44,043 nt of DNA from an uncultured Bacteroidales bacterium (GTDB lineage Bacteria > Bacteroidota > Bacteroidia > Bacteroidales > UBA10428). A program made the translations under genes and the position numbers. How positions within the stretch are numbered: the first letter of the stretch is position 1; each line of letters begins with the position of its first letter. This document shows positions 1 to 44,043 of the stretch, piece after piece. The notes under the pieces are model-generated. The model saw nothing but the letters and a program-made list of their open reading frames with translations, ran no database searches and was not told the origin of the DNA. The stretch spans positions 1 to 44,043 of the forward strand of contig CAYMJH010000005.1 in the NCBI GenBank assembly GCA_964390385.1, given 5' to 3'.

Positions 1-924
1 AGGCATATCCTTTTGCATGGAATACCACATATGCCTTTTGAATACGTCGGTCTTCTGATGGTAAGCGGGCCCCTGCTCGGTCTGAAGGACGATATCGGTA
101 TCCGGAAAATCCTGCTGGGCATCAATATAGGCCGCCAGCTCATAATTGAGGCAGCATTTAAGCTTGCTGCACTGGCCGGCAAGTTTCTGAGGGTTGAGTG
201 AAACTTCCTGGTAACGGGCGGCATTGGTGGTAACCGACACAAAATTAGTGATCCAGGTGGAGCAGCAAAGCTCGCGGCCACACGACCCGATCCCGCCGAT
301 ACGCCCCGCTTCCTGCCGGGCCCCGATCTGCTTCATCTCGATCCTTACCTTGAAACGGTCGGCCAGTATCTTAATAAGCTCACGAAAGTCAACCCTGTCG
401 TCGGCGATATAATAGAAAATGGCTTTGGTGCCATCGCCCTGGTACTCCACATCCCCGATCTTCATTTCGAGTTTGAGATCCTCGGCTATTTTACGGGACT
501 TGATCATGGTGGTGTGTTCCATCGTCATGGCCTCCATCCATTTTTCGATGTCGGCGGGTTTGGCTTTCCGGTATACCTTCTTGAATTCGGTGTTATCGGG
601 TGCGATGTTATTGCGCAGCAATTGCCTCCGCACCAACACGCCCGTGAGTGACACGATACCGATGTCGTGGCCCGGATTGGCCTCCACGGCAACGATATCA
701 CCCCTTTTCAGTTTCAGGTTATTGACGTTTTTAAAAAAGCCCTTGCGTGTGTTCTTGAAGCGGACTTCCACGGTATCAACCTGCTGGAAGTCTTCCGGTA
801 TATCGCTGAAATAGTCAAAGGTATCCAGTTTGTAACACCCTGTGTCCAAACAGGCAGATGCATCGGAAGCATCTTTTATCATTTTGCGGCAACCCCGCCC
901 GTTATAGGCTGTATTTGAATTCAT
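1..924 (-). CDS. PSP1/RicT(YaaT)-like domain protein, C-terminal end cut by window edge
   Basis: The reverse frame is open from ATG (924-922) to base 1. It is absent from the ORF track because there is no stop inside the window. My translation is MNSNTAYNGRGCRKMIKD...VEVRFKNTRKGFFKNVNNLKLKRGDIVAVEANPGHDIGIVSLTG...GSCGRELCCSTWITNFVSVTTNAARYQEVSLNPQKLAGQCSKLKCCLNYE, a typical PSP1 domain pattern. Plus-strand ORFs 13-918 are shadow frames. Confidence 0.85.
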   Translation of the reverse strand, partial: MNSNTAYNGRGCRKMIKDASDASACLDTGCYKLDTFDYFSDIPEDFQQVDTVEVRFKNTRKGFFKNVNNLKLKRGDIVAVEANPGHDIGIVSLTGVLVRRQLLRNNIAPDNTEFKKVYRKAKPADIEKWMEAMTMEHTTMIKSRKIAEDLKLEMKIGDVEYQGDGTKAIFYYIADDRVDFRELIKILADRFKVRIEMKQIGARQEAGRIGGIGSCGRELCCSTWITNFVSVTTNAARYQEVSLNPQKLAGQCSKLKCCLNYELAAYIDAQQDFPDTDIVLQTEQGPAYHQKTDVFKRHMWYSMQKDMP

Positions 925-1192
925 GGCTGTTTCATAAGTTGGTCCGGCCACGTCGCTCTTCTTTATCCCTGAATCATTTGACAGGAATTATTATGCATAC
1001 AATCCGGCCGGATTGAAAAACGTCAAATTTAGTGATTTTTATGAAATCAAATTTTTAAATTGTAAAACCATGTTGAATAACTAAGCTACTTCCCTGTTTC
1101 CGAAAATTTTTTTGATTCCGTTTCATATTGTACCTTTAGTCAATCATTCTTTGGTACGGATCTATGTTTGAATTTCTGTCAGCAATAGTTGA

Positions 1193-1324
1193 CCTGTTCA
1201 GCAGCTCGAAAGCGAACTGCAGAAAAGAGACATCAGTCAACTTATGTTGGAAGATGATATTGATGCTGCCTACATCCATCCCTGGTGTAACCGGCTGAAA
1301 TTAAATACTTATGGTTTATTTTGA
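1193..1324 (+). pseudogene. possible 3' remnant (~43 codons) of a nucleotidyltransferase-like/TA-type gene
   Basis: The frame opens straight after an in-frame TGA (1190-1192). It reads PVQQLESELQKRDISQLMLEDDIDAAYIHPWCNRLKLNTYGLF* with no plausible start. Its stop lies 1 nt before the ATG at 1326 of the next small ORF, an operon-like coupling. The family assignment comes only from my memory of C-terminal 'D..Y...W...L.L' tails. Confidence 0.25.
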
Positions 1325-1586
1325 TATGAAAGACACAACAATAGATATGGCTGATCTTCAATACCGGCTGGTCATGGAAATGACCCCTCAGCAGCGGTTT
1401 AAAATGGGCATCGAAATGGCCGATGAAGGTATGAAACTTATGAAAGTAGGTATTTTAGCAGAAAAAGGGAAACTTTCGGAGGATGAACTTCGCCTTGAAG
1501 TAATTCGCAGGCTGAGGAAATTTGACCCTTCATTATGGTGGCTGGATGACAGGGAAGCTCACATTTCGTATGATTGTCCTGGGTAA
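1311..1586 (+). CDS. small hypothetical helical protein (86-91 aa)
   Basis: ORF track; alternative ATG at 1326 (MKDTTIDMADLQYRLV...). No recognisable motif. Charged and helical-looking. Confidence 0.45.
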   Translation: MVYFDMKDTTIDMADLQYRLVMEMTPQQRFKMGIEMADEGMKLMKVGILAEKGKLSEDELRLEVIRRLRKFDPSLWWLDDREAHISYDCPG

Positions 1587-1639
1587 TAGAAAAAACCGTT
1601 CAAGGTTAGTTCAGGTTCCCGGGAGGATAAGCCGGATCA

Positions 1640-1946
1640 TTTTTGTTTGTCTGAACCGGGATTTATGGGATTTCAGGATTATGGGATAGGGCTGCCCCTC
1701 TGTTGCTGTCCTTTCACTAATTGACGGTTGTACCGTCAATTTCGCGATCCCAAATCAGTTGGGGAAAAGTAAGAGTACCTGAATTATTATTTTCAAAAAA
1801 AACAACTTCAACCATAAAATATTTGCCCGAAAACTTGACTTGCATCGTTTTTTTTTTTTTTCTTTTACTTCAATATTAGATCACAGTTTAGCGGCAAGAT
1901 TGATTTTTTTATGTTGGGTGAAATGGAACTATGATTTAATAAGCAT
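1640..1946 (+). repeat. conserved non-coding block, copy A (upstream of T9SS paralogue A)
   Basis: Aligns by eye with 4023-4347 at roughly 85% identity. Copy B carries one 21-nt insertion. Identical stretches include ccgtcaatttcgcgatcccaaa and ttcaaccataaaatatttgcccgaaaacttgacttg. Contains the hairpin aattgacggt-tgt-accgtcaatt (1719-1741). Confidence 0.9.
1848..1861 (+). repeat. homopolymeric T14 tract inside block A
   Basis: Counted directly: 14 consecutive T, flanked by cg and c. Confidence 0.95.
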
Positions 1947-2051
1947 AATTTTATTATACAATCGTATCGGGTGTTTCAATGATTATTGCCTATAAAAATG
2001 AATACTGTCTGGTATTCTGTTAAATAGATTTATTGATTAATAATAAGCATT

Positions 2052-2963
2052 ATGAAAAAAATATTTTTTATTGCATTGCTGTTCTGTGCAGTTGCGGTGA
2101 ATGCGCAGCAACCAATCTGTTTAGGTAACATGGCCGGAGGCGATCTTGACTTTGAGTATCCTCCACAATATGATTGCGTCAGTATTGATACAAATCACGT
2201 TTGGTTTATAGCAAAAGCTGAAAAGCAAATTTTATTTGCAGACAACCCATATAATAAACATTCACTCATTACCGATACATCCGGTTATTATAAAAACAAT
2301 ATAAGGTCTTCTGTAAAATTCAAATTGTGCTTTAGCTGGGCTGAGGATTATACCATAATGTTCTGGCATAAATACGATTTTGAAAAGAACAAAGACGGTG
2401 GAATTATTGAAACGTCTCATGACAATGGGGTAACATGGCAAAATATTCTTGATGACACATTTATCATGAACAATGTCAAAGATACAGGCGGGCTTTATAG
2501 CAATTCAGATATTATCAGTTCGTATGAAAACCAGCCTGGTTATACAGGTCGGCAACCGGAAGATAAATCAGTATGGATAGAATTTTATGCCAGGGAATAT
2601 ATGTTGGAAGATACAATGTTACTGCGATTTACCATTTCAACAGATTCAAATGATGCCCAAAACGAAGGCTGGATGCTGGACGATTTTTCCTTTTTCGGAG
2701 GAGAAACCGCAATTGAGTATCATATTAATGAAATTAAACCCCTTATTTATCCCAATCCGGCGAATAGATATATTAGAGTTGAAAATATGCGGGACAGAGT
2801 TAATGAAGTAAAGGTTATTTCGTTAACAGGCGAAACAATGCTTGAACAAAAAGGCGACAACATTTCAGTTTTGAATATCGAAAGTCTTTCAGCCGGGCTT
2901 TATATTGTAATCAGCATGAATGAAAGGAACGATTTCAATGTATCAAAATTTGTGAAATTATGA
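2052..2963 (+). CDS. secreted T9SS cargo protein, paralogue A (beta-sandwich-like N-domain with one Asp-box, C-terminal Por/T9SS sorting domain)
   Basis: Signal peptide MKKIFFIALLFCAVAVNA|QQ. Asp-box S-x-D-x-G-x-T-W (TSHDNGVTW). C-terminus IYPNPANRYIRVEN...VKVISLTGETML...LSAGLYIVISM...SKFVKL fits the T9SS type-A CTD (TIGR04183-like). Confidence 0.85.
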   Translation: MKKIFFIALLFCAVAVNAQQPICLGNMAGGDLDFEYPPQYDCVSIDTNHVWFIAKAEKQILFADNPYNKHSLITDTSGYYKNNIRSSVKFKLCFSWAEDYTIMFWHKYDFEKNKDGGIIETSHDNGVTWQNILDDTFIMNNVKDTGGLYSNSDIISSYENQPGYTGRQPEDKSVWIEFYAREYMLEDTMLLRFTISTDSNDAQNEGWMLDDFSFFGGETAIEYHINEIKPLIYPNPANRYIRVENMRDRVNEVKVISLTGETMLEQKGDNISVLNIESLSAGLYIVISMNERNDFNVSKFVKL

Positions 2964-3061
2964 ACAGAATAATATTGCTTTTATTTCTGTTCATTTCCAC
3001 TTTTCTAGTTGATTATTACATCGTAAATTTTTTAAAACAGCCACAAGCAGGTTGCACCTGA
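2960..3061 (+). pseudogene. 33-codon stub resembling only the signal peptide of a downstream operon partner
   Basis: ATG at 2960 overlaps the TGA of the upstream gene (ATGA), exactly as at 5363-5366. Reads MNRIILLLFLFISTFLVDYYIVNFLKQPQAGCT*, a hydrophobic signal-like start followed by an early stop. Confidence 0.35.
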
Positions 3062-3219
3062 CTACATTGTTCAATCAGGTAAAGTTTGTTTAAACAAATC
3101 TCACTAAGATGTAACTTATCTCGTCAAAAACGGCAGCTTCAGTAGGACGGGATTTCAATAAATTAAAAAACATAGTTCAGACAATTGCACAGGAAGGTAA
3201 TGGATATTATAAAATGTAA

Positions 3220-3264
3220 ATGCCCCTTTATGGGGGGCATCGGTCCGGGGATGCTATCCCCGGA
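3220..3264 (+). other. two adjacent GC-rich hairpins in an AT-rich spacer
   Basis: atgcccc/ggggcat (3220-3226 / 3234-3240) and tccgggga/tccccgga (3244-3251 / 3257-3264). No T-run follows. They lie about 55 nt upstream of the NYN start. Confidence 0.6.
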
Positions 3265-3317
3265 GCTGTTAAAGTTGAATACAAAAATAAATGTATTTTT
3301 GTATAAACGCAAGTTTA

Positions 3318-3938
3318 ATGGATAAAAATATCAACAGGATAATTGCTTACATCGATGGTTTTAACCTGTATTTCGGCATGAAAGATGCCGGTTACGGGTA
3401 TTGTAAATGGCTCGATATAAATAAACTAATAAGGAGTTATCTTACCTCAAACCAGCAACTTATTGCCGTAAAGTATTTTACAAGCAGGGTAACCAACAAC
3501 CCGCCCAAACAAAAAAGACAGTCAACCTATATTGAAGCGTTAGAAACAACAGGCATTAAAGTCGTTTATGGTTTATATAAGGCTAAAATTATTGAATGTA
3601 TGAATTGCGGGCATTTATGGTCAATTGCCAACGAAAAAATGACCGATGTAAACATAGCAACTCATCTCATAATCGATGCATTTCAGGACAGTTATGATAC
3701 AGCAGTTCTTGTTTCGGGCGATAGCGATTTGGTACCCCCTATAAAAGCGGTGCATGAGAATTTCAACAGAAAAGCTGTTTCGGTATTCTTTCCGCCTGCA
3801 CGGCACAATGTTTCTGTGGCAGCAGCTGCCAGAGGTTCTCAGATAATAGGTCGTAAGAAACTTGTTGACAATCAGTTTCCGCCGGAAGTTAAGAAAAATA
3901 ACGGGTATATACTCCGTAAACCTACAGATTGGTTGTAA
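3318..3938 (+). CDS. NYN-domain (LabA/PIN-like) predicted ribonuclease with internal CxxC
   Basis: IAYIDGFNLYFG...YFTSRV...CMNCGHLW...EKMTDVNIATHLIIDAF...DTAVLVSGDSDLVPPIKAV is the NYN (PF01936-like) acidic-residue pattern. The ORF track start is 3291; the ATG at 3318 (MDKNINR) is more likely. Confidence 0.8.
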   Translation: MDKNINRIIAYIDGFNLYFGMKDAGYGYCKWLDINKLIRSYLTSNQQLIAVKYFTSRVTNNPPKQKRQSTYIEALETTGIKVVYGLYKAKIIECMNCGHLWSIANEKMTDVNIATHLIIDAFQDSYDTAVLVSGDSDLVPPIKAVHENFNRKAVSVFFPPARHNVSVAAAARGSQIIGRKKLVDNQFPPEVKKNNGYILRKPTDWL

Positions 3939-4022
3939 ATTCAATTTGCTATTCGGGATTGGGGATTATACAAGTAATTATGAGTTGTTATAGTTACACC
4001 CTTGTTCGGCTGAGATTCGTCT

Positions 4023-4347
4023 TTTTTGTTTGTCTGAATTGGGACCTGCCTTGCCGTCAGGCTGGTTTACGTGATTTCAGGATTGCGGGATAGGGTTGCT
4101 CCCCTGCTGCTGTTCTTTTACCAATTTACGGTTGTGCCGTCAATTTCGCGATCCCAAAGCAGCTGAGGAAAAGTAAGTGTATGTGATTTATTATTTTCAA
4201 AAAAAAGCAATTTCAACCATAAAATATTTGCCCGAAAACTTGACTTGTATCGTTTTTTTTTTTTCTTTTACTTTAATATTAAGTCACAGTTTATCGGCAA
4301 GATTGATTATTATGTTGGGTGAAACAGAACTATGATTTAATAAGCAT
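4023..4347 (+). repeat. conserved non-coding block, copy B (upstream of T9SS paralogue B)
   Basis: See copy A. Includes the extra cctgccttgccgtcaggctgg segment. Confidence 0.9.
4253..4264 (+). repeat. homopolymeric T12 tract inside block B
   Basis: Counted directly: 12 consecutive T at the position homologous to the T14 in copy A. Confidence 0.95.
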
Positions 4348-4448
4348 TACATCTTTTTTTTCATACGGAATATCATTGTTATTCGATTTATTTTATTCAT
4401 TAAGGAATATGTCTAATCGTTTATATAAATATAAAACAGTAAAAAGTT

Positions 4449-5366
4449 ATGAAAAATTTATTATTTATTTCTTTTGTGTGCTGTTCAATTCCCGGATTTT
4501 CACAGGAATTACTGAGCCTGGGTCGTATTGGAGCAGATTTAGACTTTGAAAGACCTGAAGAATATAGATTTATTAAAATTGATACTAATAATCTATGGTT
4601 TATCACAGAACCAGGAAAAGAAATTCTATTTCTTCCGCCCAATGCAGGTTTTGGCTCACATGCTTTGCTTAGTGATACTTCATTATATTATAGAAGCAAT
4701 ACAATAGCTACCTTCCAGTTCAAGCTTCAGATGCAAGAAGAAGGGAATACTTATTTGATAAATTTTGACCATAAATATGATTTTGAGAAAAACATTGACG
4801 GAGGCATTATAGAGACTTCATATGATAATGGTTTGACCTGGCAAAATATCATTTTTGATACGATTATAATGAATCATGTCTGTGAATTGAGAAATTTTTA
4901 TTCATTATCCGATACAATCCTATCGCTTGGAAACCAGCCAGGATTTACGGGCACACAAAGCAGCATGACTCTTGTTATTATTGAATTTTATCCAAGTGAA
5001 TATTTGAGAGAAGATACAATGACATTAAGATTTAAATTTGGTTCAGATTCAAATAATACCAATAATGAGGGATGGATGCTTGATCTTTTTCATTTCGGAG
5101 GTCAATTTTGGGATGATTTAAAAGAATATTATCAATCTTATATAAAAATTCATCCTGTTCCGGCAAATGACAGGCTTTTATTGGAATCTGAATATGAAAG
5201 GATTTCACATGTTGAGGTCTATTCTTTGACAGGACAACTTTTATTAAGCGATATAGGGAATAATCTTAATTCTGTTGATATATCAAAGCTGAATAAAGGA
5301 TTTTATTTTTTAATGTTAGAGTGTGAAAGTAGTAAAAGATGGATTTCAAAATTTTGTAAAATATGA
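4449..5366 (+). CDS. secreted T9SS cargo protein, paralogue B
   Basis: Signal peptide MKNLLFISFVCCSIPGFS|QE. Shares HKYDFEKNxDGGIIETSxDNGxTWQNI and NEGWMLD with 2052-2963, at roughly 40-45% identity by eye. CTD: IHPVPANDRLLLES...VEVYSLTGQLL...LNKGFYFLML. Confidence 0.85.
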   Translation: MKNLLFISFVCCSIPGFSQELLSLGRIGADLDFERPEEYRFIKIDTNNLWFITEPGKEILFLPPNAGFGSHALLSDTSLYYRSNTIATFQFKLQMQEEGNTYLINFDHKYDFEKNIDGGIIETSYDNGLTWQNIIFDTIIMNHVCELRNFYSLSDTILSLGNQPGFTGTQSSMTLVIIEFYPSEYLREDTMTLRFKFGSDSNNTNNEGWMLDLFHFGGQFWDDLKEYYQSYIKIHPVPANDRLLLESEYERISHVEVYSLTGQLLLSDIGNNLNSVDISKLNKGFYFLMLECESSKRWISKFCKI

Positions 5367-7858
5367 AAAAGCTTTTACTTCTTCATTTTTTTATGGCTTT
5401 TTGGGCTGTAGCTTATAGCCAGACTGTATATAAAACATATTACGGAGATTATGTATATCCAGTTGATACTTTCCGCGTTCTGAATTTTTTCATAAATATT
5501 ATTTATGATCAATGCGAAAATTGTGATCCATACGAGGACCCTGCTAAAACACCCAATTGGATTCCTGGACCACCAAATACTATTAACACCAATCCACCTG
5601 CTTATCTGGCCAATTTCATGGACTCAGATTTGGGCACTGAATTACACGGTACCTATACGAAAAGATATGCAAGTGCTTCTTTTAACAAATTTATTATTCT
5701 TGGGGATAATGTTGTTGTTAATATTGCACAATCAAGAGTTACTCCTAACAATACTAATGGCTATTTTGGATATACTAAGTTACTTGATGCTGCAGTAAGC
5801 CTAATAAATGAATATGGAGGGTTAACGACAATTAATGGGCACAATAGTATTTCAGACTATGATGATATAGATGCAACAATGACCAATCGATTTCTTACAA
5901 AATCACAAGATTACCATAATAATCGTATAGATTTTTTACAGGTCTATTTTAGAAACAGTACAGATACTACAGGAGGGATATCAGGTGGAGGAAGAAGTTA
6001 TATCCGAATGACAGAATATCTTAAATTTTTAAATGGGGATTCTTGCAGAAATGAACTTGGCACGGTACAAGGTGCATTGGGAAATACTGATTTGTCAAAT
6101 CCACAATATCCTACCGCTGATATTCATGAAATGGGGCATAATATTTTTGGTCAAAGCAATTCAATTCATATGGGAGGCGGGGGTCCCTTAAATTCTGGTT
6201 GTCTGACAACCCTCGAATCAAATGGTGGTTGGTCATTTATGGGGGGATCATACAGCAGCCTGGTTTCGTGTAGCGGATTTGACAGGTGGAGATTAGATTG
6301 GAAACCAAGTGGATGTAACTTTTCTATAGCAGTTCAGAATGCAAATTCAGATATTACAAGATCAGATGGGGCAAAAACATTTTATATGCGTGATTTTATC
6401 ACAGCCGGTGATGCTATTAGAATAAAATTGCCCTATAAAGATGTTGGAAGTCTTGATCAATATATATGGCTTGAAAATCATCGGCTTAAACCGAATAATG
6501 GCCATGTGGATTATCCTGCATATTGGGAATATGAGTGCAAAGATGATGGAGTCCCTGGCGTATATGCATATTACCAGGTAGGAAAAGACATTCGAGAAAA
6601 TACAAACAGAGATACATTGTTGCCACCTTTAACAGACCATCTTGTACCCATTGATGCAGAAGGCAATTGGGATTTCATTTATGCCCCTGATTCAAGTTTA
6701 CCTTGCATAAATGATGGTAAAACAAAGGCAAGACACCAAATTTATAACAGGGAAAATCCCTTTTCCGGATATAATGATCAGGGAGTTCATTTTTTTGTTC
6801 CTGATGGAGTTAACACGCTTAACACTATAACACACAGAATAGAATGCCTTATTAAAGAAAAAGGTGGTGTTACCTATAATAAGCAATCAAATCTTGGAGA
6901 CAATTGGGATGCCTTTACAAATAATTCTTCAATAAATATTTCATCGAATCCTACACCCTTCAATGTAATTACCTATCATCATTTACATAATGGAGGAGCA
7001 GTATTTAAAAACAGTAACTGGACCGATAACGTTAAAATCCACTTAAGCGGCCTTCGGATTGATTTTACCGAGCAGACCGGAGGCATTATGAAAGTTGATA
7101 TCCGCTGGGATGATTATAATGTAACGAAAAATGTTACCTGGACAGGGGATATAGCGTTACATGAGAGCGTTAATCTGATTTCAGGAAAAACAATAACATT
7201 TGATCAAAATTATACGCCGAACAAACACACAAGAGACGCTGTAACCGGTGTGTTCGCCGGTCCGACTTATTTCAGATGTCTGACTAATTCTACATTTGTG
7301 ATGCAGCCTTCTTCGAATGTTATCCTTCAAAACCTCAGCTCTTTTATTCTTGAGTCGGGCAGCCAGCTTGAGATCAATGACGGTGCAGTTTTCACTGTCA
7401 AAAGCGGATGTACACTTCAGATTAAAAACGGAGCAAATTTTGTAGTGAAAGGAACCGGACGGATTGAGGTGGAGAACGGCGGGTATCTTTGCATTGAAGC
7501 CGGTGCATCCGGCCAGTTGCAGGATCCTTTGAGTGTAATTAATTTCAGAAACGGTTCAATATTAGGAGTAAATACTGATGTGATTTCAGATCCCGGAACA
7601 TGTGTTGAAGATATAGCAGCCGATATAAGGGAATACGTTAGCGGGCCCGGTAAGATCAACCTCTATATCCAAAATATAAATTACCTGATCGACACCTATG
7701 AAACCGGCGAAAACATTTATGTCGGTTATGATGTAACCGATCCGCCCTATGGTAATGTGCTTATCAATGGCGCGAAAGTTACACTGGATGCCAATGGGGA
7801 AATATTCATAAAGAATGGATTTGAGATGGATTCAGGCAGTGAACTGGAAACTAAATAA
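5363..7858 (+). CDS. 831-aa secreted protein with HExxH zinc-metallopeptidase motif and beta-helix-like C-terminal repeats; no T9SS CTD seen
   Basis: Signal peptide MKKLLLLHFFMAFWAVAYS|QT. HEMGH at nt 6125-6139. C-terminal G/N-rich repeats (SGSQLEINDGAVFTVKSGCTLQIKNGANFVVKGTGRIEVENGG). Start overlaps the upstream stop (ATGA). Confidence 0.75.
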   Translation: MKKLLLLHFFMAFWAVAYSQTVYKTYYGDYVYPVDTFRVLNFFINIIYDQCENCDPYEDPAKTPNWIPGPPNTINTNPPAYLANFMDSDLGTELHGTYTKRYASASFNKFIILGDNVVVNIAQSRVTPNNTNGYFGYTKLLDAAVSLINEYGGLTTINGHNSISDYDDIDATMTNRFLTKSQDYHNNRIDFLQVYFRNSTDTTGGISGGGRSYIRMTEYLKFLNGDSCRNELGTVQGALGNTDLSNPQYPTADIHEMGHNIFGQSNSIHMGGGGPLNSGCLTTLESNGGWSFMGGSYSSLVSCSGFDRWRLDWKPSGCNFSIAVQNANSDITRSDGAKTFYMRDFITAGDAIRIKLPYKDVGSLDQYIWLENHRLKPNNGHVDYPAYWEYECKDDGVPGVYAYYQVGKDIRENTNRDTLLPPLTDHLVPIDAEGNWDFIYAPDSSLPCINDGKTKARHQIYNRENPFSGYNDQGVHFFVPDGVNTLNTITHRIECLIKEKGGVTYNKQSNLGDNWDAFTNNSSINISSNPTPFNVITYHHLHNGGAVFKNSNWTDNVKIHLSGLRIDFTEQTGGIMKVDIRWDDYNVTKNVTWTGDIALHESVNLISGKTITFDQNYTPNKHTRDAVTGVFAGPTYFRCLTNSTFVMQPSSNVILQNLSSFILESGSQLEINDGAVFTVKSGCTLQIKNGANFVVKGTGRIEVENGGYLCIEAGASGQLQDPLSVINFRNGSILGVNTDVISDPGTCVEDIAADIREYVSGPGKINLYIQNINYLIDTYETGENIYVGYDVTDPPYGNVLINGAKVTLDANGEIFIKNGFEMDSGSELETK

Positions 7859-7876
7859 ATTTAAATAATTAATGCT

Positions 7877-9061
7877 ATGAAGAAGTTCATAATTGTAACG
7901 TTATCATTAATAGCTGCTCTGACAACAATAGTCAATGCACAGATTAAGGTCATTTCAAATGGGAATGTAGGTATTGGATTGACTGCATCTCCAGCAGAAA
8001 AATTACATATCAACGGCTCAGTCAGAGGTAATCAAAGTGGTGCGCTTCGTATAAATTCTGGTGAAGGTTATATTGATGTTGGACCTAAAAATAATAGTTT
8101 TGCACATTTCTTCACGGATAGATATCAATATTATTTTGATAAAAAGATTATTATTGGAGAAGGGATGATTGCTAGTTATCATTCTGTTGATCTGAAATTA
8201 TGCACTGGTTTGTATTATACTACTAGAATTCACGTGAGCAATTCAACAGGTAATGTTGGCATTGGCAGAACTCCGCATTCAACATATAAACTTGATGTAG
8301 AAGGTGATGTTGCCTCTTATGGACAAGTATTATCATCAGACATACGTTTGAAAGATAATATCATGCCCCTTGAGACGGATATAGAAAAAATGGATTTATT
8401 AAATCCTATAACCTTTACATTTAAAAAACCTGAAATTGAAAAAACAAGATCGGACATAATTGATACTACTATTAATGAAATATTAGCAAATCCTAATAAC
8501 GAACAGTTTTACGATCAGATCAGGTACGGTTTTTCTGCCCAGGAGCTGCAAAAAGTATTTCCCGACCTTGTAACAGCTGATGAAAACGGTTTTCTGCGTG
8601 TTAATTACATTGGAATGATCCCTGTTTTGGTTGATGTATTAAAAGAACAACACCAACAAATTGAAACCCTGCAAACAATCATTACCCTTCATGAAGAGGA
8701 AATCGTAAATATTAAAAAGCAATTGGAAACTTTGCAAACATCCGGCTCAACACTAAAAAGTACCGGCTCAGTTTCAACTGAAAAGATAGTTACAACCAAC
8801 AGTTCAGCTTTATATCAAAATACCCCGAATCCTTTTACCCTTGACACCAGAATTGAATATTTTCTGGCCGATAGCATTAATAAGGCATCGATTATCATTC
8901 ATGATCTTCAGGGCAGTGAAATCAAACAAATACAATTATCAGCAACAGGTGCCGGAAATGTCATAATCAATGGTTCAGAATTAAAGGCAGGAATGTATTT
9001 ATATACGCTCATTACCAATAATAGTATTGTGGATACAAAAAGGATGATATTGACACAGTAA
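7877..9061 (+). CDS. tail-fibre-like protein with peptidase S74 intramolecular chaperone domain, coiled coil and T9SS CTD
   Basis: Signal peptide ...TTIVNA|QI. Repeated GNVGIG..P...L.V.G motifs. SSDIRLKDNIMPL...RYGFSAQELQKVFPDLV...VNYIGMIPVLVDVLKEQHQQIETLQ is the S74/endosialidase-chaperone pattern. C-terminus NPFTLDTRIEYFL...LKAGMYLYTL fits a T9SS CTD. Confidence 0.8.
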   Translation: MKKFIIVTLSLIAALTTIVNAQIKVISNGNVGIGLTASPAEKLHINGSVRGNQSGALRINSGEGYIDVGPKNNSFAHFFTDRYQYYFDKKIIIGEGMIASYHSVDLKLCTGLYYTTRIHVSNSTGNVGIGRTPHSTYKLDVEGDVASYGQVLSSDIRLKDNIMPLETDIEKMDLLNPITFTFKKPEIEKTRSDIIDTTINEILANPNNEQFYDQIRYGFSAQELQKVFPDLVTADENGFLRVNYIGMIPVLVDVLKEQHQQIETLQTIITLHEEEIVNIKKQLETLQTSGSTLKSTGSVSTEKIVTTNSSALYQNTPNPFTLDTRIEYFLADSINKASIIIHDLQGSEIKQIQLSATGAGNVIINGSELKAGMYLYTLITNNSIVDTKRMILTQ

Positions 9062-9107
9062 TTTAATAAACAAAACATTATTGAATAGCAATTGATTATC
9101 ATTTTAT

Positions 9108-10244
9108 TTATTTCTTCAGCAAACTCCCGGCCTTCAGCATCAGGTCGAGTAAAATGATCTTGCTGTTGCCGTTGCGCTCTATATCGTAGACAGCTTTGTT
9201 GAGTTCTTCAGTTAAAGGTGCGACATTATGCGCCCGGACATAATTTGAAAACTTTATGGAAAACTCTTCTTCGTCCGCATTCATAAAATTCAGTCCGGGC
9301 TGGTTGAAGTGCTTTACCATATTTTCACGAATCAGCCTCAGGGCATATTCAAGGAAGGCTTTTTGCTTTTCGCGCGTCAGGGCATTCAGGGTATCAATGG
9401 TTTTCATGCCTGCCTCGATATTGCCGGTGTATCCTTCCCGCATGAAATTACCGAAAGTCATCAGCAGGAAACTTTCCTCCTCGTCCTCACCGATGAGTTC
9501 CAGGGCCCTGGCATAGTTTCCCGAGGCCAGGCGGGCAATATGCGCTGATTTTGCGGCTTCAACACCGTTCCTGGTCTGCAGGGCGCTGATTATGTCCTCA
9601 TCGTCAACGAGGGGCACTTTTACCGGAAAGCATCTCGACCGGATGGTGGCGAGCAACAGGTCGGGATTCTCGGTGATCAGCAAAAAAATGGTCATGGCAG
9701 GCGGCTCCTCCAGCAGTTTCAGCAGTTTGTTGGAAGCCACGTCGTGCATCTTCTCGGCCATCCAGATGACGGCGATCTTAACATCCGACTCGTAGGATTT
9801 GAATGATAGCTTTTTGGCGATGGCATCGCTTTCCTTTTCCTTGATCAGTCCCTGCTTGTTCTCCAGCTCAATGAAGGAATACCAGTCGTTAAGCCCGGCA
9901 TAGGGCTGCTGCAGCACAAAACTCCTCCATTCCGGGAGGAAATCGTCACAATACGGATCATCTTTTTTTGAGGCGGTGGTATTCACCGGGAAGAGAAAAT
10001 GAAGGTCGGGGTGCACAAGCTTCCGGTATTTCAGGCAGCTGGGGCATTGGCCGCAGGAGTCTTCCTGTTTTTCTCCGGTGCACGAGATGTATTGCGCATA
10101 GGCTATGGCCAGGGGAAGGGCGCCGGTGCCAGCTTGACCGAAGAACAGCTGGGCATGGCTTACCCGGTTGTTTTTTACCGATTGCACAAGCCTCTTTTTA
10201 AGGGCTGCCTGGCCTATTATTTCACTGAAAAACATAAAACACAA
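9108..10244 (-). CDS. holB: DNA polymerase III subunit delta'
   Basis: IIGQ...RVSHAQLFFGQAGTGALPLAIAYAQYISC...CGQCPSCLKYRKLVHPDLHFLFP plus SRC motif (RSRCFPVKV). Confidence 0.9.
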   Translation of the reverse strand: MCFMFFSEIIGQAALKKRLVQSVKNNRVSHAQLFFGQAGTGALPLAIAYAQYISCTGEKQEDSCGQCPSCLKYRKLVHPDLHFLFPVNTTASKKDDPYCDDFLPEWRSFVLQQPYAGLNDWYSFIELENKQGLIKEKESDAIAKKLSFKSYESDVKIAVIWMAEKMHDVASNKLLKLLEEPPAMTIFLLITENPDLLLATIRSRCFPVKVPLVDDEDIISALQTRNGVEAAKSAHIARLASGNYARALELIGEDEEESFLLMTFGNFMREGYTGNIEAGMKTIDTLNALTREKQKAFLEYALRLIRENMVKHFNQPGLNFMNADEEEFSIKFSNYVRAHNVAPLTEELNKAVYDIERNGNSKIILLDLMLKAGSLLKK

Positions 10245-10419
10245 AATGCTATGATAAAACCATGGAAGAAATGCAAATTAACCACTAAAACACGAAATCA
10301 CAAAAAAGAAAGAAGCCACCCAATTGGATGTTATAAAAAGCATTCATTTTGGTGGTGTTCAAAGGTAAATAAAATAACTTTTTTATCTTTGTTCCTCCAT
10401 GTAACAAAAATCAAATAAC

Positions 10420-11682
10420 ATGCAAACGATCGATAAATACAGTTTCAAAGGTAAACGGGCCATCGTCCGCGTGGACTTCAATGTGCCCCTGAACAAGCAG
10501 ACTTTTGAGGTGACCGATGACACCCGCATCAGGGGAGCCCATCCGACCATTAAAAAAATACTGGCTGACGGCGGTTCGGCCATCCTGATGTCGCATCTCG
10601 GGAGGCCCGACGGCAAACCCCAGGATAAATATTCGCTGAAGCACGTGGTGCCGGCGGTTGAAAAAGTATTGGGCAAATCCGTGAAATTTGCAGGTGACTG
10701 CATGGGCGAAGCGGCCAAAAAGATGGCTGCCGAACTGAAGCCCGGCGAAGTGATGCTGCTCGAAAACCTTCGTTTTTATGAGGAAGAGGAAGGCAAGGCC
10801 TATTCACTGGCTGAAGACGCCACCGATGAACAGAAAAAGGAAGCCAAGTCCAGGGTAAAGGAAAGCCAGAAGAATTTCGTGAAGCAGCTGGCAAGTTACG
10901 CCGACTGCTATGTGAACGATGCCTTCGGTACAGCCCACAGGGCGCATGCTTCCACAGCACTGATCGCCTCCCATTTCCCGGACAACAGCATGTTCGGCTT
11001 CCTCATTGAAAGCGAGCTGAAGGCGATGGACAAGGTGTTGAAGGCAGCTGAAAAGCCTTTCACCGCCATCATGGGCGGGGCCAAGGTGTCAGACAAGATC
11101 CTGATCATCGAGAACCTGCTGAACCGCGTTCAGAACCTCATCATCGGCGGGGGCATGACCTATACCTTCATCAAGGCACAGGGCGGAAAGATCGGAAAAT
11201 CGCTTTGCGAAGAGGATAAACTAGGCCTGGCCCTGGATATCCTGAAAAAGGCAAGGGAAAAGGGCGTGAACGTATACCTGCCGGTCGACGCCGTCAATGC
11301 CGATGCCTTTGATGCCAATGCCAACACCGGCTTGTCAAAGATCGACCAGACGCCCGACGGATGGATGGGTCTGGATATCGGTGAAGAGACCATTAAGATA
11401 TTCAGTGAGGTCATTGAAAATTCGAAGACCATCTTGTGGAACGGACCGATGGGCGTGTTTGAAATGGACAAATTTGCAAAAGGTACTTCGGCCATTGCAC
11501 AGGCCATTGCCCGGGCCACGGCAAAAGGTGCTTTCAGTCTAATCGGCGGCGGAGATTCCGTGGCAGCCATCAACAAGAACAAGCTGGCCGACAGGGTAAG
11601 CTATGTCTCCACCGGCGGCGGCGCCATGCTCGAATACATGGAAGGCAAAGAACTGCCGGGCATCAAGACGATCCGGGGGTAA
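10420..11682 (+). CDS. pgk: phosphoglycerate kinase
   Basis: RVDFNVP...MSHLGRP...[11 protein letters not shown]...GGGDS...STGGGA full-length pattern. Confidence 0.97.
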
Positions 11683-11704
11683 GATTGCAGTTCCCCTATA
11701 TTAT

Positions 11705-11741
11705 AACCCGTTTCGGCTATATTGCAGGAACGGGTTTTTTA
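11705..11741 (+). terminator. intrinsic terminator after pgk
   Basis: Perfect 8-bp stem aacccgtt/aacgggtt running into T6. The loop is long (16 nt). Confidence 0.55.
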
Positions 11742-11772
11742 CGGATGATAGTCTGAATTCGTGTTGTAGACT

Positions 11773-11800
11773 GTCGACCGTCGACCGTCGACGGTCGTCT
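11773..11800 (+). repeat. tandem heptamer array (GTCGACC x2, GTCGACG, GTCGTCT)
   Basis: Read directly. Contains three GTCGAC palindromes. Confidence 0.9.
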
Positions 11801-11932
11801 TGCTGCAACCGGTTTACTTCCTAAGGCCTGTAATATTTTGCAAATATTTTGCTCATTTGTCCCTTGCGTATTACTTTTACCGTTTGACGCTGAGGAAATT
11901 TCCCATGCGGCCCTAAACTAAAAGAAAAAACC

Positions 11933-12748
11933 ATGGATCAAAAGATCGCCATCCTGGGTGCAGGTAACCTGGGGACTTCACTCGCGAAGGGATTGCTGGC
12001 TTCACAGCAGGTAACCATCGCCGGACTGATCATGACCGATAAACGCGGACACCGGATCAGCTACCTTACGGAAAAGGGCTTTACCGTGACCGATGATAAT
12101 GCCGAAGCCGTGCGGCAGGCAAAAATAGTGGTCATGTCCATCAAACCCCAGCAGTTTGAAAACCTGGCACAGGAAATAAAAGACCATATAAGCCCCGATC
12201 ATGTCGTGTTATCCACCATTACCGGGGTGACCCTGAAAGAGATCGAATCGGCGCTCGGCAAGGTTCCCGTTTTCAGGATCATGCCCAATACAGCACTGGC
12301 CATCTGTGAATCCATGACCTGCATCACCTCAAAGAATGCCAATGCTGAACACCAGGAAATGGTAATGTCGATGTTCAATAAAATGGGAAGCACCCTTGAG
12401 ATCAGCGAAGATATGATGGGTGCGGCCACCGTGGTCGGCGCCTGCGGCATTGCGTTTGCCCTGCGATTCATGCGTGCCATGTCACAGGGAGGCATCGAGA
12501 TCGGATTCAATTCCGAAATGTCACAGCTCATTACGGCACAGACCGTAAAAGGGGCTGCCAGGCTGATCCTCGAGACCAACAACCACCCGGAACGGGAGAT
12601 CGACAAGGTGACAACCCCTCAGGGCATCACCATTTCGGGATTGAATGAAATGGAACACCAGGGCCTGAGTTCTGCGGTGATCAGGGGATTGATCACTTCC
12701 TTCACCAAACTGGAACACCTCATGGAGAAAGACTCCAAAAATAAATAA
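11933..12748 (+). CDS. proC: pyrroline-5-carboxylate reductase
   Basis: IAILGAGNLGTSLAKGL Rossmann start, and C-terminal TTPQGITISGL...  pattern of P5CR. Confidence 0.9.
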   Translation: MDQKIAILGAGNLGTSLAKGLLASQQVTIAGLIMTDKRGHRISYLTEKGFTVTDDNAEAVRQAKIVVMSIKPQQFENLAQEIKDHISPDHVVLSTITGVTLKEIESALGKVPVFRIMPNTALAICESMTCITSKNANAEHQEMVMSMFNKMGSTLEISEDMMGAATVVGACGIAFALRFMRAMSQGGIEIGFNSEMSQLITAQTVKGAARLILETNNHPEREIDKVTTPQGITISGLNEMEHQGLSSAVIRGLITSFTKLEHLMEKDSKNK

Positions 12749-12808
12749 GGAATATAAGAGGTTATTATCCGAAAAAATTTATTTTTGTCATTTAATACGC
12801 TGTCATTC

Positions 12809-13648
12809 ATGATCACCATTGAAGATTTTCCCGCATACCTGCTGGAGCAGTATAACAATTTCAAAAAGGAAGTCCCTTCGATGACCAAGGCTCACCGGTT
12901 TATTGACAACATGATCTATTTCCTGTTCCCGTTCAAAATCGACAAAAAATGCACCCGGCCTCTTATCGAGCTCAACCTGGCCCAGCTGCAGATCGACCTG
13001 CGCGACATACTGGATCCGCTTGAACCGGTGCTGGAGGAACCGGCCAGCAGCATCACCCGAAAATTCTTCTCCACGGTGCCCTCCATCTATGAAAGCCTGG
13101 TGCAGGATGCAAAGTTGTTTGTTGATTTTGATCCTGCTGCCAGATCGGTTGAAAGTGTGATCCTGTATTATCCCGGATTTTATGCCATAGCGGTTTACAG
13201 GCTTTCTCATGAACTCTTTAAGCTGAAGATTCCCTATCTGCCGCGCATGATCTCGGAATTTGCCCACAGCAAGACCGGCATTGACATTCATCCGGGAGCA
13301 CAGATCGGCAGCCATTTTTTTATCGACCACGGCACCGGGATCGTGATCGGGGAGACCACCGTCATCGGCAACAATGTAAAAATATACCAGGGGGTGACCC
13401 TGGGTGCCTTGAGCGTGGCCAAAAGTATGAAAGGAAAGAAAAGACATCCCACCCTCGGCGACAATGTGATCGTTTATTCAGGCAGCACCATACTGGGCGG
13501 AGACACGGTAATCGGTCATAATACGGTTGTAGGGGGGAATGTATGGCTCACCAAAAGCGTTGCGCCGAATTCCGTGGTTTATCACGAAAGCCAGGTAACG
13601 ATAAGAGACAGCAAGGACTTCAAGGAACCTATAAATTTTGTCATATAA
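12809..13648 (+). CDS. cysE: serine O-acetyltransferase
   Basis: [40 protein letters not shown]...[21 protein letters not shown] hexapeptide core. The track start at 12785 is TTG; the ATG at 12809 is more likely. Confidence 0.9.
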
Positions 13649-13652
13649 CGCC

Positions 13653-14564
13653 ATGAAAGCATCAAACATACTGGAAACCATAGGCAATACGCCTCATGTT
13701 AAACTCAACCGGCTCTTCCCTTCCACCCATGAGGTGTGGTTAAAACTTGAGCGGTTCAATCCGGGCGGAAGTATCAAGGACCGCATTGCCCTGGCCATGG
13801 TCGAGGATGCAGAAAAAAAGGGTCTGCTGAAACCGGGTTCGGTGATCGTTGAACCCACCTCGGGCAATACCGGCATCGGGCTTGCGATGGTGGCAGCCGT
13901 AAAGCAATACCGGCTCATCCTGGTGATGCCTGAATCCTTTTCAGTGGAAAGGCGCAAGATCATGGCTGCCTACGGGGCTGAATTTGCCCTCACGCCCCGT
14001 GAAAAGGGGATGAAAGGGGCCATTGAGAAAGCGCATGAGATAGCCGCATCCGATCCGGATGCCTGGATTCCCATGCAGTTTGAGAATGAAGCCAACATTG
14101 AAGTGCATAAAGCTACTACCGCCCGGGAGATCCTGAACGACTTTCCCGGGGGGATCGATTATCTGATCACGGGCGTAGGCACCGGGGGTCATATTACGGG
14201 CATTGCAGAGGTGCTCAAGCCGAAGTTTTCCGGGCTGAAAGTCTTTGCCGTTGAGCCTGAGCTTTCCCCCGTGATCAGCGGCGGACAACCCGGTCCGCAC
14301 CCGTTGCAGGGTATCGGTGCAGGCTTCATTCCCAAAAACCTGCATAAGGAAGTCCTTGACGGCGTCATTACCGTTTCAAAGGAGGAGGCTTTTCATTATG
14401 CACAAAGGATAGCAAAGGAGGAAGGCATTTTTGCCGGCATTTCTTCCGGTGCAACCCTCGCGGCATTGGCCAAAAAGCTGCCTGAAATACCTTCCGGTTC
14501 CCGGGTGCTGGTCATCAATTATGACAGCGGCGAACGTTATCTTTCGGTGGAAGGTTTGTTTTAA
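13653..14564 (+). CDS. cysK: cysteine synthase A (O-acetylserine sulfhydrylase)
   Basis: IGNTPHV...NPGGSIKDR...[16 protein letters not shown]...GTGGHITG. The track start at 13638 is TTG; the ATG is at 13653. Confidence 0.95.
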
Positions 14565-14668
14565 GGCGGGAAGGGGCCTGAAATACGGCGGATCATTACC
14601 GGATGATGGTAAAATGAAATATTTTCCCTATCTTTATTTGACAGGAAAATAATGCAATATTGCTGAAT

Positions 14669-15034
14669 ATGACGCATCCCGCCACCTTGTTATATGTAGA
14701 TGATGAGCCTCTGAACCTCCAGCTTTTTGCCTTTAATTTCAAGCATCTATTTGATATTAAGACCGCTGAATCGGGAGATGACGGTCTTGAGATCCTGCGG
14801 TCGGATCCTAATGTTTCGGTCGTTATCAGTGATATGAAAATGCCCGGCATGAACGGCATTGAATTCATCCAGAAGGCAAAGCAGCATTCTCCCGGGATCA
14901 TTTGTTTTATTCTCACCGGTTTTGACATCAACGATGAGATATTATTCGCCTTGCGGGAAAAGCTCATAAAAAAATACTTCAGAAAGCCGTTCAGCATGAA
15001 AGAGATTGAAAAGGCCATCCTGGAAGAACTTTGA
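14669..15034 (+). CDS. stand-alone response regulator receiver domain
   Basis: LLYVDDEPLNL...VVISDMKMPGMNGIEF...ILTGF...KPF CheY-like pattern with no output domain. The ATG at 14669 lies inside the TTG-started track ORF. Confidence 0.85.
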   Translation: MTHPATLLYVDDEPLNLQLFAFNFKHLFDIKTAESGDDGLEILRSDPNVSVVISDMKMPGMNGIEFIQKAKQHSPGIICFILTGFDINDEILFALREKLIKKYFRKPFSMKEIEKAILEEL

Positions 15035-15054
15035 CAACATTAACCCGCATTAGC

Positions 15055-16071
15055 ATGTACAACAGGATTATTATTAACATAAAACCCCTGGGTTTTATGT
15101 GGAATACCCTCGATCCGTTTTTGTTCTGTGTGCATCATCATGATCTTTATCCGGCTGCTAACGAAATGATGGGTCCTGCAGCATCGCTGAAGGGAAGGAA
15201 TATCGGACAGGATTTTACGCTGAGGGACGGATGGAGGATGTACCATGGGAAGACCGTTCCGGGATTCCCGGCACACCCGCATCGCGGATTTGAAACCGTT
15301 ACCGTAGTGCTGAACGGGTTGGTTGACCATTCGGATTCCCACGGGGCTGCCGGCAGGTACGGAAACGGAGACGTGCAATGGATGACAGCCGGTGCCGGAC
15401 TGCAGCACAGCGAAATGTTCCCCCTGCTGAACAGGGATGATGATAATCCGTTGGAGTTGTTCCAGATCTGGCTGAATCTTCCGGCTTCACGCAAATTTGC
15501 CAAACCGCACTATGCCATGCTCTGGGCTGAAGACATTCCGGTTTACAGGGCCAAAGATGAATCGGGTAAAACAATTGAGATAAGAATGGTGGCCGGTCGC
15601 CTGCATGATGTATCGGCCCCGCCTCCGGCACCGGATTCCTGGGCAGCTGACCCGGGCAATGACATAGCCATCTGGGTGATGAAACTCGAAGGCCATGCCC
15701 GGTGGACCATCCCGCCATCGGCACCCGGTGTGAACCGTATCCTGTATTTTTATAAGGGATCGGCTGTCCGTATTGCAGGAATCGAAATTCAGCCTTATCA
15801 GTCGGTTGAAATGATGGCAGAAGAGGAAGCAGTCCTTGAAAACGGCAAGGGGGATGGACTATTCCTCTTATTGCAGGGGCGTCCCATCAGCGAACCTGTA
15901 GTACAACACGGGCCTTTTGTAATGAATACAAACTCGGAAATCCAGCAGGCCATACATGATTTCTATGAGACCGGTTTCGGCGGCTGGCCCTGGCCACGGC
16001 CTGATATGGTGCATGGTTGGGAAAAGAAGCGCTTTGCGAAGTATGCAAATGGCCAGATGGAAGAGAGATAG
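15055..16071 (+). CDS. pirin family protein
   Basis: FPAHPHRGFETVTVVLNGLVDHSDSHG...VQWMTAGAGLQHSEMF cupin metal-site pattern of pirins. ATG at 15055. Confidence 0.9.
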   Translation: MYNRIIINIKPLGFMWNTLDPFLFCVHHHDLYPAANEMMGPAASLKGRNIGQDFTLRDGWRMYHGKTVPGFPAHPHRGFETVTVVLNGLVDHSDSHGAAGRYGNGDVQWMTAGAGLQHSEMFPLLNRDDDNPLELFQIWLNLPASRKFAKPHYAMLWAEDIPVYRAKDESGKTIEIRMVAGRLHDVSAPPPAPDSWAADPGNDIAIWVMKLEGHARWTIPPSAPGVNRILYFYKGSAVRIAGIEIQPYQSVEMMAEEEAVLENGKGDGLFLLLQGRPISEPVVQHGPFVMNTNSEIQQAIHDFYETGFGGWPWPRPDMVHGWEKKRFAKYANGQMEER

Positions 16072-16086
16072 GGAAAAGTAATCTTT

Positions 16087-16114
16087 GTCACTTGTCACTT
16101 GTCACTCGTCACTA
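16087..16114 (+). repeat. tandem heptamer array GTCACTT x2, GTCACTC, GTCACTA
   Basis: Read directly. Overlaps the stop and the last codons (..SDE*) of the minus-strand gene 16102-17616. Confidence 0.9.
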
Positions 16115-17616
16115 TTACTGACAAACGCCACCCTCCTGTTGTCCGGCGCCCAGCTGGGCACGTTGATGGTTCCCTGGCCGCCGTACAGATAAGCAACGAT
16201 TTTAGGCTTCCCGCCGCCGGCGGGCATCAGCCGCAGGTATACCGGTTTGTAATAAGGATGATCCCCTGAGTTCACTTCCAGCCCATAGGACAGAAAGATA
16301 ATCCATTTTCCGTCGGGCGAAACATGGGGGAACCAGTCATTGAAACCATCGTCCGTCATTTGTTCCTGTTCGCTTCCGTCAGGTTTCATCCGCCAGATCT
16401 GCATCATGCCTGTGCGGTTGGAGTTAAAATATATGCATTTGCCGTCAGGTGAGAATTCCGAGCCGTCATCCAGACCTGCTGCATCTGTGAGCCTGATCTC
16501 CTTCTTCCGTCTTACGGATATTTTGTAGATGTCGTACTGATCATTTCTGGCTCCTGTGAAGAGCAGGTACCTGCCGTCGGGCGACCACCCGTGCAGGTAG
16601 GAAGGTCCCAGTTTCGTTATCCGTTTGGGCTTTGCACTGCCTTCAACGGGTAAGGTGTAGATGACGGATTGATCACCGTCTTTTGCGCTGTGGTGGCTTA
16701 TCCCGATCATCTTCCCGTCGAAGGAGAGAACGTGATCGTTGTTGTTGGCCGTGGCAAATCCGGTATTGATTTTTACCGCGTTATTGGTTATAAGGTCATA
16801 ACGATAAAGCAATCCATCGGCATTGTAGATAATGCTCTTACCATCGGCAGTCCAGTTGGGAGCCTGGATCGCATCCGGCGCAGTGTAAATTATCTTCCTG
16901 CGGCCGGTTTCAATATCCAGTATTTCCAGGTTGCTTCCGATGTAGTCGCGGTAGGGAACAAAGCCTTCCGGTGCCGGAATGGTGATCCTTACATTATGGA
17001 AGATGGCTTTTTCCAGTACTTCGGCATTATGTGAGCACATAAATAATCCGATGTACACTTCATCCTGCAGGAATTCACCGGCCAGTGCAGTGGTTACAAA
17101 AGGTTCACCCCATGCGGCCACCGACATGATGCAGGAATTCCCTTTTCTTTCCAGTTGAACGATACCGGGACCGTTGACGGGAGACCTGATTTCTTCCATA
17201 TTTCCTCCGCCTGTTTTCCGGTATTGCAGCGAGGTTAGCCCGTCGCCATGCACCACTGCACTGATGTGAGCAGCACCGGTGTCAAGGCTGTTCCGGATCA
17301 TCCATCCGGTTTTCCGGTGCGGGTCGACGCCTTTTCCCAGGAATTCAACCTGCGCGGTAAGGATAAAATCGCCCTTAATTTTCTTCCACAGGAAATGAAA
17401 CTCATCGCGGTCGAACCATATGTTCTTTCCCGATCCCGCAATTCTGTATTCCTGTTGATCAGCCTGATAAATAACCGAACCGGGTTTGCTGACAAGGCCG
17501 ATATCCTGACAGCCGTCAAAAGATCCCAGTGTGCCGTGCTGTGCAAAGACTGTAACTGACATGATCATGAAGCTTACAGTGTTCAGAATGATGATTTGAT
17601 TGAAGCGGAGGATCAT
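16102..17616 (-). CDS. secreted TolB-like protein: N-terminal lectin/beta-sandwich-like domain plus PD40 (WD40-like) beta-propeller repeats
   Basis: Signal peptide ...VTVFA|QH. Repeated SPDGxxxxF motifs (WSPDGRYLLF, FSPDGKCIYF, VSPDGKWIIF, WAPDNRRVAF). Confidence 0.8.
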   Translation of the reverse strand: MILRFNQIIILNTVSFMIMSVTVFAQHGTLGSFDGCQDIGLVSKPGSVIYQADQQEYRIAGSGKNIWFDRDEFHFLWKKIKGDFILTAQVEFLGKGVDPHRKTGWMIRNSLDTGAAHISAVVHGDGLTSLQYRKTGGGNMEEIRSPVNGPGIVQLERKGNSCIMSVAAWGEPFVTTALAGEFLQDEVYIGLFMCSHNAEVLEKAIFHNVRITIPAPEGFVPYRDYIGSNLEILDIETGRRKIIYTAPDAIQAPNWTADGKSIIYNADGLLYRYDLITNNAVKINTGFATANNNDHVLSFDGKMIGISHHSAKDGDQSVIYTLPVEGSAKPKRITKLGPSYLHGWSPDGRYLLFTGARNDQYDIYKISVRRKKEIRLTDAAGLDDGSEFSPDGKCIYFNSNRTGMMQIWRMKPDGSEQEQMTDDGFNDWFPHVSPDGKWIIFLSYGLEVNSGDHPYYKPVYLRLMPAGGGKPKIVAYLYGGQGTINVPSWAPDNRRVAFVSNSDE

Positions 17617-17627
17617 ATATCATGATT

Positions 17628-18203
17628 TTAGAATCGTGTCACCCCGCCTGTCATGGCGAATTTCATGACTTCGCCGGGCGGAAGGTCGAGCGGCCTGACG
17701 TGTTCCCTGGGAACGATGAACATTTCACCCGACCAGTTATAGGAATGGGGGAAGAGCACGGTCACCTTGTCCTTGATCCCCAGGTCAGACAGGTCCTCTG
17801 AGGTGATGAATCCCACTTTTTCGAGTTCCGAAACCAGGTTAACCTTCACCAGTACGGGCCTGGTGAATTTCTTCTTCTCGCCCACGAACGCATTGAAGAA
17901 ATCGGTGAGCGCGGAATAGAGCATCTTAACGATGGGAGCCTTTTCAAATAACCTGTTGATGAAGTTGCCGATGGGTTTGAACAGGATTGACTGGCCGATC
18001 CAACCCAGCAGGGCAATCACGGTAAAGGTGATAAGCAGTCCGATACCCGGTATCTGAACGTGGAAGATGCTGTTGACGTAGTTGCGCACAGGGCCGTCGA
18101 TCTTTTCAAACACCCAGTACAGGATAAAAATCGTAATGCCTGCCGGTGCAACCAGCAACAGGCCCTGAAGGAAGTAACGAAAGATCTTTTTCATAGAGAG
18201 CAT
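17628..18203 (-). CDS. DUF502 family membrane protein
   Basis: Two N-terminal TM helices (LLLVAPAGITIFILYWVF; GIGLLITFTVIALLGW) and a C-terminus ...P.SYNWSGEMFIVPREHV typical of DUF502. Confidence 0.75.
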   Translation of the reverse strand: MLSMKKIFRYFLQGLLLVAPAGITIFILYWVFEKIDGPVRNYVNSIFHVQIPGIGLLITFTVIALLGWIGQSILFKPIGNFINRLFEKAPIVKMLYSALTDFFNAFVGEKKKFTRPVLVKVNLVSELEKVGFITSEDLSDLGIKDKVTVLFPHSYNWSGEMFIVPREHVRPLDLPPGEVMKFAMTGGVTRF

Positions 18204-18392
18204 GGTATTTTTGTTTACGGTAATAAGCTGGTACTGATCATTGCGTTGTTGGCCAGATAAAGTTAGTATTAATGCGGATCAAGCGAAAGCAATATCGGCC
18301 AAATTTGCAGCCTTCATAATTATTTACAGGGTACCGGGAACGGGGAGCCTGTGCCTGAGCGGCGCAGGGATTTTTAAGGCTATCCTTAATAG

Positions 18393-18427
18393 CCTGGCAG
18401 CGTCGTCAGACCTGCCGGGTTTTTTTT
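18393..18427 (+). terminator. strong plus-strand intrinsic terminator with no upstream plus-strand gene
   Basis: cctggcagcgtc-gtca-gacctgccggg stem (about 10 bp with one bulge, tetraloop) followed by T8. Both neighbouring genes are on the minus strand. Confidence 0.6.
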
Positions 18428-18449
18428 CTGTACACCGGGGCAGGAACGT

Positions 18450-18800
18450 TTAAAAAGCATCGATAATATGATCAACAGACTGGTATCCGGGTCTTAATAT
18501 GACGGAGACCACGTCAAAACGTATATCGACATCCAGTTGCCTGAAACTGACAAAGGCTTCGGCTGCCAGGGTCATGAATTGCCGTTTCCTGCCGTCAACC
18601 GCTTCTTCGGGCGCACCGAACCAGTCGCTGCTGCGGGTTTTGACTTCAACAAAAACCAGGTCCTGGCCGTCCCGTGCTATAATGTCCACCTCTTTGTGAT
18701 GGAACCTCCAGTTTTTTTCCACCAGGGTATAGCCCTTATTCAGCAGGTACTGAAGGGCAATGTCCTCTCCCTTTTTTCCAAGGGCTGAACGGTTATTCAT
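18450..18800 (-). CDS. yraN: YraN family (UPF0102) endonuclease-like protein
   Basis: GKKGEDIALQYLLNKGYTLVEKNWR...EVDIIARDGQDLVFVEVKTR. Confidence 0.9.
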   Translation of the reverse strand: MNNRSALGKKGEDIALQYLLNKGYTLVEKNWRFHHKEVDIIARDGQDLVFVEVKTRSSDWFGAPEEAVDGRKRQFMTLAAEAFVSFRQLDVDIRFDVVSVILRPGYQSVDHIIDAF

Positions 18801-18830
18801 ATATACTTTGCAAAGGCCTTCCGGCCGGTG

Positions 18831-19754
18831 TTATTCAAAAAGCAGCCTGCCTTTACCGGTGCCGACCTGCAGGGTCACCTCCCTTCCCAGGATCAGGGCC
18901 ATGTTAGGTCGTATATGTCCGGCGGGAAAACCGAACATGACCGGGTAATCATATTCTTCTACGGCTTCGCGGATGACATCGTTGGCCGTTTTCCGGAACC
19001 CGGACACGGAGACTTTCATGCCTGTCATGCCTCCGACTATAAGTCCCTTCAGCGCTTTCAGCTTTCCTCCGGTCTTCAGGTTCATGATCATGCGGTCGAT
19101 ATGATAAAGGTATTCCCCGACGTCTTCGATAAACAGAATCTTTCCGGCCGTGTCAATATCATGCTTTGTTCCGCGCATACTGTACAGTACTGATAAATTG
19201 CCGCCGACCAGCGTGCCGGAGGCTTCTCCCATGCGGTTTTGACGGACCGGCTTCACGGTGTACCCGTTGAGTTGGCCAAACATGGCCTTTTTAAGCGATT
19301 CCAGCGAGGAAAGATCTTTTTTCCCGGCCTGGATATGCCGGGGCATAATGGCATGCAGGCTTTCGGTATTCAGGGTTTTCTGGATCATGGCATGCAATAC
19401 GGTAACGTCACTGCATCCGATGACCCACTTAGGAAATTCACTGAAACGCGAGTAATCAAGTTTATCGACAATACGGATGGACCCGTATCCGCCCCTGGCA
19501 CAAAGGATGGCTTTAATGCCGGGATCATCGATCATCTGTTGAAAATCGGAAGCCCGTTGCTCATCATTCCCGGCAAACGAATTTTTCCGGCGGTAGAGGT
19601 TCTTGCCCATGGCAGCTTTCAGCCCCCATGAATCGAGAACGGACAGGAACTGCGAAAGCTCTTCGGCCTTCACGTAGCTTGCCGGTGCAACAATGCCCAC
19701 AGTGTCGCCCTTTTTCAACCAGGGAGGTGTGATCATACCGATTGAATTACTCAC
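18831..19754 (-). CDS. LD-carboxypeptidase (peptidase S66, LdcA-like)
   Basis: LKKGDTVGIVAPAS...AILCARGGYGS...GCSDVTVLH...FGFPAGH pattern. Confidence 0.85.
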   Translation of the reverse strand: MSNSIGMITPPWLKKGDTVGIVAPASYVKAEELSQFLSVLDSWGLKAAMGKNLYRRKNSFAGNDEQRASDFQQMIDDPGIKAILCARGGYGSIRIVDKLDYSRFSEFPKWVIGCSDVTVLHAMIQKTLNTESLHAIMPRHIQAGKKDLSSLESLKKAMFGQLNGYTVKPVRQNRMGEASGTLVGGNLSVLYSMRGTKHDIDTAGKILFIEDVGEYLYHIDRMIMNLKTGGKLKALKGLIVGGMTGMKVSVSGFRKTANDVIREAVEEYDYPVMFGFPAGHIRPNMALILGREVTLQVGTGKGRLLFE

Positions 19755-19971
19755 CCTAAAACTACCACAAAAAATTGTTATTTTTTACACCACCAAAGCA
19801 CAAAAACACGAAAAGAATACAGCCATTAGGTCTGCTTTGACCGATTGAATAATCAACCTGTTTAGTGCTTTTGTGTTTTTGTGGTTTGATGCTTTATTTT
19901 TACCGGTGGTCTCAGGTAAGCATGTTTTCAATATCTTTGTTGCTTTAACAAAGCCGGAATCCTTATATATC

Positions 19972-22011
19972 ATGCAAAAAAAATACAGGCGTCATCTTAT
20001 TACGGCGGCATTGCCCTATGCAAACGGGCCGGTTCATATCGGTCATCTCGCCGGGGTATATGTTCCTGCCGACATTTATGTCCGTTATCTTCGGATGAAA
20101 GGCGAAGATGTGATCTTCATCTGCGGCTCGGATGAGCACGGGGTGCCCATCACCATCAAAGCCCGGCAGGAGAAAGTCAGTCCACAGGACATCGTGGATA
20201 AATATCATGCCATCATCAAAAAGTCATTCGAGGAATTTGGCATTTCCTTCAGCATTTATTCACGCACCACATCGAAGGTACACTATCAGACAGCCTCCGA
20301 TTTTTTCAGCACCTTGTACAAAGGAGGCGAATTCATTGAGAAGACTTCCAGCCAGTATTATGACGAAGAGGTTAAGCAGTTCCTGGCCGACCGGTATATC
20401 ACCGGAACCTGTCCCCATTGCGGGAATGATTCAGCTTACGGAGATCAATGCGAGCGGTGCGGTACATCGCTTAACGCTACCGACCTGGTCAATCCCAGGT
20501 CGATGCTGAGCGGCAGCAAGCCGGTGATGAAAGACACTTTTCATTGGTTCCTGCCGCTGGACAGGCATGAAAAGGCCTTACGGAAGTGGATACTGGAGGA
20601 GCATAAAGACTGGAAGCCGAATGTATACGGACAATGCAAGTCGTGGCTTGATGCCGGCCTTCAGCCCCGCGCGGTCAGCCGCGATCTCGACTGGGGCATA
20701 CCGGTGCCGGTGGAAGGGGCGGAAGGAAAAGTACTGTACGTATGGTTTGATGCCCCCATAGGCTATATTTCGGCCACCCGGGAATTGCTTCCCGATGACT
20801 GGGAGAAATACTGGAAGCAGGATGATACCCGCCTGATCCATTTCATCGGCAAGGACAATATCGTATTTCACTGCATCATTTTCCCGGTGATGCTGAAAAC
20901 CCACGGGGAATACGTACTTCCCGACAACGTACCGGCCAATGAGTTCCTGAACCTCGAAGGGGATAAGATTTCGACTTCCCGCAACTGGGCGGTATGGCTT
21001 CATGAATACCTTGAGGAATTCAAGGGCAAGCAGGATGTGCTTCGGTATGTGCTTTGCGCCACCATGCCGGAGGCCAGGGACAATGATTTCACCTGGAAGG
21101 ATTTCCAGGCGCGCAACAACAACGAACTGGTAGCCATCCTGGGCAATTTCGTAAACCGTACCCTGGTGCTGACTCAGAAATACTTTGACGGTCGGGTGCC
21201 GGAACCCGGTATCATGCATGACGCCGACCAGCAGACCCTCGATGAGATAGGAAAGATTAAGCAGGCCGTTGAGGATAACCTCGATAATTTCCGATTCAGG
21301 GAAGCCCTGAAGGCAGGGATGGACCTGGCACGGCTGGGCAACAAGTACCTGGCCGATACCGAACCCTGGAAACTGATCAAAACCGATGCGGCGCGGGTCA
21401 TGACCATTCTGCACGTGTCGTTGCAGATTACGGCCAACCTGGTTATCATCATGGAGCCCTTCCTTCCGTTCACCTCGGCAAAACTGGCCGGTTACCTGAA
21501 CCTGAAGGGGCTGAGCTGGAAGGACGCCGGCAGCCTGTCGCTGCTGAAAGCAGGAGATGCCTTGAAAGAGCCCGGATTGCTGTTTGAGAAGATCGAGGAT
21601 GAGGCTGTGGAAAAACAACTGCAGAAACTGCAGAAAACCAAGGAGAGCAATGCGGGATTAAAGCCTGCCGCGAAGCCACAGAAGCCGGCCGTTACCTATG
21701 ATAATTTTGCCGCCATGGACATCCGTACGGCAACCGTGATCGAAGCCGTAAAGGTACCGAAAACCGATAAACTGATGCAGCTGAGGCTGGACACCGGCAT
21801 GGATGAACGTACCGTTGTTTCAGGTATTGCCGGGTTTTTCAGTCCCGAAGACCTGGCGGGCAAACAGGTATGCCTGCTGGCCAACCTGGAACCCCGGGTG
21901 ATCAAAGGAATCACCTCTCACGGTATGATACTGCTGGCCGAGAACGCTGACGGAAAGCTGGTGCTGGTAACACCCACGCAGGGAGTTAACAACGGCTCGG
22001 AAGTGAAATGA
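19972..22011 (+). CDS. metG: methionine--tRNA ligase with C-terminal tRNA-binding (Trbp111-like) domain
   Basis: [16 protein letters not shown] (HIGH), zinc knuckle CPHCGN...CERCG, KISTSRN (KMSKS). The ATG at 19972 is preferred over the track start at 19873. Confidence 0.97.
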
Positions 22012-22043
22012 AATTTGAAAATTTGAAGATTTGAAGATTTGAA
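22012..22043 (+). repeat. tandem octamer array (AATTTGAA x2, GATTTGAA x2)
   Basis: Starts on the base after the metG stop codon. Confidence 0.9.
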
Positions 22044-22108
22044 AGCCTTCCGGCAGGCAGGTTTGAAGGTCAGATTACGATGACATGGGTAGCAGATTGG
22101 GTATTTCT

Positions 22109-22136
22109 CCTTGTCCCTTGTCCCTTGTCCCTTCTT
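22109..22136 (+). repeat. tandem heptamer array CCTTGTC x3 plus CCTTCTT
   Basis: Ends 1 nt before the stop codon of the minus-strand SPOR gene. Confidence 0.9.
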
Positions 22137-22137
22137 C

Positions 22138-23274
22138 TTACCTTCTCATCACCCAAAGCGGAAGATCCAGTTCCTGTTTCAGCTTCCGCATTTCCGCCAT
22201 GGCTGTTTCCCTGGAATCATAGGCCTGCAAGGCGACATAGAAGAAATCGTCGTTTTTGCGAATGATAAGGGGACTGTATCCTTTTTTCTCCAGCTGGTTC
22301 TTCTGACGGTCGGCATTGCCGGGAATCAGGAAGCTTCCTGCGATGATGTGGAATTCACCTCCCGGCGTCTGCGCAGCTTCAGTGACCGCAGGTTCTGTTA
22401 AAACTGCCGGAGGTGCTGCCTGTGAAACAGCGGGCCGGAATTCAGCCTGTGTCTCCGTCATTTTTGCCGGTTCTTCATAGTATAACGCTTTTTCCTTGGA
22501 TGACTGTTCCGCCAGCCTTTGGTCGATGTCACCTGCAACCAGGCTATCATCAGAAGCATCCGCCGGCTCGGTAACAATCCTGTCGGGATTTTCTTCGCTG
22601 ATCATGGTGACAGGCTCGGCTTTAATAAACAAGGGTTTCAGGTATTGGTCAAAGAGACCGGTGAAATAAACCAGACCTGCGCCAAGCAGCACCAGGGCAG
22701 CGATAACGGCGGCCAGGGGGGGCCTGAAACGCCTTTTGGCGACAGGGTGAACAACCGGGGGGGGAAGGTTTCTCCGGGGTATTTCCGTTGCCGGCCTGGG
22801 TGGGGCGGGGATTTCCACTTCCGGCAGGCCGAAGGACTGAATCCGGAAATTCCGGCCTGAAAGGGGTTTAAATGCAAGATTTCCGCTGCTGTCCTTCATC
22901 AGGGTCCCGACCTCATCGATCAATGCCATGCCTTTTTCCTGGAGGCTCCTTTTAAGGCCCGCTAAATATTCATCCACAACCAGCCTTGCCTCTTCTTCCT
23001 CCATATTGTTTTTTGTGGCCACGCGTGATATGAGCAGACCGTTATCGGTAACCATGTGGCTGTCGAAAACGATTTCCATGGAAGGGGGATTGAACAGGTT
23101 GGAACTTTTCTGTATTTCAGCCGGGTGGTAGCGTGTGACAAAGCCTCCCAGCCCGGGAAGAATGAGTCCTTCATGATACAATATCAGGTCTTTTATGTCC
23201 GGCGCGAGATTCACAACAGTTAAAATTGAGGAATAAATATACAAGTAACAAATGTAATAAAATCCTGAGGACAT
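22138..23274 (-). CDS. HU-like N-terminal domain / Pro-rich linker / TM / C-terminal SPOR domain protein
   Basis: LILPGLGGFVTRYHPAEI (HU-CCDC81-like), TM AAVIAALVLLGAGLVYF, and C-terminal FHIIAGSF...ADRQKNQLEKKGYSP...FYVALQAY SPOR pattern. The start codon is uncertain. Confidence 0.75.
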   Translation of the reverse strand: MSSGFYYICYLYIYSSILTVVNLAPDIKDLILYHEGLILPGLGGFVTRYHPAEIQKSSNLFNPPSMEIVFDSHMVTDNGLLISRVATKNNMEEEEARLVVDEYLAGLKRSLQEKGMALIDEVGTLMKDSSGNLAFKPLSGRNFRIQSFGLPEVEIPAPPRPATEIPRRNLPPPVVHPVAKRRFRPPLAAVIAALVLLGAGLVYFTGLFDQYLKPLFIKAEPVTMISEENPDRIVTEPADASDDSLVAGDIDQRLAEQSSKEKALYYEEPAKMTETQAEFRPAVSQAAPPAVLTEPAVTEAAQTPGGEFHIIAGSFLIPGNADRQKNQLEKKGYSPLIIRKNDDFFYVALQAYDSRETAMAEMRKLKQELDLPLWVMRR

Positions 23275-23411
23275 TAATTTTTTAAACAGGGATCATTGTT
23301 TTTATCAACCTCATTAAGCGATCAGATATTTTCATTATCCTGTTCCTTTCATTATCTTCGCAGCGTTAATGATCAGTCCGTTCAATCCGATTAAACTCAA
23401 AGCCGAAGGTT

Positions 23412-24542
23412 ATGAACAAGATTCATATGGTTGACCTCCAGGGGCAGTATCATAAAATAAAATCTGAGATCGATGGTGCCATCGGGCGGATTATTGAGTC
23501 GGCCTCCTTTGTGAAGGGGCCCGAGGTAAAGGAATTTGAAAGGGAGCTGGCCCGTTATCTTGGCGCAGGCCATGTCATTGCCTGTGCCAACGGGACGGAT
23601 GCCCTGCAGGTAGCCCTGATGGCACTGGACCTTAAACCGGGTGATGAAGTGATCACGCCCGATTTCACCTTTATTGCCACCGTTGAAGTGATTGCATTGC
23701 TGGGTTTGAAACCGGTACTGGTGGATGTCAATCCCGACGATTTCACCCTCGGGCTGGAATCGTTAAAAAAGGCCATAACCCCGAGAACCCGTGTTATCAT
23801 CCCGGTGCACCTGTTCGGGCAGTGTTCCAACATGCAGGAGATAATGGACCTGGCCAGGGAAAACCATTTGTATGTTGTTGAGGATAATGCCCAGGCCATC
23901 GGATCAGATTACCGGTTCAGCGATGGTGTTGTCAAAAAGGCAGGCACTATTGGGGATATCGGATGTACCTCCTTTTTTCCTTCGAAGAACCTGGGATGCT
24001 TTGGTGACGGAGGTGCCCTGATTACGCACGACGACAGGCTGGCAGACAGGCTTGCAACAATAATCAACCACGGTATGAAGGTGAGGTATTACCATGACAT
24101 GATAGGCGTCAACTCCCGCCTCGACACATTGCAGGCAGCCATTCTCAGGGTGAAGCTGAAATATCTCGATGATTACATCAGGGCCAGGCAGCAGGCCGCG
24201 GCTTTTTACGACAATGCCTTTAAAGCTTTGAACGGGGTGATCATTCCCTTCCGGAATCCTTTCAGCACCCATGTCTTTCACCAGTACACCATCAGGATGC
24301 GCAGCCTGAGCCGCGACAAGCTGAGAGAACACCTGGAATCCAAAGGCATCCCTGCCATGGTGTATTATCCTGTTCCCCTGCACCGGCAAAAGGCATTTCA
24401 ATATCTGGGACTGCAGGACAAGGATTTCCCGGTCACCGAGGACCTGTGCAGTACAGTATTGTCGTTGCCCATGCACACCGAACTCGATAACGGACAGCTG
24501 CAATATATAACCGACCAGGTAACAAGTTTTATCAATTCCTGA
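23412..24542 (+). CDS. DegT/DnrJ/EryC1/StrS family sugar aminotransferase (WbpE-like)
   Basis: FVKGPEVKEFE...ANGTDAL...DNAQAIGS...SFFPSKNLGCFGDGGA (PLP lysine context). Confidence 0.9.
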   Translation: MNKIHMVDLQGQYHKIKSEIDGAIGRIIESASFVKGPEVKEFERELARYLGAGHVIACANGTDALQVALMALDLKPGDEVITPDFTFIATVEVIALLGLKPVLVDVNPDDFTLGLESLKKAITPRTRVIIPVHLFGQCSNMQEIMDLARENHLYVVEDNAQAIGSDYRFSDGVVKKAGTIGDIGCTSFFPSKNLGCFGDGGALITHDDRLADRLATIINHGMKVRYYHDMIGVNSRLDTLQAAILRVKLKYLDDYIRARQQAAAFYDNAFKALNGVIIPFRNPFSTHVFHQYTIRMRSLSRDKLREHLESKGIPAMVYYPVPLHRQKAFQYLGLQDKDFPVTEDLCSTVLSLPMHTELDNGQLQYITDQVTSFINS

Positions 24543-24548
24543 TGAACC

Positions 24549-25124
24549 ATGGAAAAGCAATATTTCGCCCATGAGTCTGCTATCATCGATGCGGGTTGCA
24601 CGATAGGCAAGGACACCAAAATATGGCATTTCACGCATGTCATGCCCGATTGCGTCATCGGTGATCACTGCAACCTGGGACAAAATGTGGTGGTGATGCC
24701 CGGTGTGGTGCTGGGCAGCAATGTCAAGGTACAGAATAATGTGTCGCTTTATACCGGGGTGATCTGTGAGGACGATGTATTCCTGGGGCCTTCCATGGTG
24801 TTTACCAATGTAATCAACCCACGCAGCGCGGTTAACCGGAAGGAAGAATATAAAAAGACGCTGGTGGAGAAGGGAGCCACCATAGGCGCCAATGCCACCA
24901 TTGTCTGCGGTGTCAAAATCGGGCATTATGCCTTCATCGGCGCCGGGGCCGTTGTCACCAAAGATGTTGCTCCCTATTCCCTGGTGGTGGGAAATCCTGC
25001 CCGGCACCTGGGCTGGATGAGTGAATATGGACACCGCCTGAGTTTTGATGATAAGGGAATCGCCGAATGCCCCGAGAGCAAAGAAAAATACAGGCTTGAT
25101 CAGGGCAGGGTGGTCAAATTATAA
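24549..25124 (+). CDS. hexapeptide-repeat sugar N-acetyltransferase (WbpD/WlbB-like)
   Basis: [27 protein letters not shown]...NLGQNVVV...left-handed beta-helix repeats. Confidence 0.85.
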
Positions 25125-25138
25125 CACACCATTGCATT

Positions 25139-26176
25139 ATGATGAAATCATTGGTTTTGGTAACCGGAGGGACCGGATATATCGGTTCGCATACTGCGGT
25201 TGAGCTTATCCAGGACGGATATGAAGTAGTTATCGTTGATAATCTTTCCAATTCGCAGATCGGGGCATTGGATGGTATTGAGTCCATCACCGGTGTCAGG
25301 CCTCATTTTGAGAATTTTGACCTGTGCAACCTTGAGCAGCTGAGACAATGCTGCGGGAAATACCCCGGACTCAAAGCCATCATTCATTTTGCAGCGTTGA
25401 AGGCTGTGGGCGAATCGGTTGAAAAGCCCCTCGATTATTACCACAACAATTTTGAATCCCTGATCAACCTGTTGCGGGTCATGGGAGAATTCAACATACC
25501 CAGCCTGGTATTTTCTTCGTCCTGCACCGTTTACGGTCAGCCCGACAGATTGCCGGTCACCGAAGACTCTCCCGTCAAAACAGCCAGCTCCCCTTATGGC
25601 AATACCAAACAGGTTTCTGAGGAGATCATCCGGGATGCCATACAGGCGAATCCGGCCATTAAATGCATATCCCTGCGGTATTTCAATCCGGTAGGTGCCC
25701 ATCCCTCAGCTCTTATCGGCGAGTTGCCGCTGGGAGTGCCGCTGAATCTGGTGCCTTACCTGACACAGACTGTGATCGGCGACCGGCCTGAACTCAGGGT
25801 CTGGGGCAGTGATTATGAAACACCTGACGGAACCGGCATACGTGATTACATCTATGTGGTTGACCTTGCGAAAGCCCATGTGGTGGCGATAGGGAGGCTC
25901 ATGGAAAGCCGGAACAAAAAGCCCTATGAAGTATATAACCTGGGTACCGGGAAGGGCTATTCCGTAATGGAAATTATCAGGACGTTTGAAAAGGCTACCG
26001 GTGAAAAGGTTAATTACAAGGTTTACCCCCGCAGGCCCGGCGACATTGCCATGGTCTGGGCCGACACCACATTGGCCAATACAGAACTGGGCTGGAAGGC
26101 CGGCACTTCGCTGGAGCAAACCCTTTTCACCGCCTGGAGCTGGGAGAAGGCCCTGCATCACAAAAAAAGAATGTAA
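25139..26176 (+). CDS. galE: UDP-glucose 4-epimerase
   Basis: VLVTGGTGYIGSH...SSSCTVYG...PYGNTK...LRYFNPVGAH. Confidence 0.93.
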   Translation: MMKSLVLVTGGTGYIGSHTAVELIQDGYEVVIVDNLSNSQIGALDGIESITGVRPHFENFDLCNLEQLRQCCGKYPGLKAIIHFAALKAVGESVEKPLDYYHNNFESLINLLRVMGEFNIPSLVFSSSCTVYGQPDRLPVTEDSPVKTASSPYGNTKQVSEEIIRDAIQANPAIKCISLRYFNPVGAHPSALIGELPLGVPLNLVPYLTQTVIGDRPELRVWGSDYETPDGTGIRDYIYVVDLAKAHVVAIGRLMESRNKKPYEVYNLGTGKGYSVMEIIRTFEKATGEKVNYKVYPRRPGDIAMVWADTTLANTELGWKAGTSLEQTLFTAWSWEKALHHKKRM

Positions 26177-26186
26177 TCCTGCCCGT

Positions 26187-27242
26187 ATGAAAAAGACCAT
26201 TCTGATCACAGGGGGCGCAGGTTTTATAGGCTCCCATGTCGTACGGCTTTTTGTCAGCAAGTACCCCGATTACCAGGTTGTCAACCTGGATAAGCTGACC
26301 TATGCCGGGAACCTTGAAAATCTGAAGGATATAGAATCAAAGCCGAATTACCGGTTTGTAAAAGCCGACATTATTGATGCCCTGGCCCTGCAACAGCTCT
26401 TCAGGGATTATGATTTCGACGGTGTCATCCACCTGGCAGCTGAATCGCATGTTGACAGGTCGATCACCAATCCCATGGAATTCATCCAGACCAACATCAT
26501 CGGCACTACCAATCTGCTGAACGCAGCCAGGATAGCCTGGAAGGACAAAACATCAGGCAGGGTTTTCTACCATATTTCCACCGATGAAGTGTATGGCTCG
26601 CTGGAGAAAGGAGGCTATTTTTCGGAGGAGACGGCTTATGACCCCAGGAGTCCCTATTCTGCTTCCAAGGCAGGATCGGACCACCTGGTAAGGGCTTATT
26701 ACAATACATACGGGCTTCCGGTCCTGCTTTCCAACTGTTCCAACAATTATGGTCCCAATCAGTTCCCTGAGAAGCTCATCCCGCTTGCGATCAATAACAT
26801 CCTCAACAGAAAAAGCATCCCGGTATACGGTAAGGGCGAAAACATACGCGACTGGCTTTTTGTGGAAGACCATGCCAGGGCCATCGATGTGATCTTTCAT
26901 CACGGCAGGATCGGAGAAACCTTTAATATTGGCGGCAATAACGAGTGGAAGAACATAGACCTGATCCGCATGCTTTGCAGGATCATGGATAGCAAACTGG
27001 GCAGGGCTGAAGGGGAATCGGAAAAGCTCATCACCTATGTTAAGGACAGGGCGGGGCATGATCTCCGTTACGCCATTGATGCCGGGAAGCTAAAAAGGGA
27101 TTTAGGATGGGAGCCTTCCCTTACCTTCGAGCAAGGCCTGGGCAAAACGGTCGACTGGTATCTTGAAAACAAGGAATGGCTGCAGCATGTGCTTACCGGT
27201 GACTATGAGAAGTATTATGAGCGGCAGTATGTGAAAAGGTAA
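26187..27242 (+). CDS. rfbB: dTDP-glucose 4,6-dehydratase
   Basis: MKKTILITGGAGFIGSH...DKLTYAGNLENL...STDEVYG...PYSASKA. The track ORF from 25986 is an upstream extension overlapping galE. Confidence 0.93.
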   Translation: MKKTILITGGAGFIGSHVVRLFVSKYPDYQVVNLDKLTYAGNLENLKDIESKPNYRFVKADIIDALALQQLFRDYDFDGVIHLAAESHVDRSITNPMEFIQTNIIGTTNLLNAARIAWKDKTSGRVFYHISTDEVYGSLEKGGYFSEETAYDPRSPYSASKAGSDHLVRAYYNTYGLPVLLSNCSNNYGPNQFPEKLIPLAINNILNRKSIPVYGKGENIRDWLFVEDHARAIDVIFHHGRIGETFNIGGNNEWKNIDLIRMLCRIMDSKLGRAEGESEKLITYVKDRAGHDLRYAIDAGKLKRDLGWEPSLTFEQGLGKTVDWYLENKEWLQHVLTGDYEKYYERQYVKR

Positions 27243-27243
27243 G

Positions 27244-27275
27244 AAGTGACAAGTGACAAGTGACAAGTGACGAGT
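27244..27275 (+). repeat. tandem heptamer array AAGTGAC x4 (+GAGT)
   Basis: Begins 2 nt after the rfbB stop. It is the reverse complement of the GTCACTn arrays at 27367-27394 and 16087-16114. Confidence 0.92.
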
Positions 27276-27366
27276 ATAAACCTTATTTAACTGAGATATG
27301 ATGATTTGTGATTAGGATATTTTCGAACACATTATTACCTGATGCTCTCGTCCCTTTCCTTTTCTT

Positions 27367-27394
27367 GTCACTTGTCACTAGTCACTGGTCACTA
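27367..27394 (+). repeat. tandem heptamer array GTCACTT/GTCACTA/GTCACTG/GTCACTA
   Basis: Ends 2 nt before the glmS stop codon (minus strand). Inverted relative to 27244-27271, with 25/28 bases complementary. Confidence 0.92.
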
Positions 27395-27396
27395 AT

Positions 27397-29232
27397 TCAT
27401 TCCACCGTCACCGACTTTGCCAGGTTACGGGGCTGGTCTACATTGCATCCGCGCATGACGGCGATATAATAGGAGATCAGCTGTAACGGGATCACGGCGA
27501 GCAAAGGTGTAAAGACAGGATCGGTGACCGGGATCTCAAGCACGTGGTCGGCCATTTTGGTGATGGTAGTCTCTCCTTCGTTGACAATGGCAATGACAAT
27601 ACCGTTACGTGCTTTGACCTCCTGGATATTACTGACAATTTTTTCGTAGGAAGAATCCTTGGTAGCCAGCACAACCACAGGCATCTTATGGTCGATGAGG
27701 GCGATGGGGCCGTGTTTCATTTCAGCTGCCGGGTAACCTTCGGCATGGATATAGGAGATCTCTTTCAGCTTCAGGGCTCCTTCAAGGGCCACCGGGAAGA
27801 GATAGCCCCGGCCCAGGTAGAGGAAATTATTGGCCAGTTTGTAAAGCGAGGCTATATTGCGGAACTTGTCGTTCTGGGCCAGGATTTTCTCGATTTTTTC
27901 CGGCACTTCGGTAAGTGATTTTATATAGGACCGGTATTGCTCCTGCGACATAACATTTTTCCGGCGGCCAACCAATATGGCCATCATGGCCAGCACGGTC
28001 ACCTGTGCTGTAAAGGCCTTTGTGGAAGCCACCCCGATCTCGGGACCGGCATGGGTATATACCCCGGCATCTGTTTCACGGGGGATGCTGGACCCGACAA
28101 CGTTGCAGATGCCCAATACCAGGGCGCCGGCTTCTTTGGCCAGCTTGACGGCCGCGAGGGTATCGGCGGTTTCACCGCTCTGGCTGATGGCAATTACGAC
28201 CTCTTCATGATTGATGATGGGATTGCGGTACCGGAATTCCGAGGCATATTCCACTTCCACGGGAACACGGGCCAGGTCTTCGAAGAGATATTCCCCCACA
28301 AGGCCGGCATGCCATGAAGTGCCGCAACCGATAATGACAATGCGTTTGGCAGCCACCAGACGGTCCATCACATTATAGAGGCCTCCCAGGTAAAGTTCGT
28401 TGAGATCGGCCCCAACCCTTCCGCGAAAGGTGTCCTGGATTGACCGGGGCTGTTCAAAGATCTCCTTGAGCATGAAGTGCTTGTATCCCCCTTTGTCAAT
28501 TTCCCCGATGCCCAGGTCGAGCTGGTGAATGCGGGGTGTTAGCGGGTCATTTTTCAGGGTCTTGAGCACAAGTCCGTCCTTCGAGATGATGGCAACATCA
28601 TCATCATTCAGGTAGATCACGCTCTTGGTATATTCTATTATGGGCGTGGCATCGGATGCAAGAAAGTATTCATTATTGCCGACGCCGATGACCAGGGGAC
28701 TCCCCTTGCGGGCGGCGATGAGCTTATCGGGCTCGTCGGTGCAGGCGATAACCAGTCCGTAAGCCCCCACCACCTTCGACAGGGCAAGCCTTACCGCTAT
28801 TTCGGCACTGGTTTTCCCCTGTTCGTATATGTGCTCAATGAGATTGACCAGTACCTCGGAATCGGTTTCACTCTGAAATTTGATGCCCATGGATAACAAG
28901 GTTTCCTTAAGCCGGGCGTAGTTCTCAATAATGCCGTTGTGTATGAGGATGAACTTGCCATGAAAGGATTTGTGGGGATGGGCGTTGACATCATTGGGTT
29001 CGCCATGAGTTGCCCAGCGTGTATGGCCCATTCCGATGGACCCTGAAACATTGTTGCCCGTGATGTAGCGTTCAAGGTCTGAAACCTTGCCTTTGCACTT
29101 ATAAACACTGGTAGGATGGTTCACGATGGCGATGCCTGCCGAGTCATAGCCCCGGTATTCAAGCCTTTTGAGACCATTGATCAGCACATTATAGGCATCA
29201 CGATAACCGATATATCCAACAATTCCACACAT
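27397..29232 (-). CDS. glmS: glutamine--fructose-6-phosphate aminotransferase
   Basis: MCGIVGYIG N-terminal nucleophile, two SIS domains, C-terminal ...NLAKSVTVE. Confidence 0.97.
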   Translation of the reverse strand: MCGIVGYIGYRDAYNVLINGLKRLEYRGYDSAGIAIVNHPTSVYKCKGKVSDLERYITGNNVSGSIGMGHTRWATHGEPNDVNAHPHKSFHGKFILIHNGIIENYARLKETLLSMGIKFQSETDSEVLVNLIEHIYEQGKTSAEIAVRLALSKVVGAYGLVIACTDEPDKLIAARKGSPLVIGVGNNEYFLASDATPIIEYTKSVIYLNDDDVAIISKDGLVLKTLKNDPLTPRIHQLDLGIGEIDKGGYKHFMLKEIFEQPRSIQDTFRGRVGADLNELYLGGLYNVMDRLVAAKRIVIIGCGTSWHAGLVGEYLFEDLARVPVEVEYASEFRYRNPIINHEEVVIAISQSGETADTLAAVKLAKEAGALVLGICNVVGSSIPRETDAGVYTHAGPEIGVASTKAFTAQVTVLAMMAILVGRRKNVMSQEQYRSYIKSLTEVPEKIEKILAQNDKFRNIASLYKLANNFLYLGRGYLFPVALEGALKLKEISYIHAEGYPAAEMKHGPIALIDHKMPVVVLATKDSSYEKIVSNIQEVKARNGIVIAIVNEGETTITKMADHVLEIPVTDPVFTPLLAVIPLQLISYYIAVMRGCNVDQPRNLAKSVTVE

Positions 29233-29310
29233 AGACCTGTTTTTAAGGTGATTGGTCAGGACTGATTTTATGGTAAATATTACAGAAAAGGATCCAGCCG
29301 GTATTCAGCA

Positions 29311-29351
29311 TTCCGCAAAACAACAGGCAGGGTGAACCTGCTATTTGCCTG
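29311..29351 (-). terminator. possible terminator after the glycogen synthase-like gene
   Basis: On the minus strand, caggca...tgcctg, with an alternative gcagg/cctgc stem, is followed by ttgttttgcgg. The stem is weak and irregular. Confidence 0.3.
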
Positions 29352-29395
29352 CAGGAAACACAGTCCATCAACAAGGGAGGAAGTAATGTTCCGGA

Positions 29396-30214
29396 TCATT
29401 TGTGATGGGTATTGAGAATACGGTCATAAAAATCGGAATAGGCGTCGATATACTTCTCCGCAGGCTGATAAGGTAAAAGAGGGATACCCGATTTTTTGAT
29501 ATAACTTGTAATTTCAGGCGCAATATGCTGACTACCGATAATAATACCATCTGACATATTGATGGCCAGCTTGCACATATTAACGTAAGTAGGGTTCTCA
29601 ATCACAGCAAGGTCTTTTTCCGGGATATCGTCCTGCAGCATTTTTTTCCGCAATGCTTTATTGAGTGATTTCGGAAACTCGTTATTGTAGATCGACAGCA
29701 CTATTTTGGAACGCTTGAAAATGGGATCGTCCTGATAGACCCTTTTGATATAAACGGGCAGCAGCGAAGAGAACCAGCTGTGGCAATGGATCAGGTCAGG
29801 GGCCCATTGCAATTTTTTTACCGTTTCCGCAACACCGCGTGCAAAAAAAACAGCCCTTTCGTCATTGTCGTCGAAAAAGGCTCCCTTTTCATCCTGCAAT
29901 ATGTATTTTCGCTGAAAATAGTCCTCGTTATCAATGAAGTAGATCTGCATACGGGCTGCCTGTATGGAGGCAACCTTGATGATCAGCGGATGGTCGGTGT
30001 CATCAATGATGATATTCATCCCTGAAAGACGAATAACCTCGTGGAGCTGGTTTCTCCGTTCATTGATGCAACCGAATTTTGGCATGAACGTCCTGATCTC
30101 CCGTCCTTTTTCCTGGATCCCCTGCGGAAGGTTCCTGCCGATCAGTGACATTTCTGATTCAGGTAGATAAGGAGTAATTTCCTGGGATACGAACAGTACT
30201 TTCGAACCTGCCAT
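29396..30214 (-). CDS. short glycogen/starch synthase-like protein (GT5 N-terminal domain type)
   Basis: KVLFVSQEITPY...GREIRTFMPKFG...DLIHCHSWFSSLLP pattern of starch-synthase catalytic domain proteins. Confidence 0.8.
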   Translation of the reverse strand: MAGSKVLFVSQEITPYLPESEMSLIGRNLPQGIQEKGREIRTFMPKFGCINERRNQLHEVIRLSGMNIIIDDTDHPLIIKVASIQAARMQIYFIDNEDYFQRKYILQDEKGAFFDDNDERAVFFARGVAETVKKLQWAPDLIHCHSWFSSLLPVYIKRVYQDDPIFKRSKIVLSIYNNEFPKSLNKALRKKMLQDDIPEKDLAVIENPTYVNMCKLAINMSDGIIIGSQHIAPEITSYIKKSGIPLLPYQPAEKYIDAYSDFYDRILNTHHK

Positions 30215-30305
30215 TTAGCTCTGCTATGTTTCCGTAAGAATGATCCGCAAAGTTACTAAAAAATATTAACATTTCCATAGAAGTGAAGGATAAACCTTTA
30301 ATGGT

Positions 30306-30417
30306 GAGCCAAGAGCCAAGAGCCAAGAGCCAAGATCTAAGATCTAAGATCTAAGATCTAAGATCCAAGATGTAAGACAAAAGAACAAAGAATAAAGAAC
30401 AAAGATTTTCGATATTC
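30306..30417 (+). repeat. 16-unit heptamer tract: GAGCCAA x4, GATCTAA x4, then drifting GAnnnAA units
   Basis: Strict 7-nt phase kept across gagccaa(4) gatctaa(4) gatccaa gatgtaa gacaaaa gaacaaa gaataaa gaacaaa gattttc gatattc. Confidence 0.92.
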
Positions 30418-30418
30418 A

Positions 30419-30470
30419 ATCACCCCTCCTTCTCCCGATGAATCGGGATTCGGAGGGCAAAGCAAATCAC
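30419..30470 (-). repeat. 52-bp palindromic (REP-like) element, copy 1
   Basis: atcacccctccttctcccgatgaatcgggattcggagggcaaagcaaatcac. Nested stems ccctcc/ggaggg and tcccga/tcggga with symmetric ttc/ttc internal loops. Overlaps the tcdA stop codon. Confidence 0.88.
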
Positions 30471-31213
30471 CGGATAACCCCAAGCAGGTCACGGATGACC
30501 ACTGAGGCGCAATAGCAACCAAAAACCGGGGGCATATAGGAGATGGTGCCCACCACCGAGCGTTTGTTTTCCTCTCCGCTCACTTCCCTGACCGTTTCTT
30601 TGGCCACCGGCTCGGGAGAATAAACCACCGTAATGCCGGTGCGGACACCCAGTCGATGCAGGTATTTACGGACTATATAGGCAAAACGGCAATGGTGCGA
30701 TTCAGCTATGTCGGCGACCCTGATCTTCTCGGGATGCAGACGGCCGCCGGAACCCATGGAACTGACAACACGATGGCCTTTTTTTACGGCGCCGGCAAGC
30801 AAATGCACTTTCGGCGTAAGGGTGTCGATGGCATCCACAACATAGTCATAGCTATGGTCGAGGACAGGAGCAAACTGGTCTTCTTTCAGATAGGCGTTAA
30901 CCACTTCAATTTCAATGGCCGGGTTTATGTCGTTCAGACGGCCGGCCATGGCATCCGCCTTTTTCATGCCTTCATTGCTCAACAAGGCAAGGATCTGGCG
31001 GTTACGGTTGGAAAAATGAATGGTGTCGCCGTCGATCAGTGTTAATTTGCCAATACCTGCCCGGCACAGCATTTCGGCTGCATAGCCTCCCACGCCGCCC
31101 AATCCTGCCACCAGTACGTGGGAACGGGAAAGCTTGCCGATACCTTCCTCTCCTATGAGCAATGATGTTCTTTCTGTCCAGTTTTCCATACCTTTTAAGG
31201 TGTGCCGAAGCAA
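30467..31213 (-). CDS. tcdA: tRNA threonylcarbamoyladenosine dehydratase (ThiF/E1-like)
   Basis: VLVAGLGGVGGYAAEMLCRAGIGKLTLIDGDTIHFSNRNRQ. An alternative start MENWTERT at 31189 would remove the overlap with tatD. Confidence 0.85.
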   Translation of the reverse strand: MLRHTLKGMENWTERTSLLIGEEGIGKLSRSHVLVAGLGGVGGYAAEMLCRAGIGKLTLIDGDTIHFSNRNRQILALLSNEGMKKADAMAGRLNDINPAIEIEVVNAYLKEDQFAPVLDHSYDYVVDAIDTLTPKVHLLAGAVKKGHRVVSSMGSGGRLHPEKIRVADIAESHHCRFAYIVRKYLHRLGVRTGITVVYSPEPVAKETVREVSGEENKRSVVGTISYMPPVFGCYCASVVIRDLLGVIR

Positions 31214-31857
31214 TGGGTAAAATTCTGCCGGATCTGCTTCATCAGAGAGCTAAAAGGAATTTGTTTCAGCCGGGCAGCCTGTTTATATATATCCCCGATG
31301 GCAATACCTGAATCATCGGTTTCAAGGAATATGGAATCAACCGGCAGGGATGAAAATATCCGGTATGCCTTACTGTTCTCATTAAACAATATATGCCCGA
31401 AAGAGAGATAGCAGTTCCTGCTGATCAGCTCCCGGGCTATTTCCCCGCTGGCATTGAACCAATGAAATATCCAGGGGATCTTCTGATCGGTACTGTCACG
31501 GTATGTGATCATTTCATTATAGGCCTTTACACAATGGAGGATGACGGGCCTGCGAAGCTTTTCTGCAATAAAAAGCTGTCTTTCGAACACATACGACTGA
31601 GTTTCCCACGATACATCGATCATTTTGTCAAATCCGATTTCTCCTATGGCCAGCACAGCGGGATTGCCCGATTGCTTTTCCACCCATTCGAGTTTCTTTT
31701 CCATGGAAGTTTCATGGATATTCCAGGGATGCAGGCCGACGGAAAAAAAGCACGGATGAGAGAATTTCTCCTCTTCATCCGGAAATACGTTCAGCAAAAG
31801 CCTCGTGTTTTCAAGGTGGTAATAGGTGTGGGTGTGGATGTCGATGTAGGAGTCCAA
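31195..31857 (-). CDS. TatD family metal-dependent hydrolase
   Basis: YIDIHTHT...GLHPW...AIGEIGFD...PVILHC...ETD pattern. Confidence 0.85.
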   Translation of the reverse strand: MDSYIDIHTHTYYHLENTRLLLNVFPDEEEKFSHPCFFSVGLHPWNIHETSMEKKLEWVEKQSGNPAVLAIGEIGFDKMIDVSWETQSYVFERQLFIAEKLRRPVILHCVKAYNEMITYRDSTDQKIPWIFHWFNASGEIARELISRNCYLSFGHILFNENSKAYRIFSSLPVDSIFLETDDSGIAIGDIYKQAARLKQIPFSSLMKQIRQNFTHCFGTP

Positions 31858-31866
31858 AGTATGAAA

Positions 31867-31906
31867 GTTTACAGGTTTACAGATTGACAGGTTTACAGAT
31901 TCAGAT
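31867..31906 (+). repeat. tandem ~16-bp repeat (gtttacag, gtttacagattgacag, gtttacagattcagat)
   Basis: Read directly. Located between the tatD start and the gltX stop. Confidence 0.85.
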
Positions 31907-33469
31907 CACCCCTCCTTCTCCCGGTTTATCGGGATTCGGAGGGCAAAGCAAATCACTCAATAAATGAACGCCCGTGTTGATTCTTCTGCATGTTTCTTCT
32001 TTACCCAGCAGGGCCATGACATCAGCCAGGTGCGGTCCAAAGGAACCTCCCACCAGCAGCAGCCGCAAGGGATTCATGATCTTTCCCATGCCGGTCTGCC
32101 GTTTTTCGGCGTAATCCTTTATGGCATTTTCGATGTTTACTGCAGCGAAAGGATCAATACCGGCCAACAATACCGTCAGGTCTTGCATCAGGACCGAAGA
32201 ATCTTCCTTCCAGGCCTTTTTAACCGTAGCGGGATCATATTCCTTTGGGGGTACAAAGAAGAAAGAAGATTCTTTCCATAGGTCATGCAGAAAGAACGCT
32301 CTTTCCCTGACCTGAACCACAATCTTTTCCACCGTTGCAAAGTCGGTTGTTATGCCCTTGCTTTCCAGCAGCGGAACAAAAGATTCGGCAAGTTCCTTAT
32401 GGCTTTTCTGCCTGAGGTATTGCTGATTGTACCACCTGGCTTTTTCCGGATCAAAGCGTGCGCCGGCCTTCCCCACCCGGTCAAGCGAAAATGCCTCTGC
32501 CAGCTCTTGAAGTGAGAAGACCTCCTGGTCAGTGCCCGGATTCCAGCCCAGCAAGGCCAGCATATTGACTACGGCTTCGGGGAAATAACCCGACTCGCGG
32601 TACCCGGAAGACAGTTCACCGGTTTCGGGATCCTTCCACTCCAGCGGGAATACCGGGAATCCCATTTTGTCCCCGTCACGTTTGCTCAGCTTGCCCTGGC
32701 CGCTTGGTTTCAGTATGAGCGGCAGGTGGGCAAACCGCGGCATTTGCCTTTCCCAGCCAAAAGCTTTGTAGAGCAATACATGCAGGGGAAGCGATGGCAG
32801 CCATTCCTCTCCCCTGATGACGTGGCTTATTTCCATCAGGTAATCGTCGGTGACGTTGGCCAGATGATAGGTAGGCAGTCCGTCGGATTTAAACAGCACC
32901 TTGTCATCGAGGGCAGCGGTATGAAAGCTGACCCTGCCGCGGATCAGATCGTCGACCTGTATTTCTTCGTTTTCAGGGATCTTAAATCTTACCACGTAAG
33001 GAATTCCGCTGCTGATAAGCCGTTTCGTTTCCGCTTCCCCCAGGGCAAGGGAGTTCTTCAGGCTTTTTCTTACCGAAAGGTCGTATTGAAAAGTTCTGCC
33101 CTCTGTTTCAGCCTGTTTTCTCATAGCCTCTATTTCATCGGGTGTATCAAACGCCAGGTAGGCGTTTCCCGACTGGAGCAACCGGTCGGCATATTGCCGG
33201 TAAATATCTTTTCTCTCCGATTGCCGGTAGGGCTGATGAGGACCTCCGACGCCGGGCCCTTCGTCGAATGACATGTGGCACCAGCGAAGAGACTCTGTTA
33301 TATATTCCTCGGTTCCCGGCACATAGCGTGACTGGTCGGTGTCTTCAATCCTGAGGATAAATTTTCCCTTATGTTTAAGGGCAAAAAGGTAATTGAACAG
33401 GGCTGTCCGCAATCCTCCGATATGCAGGGGACCGGTAGGACTGGGGGCAAATCTGACGCGTACTGACAT
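31901..33469 (-). CDS. gltX: glutamate--tRNA ligase
   Basis: MSVRVRFAPSPTGPLHIGGLRTALFNYLFA (HIGH), KLSKRDG (KMSKS). ATG at 33469. The C-terminal tail LLCPPNPDKPGEGGVI is encoded by the REP-like element. Confidence 0.95.
   Translation of the reverse strand: MSVRVRFAPSPTGPLHIGGLRTALFNYLFALKHKGKFILRIEDTDQSRYVPGTEEYITESLRWCHMSFDEGPGVGGPHQPYRQSERKDIYRQYADRLLQSGNAYLAFDTPDEIEAMRKQAETEGRTFQYDLSVRKSLKNSLALGEAETKRLISSGIPYVVRFKIPENEEIQVDDLIRGRVSFHTAALDDKVLFKSDGLPTYHLANVTDDYLMEISHVIRGEEWLPSLPLHVLLYKAFGWERQMPRFAHLPLILKPSGQGKLSKRDGDKMGFPVFPLEWKDPETGELSSGYRESGYFPEAVVNMLALLGWNPGTDQEVFSLQELAEAFSLDRVGKAGARFDPEKARWYNQQYLRQKSHKELAESFVPLLESKGITTDFATVEKIVVQVRERAFFLHDLWKESSFFFVPPKEYDPATVKKAWKEDSSVLMQDLTVLLAGIDPFAAVNIENAIKDYAEKRQTGMGKIMNPLRLLLVGGSFGPHLADVMALLGKEETCRRINTGVHLLSDLLCPPNPDKPGEGGVI
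31905..31956 (-). repeat. 52-bp palindromic (REP-like) element, copy 2
   Basis: atcacccctccttctcccggtttatcgggattcggagggcaaagcaaatcac. Identical to copy 1 except for the apical loop (ggtttatc vs gatgaatc). Lies inside the last ~18 codons of the gltX ORF. Confidence 0.88.
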
Positions 33470-33646
33470 GGATGATATTTTATGGCAAAGATAATGATTG
33501 CCTTCTTCCAAAAGCAAAAAATTTACGGGAGACCCATAAGGACCGGTGCCGGCTCAATTGGTTTACCGGGCAATATAGGCGACCTGCAAAACATCATTGT
33601 TAACCTGCCGTATCTGCATTATTTTTACCTCACTTATAGCCTAGTT

Positions 33647-34609
33647 ATGGAACGAATACTCATCATCGGGGCATCGGGACAGATAGGGTCAGAACTGACC
33701 CTCAAGCTCCGTGAATTGTACGGACAGGAAAACGTGTATGCCACCGATGTCAAGGATGCCCCTGCTGACATTAAGGAGAGCGGTCCTTTCCAGCTGCTGG
33801 ATGTGATGGATGACAAGCACCTGATCCACTTCGTGATCCGGCATAAGATCACCCAGATCTACCACCTGGCCGCGGTTTTATCGGGCAATGCCGAAAAGCT
33901 TCCGGTGCAGGCCTGGCACATCAACATGAACAGCCTGATGAACATCCTCGAAGTGGCCAAGCTGGTTGAGGATGTAAAAAAGGTATTCTGGCCCAGTTCC
34001 ATTGCTGTTTTTGGAGTGACTACCCCGCGGCAGATGACGCCCCAGGTTACCCATATGGAACCCTCCACGGTATATGGCATCAGCAAGCTTGCGGGTGAAC
34101 GCTGGTGTGATTATTACAACAAACGGTACGGATTGGATATACGAAGCCTCCGGTACCCGGGCCTGATCAGTTATAAGACCGAACCCGGCGGAGGAACCAC
34201 CGACTGGGCGGTAGAGATTTATTTCGAAGCGGTGAGGAAAAAACAATACACCTGCTTTGTCAGTGCCGATACCGTAATGCCGATGATGTTCATGGATGAT
34301 GCCATCAAGGCCACCATCAGCCTGATGGAGGCAGAAAAATCACGCCTTCACGTCCATTCGGCCTATAATCTGAGCGGCCTAAACATGTCACCGGCCATTG
34401 CGGCAAAAGATATTGAAAGGTATGTCCCCGATTTCTCCATTGTCTACAAGCCTGATTTCAGGCAGCAGATTGCTGATTCATGGCCTCAGAGCATAGACGA
34501 CGGGGACTTTCGCCGGGATATCGGCTGGCAGCCCGACTTTAAATTAACCAGGATAACGGATATCATGATCGAAGAAATTCGTAAAAAAATCAAGGCATCC
34601 TTAACTTAA
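33647..34609 (+). CDS. tdh: NAD-dependent epimerase/dehydratase-fold L-threonine 3-dehydrogenase
   Basis: MERILIIGASGQIGSEL...YGISK...; SDR-type Tdh context, immediately upstream of kbl. The track ORF start at 33482 is an extension. Confidence 0.8.
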   Translation: MERILIIGASGQIGSELTLKLRELYGQENVYATDVKDAPADIKESGPFQLLDVMDDKHLIHFVIRHKITQIYHLAAVLSGNAEKLPVQAWHINMNSLMNILEVAKLVEDVKKVFWPSSIAVFGVTTPRQMTPQVTHMEPSTVYGISKLAGERWCDYYNKRYGLDIRSLRYPGLISYKTEPGGGTTDWAVEIYFEAVRKKQYTCFVSADTVMPMMFMDDAIKATISLMEAEKSRLHVHSAYNLSGLNMSPAIAAKDIERYVPDFSIVYKPDFRQQIADSWPQSIDDGDFRRDIGWQPDFKLTRITDIMIEEIRKKIKASLT

Positions 34610-34639
34610 TCGGGGTGTCCATAACCAAAAAACAGAACC

Positions 34640-35857
34640 ATGTACGGAAAGATCAGGGATTATTTGCGGCAGGAACTCGGCAATATTGAAGAGGCCGGTC
34701 TGTATAAGAAAGAAAGAATCATCGTTTCGCCACAGGATGCTAAAATAAGGATTGACAGCGGTGAGGAAGTGCTGAATTTCTGCGCCAACAATTACCTCGG
34801 CCTTTCATCCGATCCCGCCCTCATCGGGGCGGCAAGGAAGGCGTTGGATACCCATGGCTACGGCATGTCGTCGGTACGGTTCATCTGCGGTACCACCGAC
34901 CTGCATAAAAAACTTGAACGCAGTATTGCAGCGTTTTTTGGAACGGAGGATACCATCCTCTATGCTGCCTGTTTTGATGCCAACGGAGGCGTTTTTGAAC
35001 CTCTTATGTCGGAAAATGACGCTATCATTTCCGATGCCCTTAACCACGCTTCCATTATCGACGGTGTCAGGCTTTGCAAAGCCCAGCGGTACCGCTATGC
35101 CAATGCCGATATGAACGACCTTGAAGAACAGCTGAAGAAGGCACAGACTCAGCGGTTCAGGATCATCGTAACCGACGGGGTGTTTTCCATGGATGGCAAC
35201 GTTGCCCCGGTCGACCAGATATGCAGGCTGGCAGAGCAATACGATGCCCTGGTGATGGTAGATGAATGCCATTCTGCCGGCGTGGTGGGAAAAACCGGCC
35301 GCGGTGTAACGGAATTATATAACATCAGGGGCCAGGTTGACATCATTACCGGAACACTGGGGAAGGCTTTTGGCGGTGCCATCGGGGGATTCACCACGGG
35401 CCGGAAGGAAATCATTGACCTGTTGCGTCAGCGCTCCAGACCCTACCTGTTCTCCAACTCCATCCCGCCCATGATCGCAGCTGCGGGCATTAAAATGTTT
35501 GAAATGATGAGCGAGACATCGCAATTGCAGGACCGGCTGCATGCCAATACAGATTACTTCAAGGCGAAGATTCAGCAGGCCGGTTTCACCATCAAGCCGA
35601 GTAAATCAGCGATTGTTGCCATCATGCTGTTCGATGCGAAATTGTCGCAGGATTTTGCTGCCGCCCTGCTGAAAGAAGGGATTTATGTCATCGGATTCTA
35701 TTTTCCTGTTGTGCCGAAAGGAGAAGCCCGCATCAGGGTTCAGCTCTCGGCTGCCCATACAAGGGAGCACCTGGATAAGGCTGTGGAGGCGTTTATTAAG
35801 GTAGGGAAAGAATTGAAGGTTATTTCCACTTCCCGATCCAGTCAACATTCCCCTTGA
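34640..35857 (+). CDS. kbl: glycine C-acetyltransferase (2-amino-3-ketobutyrate CoA ligase)
   Basis: NFCANNYLGL...DALNHASIIDG...DECHSAG...TGTLGKAFGG (PLP lysine). Confidence 0.93.
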   Translation: MYGKIRDYLRQELGNIEEAGLYKKERIIVSPQDAKIRIDSGEEVLNFCANNYLGLSSDPALIGAARKALDTHGYGMSSVRFICGTTDLHKKLERSIAAFFGTEDTILYAACFDANGGVFEPLMSENDAIISDALNHASIIDGVRLCKAQRYRYANADMNDLEEQLKKAQTQRFRIIVTDGVFSMDGNVAPVDQICRLAEQYDALVMVDECHSAGVVGKTGRGVTELYNIRGQVDIITGTLGKAFGGAIGGFTTGRKEIIDLLRQRSRPYLFSNSIPPMIAAAGIKMFEMMSETSQLQDRLHANTDYFKAKIQQAGFTIKPSKSAIVAIMLFDAKLSQDFAAALLKEGIYVIGFYFPVVPKGEARIRVQLSAAHTREHLDKAVEAFIKVGKELKVISTSRSSQHSP

Positions 35858-36476
35858 CTTTCTGACCCAAAGAGACCTTGATTTCTGCATCCGGGGGAAG
35901 AAAGATGTCCACCCGCGATCCGAATTTTATAAAACCGAGCTCATCCCCCTGTATTACCTGCATACCGTCTTTTGCATAGGGAACAATGCGCCTTGCCACG
36001 GCTCCGGCGATTTGCCTCACCAGGATTTCCTGGCCTTTTACATTACGGATGACCACGGTGGCTCTTTCATTCAGCTCCGATGATTTGGGATGCCAGGCCA
36101 CCAGGTATTTCCCGGGATGATATTTGAAATAATTCACCTGGCCGCTCACCGGAAAACGGTTCAGGTGAACGTTAAGCGGCGACATAAATATGGAGATCTG
36201 CCATCGTTCATCCCTGAAGTATTCCTTTTCAATGGTTTTTTCTATGACCACCACCTTACCGTCGGCCGGGCAGAGAATGCCGGTTTCATCAGGGGCAACA
36301 GGGCGCGATGGGTTCCTGAAGAACCAGACGATCAGCAAAAAGACCGGAATGGTGACAAAGGCCGTGATGATCTCAGTCCAGACACTGCGCGATATTTCAG
36401 CAATGATGAAGTTGATCACAATGACGGCTGCCAATGCGATAACCAATGTCATAAGTCCTTCTTTGTGAATGTTCAT
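35820..36476 (-). CDS. psd: phosphatidylserine decarboxylase proenzyme (short type)
   Basis: FFRNPSRP...LNVHLNRFPVSG...FIKFGSRVDIFLP (G-S self-cleavage site). ATG at 36476. Confidence 0.9.
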   Translation of the reverse strand: MNIHKEGLMTLVIALAAVIVINFIIAEISRSVWTEIITAFVTIPVFLLIVWFFRNPSRPVAPDETGILCPADGKVVVIEKTIEKEYFRDERWQISIFMSPLNVHLNRFPVSGQVNYFKYHPGKYLVAWHPKSSELNERATVVIRNVKGQEILVRQIAGAVARRIVPYAKDGMQVIQGDELGFIKFGSRVDIFLPPDAEIKVSLGQKVKGNVDWIGKWK

Positions 36477-36487
36477 ACGGGCAGGTT

Positions 36488-37315
36488 TTAAAAAATGGCC
36501 GATTTGAGCATCAGGTATGCACATGAGGCCGGAATGACAAACAGAAGGGAATCCATTCTGTCGAGTATGCCTCCGTGACCCGGTAGCAGGGTACCGGAGT
36601 CTTTTGCTCCCATGTTTCGTTTCAGCAGGGATTCGAACAGGTCACCATAGACTCCGAAGATGGAAACGATACTACTGAGTATGATCCAGTCTGTACGGTT
36701 AAGAAATGGCGTAAAATGATGCAGGAACAGGCCCAGTGTAATGGTAAAAGCAGTTCCGCCGGCAGCACCTTCCCAGGATTTCTTAGGGGAAATGCGCTCA
36801 AACAGCCGATGTTTGCCGAACAGCATGCCCACGACATAAGCTCCCGTATCATTGAGCCAGATAAGGGTCAGCAGTCCCAGCAGGATTCCTGGCGTATAGT
36901 GATGGCCATTAGCTTCAGGGAAGGCCAGGCAGACGGAAAGGGCATAGGGCACGGCAATATAAAGCCATCCCAGTGCCAGTAAAGCGGATGAAACCAGCGG
37001 ATGATCCGTGTTTCGGTATATTTCAATGATAAAAACGGCCAGTATGACAGGGATCATCAGTGTCATGAATGCGGGATCTGTCGTTCCTGAAAAAACCAGG
37101 AAGCCGAGTAAAAAGATCAGTCCGCCTGTAATCATGCCGGCACCCTGTTGAACGGCATAGGGGGAACCTTTGAAGAGGCGGTAGTATTCATACAGGGTCA
37201 GCAGTGTAAGGCCCAGAAACAGGATGCCGAAGAAATATTTCCCGGCCAGGATGGAACCTGCCATGAGCACAATGTACCCGATGCCGGTAAGCAATCGCTG
37301 ATAAAAATTATTCAA
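36488..37315 (-). CDS. cdsA: phosphatidate cytidylyltransferase
   Basis: SPKKSWEGAAGG...GDLFESLLKRNMGAKDSGTLLPGHGGILDRMDS signature. Confidence 0.93.
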   Translation of the reverse strand: MNNFYQRLLTGIGYIVLMAGSILAGKYFFGILFLGLTLLTLYEYYRLFKGSPYAVQQGAGMITGGLIFLLGFLVFSGTTDPAFMTLMIPVILAVFIIEIYRNTDHPLVSSALLALGWLYIAVPYALSVCLAFPEANGHHYTPGILLGLLTLIWLNDTGAYVVGMLFGKHRLFERISPKKSWEGAAGGTAFTITLGLFLHHFTPFLNRTDWIILSSIVSIFGVYGDLFESLLKRNMGAKDSGTLLPGHGGILDRMDSLLFVIPASCAYLMLKSAIF

Positions 37316-37520
37316 ATTGTGCGGATTTTAATAAATGCATGGCTTTAATCACATCATTCCTTCTGACATGGACTTCAATAAAACCGCTGGGATGAAGGTA
37401 AACCGAGTCTGTTTTATTGATGATCACGGCATCGATGCCTTCTTCACCCAGGATATCCCTTGCAAATTGTGCCCGGTAAGCATTGCCGGTGCTGAAAACC
37501 ATTATCCAGTCGTTCTCCAT
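37308..37520 (-). CDS. DUF2007-like small protein
   Basis: 70 aa. WIMVFSTGNAYRAQFARDILGEEGIDAVIINK pattern. Overlaps the cdsA start by 8 nt, indicating an operon. Confidence 0.65.
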   Translation of the reverse strand: MENDWIMVFSTGNAYRAQFARDILGEEGIDAVIINKTDSVYLHPSGFIEVHVRRNDVIKAMHLLKSAQFE

Positions 37521-37550
37521 GGAATTAACACAAAGCAGTGTACCACAGGA

Positions 37551-39644
37551 TCATGCTGACTCCTGTAGCGGCGCTGACGTTTCGTCATTTCCCGATGGTT
37601 CAGCATCGTTGTTTTTCTGGACTTTGGTCTGCTTCCGTGTCTTTTTTGGTTTTTCACCCATATCGGGTACCCTGCCGGCTTTTCTCTTGCCGAATATTTT
37701 TTCGAGGTCCTCCGTAAAGATGACTTCCTTTTCCAGCAATTGTTCTGAAAGTTTTATCAGACCTTCTTTCTGCTCCTGAAGTATACGGAGCGATCTTTTG
37801 TATTGGGCGCCTATGATCTCCTTTACCTCCTGGTCGATCAGCTCGGACGTCTTTTCACTGTAGGGTTTCTGGAATGAATATTCCGCCTGGCCGGTGGAAT
37901 CGTAGAAGCTGATATTCCCGATCTTATCGCTAAGGCCGAAATAGGTCACCATGGCATAGGCTTGTTTGGTAACCCTTTCGAGGTCATTGAGGGCCCCGGT
38001 TGAAACCTTATCAAAAATGATCTGTTCCGATGCCCTGCCGCCAAGGGTTGCGCACATATCGTCGAGCAGTTGTTCGCGGGTGGTTATCTGTCTTTCTTCG
38101 GGCAGATACCAGGCAGCGCCCAGGGATTTTCCGCGGGGGATAATGGTAACCTTAACGAGCGGATTGGCATGTTCCAAAAACCAGCTGACGGTGGCATGAC
38201 CCCCTTCGTGATAGGCGATGGTTCGTTTTTCATCAGCTGAGATGATCTTGTTTTTCTTTTCAAGACCTCCCACGATACGGTCGATGGCATCGAGGAAGTC
38301 CTGTTTCTGCACGGCCTTTTTGGTTTTTCGTGCAGCGATCAGGGCAGCTTCGTTGCAAACATTGGCAATATCCGCACCCGAGAAACCGGGCGTCTGGCGG
38401 GCCAGGAATTCGATGTCCAGGTCCTTTTCTATCTTAATGGGCCGCAGGTGGACCAAAAATATTTCCCTGCGTTCATTCAGGTCGGGGAGTTCAACATATA
38501 TCTGCCTGTCAAAACGTCCGGCACGCAGCAAAGCCTTGTCAAGAATATCGGCACGGTTGGTGGCAGCCAGTATGATCACCCCGGCATTGGAGGCGAATCC
38601 GTCCATTTCTGTCAGCAGTTGATTCAGCGTATTCTCCCTTTCATCGTTGGCTCCGAAGTTTGGATTTCTTCCCCTGGCCCTGCCAATGGCGTCGATTTCA
38701 TCGATGAAGATAATGCAGGGAGCTTTTTCCTTTGCCTGTTTGAACAGGTCACGCACCCTCGATGCCCCGACGCCCACAAACATCTCTACAAAGTCTGAGC
38801 CTGAAAGGGAAAAGAACGGGACATGGGCTTCGCCGGCCACAGCCCTCGCCAGAAGCGTCTTGCCGGTTCCCGGAGGGCCGACCAGCAGTGCACCCTTGGG
38901 GATCTTTCCCCCAAGGTCGGTATATTTCTTGGGCTTCTTGAGAAAATCAACGATTTCCTTGATTTCTATTTTTGCCTCCTCGAGACCGGCTACATCCTTA
39001 AAGTCGATTTTTACATTGGTGTCCTTGTCAAAGATCTTCGCCTTTGACTTGCCTACATTGAAGATATTGGTTCCGCTGCTGCCGGTTCCGCCTCCGCCCA
39101 TCCGGCGGAAGATCACCACATACATGATGACCAGGGCAAGCACCGGCAGAAGATACCACAGGATCTGGCCGAAAGACTGTTTATCCCTTGATATCGGATA
39201 GATCTTGCTTTCATCGGGCACGCCGGCCTGGGCTTCTTCGAGCCTTTCTTCAAATTTTTCAAGGGACAGCATTCCCTGCAGTTTGTAATGGGGTCCCAAC
39301 CGGTTCAGTGAATTGAACTTCCGGGAGGCCTGTTTCTGGTGTTTGGGCTGATCGAGATATTCAGGCTTTATATAGATTTCAACATCCCTGTTGTTGACGA
39401 CCACCACTTTTTGTACTTCACCTTTGAGCAGCAATTCGTTCTTGAAGTAATACCAGTCGATTTCCTGGGGTTGTTGGCCCGAATCAAACAAATATATCGA
39501 TATCAGGGTCATCCCGATGAGTACATAAAGCCACACGGCGTTGAACTTGGGCTTTCTGTTCCCCGAAAACGGATCACCGGGCCTGTTCTCCTTATGATTT
39601 GAATTATTACTGCCAGTTTCCTTTTTTTCGTTATTCTCTTCCAT
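37551..39644 (-). CDS. ftsH: ATP-dependent zinc metalloprotease FtsH
   Basis: [18 protein letters not shown] Walker [10 protein letters not shown] Walker B, HEGGH zinc site, two N-terminal TM segments. Confidence 0.97.
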
Positions 39645-39662
39645 TCTTTTAGATTCTTTGTT

Positions 39663-40019
39663 TTATTCCTCTTTGATCATTGTTATATCCGCATCTCCCC
39701 ATAAATTCTCGAGCCTGTAATAATCACGTGCAGCTTTTATGAAAATATGAACCACTACCGATCCGTAATCCAGCAAAATCCACTGCGCATTCTCCGTTCC
39801 TTCACGATGCGCTAAACTGACTGTGTTTAATGCCTTTACCTTTTCTTCTACAGCGTCGGCTATGGCGTGTACCTGGGTGGTTGAATCGCCGTGGCAGATA
39901 ATGAAATTATCACAAAGGGCATATCCCAGCCGTATCAGATCAAGATTGACAATCTCTTTTCCTTTTTTGTCCAGTATCGCCTCCGTTATACAATGTACCA
40001 GTTCGATGTTATTTCCCAA
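39663..40019 (-). CDS. rsfS: ribosome silencing factor
   Basis: KKGKEIVNLDL...DNFIICHGDSTTQV.AIAD.V...W.LLDYGSVVVHIF. Confidence 0.92.
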   Translation of the reverse strand: MGNNIELVHCITEAILDKKGKEIVNLDLIRLGYALCDNFIICHGDSTTQVHAIADAVEEKVKALNTVSLAHREGTENAQWILLDYGSVVVHIFIKAARDYYRLENLWGDADITMIKEE

Positions 40020-40177
40020 ATTTATATAGTTTTACGCTGTAAAATTAATGAATTTAGCAGGAATGTGAATGATTTATTCATCTCCGCATCCGGAGAAAAA
40101 ATCCGTTAATATTTCGCCACTAAATATAGTCAATATAATACTATCAACAACAATACCAAAATACGCGGTTTACCATT

Positions 40178-40933
40178 ATGTCACCCTGGTTTACACTGGG
40201 TCATCCTTTGATAAGGCTTGATCAGACTGATTCCACCAATGCCCGTGCCCTGAAAATGATCAAGGAAGGCGGTGCAGTAGAAGGCACTGTAATTTTGGCA
40301 GATTACCAGACCGAAGGCAGGGGTCAGAAAGGCAATTCCTGGGAAAGCGAAAGCGGGAAAAACCTTTTGTTCAGTTTCATACTGATGCCTGATTTTCTGG
40401 AAGCCGGGAATCAGTTTTACCTGCTCATGAGCATCTCGCTGGGTATGGTGGATCTTTTGCTCTCCTATGGTCTGGAGGCTGTCATTAAATGGCCCAATGA
40501 TATATATGTCTGCGGCGGCAAGGCAGGCGGCATCCTGATTGAAAACTCCCTGAAGGGCAGAATCCTATCCTCCTCCGTTGTCGGAATCGGCCTTAATGTA
40601 AATCAGACATCCTTTGCAATTGCGGGAAGCCGCCCTACATCGCTGAAGATTGAACTCCAGCGGGAAATCGACAGGGAAAGGCTGTTCAGCGATGCACTGG
40701 TTCACCTCAATGGCTGGATCAGCAAACTTTACCTTAAAGAATGGCCCGTGATACGGGATCATTATCTCCGGTATCTTATGCATTATGATCAGTGGGCGAC
40801 ATATGCTGACTCTTCGGGAGATTTCCGGGGCCGGATAGCCGGTATCCTCGAAAGCGGGGAACTTGTGGTTGAAAGGCGGAACGGGGAGGTACAATCTTAC
40901 AGGTTCAAGGAAATCGAATATAGGCTGCCATAA
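40178..40933 (+). CDS. birA: biotin--[acetyl-CoA-carboxylase] ligase (no HTH domain)
   Basis: DSTN...ADYQTEGRGQKGNSWES...KWPNDIY...GIL.E pattern. Confidence 0.9.
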   Translation: MSPWFTLGHPLIRLDQTDSTNARALKMIKEGGAVEGTVILADYQTEGRGQKGNSWESESGKNLLFSFILMPDFLEAGNQFYLLMSISLGMVDLLLSYGLEAVIKWPNDIYVCGGKAGGILIENSLKGRILSSSVVGIGLNVNQTSFAIAGSRPTSLKIELQREIDRERLFSDALVHLNGWISKLYLKEWPVIRDHYLRYLMHYDQWATYADSSGDFRGRIAGILESGELVVERRNGEVQSYRFKEIEYRLP

Positions 40934-40975
40934 GACCGTTGGCAGATGCAACATCGTTTTTCGCGGCCGAGAGCA

Positions 40976-41380
40976 TCAACCATAATGGATCTTTGCCATT
41001 TCGTCAACCAGGGTATCCACGAATTTCTGCAGGGGATTTCTGGCCATGGCCTGAAGAAAGGGATTAAGGTCAGCCTGCAGGGTGAGCCTGGTTCGCGTGT
41101 CTTTTTCCTCCATCTGTTTTAACTGGATCCACAGATTGAAGGAATAAGGGCTGGCATTTCCCGAGGCCAGTTTGATGAGTTTGCAGGGTTCTTTTTCAAC
41201 CAACAGGAGTTCTATTTCACCGATGCCTGCGATACCGAGTTTACAGCGGTCTTCATGAAACTCCCATGTGGTTAGTTTTTCCTTGGGCACCAGTGATTCC
41301 AGGTTTCTCAGATCGGAGAGAAAGGAAAAAACTTTGTCTTCATTTTCCTCTATTTTTCCAACATGGCTTTCAATTTTCAT
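40976..41380 (-). CDS. SRPBCC-fold (CoxG/START-like) small protein
   Basis: 134 aa from the ATG at 41380 (MKIESHVGKIEENEDKVFSFLSDLRNLESLVP...). The fold assignment is by pattern only. Confidence 0.55.
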   Translation of the reverse strand: MKIESHVGKIEENEDKVFSFLSDLRNLESLVPKEKLTTWEFHEDRCKLGIAGIGEIELLLVEKEPCKLIKLASGNASPYSFNLWIQLKQMEEKDTRTRLTLQADLNPFLQAMARNPLQKFVDTLVDEMAKIHYG

Positions 41381-41397
41381 GTGCAGGGCTTCCCTTT

Positions 41398-42045
41398 TTA
41401 TTGTTTGTTCCTCAGGGGATCCCAGGTGTCGGGACTTTTGCGCCACTCCTGCAGGACAATGCGGGTGTCTGAACTGATATAACCGGATTCCAGTGCAATT
41501 TCGAGCAGGATTTCGTAGTTGCTGAGAGCGGAAAGGGAACAGCCTGCCCGACTGAAATTATCCATGGCGATTCTGAAGCCATAGGTAAAGACGGCCATCA
41601 TTCCCAGCACTTCGCAGCCAAAGCGGCGTAAAGCCTCGACGGCTTTGAGGCTGCTGCCTCCTGTTGATACGAGATCTTCGATCACCACCACGCGCTGGCC
41701 TTTCTTCGGATCACCCTCGATCAGGTTTTCCAGCCCGTGGCTTTTTGGCTCAGGCCTTACATAAAAGAAAGGGAGTCCCAGGGCATCAGCTACCAGCGCA
41801 CCCTGGGCAATGGCGCCGGTGGCAACACCGGCAATGGCATCTGTTGATAAATATTTTTCCTTGATAAGGCTTACAAAGCTATCTTTGATGAAATTTCGGA
41901 TCTCAGGAAATGACAGTGTTTTTCTGTTGTCACAATATATGGGTGATTTCCAGCCTGAAGCCCACACAAAAGGCTTTTCGGGACTCAATTTGACCGCCTG
42001 ACATTGCAGCAACAGTCGAGCCGTCTTTTTTTCATAGTTTTCCAT
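41398..42045 (-). CDS. pyrE: orotate phosphoribosyltransferase
   Basis: [16 protein letters not shown]...[18 protein letters not shown]-binding loop. ATG at 42045. Confidence 0.93.
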
Positions 42046-42052
42046 TGCACAA

Positions 42053-42673
42053 ATGTATAAAGTTTTTTTCAACGATCGGAATATCTTTTTAACTGACGAT
42101 TTTTCCAAAACCTTTCAGTTAAAATACGGGCTTTTTTACAAATTCCACAAGAAAGATGAATTGAAGGAATTGCTGGCATTTTACCGCAATCTTAAAAAGA
42201 TAGACAACCTGTTTATCTTTCATGACGACATGGAAGAACTGAGATCGGTTTTCCGCTCCTGTTTCACCAGTATCGATGCTGCAGGAGGGGTGGTGAGGAA
42301 CAGGAAAGGGCAGTTGCTGGCTATTTACCGAAGGGGCAGGTGGGATTTGCCCAAGGGAAAGCTTGACGCGGGTGAATCGTTTGAACAGGCTGCCTTGCGG
42401 GAGGTGGAAGAAGAATGTGGAATCAAAGGACTCGCCATTGTCTGCCGGCTGCTGTCGACCTATCATTCTTACCTGATTGAAGACCAGCCGGTGCTGAAAA
42501 AAACAATGTGGTTTGAAATGCTGTATAAAAACGATAAGGATCCTGTTCCGCAGGAAAAGGAAGACATTACTGACATCCGGTGGGTTAGTCCCCCTGAAGT
42601 CAGCATTGTGATGAAAGACACCTATGGGGCCATACAGGATGTGCTGAAATATGCCAACCTGATCCAGTTATAA
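42053..42673 (+). CDS. NUDIX hydrolase with N-terminal extension
   Basis: Nudix box [23 protein letters not shown]. Confidence 0.88.
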
Positions 42674-44043
42674 GTCACCTGCAGCCCGCATGGCCTCAAA
42701 GAGTTTTATTTCAAAGTTTTCCGAAGGGGATGGCGCAGGCGAATAGATCAGTTTGCCGTCGGGCCCGATGAGAAAATAGGTCGGGTAAGCCCTGATATCA
42801 TATTCCCTGATGATATCCGGCTGATGGCCGTAATACAGGAAAATCCAGGTATATTGATTGTCGCTTTTAAACCGGTTGAAAGTGCTTTCATGCGGATCGG
42901 TTGAAATGGTTACGACGGTGAGCCGCTGATGATGCCGTTGATGGATACCGTTAAGGAGTTCAAACTCATTGAGGCAGGTATAGCTGGAACTGGTGCAGAA
43001 ATTGATATACACATACTTGCCCCGGAGATCCGAAAGTCTGACAAGGTTGCTGTCGGCATCATAGAGCTCGAATGAAGGGGGATCATAACCCGGTTGCAGG
43101 CGGGTGATCTTATGCCGGATCTGGAGTCCGATCTCTTTATGAACAGGTATGGAGCTGGTTAAAATAAGGGAATCCAGCACGGACAACAATCCGTTCCGTG
43201 AGAATTCCATACCGTAGAATTCGTCAAACACCGATTTCAGGATCACCAGCTCACGCAGGGTATCATTGCTGATGTTGCTGTCGGTTGACATTGTCCGGAG
43301 CAAAGCGGTATAGCTGCGCGTACCGTTGATATCATCGTAGATCTTCCTCCCGGCGTCAGTGCGGGCAAAAAAAGTGAAATACTTCTCGTAAACCTGATCA
43401 AACAGCTTCATGTATGAAGGATGCGCATATAACACGGGTTGGCCTGTGAAATACTCCCGTGAAAGGCTTTTAACCTTCTGACTGTTGGCCAGCAGTTTCA
43501 ATTCACCGTAAGAATAAAACCGGTAGGTTTTAAAAAAGGCATTCGTATATTTTCTGAAATGCTTCTCAATCTGTTCAATATCCTCATCGATCCTTCCGGG
43601 TTCCGACTTACTGTAGATATTGTTAACATGCTTGTCGTAATAAGGAATATAGGCATCGTTAAACATCATGATCAGGGTATTGAGTTCGTCATCCCTGAAA
43701 TTTTCCAGGGCAAGGTGAAGTTCCACAGGTTCAAAAAAAGGATTCAGGGTCTCTTCGGGAGATTTTTCGGCTTTATCAGGCAGCACGATGCGGTATTCCC
43801 TGCCGGGCTCAATAAACAGAACCGTTTTAAAAACGCCAAGGTAGGCATGCACCTGCAGGCATTCTTGGGTTGCGATCTCCAGGCGGAAGTCACCGTTGTG
43901 AGCAATCCTGCAGCGGCTCAGCGGTTTTTCGTTTCCTGCGATATAGTCGGCAAGGGTATAAAATACCAGTTCTTCTCCGGCGTAGGAGGGAGCATTCCCG
44001 GAGATGACGACGGGTTGTGCATGCAGCAGGCAGCCTGAAAGGA
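42668..44043 (-). CDS. TlpA/redoxin-like thioredoxin-fold protein with N-terminal beta-domain; 5' end beyond window
   Basis: The frame stays open upstream of the track start (GTG at 43852) to the window edge. My translation is ..[29 protein letters not shown]... C-terminal [33 protein letters not shown]...[15 protein letters not shown] has a thioredoxin-fold pattern. Confidence 0.75.

Follow-up and report, generated by a model that had tools for sequence, protein, structure and literature searches.

Genes and features of the island

The window, by which we mean the whole 44,043-nucleotide stretch of DNA analysed here, comes from an uncultured Bacteroidales bacterium and carries an 8-kb low-GC island, inserted so that it separates a small ORF from holB. 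This site is empty in Zod_Metabat.988, where the small ORF adjoins holB (L016), and in binchicken_co259_28, where PSP1 adjoins holB (L017). The island contains two non-coding blocks in direct orientation, each placed ahead of one of two paralogous genes, and the following genes and blocks make up the locus:

1557–9107, no strand: low-GC island, 33–40% GC against about 50% elsewhere in the window
1637–1946, forward strand: block copy A, non-coding direct repeat (blastn and alignment)
2052–2963, forward strand: gene A, 303 aa, A-type, with a T9SS type A sorting domain
2960–3061, forward strand: stub ORF whose start matches an ~830-aa gene
3318–3938, forward strand: NYN-domain gene
4020–4347, forward strand: block copy B, non-coding direct repeat (blastn and alignment)
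4449–5366, forward strand: gene B, 305 aa, B-type, with a T9SS sorting domain
5363–7858, forward strand: mosaic 831-aa gene with a HEMGH motif
7877–9061, forward strand: third module member, with a Peptidase_S74 chaperone domain and a T9SS sorting domain

In Zod_Metabat.988, the orthologue of gene A (91% amino acid identity, dS 0.17) is followed directly by an 830-aa gene, with no NYN gene, second block or gene B. The first ~13 codons of the window's stub match the start of this ~830-aa gene, and the homology stops at about position 2998, which marks a recombination junction. Window positions 1745–2996 align with Zod_Metabat.988 at 92.7%, and beyond the break the homology resumes at 7033 with 88–92% identity. 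The NYN gene, flanked by the truncated A cassette and block B, has its own perfect TAnnTTTG box at 3294. The PSP1/holB site of Zod_Metabat.37 likewise holds a B-type gene, to which gene B is 64% identical in amino acid sequence. The 831-aa gene that follows gene B is B-type in codons 1–300 and Zod_Metabat.988-like in codons ~515–831 (80–96% amino acid identity, dS 0.3–0.57), and the switch of type falls between codons ~400 and ~515. No integrase or transposase was detected among the island ORFs tested, and the right end of the island (9062–9108) resembles neither the block nor the spacers of the empty sites significantly.

The tandem arrangement is not an assembly chimera, as independent Logan contigs show: L013 (SRR8925742) matches window positions 1807–4241 at 100% and links gene A, the NYN gene and the left part of block B, while L011 (SRR23426541) matches positions 4218–9200 at 99.98%.

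Extent and identity of the repeat blocks

The similarity between the two blocks is real and far beyond chance. Identical residues occupy 275 of the 309 aligned columns (89%), and blastn aligns copy A with copy B at 88.1% over 286 nt (E 3e-100), with a further 22 of 25 nt matching at the left end; the refined limits extend 3 nt further to the left than those of a preceding sequence-only reading of this DNA. The longest identical runs measure 36 nt (TTCAACC...GACTTG) and 22 nt. At 1946/4347 the identity falls from ~90% to ~50%, and the ~100 nt 5′ of each ATG (1947–2051 versus 4348–4448) are 50% identical, the noise level for AT-rich DNA. That reading had described these proximal regions as unalignable and the blocks as far more alike than the genes downstream, and both observations hold: proteins A and B share 45% identity, and the codon-aligned genes share 58% of their nucleotides with saturated synonymous sites (dS 1.54), against 89% in the block.

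The blocks fall into two parts that differ in identity and occurrence, and several smaller features can be placed within or beside them:

1637–1744, forward strand: left sub-block of copy A, with a GGATT-rich run and a hairpin; counterpart at 4020–4148
1745–1946, forward strand: right sub-block of copy A; counterpart at 4149–4347
1719–1741, forward strand: 10-bp hairpin of copy A (z = −3.8 versus shuffles)
1848–1861, forward strand: T14 homopolymer of copy A, read from the sequence
1874–1941, forward strand: imperfect 15–16-nt inverted repeat or long-range stem, with arms at 1874–1889 and 1926–1941
1947–2051, forward strand: proximal upstream region of gene A, 85.6% identical to Zod_Metabat.988
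4045–4065, forward strand: 21-nt insertion in copy B, cctgccttgccgtcaggctgg, from the alignment of the copies

The left sub-block is 84.4% identical between copies A and B and is common only to these two in-window copies, being missing from the copy in Zod_Metabat.988 (Z). The right sub-block is 91.5% identical between A and B, and its identities with Z are 94% for A and 87.4% for B. The GGATT-rich segment pointed out in the sequence-only reading is present in copy A at 1658–1690, but in copy B it is split by the 21-nt insertion. This insertion is a small palindromic REP-like hairpin that is also found in the empty site of Zod_Metabat.988, where the score of the local alignment was equalled by 1 of 300 shuffles. 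A derivation of the left sub-block from the ancestral PSP1/holB spacer or from the Zod_Metabat.988 empty site was rejected, as no similarity except this hairpin was seen. The T14 homopolymer corresponds to T12 in copy B (4253–4264) and to T9CTT in Zod_Metabat.988, and the independent assemblies of the same copies show no difference in tract length at the assembly level (L013 100%, L011 99.98%).

Occurrence of the block outside the locus

The 44-kb window holds two copies of the block, both ahead of the paralogues. A 21-mer from the right part, searched against 185,579 species genomes, returned one true copy, that of Zod_Metabat.988, and one chance match; the true copy comprises the right sub-block only (L003, 5697–5897) and is contiguous with the gene A orthologue. 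A 22-mer from the left part has no copies in the species genomes, and a 20-mer from the right part has none in the JGI metagenomes or IMG/VR. The GGATT pattern of the left part (23 nt, 21 specified bases) was absent from IMG/VR and gave only chance matches in the JGI metagenomes, to an ABC-transporter gene and a telomere-like repeat. Exact matches to the proteins of gene A, gene B, the NYN gene and the small ORF, sought in order to find a donor or strain variants, were limited to short Logan contigs, which end inside the 36-nt identical run; a donor genome with the NYN–block B arrangement was not found among them.

Upstream of nine other homologues from eight genomes or metagenome contigs (L004–L009, L014 and L025), no block similarity was detected with blastn at word size 7 or nhmmer --max, and the upstream regions of 11 loci, compared with nhmmer and blastn at word size 7, share no element common across genomes. 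Analogous arrangements exist in two other genomes whose upstream repeats are unrelated in sequence to the window block. In Zod_Metabat.37 a 152-nt upstream block, 90% identical between two modules, occurs in only two copies in the genome collection, both at module loci, and in L007 repeated upstream blocks surround tandem paralogues and a stub ORF. A string common by eye to the window and Zod_Metabat.37 blocks, GGCAAGAT(T)GATTT, was discarded as not significant, since shuffling gave p of about 0.01–0.17 for the local alignment and the 8-mer is no more frequent than expected by chance.

RNA, coding and promoter potential

The whole window has no Rfam 15 match at gathering thresholds, and a search of positions 1500–4500 returned only sub-threshold noise, the best hit scoring 28.9 bits against a gathering score of 48.6 bits. 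Folding of the whole blocks carries no stability signal relative to shuffles (z = 0.68 for copy A and 0.26 for copy B on the forward strand, −1.22 for copy A on the reverse strand). In an alifold model of the three copies, which has little power because the sequences are 87–94% identical, 0 of the 43 predicted pairs are compensatory, three have one-sided wobble-compatible changes and two are broken. The 10-bp hairpin is as the sequence-only reading described it, its counterpart in copy B (about 4123–4145) carrying one wobble-compatible change and one T–C mismatch; folding of the latter is no better than shuffles (z = −0.65), and the hairpin is absent in Zod_Metabat.988. The 3′ stem, with arms at 4277–4292 and 4327–4342 in copy B, is kept in all three copies, and both A/B substitutions in it are wobble-compatible; its folding z-scores are modest (−1.6 to −2.4). 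A small protein-coding gene was rejected, as the 42–52-aa ORFs of copy A are lost or frame-shifted in copy B and Zod_Metabat.988 through indels in A/T runs and a missing start codon, and the only ORF common to all copies has 7 codons (1911–1934).

The stem encloses the best conserved promoter-like element, with a −33 TTTA at 1887 and a −7 TATGTTGG at 1910. Judged by the Bacteroidetes sigma-ABfr consensus (−7 TAnnTTTG with a −33 TTTG at about 19–21 nt), the −7 part matches 5/6 positions and the −33 part 3/4 in all three copies. The spacer is 17 nt long in copy B and 19 nt long in the other two. No perfect TAnnTTTG box lies upstream of gene A or gene B, although such boxes sit 17–30 nt 5′ of other start codons in the same genome. 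Scans for sigma-70-type promoters and terminators gave counts equal to shuffled expectation, with no terminator inside either block and, by reading, no terminator-like hairpin ahead of the T-run. Of the functions offered earlier, a shared promoter with a leader appears the most plausible one for the block, the consensus match being partial; a structured cis-regulatory RNA or small RNA finds no backing in the Rfam, folding and covariation results. Overall, the module's promoter or other upstream regulatory DNA probably resides in the block, with modest evidence of constraint.

Gene types and relative ages

In Zod_Metabat.37 one locus has an A-like gene (72% identical to A) and another a B-like gene (64% identical to B). 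Judged by this and by the dS of 1.54 between them, A and B are ancient alternative types. The non-coding blocks are considerably younger. Block divergence K amounts to 0.09 between the right sub-blocks of A and B, 0.175 between their left sub-blocks and 0.06 between the right sub-blocks of A and Z. Between the window and Zod_Metabat.988, the dS is 0.17 for gene A and 0.3–0.57 for the C-terminus of the 831-aa gene and the S74 gene, while housekeeping genes of the same two genomes have reached 0.94 (holB) and 0.88 (PGK). The block K of 0.09–0.17 is thus similar to the dS of the recently exchanged gene A, which argues that the blocks share a recent ancestor. The sequence-only reading had proposed that the block has been conserved under a different constraint since the paralogues split; this is mostly wrong, since the other family members examined lack the block and its divergence equals that of the recently exchanged gene A.

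The right block differs between A and Z at 6.0% of positions and the proximal 100 nt at 14.4% (Fisher p = 0.019), but when the raw third-codon positions of gene A are taken for comparison, conservation of the right block is not significantly higher (p = 0.24). In the right sub-block, 10 sites have A = B ≠ Z and 2 have B = Z ≠ A (p = 0.04), a weak test with three sequences. In Zod_Metabat.37, where the two upstream blocks differ by 10%, the S74 genes of the two modules have a dS of 0.55 and the 300-aa genes are saturated. It is important to point out that these comparisons rest on MAGs.

Probable origin of the blocks by recombination, and alternatives

The blocks are young and the genes behind them old, and we consider it likely that the ~89% likeness of the blocks reflects this youth and stems mainly from recombination in a patchwork island, not from a special RNA. 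The divergence of block and gene is discordant (K 0.09–0.175 against dS 1.54), the boundaries are sharp, other family members lack the block, and independent junctions are found in the neighbouring DNA. The earlier suggestion of a recombination or gene-conversion site agrees with this, the block being a young segment at mosaic junctions.

According to this explanation, each block would be a copy of the non-coding 5′ ‘head’ of a three-gene module that evolves fast, is exchanged horizontally and consists of a 300-aa T9SS cargo gene, a gene for an ~830-aa HExxH protein and a gene for an S74/T9SS protein. Types A and B of the module would be distinguished by the 300-aa gene and by the opening ~300 codons of the 830-aa gene, and head and tail would instead follow recent host-lineage history. 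A truncated A cassette (head, gene A and 13-codon stub) would have been joined to the NYN gene, a second head, gene B and a B-type 830-aa start, via an illegitimate junction at about 2998 and a homologous junction inside the 830-aa gene at about 6700–7030. The second head may have been imported with donor DNA or copied in situ by gene conversion, and the sharp edges at 1946/4347 and 1637/4020 would represent recombination breakpoints. The order of these events is tentative, since the block has three copies only. If the right half carries the operon promoter or upstream regulatory DNA, as we infer, this would explain its slightly slower divergence.

A variant of this explanation, which we regard as possible but clearly less likely, is concerted evolution in situ, perhaps favoured by co-regulation of both genes: a ~310-nt conversion tract or small duplication would have put the upstream region of one paralogue before the other, and the second head would not be imported. 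The restriction of the left sub-block to the two in-window copies fits such copying, as does the excess of A = B ≠ Z sites, which hints at homogenisation in situ more than at simple import; recurrent conversion would likewise suit the distant modules of Zod_Metabat.37, with 90% block identity next to a neighbour dS of 0.55. However, a divergence of 11–16%, the 21-nt indel and several small indels imply that conversion, if there was any, is not of recent date, the site-pattern test has little power with three sequences, and copying alone leaves the stub, the NYN gene and the mosaic 831-aa gene unexplained. More doubtful still is purifying selection on a functional RNA, be it a long structured 5′ leader or a small RNA of T9SS cargo operons. 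It could draw on the slow right sub-block relative to the proximal 100 nt, on the synonymous divergence in Zod_Metabat.37 beside a 10% block difference, and on the 15–16-bp stem with its two wobble-compatible changes in all three copies. Set against these are the lack of any Rfam family at gathering or E ≤ 10 apart from noise, whole-block folding like that of shuffles on either strand, the absence of compensatory pairs, a strongest hairpin that is broken in copy B and missing in Zod_Metabat.988, the lack of a terminator before the T-run, and other family members without a homologous upstream element.

We judge it very improbable that the block is a small MITE-like non-autonomous mobile element, or the repeated terminus or att region of integrative islands accreted in tandem, even though no more than ~80 nt separate block A from the island's left edge and a second module starts with block B, as in such accretion. 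By reading and without statistics, a weak inverted TTTTGTTT(G/A)T match can be seen near the right end of the island, and in L025 a family member has a tRNA fragment and an integrase next to it. However, TCATTTTTGTTTG... and ...TTTAATAAGCAT at the two ends of the block are not inverted copies of each other, no inverted-repeat pair was reported there and no flanking target-site duplication is visible, and the island ORFs tested include no integrase or transposase, nor does the far end of the island match the block significantly. The small mobile element of the sequence-only reading is further disfavoured by copy number, as there is a single copy in Zod_Metabat.988, no further copy in the window, and none in other species genomes, the JGI metagenomes or IMG/VR, and the Zod_Metabat.37 analogue is confined to the two module loci. 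Deletion or amplification between the direct repeats is mechanistically possible.

Implications

The feature is ordinary in kind and the locus mildly interesting. It bears witness to the horizontal exchange of a mosaic three-gene T9SS cargo module that has two ancient cassette types and occupies different chromosomal sites in related uncultured Bacteroidales. The locus also holds a lesson in method: a non-coding block that is better conserved than its genes within one genome need not signify special constraint, since the comparison with relatives indicates that the block is simply younger and placed at recombination junctions.

A more speculative idea, which we hold to be rather unlikely, is that each genome keeps a lineage-specific, selected non-coding head (a promoter with a long leader, or a small RNA) before every module copy, and that the head and the 830-aa tail serve as portable homology anchors for the exchange of A and B cassettes. 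If so, swapping or stacking of the cassettes would amount to an exchange system that varies secreted or surface proteins, and the unrelated upstream blocks in Zod_Metabat.37 and L007 would be further instances of it. Should the heads prove functional and reused as anchors, they would offer a simple model for the diversification of secreted and surface proteins in Bacteroidota.

Comparison with known systems

The multicopy FopS small RNAs of Bacteroides measure 65–70 nt and are conserved between species; they come with canonical sigma-ABfr promoters and with terminator hairpins, and their number reaches 15 per genome in some Bacteroides species, B. thetaiotaomicron having 14 (PMC11697453). Like FopS and GibS (PMC11697453), the blocks are paralogous intergenic non-coding sequences from Bacteroidota that are tied to outer-membrane or surface functions. 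Unlike FopS, the block is ~310 nt long, has no canonical promoter or terminator, and occurs in one or two copies in one lineage only.

A likeness to the invertons of Bacteroidales lies in the imperfect inverted repeat (1874–1889/1926–1941) that brackets the best promoter-like element. An invertible promoter was nevertheless rejected, because a gap of only ~36 nt separates the arms, there is no recombinase gene in the vicinity and the repeats at issue are direct. Known invertible promoter regions of Bacteroidales are far longer than this arm spacing.

The vlp and vsp surface lipoprotein genes of Mycoplasma combine a conserved 5′ upstream or promoter region, which includes a homopolymer tract, with divergent coding regions. 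The window likewise has a conserved non-coding 5′ region before divergent secreted or surface paralogues and a long homopolymer within it (T14/T12/T9). However, its two copies are 89% identical as opposed to nearly identical, tract length does not vary between independent assemblies, no site-specific recombinase is present, and both phylum and secretion system differ.

Mosaic variable loci, such as the capsule and O-antigen loci, arise by homologous recombination and by homology-facilitated illegitimate recombination (HFIR), the latter described in naturally transformable bacteria, and have conserved flanks on either side of divergent allelic cassettes. The window departs from this scheme in that both cassette types stand in tandem, neither having replaced the other, and in that the common left flank is a short non-coding block and not a conserved gene. 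In other respects it conforms: the locus switches sharply between ~90% identical and unalignable sequence, divergent A and B cassettes lie between a common head and tail, one junction falls inside a homologous gene and the other is illegitimate and leaves a stub, and the island is closer between genomes than the housekeeping genes are.

The repeated segment and the paralogues downstream

A ~310-nt non-coding segment occurs in two direct copies, block A and block B, each upstream of one of two T9SS-sorted paralogues of ~300 aa (gene A and gene B). These features lie between PSP1 and holB in the following order:

1-924, minus strand: PSP1, left flank of the island
1326-1586: small antitoxin-like ORF, left flank
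1637-1946: block A (left sub-block to 1744, right sub-block from 1745)
2052-2963: gene A, T9SS type A sorting domain at the C-terminal end
then a stub ORF and a NYN gene
4020-4347: block B (left sub-block to 4148, right sub-block from 4149)
4449-5366: gene B, T9SS type A sorting domain at the C-terminal end
5363-7858: 831-aa HEMGH gene
then an S74-chaperone/T9SS gene
9108-10244, minus strand: holB, right flank

The blocks match by blastn over 286 nt at 88.1% (E 3e-100), with a 25-nt extension on the left, and in a three-way alignment they agree at 275 of 309 columns (84.4% in the left part, 91.5% in the right), with identity unbroken for up to 36 nt. Genes A and B share 45% of residues and 58% of codon-aligned nucleotides, with a saturated dS of 1.54, and the ~100 nt 5′ of the two ATGs do not align (50%). 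The sequence-only reading had described this arrangement accurately, including the hairpin at 1719-1741 with its two changes in block B. The tandem layout is confirmed by two independent Logan assemblies covering 1807-4241 at 100% (L013) and 4218-9200 at 99.98% (L011); these k=31 contigs end exactly within the 36-nt identical run.

Block B carries an extra 21 nt (4045-4065), one of the small palindromic CCTGCC...GGCAGG elements recurrent in the intergenic DNA of these MAGs; another lies at about 11255-11278 of L016, a contig of the related MAG Zod_Metabat.988. Related CCCGATGAATCGGG hairpins occur at 30434, at a 59-nt repeat (30419/31905) and at the Zod_Metabat.988 empty site. Heptamer arrays (GTCACTT/AAGTGAC)n are likewise intergenic (16085-16113, 27245-27274, 27364-27393); two of these, separated by 89-96 nt and lying between convergent genes, make up an inverted pair of 30-36 nt.

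The ~30 nt 5′ of the gene A start (2019-2052; …GATTAATAATAAGCATTATG) weakly resemble the final ~30 nt of the block (…GATTTAATAAGCAT), with 27/34 positions alike against 4319-4349 / 1918-1946 and E about 0.8. This likeness hints that the block may once have abutted the start codon, in which case the ~100-nt proximal region would be a later insertion.

A mosaic island of two module types

The GC content of ~1000-9100 is 32-40%, compared with ~50% in the remaining window. PSP1 and holB are adjacent, 183 nt apart, in the related MAG binchicken_co259_28, and in Zod_Metabat.988 (L016) the small ORF stands ~150 nt from holB; about 1557-9107 is therefore an insertion of 8 kb, and its site is empty in these two MAGs. 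The same site in a third MAG, Zod_Metabat.37, is occupied by a B-type module. On the left flank, 1164-1300 is the remnant of a DUF6036 nucleotidyltransferase gene that has lost ~360 nt internally relative to the intact 174-aa gene of Zod_Metabat.988 (L016 11520-12044). Since its neighbour, the small ORF, has a sub-threshold Pfam match to an Rv0078B-related antitoxin, the two are probably a decayed toxin-antitoxin pair.

Genes A and B have about 80 homologues, several of them in a three-gene module with a ~830-aa gene and an S74 gene, in both gene orders. The gene A protein is 91% identical to its Zod_Metabat.988 counterpart and 72% to one Zod_Metabat.37 protein; the gene B protein has 64% identity to a second Zod_Metabat.37 protein, whose gene occupies the same PSP1/holB site. 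A and B thus belong to old, separate types.

The block is absent upstream of nine other homologues (blastn at word size 7; nhmmer). Its sole further copy, in Zod_Metabat.988, covers only 1745 rightwards and continues without a break through the proximal 100 nt into the gene A orthologue (92.7% over 1745-2996). That module sits at another chromosomal site, 3′ of a FecR/STN cluster and a HicBA pair. The upstream stretch (L003 25-5567) encodes a FecR anti-sigma factor, an STN/CarboxypepD_reg outer-membrane protein and HicB/HicA; an ECF-sigma tie to regulation of the module is possible there. In a metagenome contig (L025 4954-6430), a family member adjoins a tyrosine integrase and a tRNA 3′ fragment, which suggests that some module copies may travel on integrative elements.

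In Zod_Metabat.988 the 830-aa gene directly follows gene A. Homology to the window ends ~13 codons into that gene, at about 2998, which accounts for the stub ORF, and restarts at 7033 with 88-92% identity. The window's 831-aa gene is a mosaic with type-specific codons 1-300 and a lineage-specific C-terminus: codons 1-300 are B-type (69-80% aa identity to the B-linked Zod_Metabat.37 gene versus 57-61% to genes linked to A), codons 515-831 share 80-96% of aa with Zod_Metabat.988, and the region around codons 400-515 is hypervariable in all pairwise comparisons. The protein, which has no sequence match in Pfam or PDB, bears a zinc-protease-like HEMGH motif.

Relative ages

Divergence of the island parts and of housekeeping genes (K, Jukes-Cantor)
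holB, window vs Zod_Metabat.988: dS 0.94
PGK, window vs Zod_Metabat.988: dS 0.88
831 C-terminus and S74, window vs Zod_Metabat.988: dS 0.3-0.57
gene A, window vs Zod_Metabat.988: dS 0.17
left sub-block, copy A vs copy B: K 0.175
right sub-block, copy A vs copy B: K 0.09
right sub-block, copy B vs Zod_Metabat.988: K 0.14
right sub-block, copy A vs Zod_Metabat.988: K 0.06

The module is closer to Zod_Metabat.988 than are the housekeeping genes (dS 0.17-0.57 versus ~0.9). Block divergence is about that of the recently exchanged neighbouring gene, far below that of the genomes and vastly below that of gene A versus gene B. The contrast between block and genes is one of age, brought about mainly by recombination. 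The proposal that the block has been under different constraint since the paralogues split is not borne out: because the block is missing ahead of the other family members compared, the contrast does not stem from long-term selection on it since that split. Recombination, also among the options put forward, agrees with a young block at mosaic junctions.

Possible functions of the block

A structured RNA or sRNA, as had been suggested, finds no favour in the data: the Rfam search of the block gave no match, whole-block folding is not better than shuffles, none of 43 alifold pairs is compensatory across the three copies, and the strong block A hairpin is degraded in block B and absent in Zod_Metabat.988. 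No hairpin ahead of the T-run was seen on reading, and a terminator scan found none inside either block. The suggested small mobile element was likewise rejected, with no TIRs or TSDs seen, no recombinase and no dispersed copies. A coding block was discarded as its ORFs are not kept in frame. One 7-codon ORF (1911-1934, MLGEMEL; 4312-4335, MLGETEL in block B), which overlaps the promoter-like -7 element, is conserved in each of the three copies but is probably a chance feature.

The right sub-block is most plausibly the promoter of the module or its upstream regulatory DNA. Between block A and Zod_Metabat.988 it differs by 6.0% versus 14.4% in the proximal 100 nt (p = 0.019), a divergence not significantly lower than that of raw third-codon positions (p = 0.24). 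A -33 TTTA / -7 TATGTTGG pair is kept in all three copies and matches 3/4 and 5/6 of the Bacteroidetes promoter consensus against which it was scored. On either side of the pair lie the arms of an imperfect inverted repeat of 15-16 nt (z = -1.6 to -2.4), in which both A/B differences allow wobble pairing. Because other boxes in this genome, 17-30 nt 5′ of start codons, are perfect TAnnTTTG, this promoter assignment is tentative. The left sub-block, which contains REP-like pieces, has the appearance of intergenic filler.

Parallels and assembly of the island

In Zod_Metabat.37, A-type and B-type modules at two distant loci have in common a 152-nt non-coding block, 90% identical and including a G8-G9 homopolymer, 280-430 nt upstream of the first module gene (L005 4571-4718 and L014 6600-6751); in the whole species-genome collection it occurs at those two loci only. 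The proximal region between block and gene does not align between the modules, and dS is 0.55 for the S74 paralogues and saturated for the 300-aa genes. In a third genome (L007), the ~400-600-nt upstream region of tandem 300-aa paralogues recurs 2.35-2.5 kb downstream, before a 13-codon stub ORF (5209-5794 and 7749-8143, 78-96% identity); REP-like hairpins (GCTCC-TGAC-GGAGC) and, at 4862-5197, a tandem array of a 21-nt unit are part of these repeats. Neither block has detectable homology to that of the window. Around the A/B family, then, upstream DNA has repeatedly undergone partial duplication and homogenisation, which fits frequent recombination and leaves room for a shared regulatory logic.

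The starting module would have resembled that of Zod_Metabat.988, with a head (as the blocks may be called), gene A, the 830-aa gene and S74. Onto it, NYN, a head, gene B and a B-type start of the 830-aa gene would have been joined, with an illegitimate first junction at about 2998 and a second, by homology, within the 830-aa gene. The second head may instead have arisen in situ through gene conversion rather than been joined from elsewhere, and two observations lean that way: the left sub-block is common to the copies in this genome only, and sites with A=B≠Z outnumber those with B=Z≠A by 10 to 2 (Z, Zod_Metabat.988; p = 0.04, from three sequences). A more novel reading, in which the heads act in regulation and double as anchors for cassette exchange, is unlikely. 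Overall, the block is a recently shared upstream flank, probably promoter-bearing, at recombination junctions of a T9SS cargo island that is a mosaic and has been exchanged horizontally. The repeat is real and its explanation ordinary, a new example of a known phenomenon.

Follow-up and report, generated by a model that had tools for sequence, protein, structure and literature searches.

The window (the whole stretch of DNA analyzed here, 44 kb in length) derives from an uncultured Bacteroidales bacterium. It carries short tandem-repeat arrays beside the pgk, pirin, PD40/TolB-like, metG, SPOR/HU-CCDC81, rfbB, glmS, tcdA and gltX genes, all named correctly in the initial annotation, which had listed at least eight arrays of about four 7- to 8-bp units. 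Arrays were called by TRF, which recovered all eight where they had been placed and confirmed the proposed length of ~28 nt (Table 1). Arrays of period 7 with four copies and no more than two mismatches occurred six times in the window versus never in 200 first-order Markov simulations, indicating that chance is excluded. At the same stringency, one four-copy array was detected at period 8 and none at period 6 or at periods 9 to 12.

Table 1. Repeat arrays, hairpin elements and terminator in the window
Feature	Position	Strand	Context	Basis
pgk intrinsic terminator, classic hairpin then U6	~11705-11740	+	between pgk stop and GTCGACC array	RNA fold of 11683-11830 and sequence
GTCGACC x4 array	11769-11800	.	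90 nt past pgk stop, ~130 nt before proC	TRF 11769-11797, GACCGTC x4.1
AAGTGAC x4 (TolB-like gene sense)	16085-16114	-		TRF 16085-16113, TTGTCAC x4.1
Inverted octamer arrays CACNAAAA / TTTNGTG, 55-nt loop	19786-19896	.	divergent spacer upstream of metG	TRF, pair I10
ATTTGAAG-type octamer x4.2	22011-22044	+	begins at metG TGA stop	TRF unit AAATTTGA
AAGGGAC x3.6-4 (SPOR/HU-CCDC81 sense)	22109-22136	-	1-4 nt past TAA stop	TRF 22109-22133, CCTTGTC x3.6
AAGTGAC x4.6	27244-27275	+	begins 1 nt past rfbB TAA stop; left arm of inverted pair	TRF
AAGTGAC-type x4.3 (glmS sense)	27364-27394	-	2 nt past glmS TGA stop; right arm of inverted pair	TRF 27364-27393, CTTGTCA x4.3
Composite heptamer array	30306-30417	-	tcdA sense: AAAGAAC-like, TTAGATC x5, TTGGCTC x4	TRF 30306-30405: GAGCCAA, GATCTAA, AAAGAAC blocks
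59-nt hairpin element copy A	30419-30477	-	directly 3' of tcdA stop, abuts composite array	repeat family D8, fold, covariance model R1
CTGTAAAC-type octamer x4 (gltX sense)	31867-31906	-	43-nt spacer before tatD	TRF 31867-31901, GTTTACAG x4
59-nt hairpin element copy B	31905-31963	-	inserted in last gltX codons	repeat family D8, fold, covariance model R1

The stop codons are genuine, as alignments to family models reach within 0-11 residues of the ORF ends. The arrays had been described as lying within 0-15 nt of a stop, which held for the TolB-like, metG, SPOR, rfbB, glmS and gltX genes (0-4 nt, or with the stop inside the array) but not for pgk (90 nt) or tcdA (50 nt). The TGA of the TolB-like gene falls inside the second AAGTGAC unit, and the array occupies the entire 30-nt spacer between this gene and the convergent pirin gene, placing it also 13-15 nt past the pirin stop (13 nt by TRF coordinates). 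At metG, the TGA stop and the TGA of every unit of the octamer array share one register. At gltX, insertion of hairpin copy B gave the protein an 18-residue foreign tail, and the TGA ending the extended ORF comes from the first unit of the adjoining array. The composite array is located between hairpin copy A and the promoter region of a glgA-like gene. A ninth site is the inverted octamer pair upstream of metG (19786-19813 and 19869-19896), so that arrays are not confined to 3' ends. This pair belongs to a ~140-nt insertion common to the window and the closest relative lineage.

The units were diverse within this one window (GTCGACC, ATTTGAAG, AAGTGAC, TTAGATC and CTGTAAAC). AAGTGAC was shared by three arrays, and AAGGGAC was present in one, a recurrence that independent random seeds leave unexplained and that counts against an origin by slippage. 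Units had been considered related, which is correct for the one-base variants GTCACTT and GTCCCTT but not for GTCGACC, which differs from GTCACTT at three to four positions.

We examined period and copy number in ~0.92 Mb of pooled sequence from many phyla. Period-7 arrays dominated, with 293 versus 20, 41 and 16 at periods 6, 8 and 9, and perfect tracts of at least 2.5 units numbered 185 at period 7 versus 19, 33 and 3. Copy number by TRF peaked at four (34, 75, 44 and 15 arrays with three, four, five and six copies) and did not fall steadily, which could mean a footprint and counts against slippage. It is quite improbable, in our view, that the arrays are sites bound in a 7-nt register by a putative protein with a footprint of about four units. 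Such a protein could be an OB-fold protein of the cold-shock or S1 type acting on RNA or single-stranded DNA, or one that shapes the nucleoid or DNA topology by binding double-stranded DNA in convergent spacers. Four is the commonest copy number across unrelated units and phyla, as in Xanthomonas, purines make up 66% of the gene-sense strand in stop-adjacent arrays, a genome prefers particular units (in the window, three arrays of AAGTGAC), and CspB binds heptamers with one protein per unit (MacGregor 2015, PMC4679880). Against binding stand the diversity of units within 44 kb, the counts of perfect tracts, which fall steadily with length and show just a shoulder at four units, and the absence of arrays from close relatives with the same genes; no candidate protein was identified.

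Placement was compared in the pooled loci with an expectation of uniform placement within spacers. Arrays lay no more than 8 nt from a stop codon in 41 cases versus 13.7 expected among arrays outside the search pattern, and in 22 versus 7.2 among pattern-selected arrays. Thus, the claim that arrays adjoin stop codons beyond chance was borne out by an approximately threefold excess. No excess was detected at start codons in the same loci (13 versus 11.9 expected for unselected and 7 versus 7.5 for selected arrays). Expansion alone does not predict the stop excess, because inserted units do not shift an array towards the stop; the excess requires either that arrays arise preferentially at stops or that the remaining spacer is constrained. 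Array starts clustered between -12 and +8 nt relative to the stop, dropping sharply beyond one unit length, and the stop codon was often itself the first unit (ccgg TAG CCGGTAG x3; gctt TAA GCTTTAA x4; ggaag TAG GAAGTAG x3; caag TGA CAAGTGAC; and, at metG, gaaa TGA AATTTGA). Spacers of every type held arrays at similar density (per kb: convergent 2.5, tandem 2.0, divergent 1.6), versus 0.1 in coding sequence.

About one-third of the pooled arrays formed inverted pairs. Arrays of AAGKGAC had a downstream inverted partner in 40 of 126 cases and an upstream partner in 5, and the motif was stop-proximal (within 20 nt) in 22 of 48 gene-sense cases versus 8 of 51 antisense cases. These orientation and downstream biases count against slippage. 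AAGTGAC was found in 22 viral loci, and two control heptamers of matched composition in 10 and 14; the motif is not special, and unit sequences are diverse.

Comparison of relatives revealed fast turnover. Two loci 99.6% identical over 20.2 kb (L001 and L002) had a sole internal indel between them, one 7-nt unit in the TGGYTCC array. Composite arrays were built from blocks whose units carry point mutations. Syntenic relatives whose GlmS is 82-85% identical were almost array-free: gene order was kept, with at least 10 arrays in the window, none in L181 or L182 and one in L183. The glmS, rfbB, metG and SPOR arrays had no same-site counterpart in relatives with 94% identical GlmS, a comparison that does not extend to the TolB-like and gltX sites. 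The arrays are thus lineage-restricted. The consistent position at gene ends had been taken to argue against random slippage, a conclusion that is not supported, given near-identical strains that differ by exactly one unit and syntenic relatives that lack arrays. The arms, but not the loop, of the metG-upstream pair were conserved between two lineages, and three lineages retained the TGGYTCY block that lies 5' of the glgA-like gene, both of which count against slippage.

As the initial annotation had noted, hairpin-plus-U terminators were scarce in the window. The rfbB and glmS arrays constitute an inverted pair (I1/I2; 90% complementary, 89-nt loop) that folded as a 28-bp stem of -53.1 kcal/mol with z = -5.6 (fold of 27238-27400). 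Transcribed arrays, especially inverted pairs, might form long U-less hairpins right after the stop that act in bidirectional termination or mRNA 3' protection, with single arrays as half-sites or as spacers holding the terminating ribosome off the structure. We regard such a role in RNA 3'-end formation as rather unlikely, although the rfbB/glmS stem, the scarcity of canonical terminators in the window, the downstream bias of inverted partners, heptamer blocks nested and mirrored across both arms in two loci (L024 and L054), and GC-rich palindromes at the glmS/rfbB site of relatives (a perfect stem of ~22 bp in L006) agree with it. In Xanthomonas, heptamer repeats coincide with transcript starts or stops more often than control repeats do (Rehm et al. 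2015, PMC4692102), which also favors this role and counts against slippage. However, the metG/SPOR and TolB-like arrays had no significant structure (z about 0), divergent spacers also hold arrays, and the glmS-rfbB spacers of L181 (30 nt) and L183 (0 nt) carry none. The self-complementary GTCGACC array (GTCGAC palindromes) pairs with itself, with z = -5.2 for the whole spacer (11683-11830), but sits behind a fully adequate pgk terminator. The gltX and tatD genes, separated in the window by an array plus hairpin, overlap in a relative and presumably are co-transcribed, which argues against arrays as obligate terminators.

It is highly unlikely that the arrays mark the ends or footprints of small MITE- or REP-like non-autonomous mobile elements targeting gene 3' ends, with the arrays acting as terminal inverted repeats or as sites favored by the 59-nt hairpin. 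The rfbB/glmS and metG-upstream units do resemble inverted-repeat ends around an unrelated core, hairpin plus array form an insertion into the gltX end, arrays flank the 59-nt hairpin in the window and five other loci (L175, L177, L178, L176 and L170), and two pairs in one Pyrinomonadaceae genome (L023/L084) have a common loop sequence. However, loops were unrelated between genomes and mostly also within genomes, the two hairpin copies adjoin arrays of different units, single arrays have no partner, 1 Mb of array-rich loci yielded no further hairpin copies, and no transposase was linked to arrays in the window.

On balance, we favor the view that the arrays are heptanucleotide, sometimes octanucleotide, SSRs, born by slippage and surviving only from the stop codon outwards, and that they probably represent the LSSR(5-11)/heptameric SSR/STRR-like class, proliferated in one uncultured Bacteroidales lineage. 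The observed period-7 specificity, one-unit indel, point-mutated blocks of composite arrays, lineage restriction and stop codons serving as first units count for slippage, as do the occurrence of arrays in every spacer type and, between gltX and tatD, inside a likely operon, the diverse units and the published Xanthomonas and Nostoc parallels. Strand slippage during replication would duplicate a 7-nt segment, followed by expansion or contraction by whole units. Loops of at least 5 nt escape MutS-type mismatch repair. A 7-nt duplication would frameshift a coding sequence, and the first harmless position would be the unit containing the stop codon itself, so that arrays would accumulate outwards from the stop and in the dead space between terminator and promoter. 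Length-dependent expansion and contraction would hold most arrays near four units. Inverted pairs could result from two facing arrays of one unit or from an arm copied by template switching, giving a long hairpin. At convergent gene ends, such hairpins may secondarily serve as U-less bidirectional terminators or RNA 3' stabilizers.

STRR repeats are tandem heptamers in non-coding DNA, with several unit families per genome and units such as CCCCAGT, TTGGTCA and CAACAGT; to our knowledge, their function has been unresolved since 1990. Set against them by description, the window arrays are likewise tandem non-coding heptamers in several unit families, with different units and a different host phylum. 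REP units, which are 20-40 nt long, are imperfect palindromes that have a conserved head and are associated with a RAYT transposase. The window arrays resemble REP/BIME and U-less ("I-shaped") hairpin terminators in their extragenic placement 3' of genes and within convergent spacers and, for the inverted pairs and 59-nt element, in hairpin potential; unlike REP/BIME, they are head-to-tail 7-mers, most of them not palindromic.

The cyanobacterial heptanucleotide STRRs (Calothrix PCC 7601) appear as reference 39 of Rehm et al. (PMC4692102). In the summaries given in PMC4679880 and PMC4692102, LSSR(5-11) (Mrazek, Guo and Shah 2007) are tandem 5-11 nt units with heptamers most abundant, intergenic bias, phylogenetically scattered repeat-rich genomes and polymerase slippage as the proposed origin. 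The window arrays fit that unit size, heptamer abundance and intergenic bias, whereas LSSR(5-11) is a statistical class for which those summaries describe neither stop-codon anchoring nor inverted pairing. TAACTGA direct repeats of marine Beggiatoaceae, Cyanobacteria and five Bacteroidetes are intergenic arrays of two to six copies (MacGregor 2015, PMC4679880). As in the window-type arrays, one unit is favored per genome and the same unit recurs in distant phyla, but TAACTGA arrays lie mostly a few nt upstream of start codons in forward orientation, where window-type arrays show no excess. The TTTTGAT heptads of the Vibrio cholerae ctxAB promoter, as outlined in 10.1101/2021.05.14.444153, are tandem 7-nt units of variable number upstream of a promoter and bind a regulator. 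They resemble the CTTGATT arrays of L177 and L001 and the TGGYTCY block that precedes the glgA-like gene, but occupy a single locus, whereas the window arrays recur next to stop codons.

The initial annotation knew of no matching element class, yet heptanucleotide SSRs have been described in Xanthomonas and Nostoc (Rehm et al. 2015, PMC4692102). Those repeats (GGGNATC and GGGGA(C/T)T) are 7-nt units that clearly favor four copies; 89-93% are intergenic and ~40% occur in inverted pairs. They vary extensively in length and sequence between close relatives and have no link to gene function, their function being unknown. The window arrays share the 7-nt units, about four copies, intergenic position, inverted pairs and variability between relatives. 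The Xanthomonas and Nostoc units carry G3-4 tracts, and the authors tied the four-unit preference to G-quadruplex formation (PMC4692102). In contrast, G tracts are absent from AAGTGAC, GTCGACC, ATTTGAAG and CTGTAAAC and number just three in AAGGGAC x3.6; the window units cannot form G-quadruplexes, and the host is an uncultured Bacteroidales bacterium. The arrays belong to the already described bacterial heptamer-repeat class.

All eight arrays described in the initial annotation were recovered by TRF, with 3.6-4.6 copies and 25-34 nt each; the tcdA-downstream site proved, by TRF and by sequence, to be a ~100-nt composite of heptamer blocks. The gene names were borne out as well (pgk, proC, pirin, PD40/TolB-like, metG, SPOR/HU-CCDC81, galE, rfbB, glmS, glgA-like, tcdA, tatD and gltX), and because the family-model alignments end only a few residues from the ORF ends, the stop codons are genuine. 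Counting four-copy arrays with at most two mismatches, we found six of period 7 and one of period 8 in the window, and none of period 6 or 9-12. No four-copy period-7 array appeared in 200 first-order Markov simulations. By TRF and simulation, the arrays are tandem repeats of 7-nt units (within the 5-11-nt range) beyond chance length. The genome favors particular units: of the arrays in these 44 kb, three are AAGTGAC and one is AAGGGAC.

Coordinates of the features discussed, in the window unless another locus is named
Feature	Locus	Coordinates (nt)	Remark
Low-GC region	window	1-10000	four-copy heptamer arrays: none
Tandem duplication, first pair	window	1637-1946 vs 4020-4347	~2.4-kb period
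Tandem duplication, second pair	window	2348-2687 vs 4751-5090	~2.4-kb period
Intrinsic terminator after pgk	window	11705-11740	separate from the array
Insertion upstream of metG	window	19755-19985	~140 nt, inverted octamer arrays
Same insertion in a relative	L001	19140-19400	
Inverted pair upstream of metG	window	19786-19813 with 19869-19896	octamers
Longest rfbB ORF	window	25986-27242	TTG start
rfbB array	window	27244-27275	
glmS array	window	27364-27394	inverted copy of the rfbB array
TGGYTCY block	window	30306-30335	tcdA-glgA spacer
TGGYTCY block	L002	8899-8925	
TGGYTCY block	L006	4820-4842	
59-nt hairpin element, two copies	window	30419-30477 and 31905-31963, minus strand	
gltX 3' end	window	31901-31963	hairpin element in place of the last codons
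AGGGACA x3.4 array	L183	1904-1927	in a called radA-like ORF
Mirrored-block hairpin	L024	5024-5250	Pyrinomonadaceae
Mirrored-block hairpin	L054	~7113	Pyrinomonadaceae; minus strand

Two further features of the window were observed. GC content is 33-44% in the first 10 kb and ~50% in the remainder, and the low-GC part contains a tandem duplication in which upstream regions 86-93% identical, including a T12-14 run, are followed by paralogous genes ~72% identical; the arrangement resembles a gene cassette duplicated within an island. The longest rfbB ORF overlaps galE by ~190 nt, and as residue 70 is where the family-model alignment begins, translation probably starts near 26190.

Every window array with 3.5 copies or more was intergenic or overlapped a gene at its stop codon only. 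Three convergent spacers hold five arrays that start 0-4 nt past the stops of metG, SPOR, rfbB, glmS and the TolB-like gene. The TolB-like stop lies inside the second unit of its array, and the gltX ORF is terminated by a TGA in the first array unit. Under uniform placement, the chance that all four arrays of the two larger convergent spacers would adjoin a stop is ~1e-4, by our own arithmetic from array and spacer lengths. The claim that the arrays lie within 0-15 nt of a stop codon held for six of the eight but failed for pgk and tcdA: the GTCGACC array, whose palindrome GTCGAC lets it pair with itself, lies 90 nt beyond the pgk stop, with a classic hairpin and U6 terminator and then a second hairpin in between, and the tcdA array lies 50 nt beyond its stop, behind the 59-nt hairpin element. 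Read in gene sense, four of the five convergent-spacer arrays are AAG[T/G]GAC.

A scan of species-representative genomes for (AAGKGAC)x3 returned at least 116 stretches, and their 8-kb loci were pooled with the window (0.92 Mb). Taxa among the matches listed were Pyrinomonadaceae, Bacteroidales, Kapaibacteria, Oscillatoriaceae, Clostridia, Planctomycetota, Chloroflexota, Gammaproteobacteria and others. The pooled loci carried 293 arrays of period 7, ~126 of which were selected by the search pattern itself, and 20, 41 and 16 arrays of periods 6, 8 and 9. Among non-selected arrays, TRF copy number peaked at four (34, 75, 44 and 15 arrays at 3, 4, 5 and 6 copies), and perfect tracts fell steadily in number with length, with a mere shoulder at four units and a sharp drop above 4.5.

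In these loci, which were chosen for containing an array and in which neighboring arrays are not fully independent, 41 non-selected arrays lay within 8 nt of a stop codon when 13.7 were expected from uniform placement within each spacer, and 22 selected ones when 7.2 were expected. Numbers near start codons were at chance level (13 against 11.9 non-selected and 7 against 7.5 selected, on the same expectation), the genes being long ORFs with exact stop but rough start positions. Array starts were concentrated between -12 and +8 nt around the stop and dropped steeply past one unit length. Of the AAGKGAC arrays in gene sense, 22 of 48 lay within 20 nt of a stop, and of the antisense ones, 8 of 51. 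Array density per kb was 2.5 in convergent, 2.0 in tandem and 1.6 in divergent spacers, and ~0.1 in coding sequence.

In viral contigs, (AAGTGAC)x3 was found at 22 loci, against 10 and 14 for two composition-matched control heptamers. Since this is only about twice the controls, the wide distribution reflects heptamer arrays generally; AAGTGAC as a specially conserved cross-phylum motif was rejected, and in our reading its distribution does not speak for a conserved recognition factor. The phyla with arrays include Bacteroidota, Acidobacteriota, Cyanobacteria, Planctomycetota and Gammaproteobacteria. It is conceivable, although improbable in our judgment, that four-unit arrays fixed no more than one unit length from the stop codon constitute a cross-phylum 3'-end element, independent of G-quadruplexes, that is read in register or written by an enzyme. 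The reader would be conserved, for instance an RNA-binding protein of the OB-fold type or the ribosome as it terminates, the writer could be a dedicated lineage-specific enzyme, and the arrays could replace canonical terminators in phyla largely without them.

In many stop-adjacent arrays, the first unit was formed by the stop codon together with the bases preceding it (ccgg TAG CCGGTAG x3; gctt TAA GCTTTAA x4; ggaag TAG GAAGTAG x3; gacagg TGA CAGGTGA x3; caag TGA CAAGTGAC; TAG tgac AAGTGAC; and, at metG in the window, gaaa TGA AATTTGA). The gene-sense strand of stop-adjacent arrays was 66% purine and contained stop triplets in all three frames in 24 of 62 arrays, against 13 of 62 antisense, a bias consistent with the stop lying in the first unit. 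A 7-nt duplication that includes the stop spares the protein, and one placed a codon upstream causes a frameshift; the stop codon is therefore the first permitted site.

Blocks of point-mutated units within composite arrays point, on sequence grounds, to local expansion. In Pyrinomonadaceae we observed long hairpins of successive different heptamer blocks mirrored in both arms, for example (AAGTGAC)n(AATCGTG)4 - loop - (CACGATT)4(GTCACTT)n, and two such units in one genome (loci L023/L084) have a common loop sequence. The mirrored blocks of loci L024 and L054 point either to one arm having been copied from the other or to selection favoring pairing.

The rfbB and glmS arrays of the window are 90% complementary across an 89-nt loop and fold to a 28-bp stem (-53.1 kcal/mol, z = -5.6). 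The second inverted pair of the window lies in the divergent spacer upstream of metG, and between the window and the relative L001 its arms are conserved and its loop is not. Among pooled arrays, an inverted partner within 200 nt was found downstream for 40 of 126 and upstream for 5. MITEs have terminal inverted repeats, a target-site duplication and a multi-copy conserved core. Array-like inverted ends were found on two units; the loops between inverted arms, however, were unrelated between genomes, with one within-genome exception, and a MITE-like origin of the arrays is very improbable. The insertion that forms the metG-upstream pair (CACNAAAA / TTTNGTG) sits between the metG promoter region and a divergent peptidase S66 gene; L001 shares it, and L006 and L181 are without it.

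Folding detected no significant structure in the metG/SPOR spacer or at the TolB-like array (z about 0). Consensus terminator scans of the window were near chance (30 against 22.1 +/- 5.5 and 24 against 18.2 +/- 4.6) with no hit at the arrays, and the pgk terminator was the sole clear intrinsic one in these spacers. No T run follows any window array, in the sequence or in the terminator scans, which ruled out that the arrays are intrinsic terminators, in which a U run directly follows a GC-rich stem-loop. A scan of the whole window against Rfam 15 (E <= 1) gave one weak chance match, inside glmS, and none at the arrays or the 59-nt hairpin element.

This element is a two-tier hairpin, GCCCTCC-GAA-TCCCGnn...nnCGGGA-GAA-GGAGGG, with a symmetric GAA/GAA internal loop. 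Its exact stems recur in 12 metagenome contigs (L169-L180; GC 0.41-0.63), the base pair that closes the apical stem covaries (A-T vs C-G), and in several contigs the hairpin lies within or beside 7-9-nt arrays with the same unit on either side. No further copies turned up when ~1 Mb of array-rich loci was searched with a covariance model, and a general role as partner or driver of the arrays was rejected on that ground; we treat the hairpin as a side feature. In the window, the gltX ORF reads through the hairpin and ends ...SDLLCPPNPDKPGEGGVI, the first array unit supplying the stop; the L006 ORF ends ...KASKV and overlaps the tatD start. That gltX and tatD overlap in L006 and are separated here by an inserted hairpin and array argues against an obligate terminator role, and so do the array-free spacers of relatives. 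A role in RNA 3'-end formation or termination, at least for the arrays paired as hairpins, is on present evidence unlikely.

Syntenic loci of relatives were obtained via GlmS homologues. Arrays of 7-8 nt were present in L001-L005 (GlmS 94% identical) and L006 (87%), mostly with different units at different sites; 14-22 kb of the more distant L181, L182 and L183 (85%, 83% and 82%) contained none, none and one, respectively. The glmS-rfbB spacer could not be aligned between lineages: the relatives have GC-rich palindromes, not heptamers (in L006 a perfect stem of ~22 bp), and the spacer is 30 nt long in L181 and 0 nt in L183. In the 20.2-kb MAFFT alignment of L001 with L002 (99.6% identity), the sole internal indel is exactly one 7-nt unit, inside the TGGYTCC array. 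Arrays thus characterize some lineages, and judging from these comparisons they come and go rapidly, differ by whole units and are dispensable to the genes they follow. In the tcdA-glgA spacer a TGGYTCY block is kept in three lineages. It lies upstream of the glgA-like promoter region (TAACTTTG, with a TAnnTTTG-type -7 box), and the remaining spacer diverges. The one-unit difference between L001 and L002 lies in this block. The L183 array in the radA-like ORF lies within the last 13 codons and may be another case of a C-terminus absorbing an array. An assembly artefact was rejected, the arrays being shorter than one sequencing read and orthologous arrays being identical in independent NCBI and JGI assemblies (L001, L003 and L004).

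Placement, one-unit polymorphism, lineage restriction and the stop-in-unit pattern are direct observations; as their explanation we lean, on balance, towards slippage-born heptanucleotide repeats in a prone lineage, purged from coding sequence and held near four units. Loops the size of a unit escape mismatch repair, and heptanucleotide arrays would be born by slippage in a lineage prone to such repeats. Selection would purge them from coding sequence, so that they would accumulate outwards from the stop codon and also in the stretches separating terminators from promoters. Gain and loss governed by length would hold them near four units. Inverted pairs would form when two convergent genes each acquire one in their own sense, or through template switching from arm to arm.

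A purely neutral account is hard to square with several observations: the threefold stop-codon excess, a copy number that is most often four, units shared within a genome, the orientation bias, the metG-upstream pair with its conserved arms and unconserved loop, and the persistence of TGGYTCY upstream of the glgA-like gene. They leave room for the 3'-end role and the MITE-like origin, and for a protein that reads the 7-nt register, the last of which we hold to be rather improbable.

Heptamer repeats have been noted in bacteria since about 1990 and surveyed since 2007, and we know of neither an established function nor an established mechanism for them. If they are mere slippage products, the arrays would still mark hypervariable sites useful in strain typing, and they can still rewrite C-termini, as at gltX in the window, and mislead terminator and small-RNA predictions. 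If they are functional, they would bear on transcript ends in phyla poor in canonical terminators.

REP/BIME elements are many-copy imperfect palindromic units of 20-40 nt with a RAYT transposase, whereas the arrays are direct 7-mers and the 59-nt hairpin has two copies in the window and none further in 1 Mb. CRISPR arrays (24-48-nt repeats with unique spacers) were ruled out, the units being contiguous 7-8-mers without spacers, and so were phase-variation repeats of promoters or 5' coding regions, the arrays following housekeeping stops (metG, glmS, gltX) with no excess at starts. TAACTGA arrays of Beggiatoaceae, Cyanobacteria and five Bacteroidetes lie mostly just upstream of start codons, in forward orientation (MacGregor 2015, PMC4679880), unlike the present arrays, whose start adjacency is that of chance.

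The initial annotation was right that placement is non-random but not that no described class matches, since one exists (Mrazek 2007, as cited in PMC4692102; Rehm 2015, PMC4692102). According to the accounts of Mrazek 2007 in PMC4679880 and PMC4692102, heptamers are the most abundant of the 5-11-nt long simple sequence repeats, LSSR(5-11), the genomes rich in them are phylogenetically scattered, and polymerase slippage is the proposed origin. The GGGNATC heptamers of Xanthomonas and Nostoc form 70-75 inverted pairs per genome, vary extensively between Xcc and Xac, and are mostly transcribed, with function unknown (Rehm 2015, PMC4692102).

The window arrays share all defining traits of this Rehm-type class with the sole exception of G-quadruplex potential. 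Like it, and like LSSR(5-11), they avoid coding sequence (~2 per kb in pooled spacers against 0.1); they prefer about four units, in the window and at the pooled TRF peak; they adjoin or overlap stops with a strand preference (six window arrays, the pooled excess and the sense bias); they form inverted pairs (two in the window, besides the 40 pooled arrays); and they vary among close relatives, by one unit at 99.6% identity and by differing or absent arrays in syntenic loci. The G-quadruplex subclass of Rehm et al. has at least four G3 tracts per array. No G3 tract occurs in AAGTGAC, GTCGACC, ATTTGAAG, CTGTAAAC, TTAGATC or TTGGCTC, and the AAGGGAC array, with three GGG tracts and one GG, falls one tract short of four. 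These unit sequences exclude a G-quadruplex explanation, so G-quadruplexes cannot be what underlies the preference for four units or the anchoring at stop codons. The window adds a lineage, an uncultured Bacteroidales bacterium, in which the published hallmarks (four units, stop-codon adjacency, strand bias and inverted pairs) recur with units incapable of forming G-quadruplexes, which weakens the sole structural explanation offered so far. It also sharpens their description, the array starting within one unit of the stop and the stop often lying in the first unit. Its value lies in showing these hallmarks, in a phylum-level setting new for them, with units that lack G-quadruplex potential.

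Follow-up and report, generated by a model that had tools for sequence, protein, structure and literature searches.

A phase-keeping heptamer tract between tcdA and a glycogen-synthase-like gene in an uncultured Bacteroidales genome, one of several hundred 7- and 8-nt arrays

The tcdA intergenic region and its heptamer tract

The window (the whole stretch of DNA that was analyzed, 44,043 nucleotides) is the complete contig C5 of a Bacteroidales MAG, referred to here as G000 (4.24 Mb, 446 contigs, 47% GC). A non-coding tract of heptamers lies there between two minus-strand genes, within the following arrangement.

29396..30214, minus strand: short glycogen/starch-synthase-like gene (Glyco_transf_5, 272 aa; Pfam PF08323, E 2e-51)
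30248..30255, minus strand: inferred -7 promoter box TAACTTTG of the glycogen-synthase-like gene (TAnnTTTG consensus)
30293..30302, minus strand: anchor block AACCTTTAAT, bounding the array on the promoter side
30306-30417, non-coding: heptamer tract, 112 bases, 16 consecutive in-phase 7-nt units
30306..30333, no strand assigned: perfect sub-array 1, GAGCCAA x4, a unit type common to relatives at the same anchor
30334..30361, no strand assigned: perfect sub-array 2, GATCTAA x4 (AAGATCT in the other register), containing AGATCT palindromes
30362..30417, no strand assigned: degenerate tail of eight in-phase units, GATCCAA, GATGTAA, GACAAAA, GAACAAA, GAATAAA, GAACAAA, GATTTTC, GATATTC
30419..30470, minus strand: REP-like GC-rich nested hairpin, stems 30424-30429/30452-30457 and 30434-30439/30442-30447
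30467..31213, minus strand: tcdA (ThiF family, tRNA threonylcarbamoyladenosine dehydratase; Pfam PF00899, E 9e-39; homologues named in their sources)

On the minus strand, the tcdA stop codon (30467-30469) is followed by the hairpin, the T-rich tract, AACCTTTAAT, TAACTTTG and the start codon of the glycogen-synthase-like gene, and the position given in the initial annotation, between the tcdA 3' end with its REP-like element and the gene starting at 30214, matches the ORFs and the hairpin found. The hairpin (30424-30457) begins 10 nt past the tcdA stop, and the tract lies 49 nt from that stop with the hairpin in between. The likely start of tcdA is at 31189, and the database form of the protein has 240 aa. 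The 3' end of tcdA and the bases just beyond it (30460-30500) carry AAATCACC-like short repeats, which differ in Logan contig L092, where TcdA is otherwise identical.

The description of the tract as sixteen phase-keeping heptamers, unit by unit as listed above, proved to be an exact reading of 30306-30417. Positions 1 and 2 of the unit are invariably G and A, and positions 6 and 7 are A in 14 of the 16 units; expressed in the AAGAnnn register, AAGA is constant and the last three bases vary. TRF reported a period of 7 (also 14 and 21) across 30306-30405, and identity at lag 7 was 0.83, compared with 0.24-0.33 at other lags, multiples of 7 excepted, and with a mean of 0.31 in 10,000 shuffles of the tract (sd 0.04, maximum 0.49), corresponding to z = 12.9. 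The tract is not an artefact of this assembly, because an independent Logan assembly contig (L091) reproduces the promoter region, the left junction and four GAGCCAA units before it ends; two same-species Logan contigs, found by identical protein, stop at or before the tract. As single-stranded DNA, the GATCTAA block has a predicted fold of -5.6 kcal/mol (z -2.6), and self-pairing of AGATCT may favor slipped structures. Analysis of coding potential found only short ORFs clipping the ends of the tract, whose unit of 7 is not a multiple of 3, and Rfam covariance models run over 29900-30800 gave zero matches up to E = 1. A structured RNA at the tract was rejected on the basis of this Rfam result and of a fold z-score (-2.1) that could be traced to the REP hairpin and to AGAUCU self-pairing.

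The region between the array and the glycogen-synthase-like gene includes two conserved blocks. The AACCTTTAAT anchor, 3 nt beyond which the array begins, is kept in G000, in its relative G004 and in L099, and shows one change in G006. The TAACTTTG box is invariant in G004, G006, G024 and L099, and the version found in G014 still fits TAnnTTTG, which is given as the Bacteroidetes -7 consensus in PMC7366714. We infer that TAACTTTG belongs to the promoter of the glycogen-synthase-like gene, because it fits this consensus, is conserved in relatives and lies in a 25-nt block that recurs before start codons. A metagenome scan with the 25-nt block recovered two orthologous loci, and five other matches correspond to a widespread promoter. 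The block (window 30239-30270) precedes a start codon at similar spacing in distant Bacteroidia (L190, L193 and L194), where pantoate-beta-alanine-ligase-like sequence lies on its far side. With the putative -7 box at 30255-30248, the tract is located about 50 nt upstream of it, at roughly -60 to -170, and would therefore fall outside the core promoter; the suggestion that the tract is part of that promoter accordingly finds no support as far as the core is concerned, also because relatives have the same promoter block without an array. A sigma-70 promoter scan returned nothing relevant, the sigma-70 model being unsuited to Bacteroidota. A terminator consensus scan did not call the hairpin, and an intrinsic terminator was rejected since the hairpin is present but has no T-run within 2 nt of its stem.

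Heptamer and octamer arrays in the genome and the genus

Whole-genome TRF returned 808 period-7 and 583 period-8 rows, of which 493 and 329, respectively, had a score of at least 40, compared with 1 and 0 in a third-order Markov simulation matched to G000 in size. When merged, the rows form 817 tracts of 7- or 8-nt units, which together make up 0.96% of the genome; their median length is 40 bp, and 46 of them reach 100 bp or more. This count is a lower bound, with 157 tracts sitting at contig ends, and the arrays are probably the cause of much of the fragmentation of the assembly. The initial annotation had counted a lack of similar phased tracts elsewhere in the genome against its reading; about 800 are present, but their abundance makes the tract generic rather than special. 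Taken alone it matters little, as a typical if somewhat long representative of repeats that make up about 1% of the genome.

These arrays are predominantly intergenic. About 87% of the tracts have their midpoint outside crude ORFs, which span 85% of the DNA, and 91% of the period-7 rows are mostly outside them, the gene calls being crude longest-ORF predictions with exact stops and inexact starts. Convergent gene pairs have an excess of tracts between them (178) and divergent pairs a deficit (71). In tandem contexts they lie closer to the upstream stop (median 29 nt) than to the next start, and 135 of 305 are within 20 nt of the stop. Some further features concern the arrays that abut stop codons, such as those at 27244-27275, 22011-22044, 16085-16113 and 11769-11797 of the window. 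Among arrays starting 10 nt or less from a stop, the sense strand is the purine-rich one in 94 of 110, and individual units are strongly oriented (AAGTGAC 33:1, AATCGGT 20:1, AAGGGAC 13:0); at convergent gene pairs this orientation follows the gene and not replication. Arrays more than 30 nt from the stop, among them the tract, have no orientation bias.

Well over 100 unit types occur in the genome, mostly A/T-rich and without G4 potential. The AAGATCn (AAGAnnn) family to which the tract belongs accounts for 40 tracts, many of which change their unit block-wise in phase, as in AAGATCA x4, AAGATTA x4, AAGATCA x3 on contig C6. More broadly, 31 of the 212 heptamer loci with a perfect run of at least three units (~15%) have two or more such runs, as the tract does. 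The two-block, in-phase pattern of the tract is thus generic in this genome, given both the block switches within the 40-tract family and the proportion of loci with multiple runs.

Two genome-level explanations were considered and rejected. Loss of mismatch repair as the cause of the abundance does not apply, MutS1 and MutL being present across the genus and in the outgroups and mutS being merely split in G000. The split runs over C315 and C316, and the far end of C315 (3,936 bases) is itself an AAAGATC array (3874-3936). A role for GATC and Dam was also discarded, because GATC is not avoided (observed/expected 1.1 by Markov estimate) and arrays contain 1.2% of GATC sites in 1.0% of the DNA. 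Nor was an inverted partner array that could form a long hairpin with the tract found within 1 kb; genome-wide, 6 of 209 neighboring tract pairs are inverted copies of the same unit.

The richness in arrays is shared across the genus and is otherwise phylogenetically sporadic. In samples of 100-200 kb per relative, eight congeners had 40-135 period-7 and period-8 rows per Mb, compared with 194 per Mb in G000, and samples of four other families of the order had 0-20. A further 651 kb, drawn from 80 other Bacteroidia, had its arrays concentrated in a small number of lineages, among which Anaerophaga thermohalophila stands out and could offer a tractable organism for the study of such repeats. 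An 8.8-kb locus (L073) of strain DSM 12881 of this species, a cultured member of the Marinilabiliaceae, has six TRF rows of 7 or 8 nt, and L019 may be seen alongside it.

A second genome-wide pattern involves small genes of the S23p family (PF05635), which encode four-helix-bundle, Avd-like proteins. Of the 10 PF05635 genes in G000, 6 have 7- or 8-nt arrays within 250 nt on both sides, as do 79 of 3178 crude genes (2.5%). Two-sided flanking was likewise seen at 22 of 30 S23p loci in the genus, and in most of these the right arm is the reverse complement of a purine-rich left arm. The bracketed genes of G000 are found on C87, C125, C13, C298 and C399 (genus loci L208-L237), the clearest case being C125:10698-11324, where 12 and 16 units surround the gene. 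The units forming the arms in G000 (AAGTGAC, AATCGGT, AACTTCT and AAAATTTG) belong to the most frequent families of the genome; in G009 (L236), S23p genes have AAGATC-type arrays beside them, and matches of the tract flank S23p genes in G012 and G015. Of the outgroup genomes, three showed no arrays in the sample and lack S23p genes, and another, with few arrays, has three such genes; the comparison covers few and related genomes. One could suppose that the 7- and 8-nt arrays of the genus, AAGATCn included, are more than simple products of slippage and belong to an S23p/PF05635 system of which solo arrays are offshoots or targets, and that this system may spread, maintain or bind the unit families of the cassette arms, but we regard this as doubtful. 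It is not adopted here as the explanation of the tract, because the genomes compared are few and related and because the tract locus has neither a partner arm within 1 kb nor any of the 10 PF05635 genes on its contig. The association is nevertheless the one part of these results that could be of wider importance, and it might help to explain why bacteria favor 7-nt repeats, a question open since 2007.

Turnover at the orthologous site and the origin of the tract

Same-genus relatives, with 83-86% identity in the flanking genes, allowed the history of the site to be followed. At least four species of the genus have an array starting from the AACCTTTAAT anchor, with unit numbers and sequences that differ between them, and GAGCCAA, GAGCCAG or GAGGCAA units occur at the orthologous site of G006, G004 and L099.

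G006, at the anchor: six heptamers, GAGCCAA, GAGTCAA, GAACCAA, GAGCCAA, then two degenerate units
G004 species, at the anchor: three to four heptamers (GAGCCAG, GAACCAG, GAATCAA), then five or six 8-nt units
L099, at the anchor: GAGGCAA x2, then a degenerate run

G024, G014 and L192, which share the promoter block, lack an array there. The GATCTAA block, for its part, is specific to the G000 species. Its origin in situ is the parsimonious reading of the sequence, because unit 9 (GATCCAA) is intermediate, one substitution away from GAGCCAA and one from GATCTAA. Whole-unit change can be seen between strains of the sister species G004, for which six contigs from different samples encode identical TcdA. 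The intergenic region measures 192 nt in four of them; the other two have alleles of 199 nt, longer by exactly one heptamer, and of 214 nt, with that same extra heptamer and also a different hairpin element. The proposal that units have repeatedly expanded and been replaced is supported by the other unit numbers and sequences at the same anchor in relatives, by the one-heptamer difference within the sister species and by the intermediate unit 9. Two other array-bearing spacers of the window (27244-27393 and 22011-22133) have no array at the orthologous sites of G004, G006 and G024, so array turnover is fast in general and the tract locus unusually persistent. At these sites (spacers 27225-27410 and 22000-22150, in G004:C7, G006:C88 and G024:C104), GC-rich palindromic elements of the types CCCCCT...AGGGGG and CCTCCCCTTAGGGGAGG are present, and arrays and such elements seem interchangeable as post-stop filler.

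The REP-like hairpin is itself repeated. BLAST of the element in G000 gave 20 matches, several of them partial, 11 of which touch a scored 7- or 8-nt tract, and several further copies have unscored short arrays alongside. The degenerate tail of the tract together with its hairpin resembles sites on C17 and C140. Hairpin copies (window 30419-30470 and 31905-31956; C146, C355, C140, C17, C113, C49 and C1) usually lie just past a stop codon, most are flanked on one or both sides by short arrays of 7-, 8- or 9-nt units, and arrays of AAATCACC-type units look as if grown out of the element's own end. At the tract site of the sister species, contigs L094 and L096 have identical TcdA and the same array but different hairpins after the tcdA stop, and hairpins are therefore exchanged independently of arrays. 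Carriage of the array by the REP-like element was rejected, other hairpin copies having other units and the sister species swapping the hairpin while keeping the array.

These data are best accounted for, with a probability that we put at about three in four, by the tract being a non-coding heptanucleotide SSR array that gains and loses whole units by slippage, with no special role as a control element. The site would be an unconstrained spacer between the post-tcdA hairpin and the promoter of the glycogen-synthase-like gene, where slipped-strand mispairing or unequal exchange can lengthen or shorten an array, always in whole units. Point mutations would create variant units, and a variant lying beside an identical copy could expand into a new perfect block, whereas units that no longer match their neighbors would stop slipping and decay. 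The expected outcome is two young perfect blocks and an older degenerate tail in a single 7-nt phase. The phase would be kept without selection on periodicity, because gain or loss of whole units preserves it by construction and substitutions leave it unchanged; the selection on periodicity that had been invoked is thus not needed, some 800 other tracts being alike. No sign that the tract controls its neighbors was seen, and its effect on the expression of both is predicted to be near-neutral. Two observations sit less easily with this reading. Persistence of the array at the anchor in at least four species could reflect some constraint or continual regeneration and counts against the simple form of the explanation, and local slippage alone does not explain unit families that recur at unlinked sites, across species and flanking S23p genes.

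Other readings give the tract a function or a foreign origin. It could be an upstream cis-regulatory module of the glycogen-synthase-like gene, in which an A/T-rich array, UP-like or bound by an activator, would set promoter strength through its number of units, as a contingency-type switch. The tract does start 50 nt upstream of the conserved -7 box and adjoins a conserved block, the array is kept at its anchor in at least four species and varies in unit number among sister-species strains, and three units (21 bp) make two helical turns. However, the unit sequence is not conserved, G004 even changing to 8-nt units, and G024, G014 and L192 manage with the promoter block and no array. The tract also lies neither between promoter elements nor in a reading frame, the gene encodes a housekeeping-type enzyme and not a surface factor, and the hundreds of similar arrays are mostly at gene 3' ends and not at promoters, all of which makes a regulatory module unlikely. 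The tract could also be the T-rich 3' tail of a tcdA terminator or 3'-UTR module, in which the hairpin and the pyrimidine-rich array would work together at the RNA level to terminate the transcript, protect its 3' end or insulate it from the downstream promoter. The best argument for such a role is that the succession of stop, hairpin and sense-strand T-rich array recurs at other hairpin copies; in addition, arrays 30-120 nt from a stop lean to C over G on the sense strand (GC skew -0.23 to -0.29), and the sense strand of the tract has 53 T compared with 19 A. Yet no T-run directly follows the stem, the consensus scan calls no terminator, Rfam gives no match, array orientation 30-60 nt from the stop is about even (19:25) and the units differ between hairpin copies, so that an RNA-level module appears quite unlikely.

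Import of the tract with a mobile element, as the tail of the REP-like hairpin or as a solo arm of an S23p (PF05635) cassette, draws on the short arrays beside most of the 20 hairpin matches (several partial), on the match of tail and hairpin to C17 and C140, on the bracketing of S23p genes by arrays on both sides (6 of 10 in G000 and 22 of 30 loci across the genus, compared with 2.5% for genes as a whole in G000) and on the AAGATC-type arms around such genes in G009, G012 and G015. Against it, arrays at different hairpin copies have different units, and the sister species exchanges its hairpin while the array stays. GAGCCAA units are ancestral at the site, with a one-step in-situ path to GATCTAA, and the locus lacks both an inverted partner within 1 kb and an S23p gene on the same contig. 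We consider import quite unlikely. Under the slippage reading that we prefer, the value of the tract is that of a well-documented example of array evolution, in which perfect blocks of recent origin and a tail in decay stand beside an old anchor and strains differ by single units.

Relation to known heptamer repeats

The tract is an ordinary heptanucleotide SSR array, a known though unexplained class of bacterial repeat. As in other heptanucleotide SSRs and STRR-like repeats, at least three units stand in phase, arrays are in excess genome-wide, they are intergenic or stop-adjacent, and the same site in relatives has an array of different length and sequence. Heptamers are the commonest long SSRs in prokaryotes, and polymerase slippage has been proposed as their source (Mrazek, Guo and Shah 2007, as reported in PMC4679880). 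Judged from that account, those SSRs resemble the present arrays in their tandem 7-nt units, genome-wide excess, mostly intergenic location and sporadic phylogenetic distribution, but the arrays described here reach ~190 rows per Mb and ~1% of the genome, with 8-nt units nearly as common as 7-nt units. The present genus is not among the lineages named in the heptamer-repeat literature cited here, and with our results the lineages in which heptamer and octamer repeats abound come to include an uncultured genus of the Bacteroidales.

The heptamers of Xanthomonas (GGGAATC) and Nostoc (GGGGA(C/T)T) prefer about four units, lie at or over stop codons and occupy the same intergenic sites in related species with variable length and sequence (Rehm et al. 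2015, PMC4692102). All three properties recur among the arrays of this genome; on the other hand, theirs are essentially one G-rich, quadruplex-prone unit per genome, whereas here there are more than 100 unit types, mostly A/T-rich, and the tract itself has 16 units and stands behind a hairpin, not at the stop. The STRR heptamers of the cyanobacterium Calothrix PCC 7601, as described in PMC4692102, comprise several heptamer families dispersed as short non-coding arrays, as is the case here; the likeness is one of description, and both the phylum and the units differ from those of the tract. TAACTGA direct repeats have been reported in Beggiatoaceae, Cyanobacteria and five Bacteroidetes (MacGregor 2015, PMC4679880), and in Gramella and Aequorivita long heptamer arrays share an intergenic region with other heptamers (PMC4679880). 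These are intergenic heptamer arrays like the tract, but TAACTGA lies just upstream of start codons in a fixed orientation, whereas the tract has another unit and is separated from the start codon by more than 90 nt.

Phase-variable SSRs, as in Haemophilus influenzae (PMC2651432, PMC12721329), share with the tract an intergenic position beside a promoter and a change in unit number attributed to slippage. They act, however, from the promoter spacer, the 5'-UTR or the reading frame of surface or host-interaction genes, whereas the tract, with hundreds of others like it in the genome, lies beyond the core promoter of the metabolic gene next to it. A contingency locus was accordingly rejected, the tract lying 50 nt upstream of the -7 box and outside both ORFs, with ThiF/TcdA and Glyco_transf_5 proteins encoded on either side, neither of them a surface, restriction-modification or host-interaction factor. 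Among these systems, the 16 units at the tcdA site thus take their place as a somewhat long member of the heptanucleotide SSR class.
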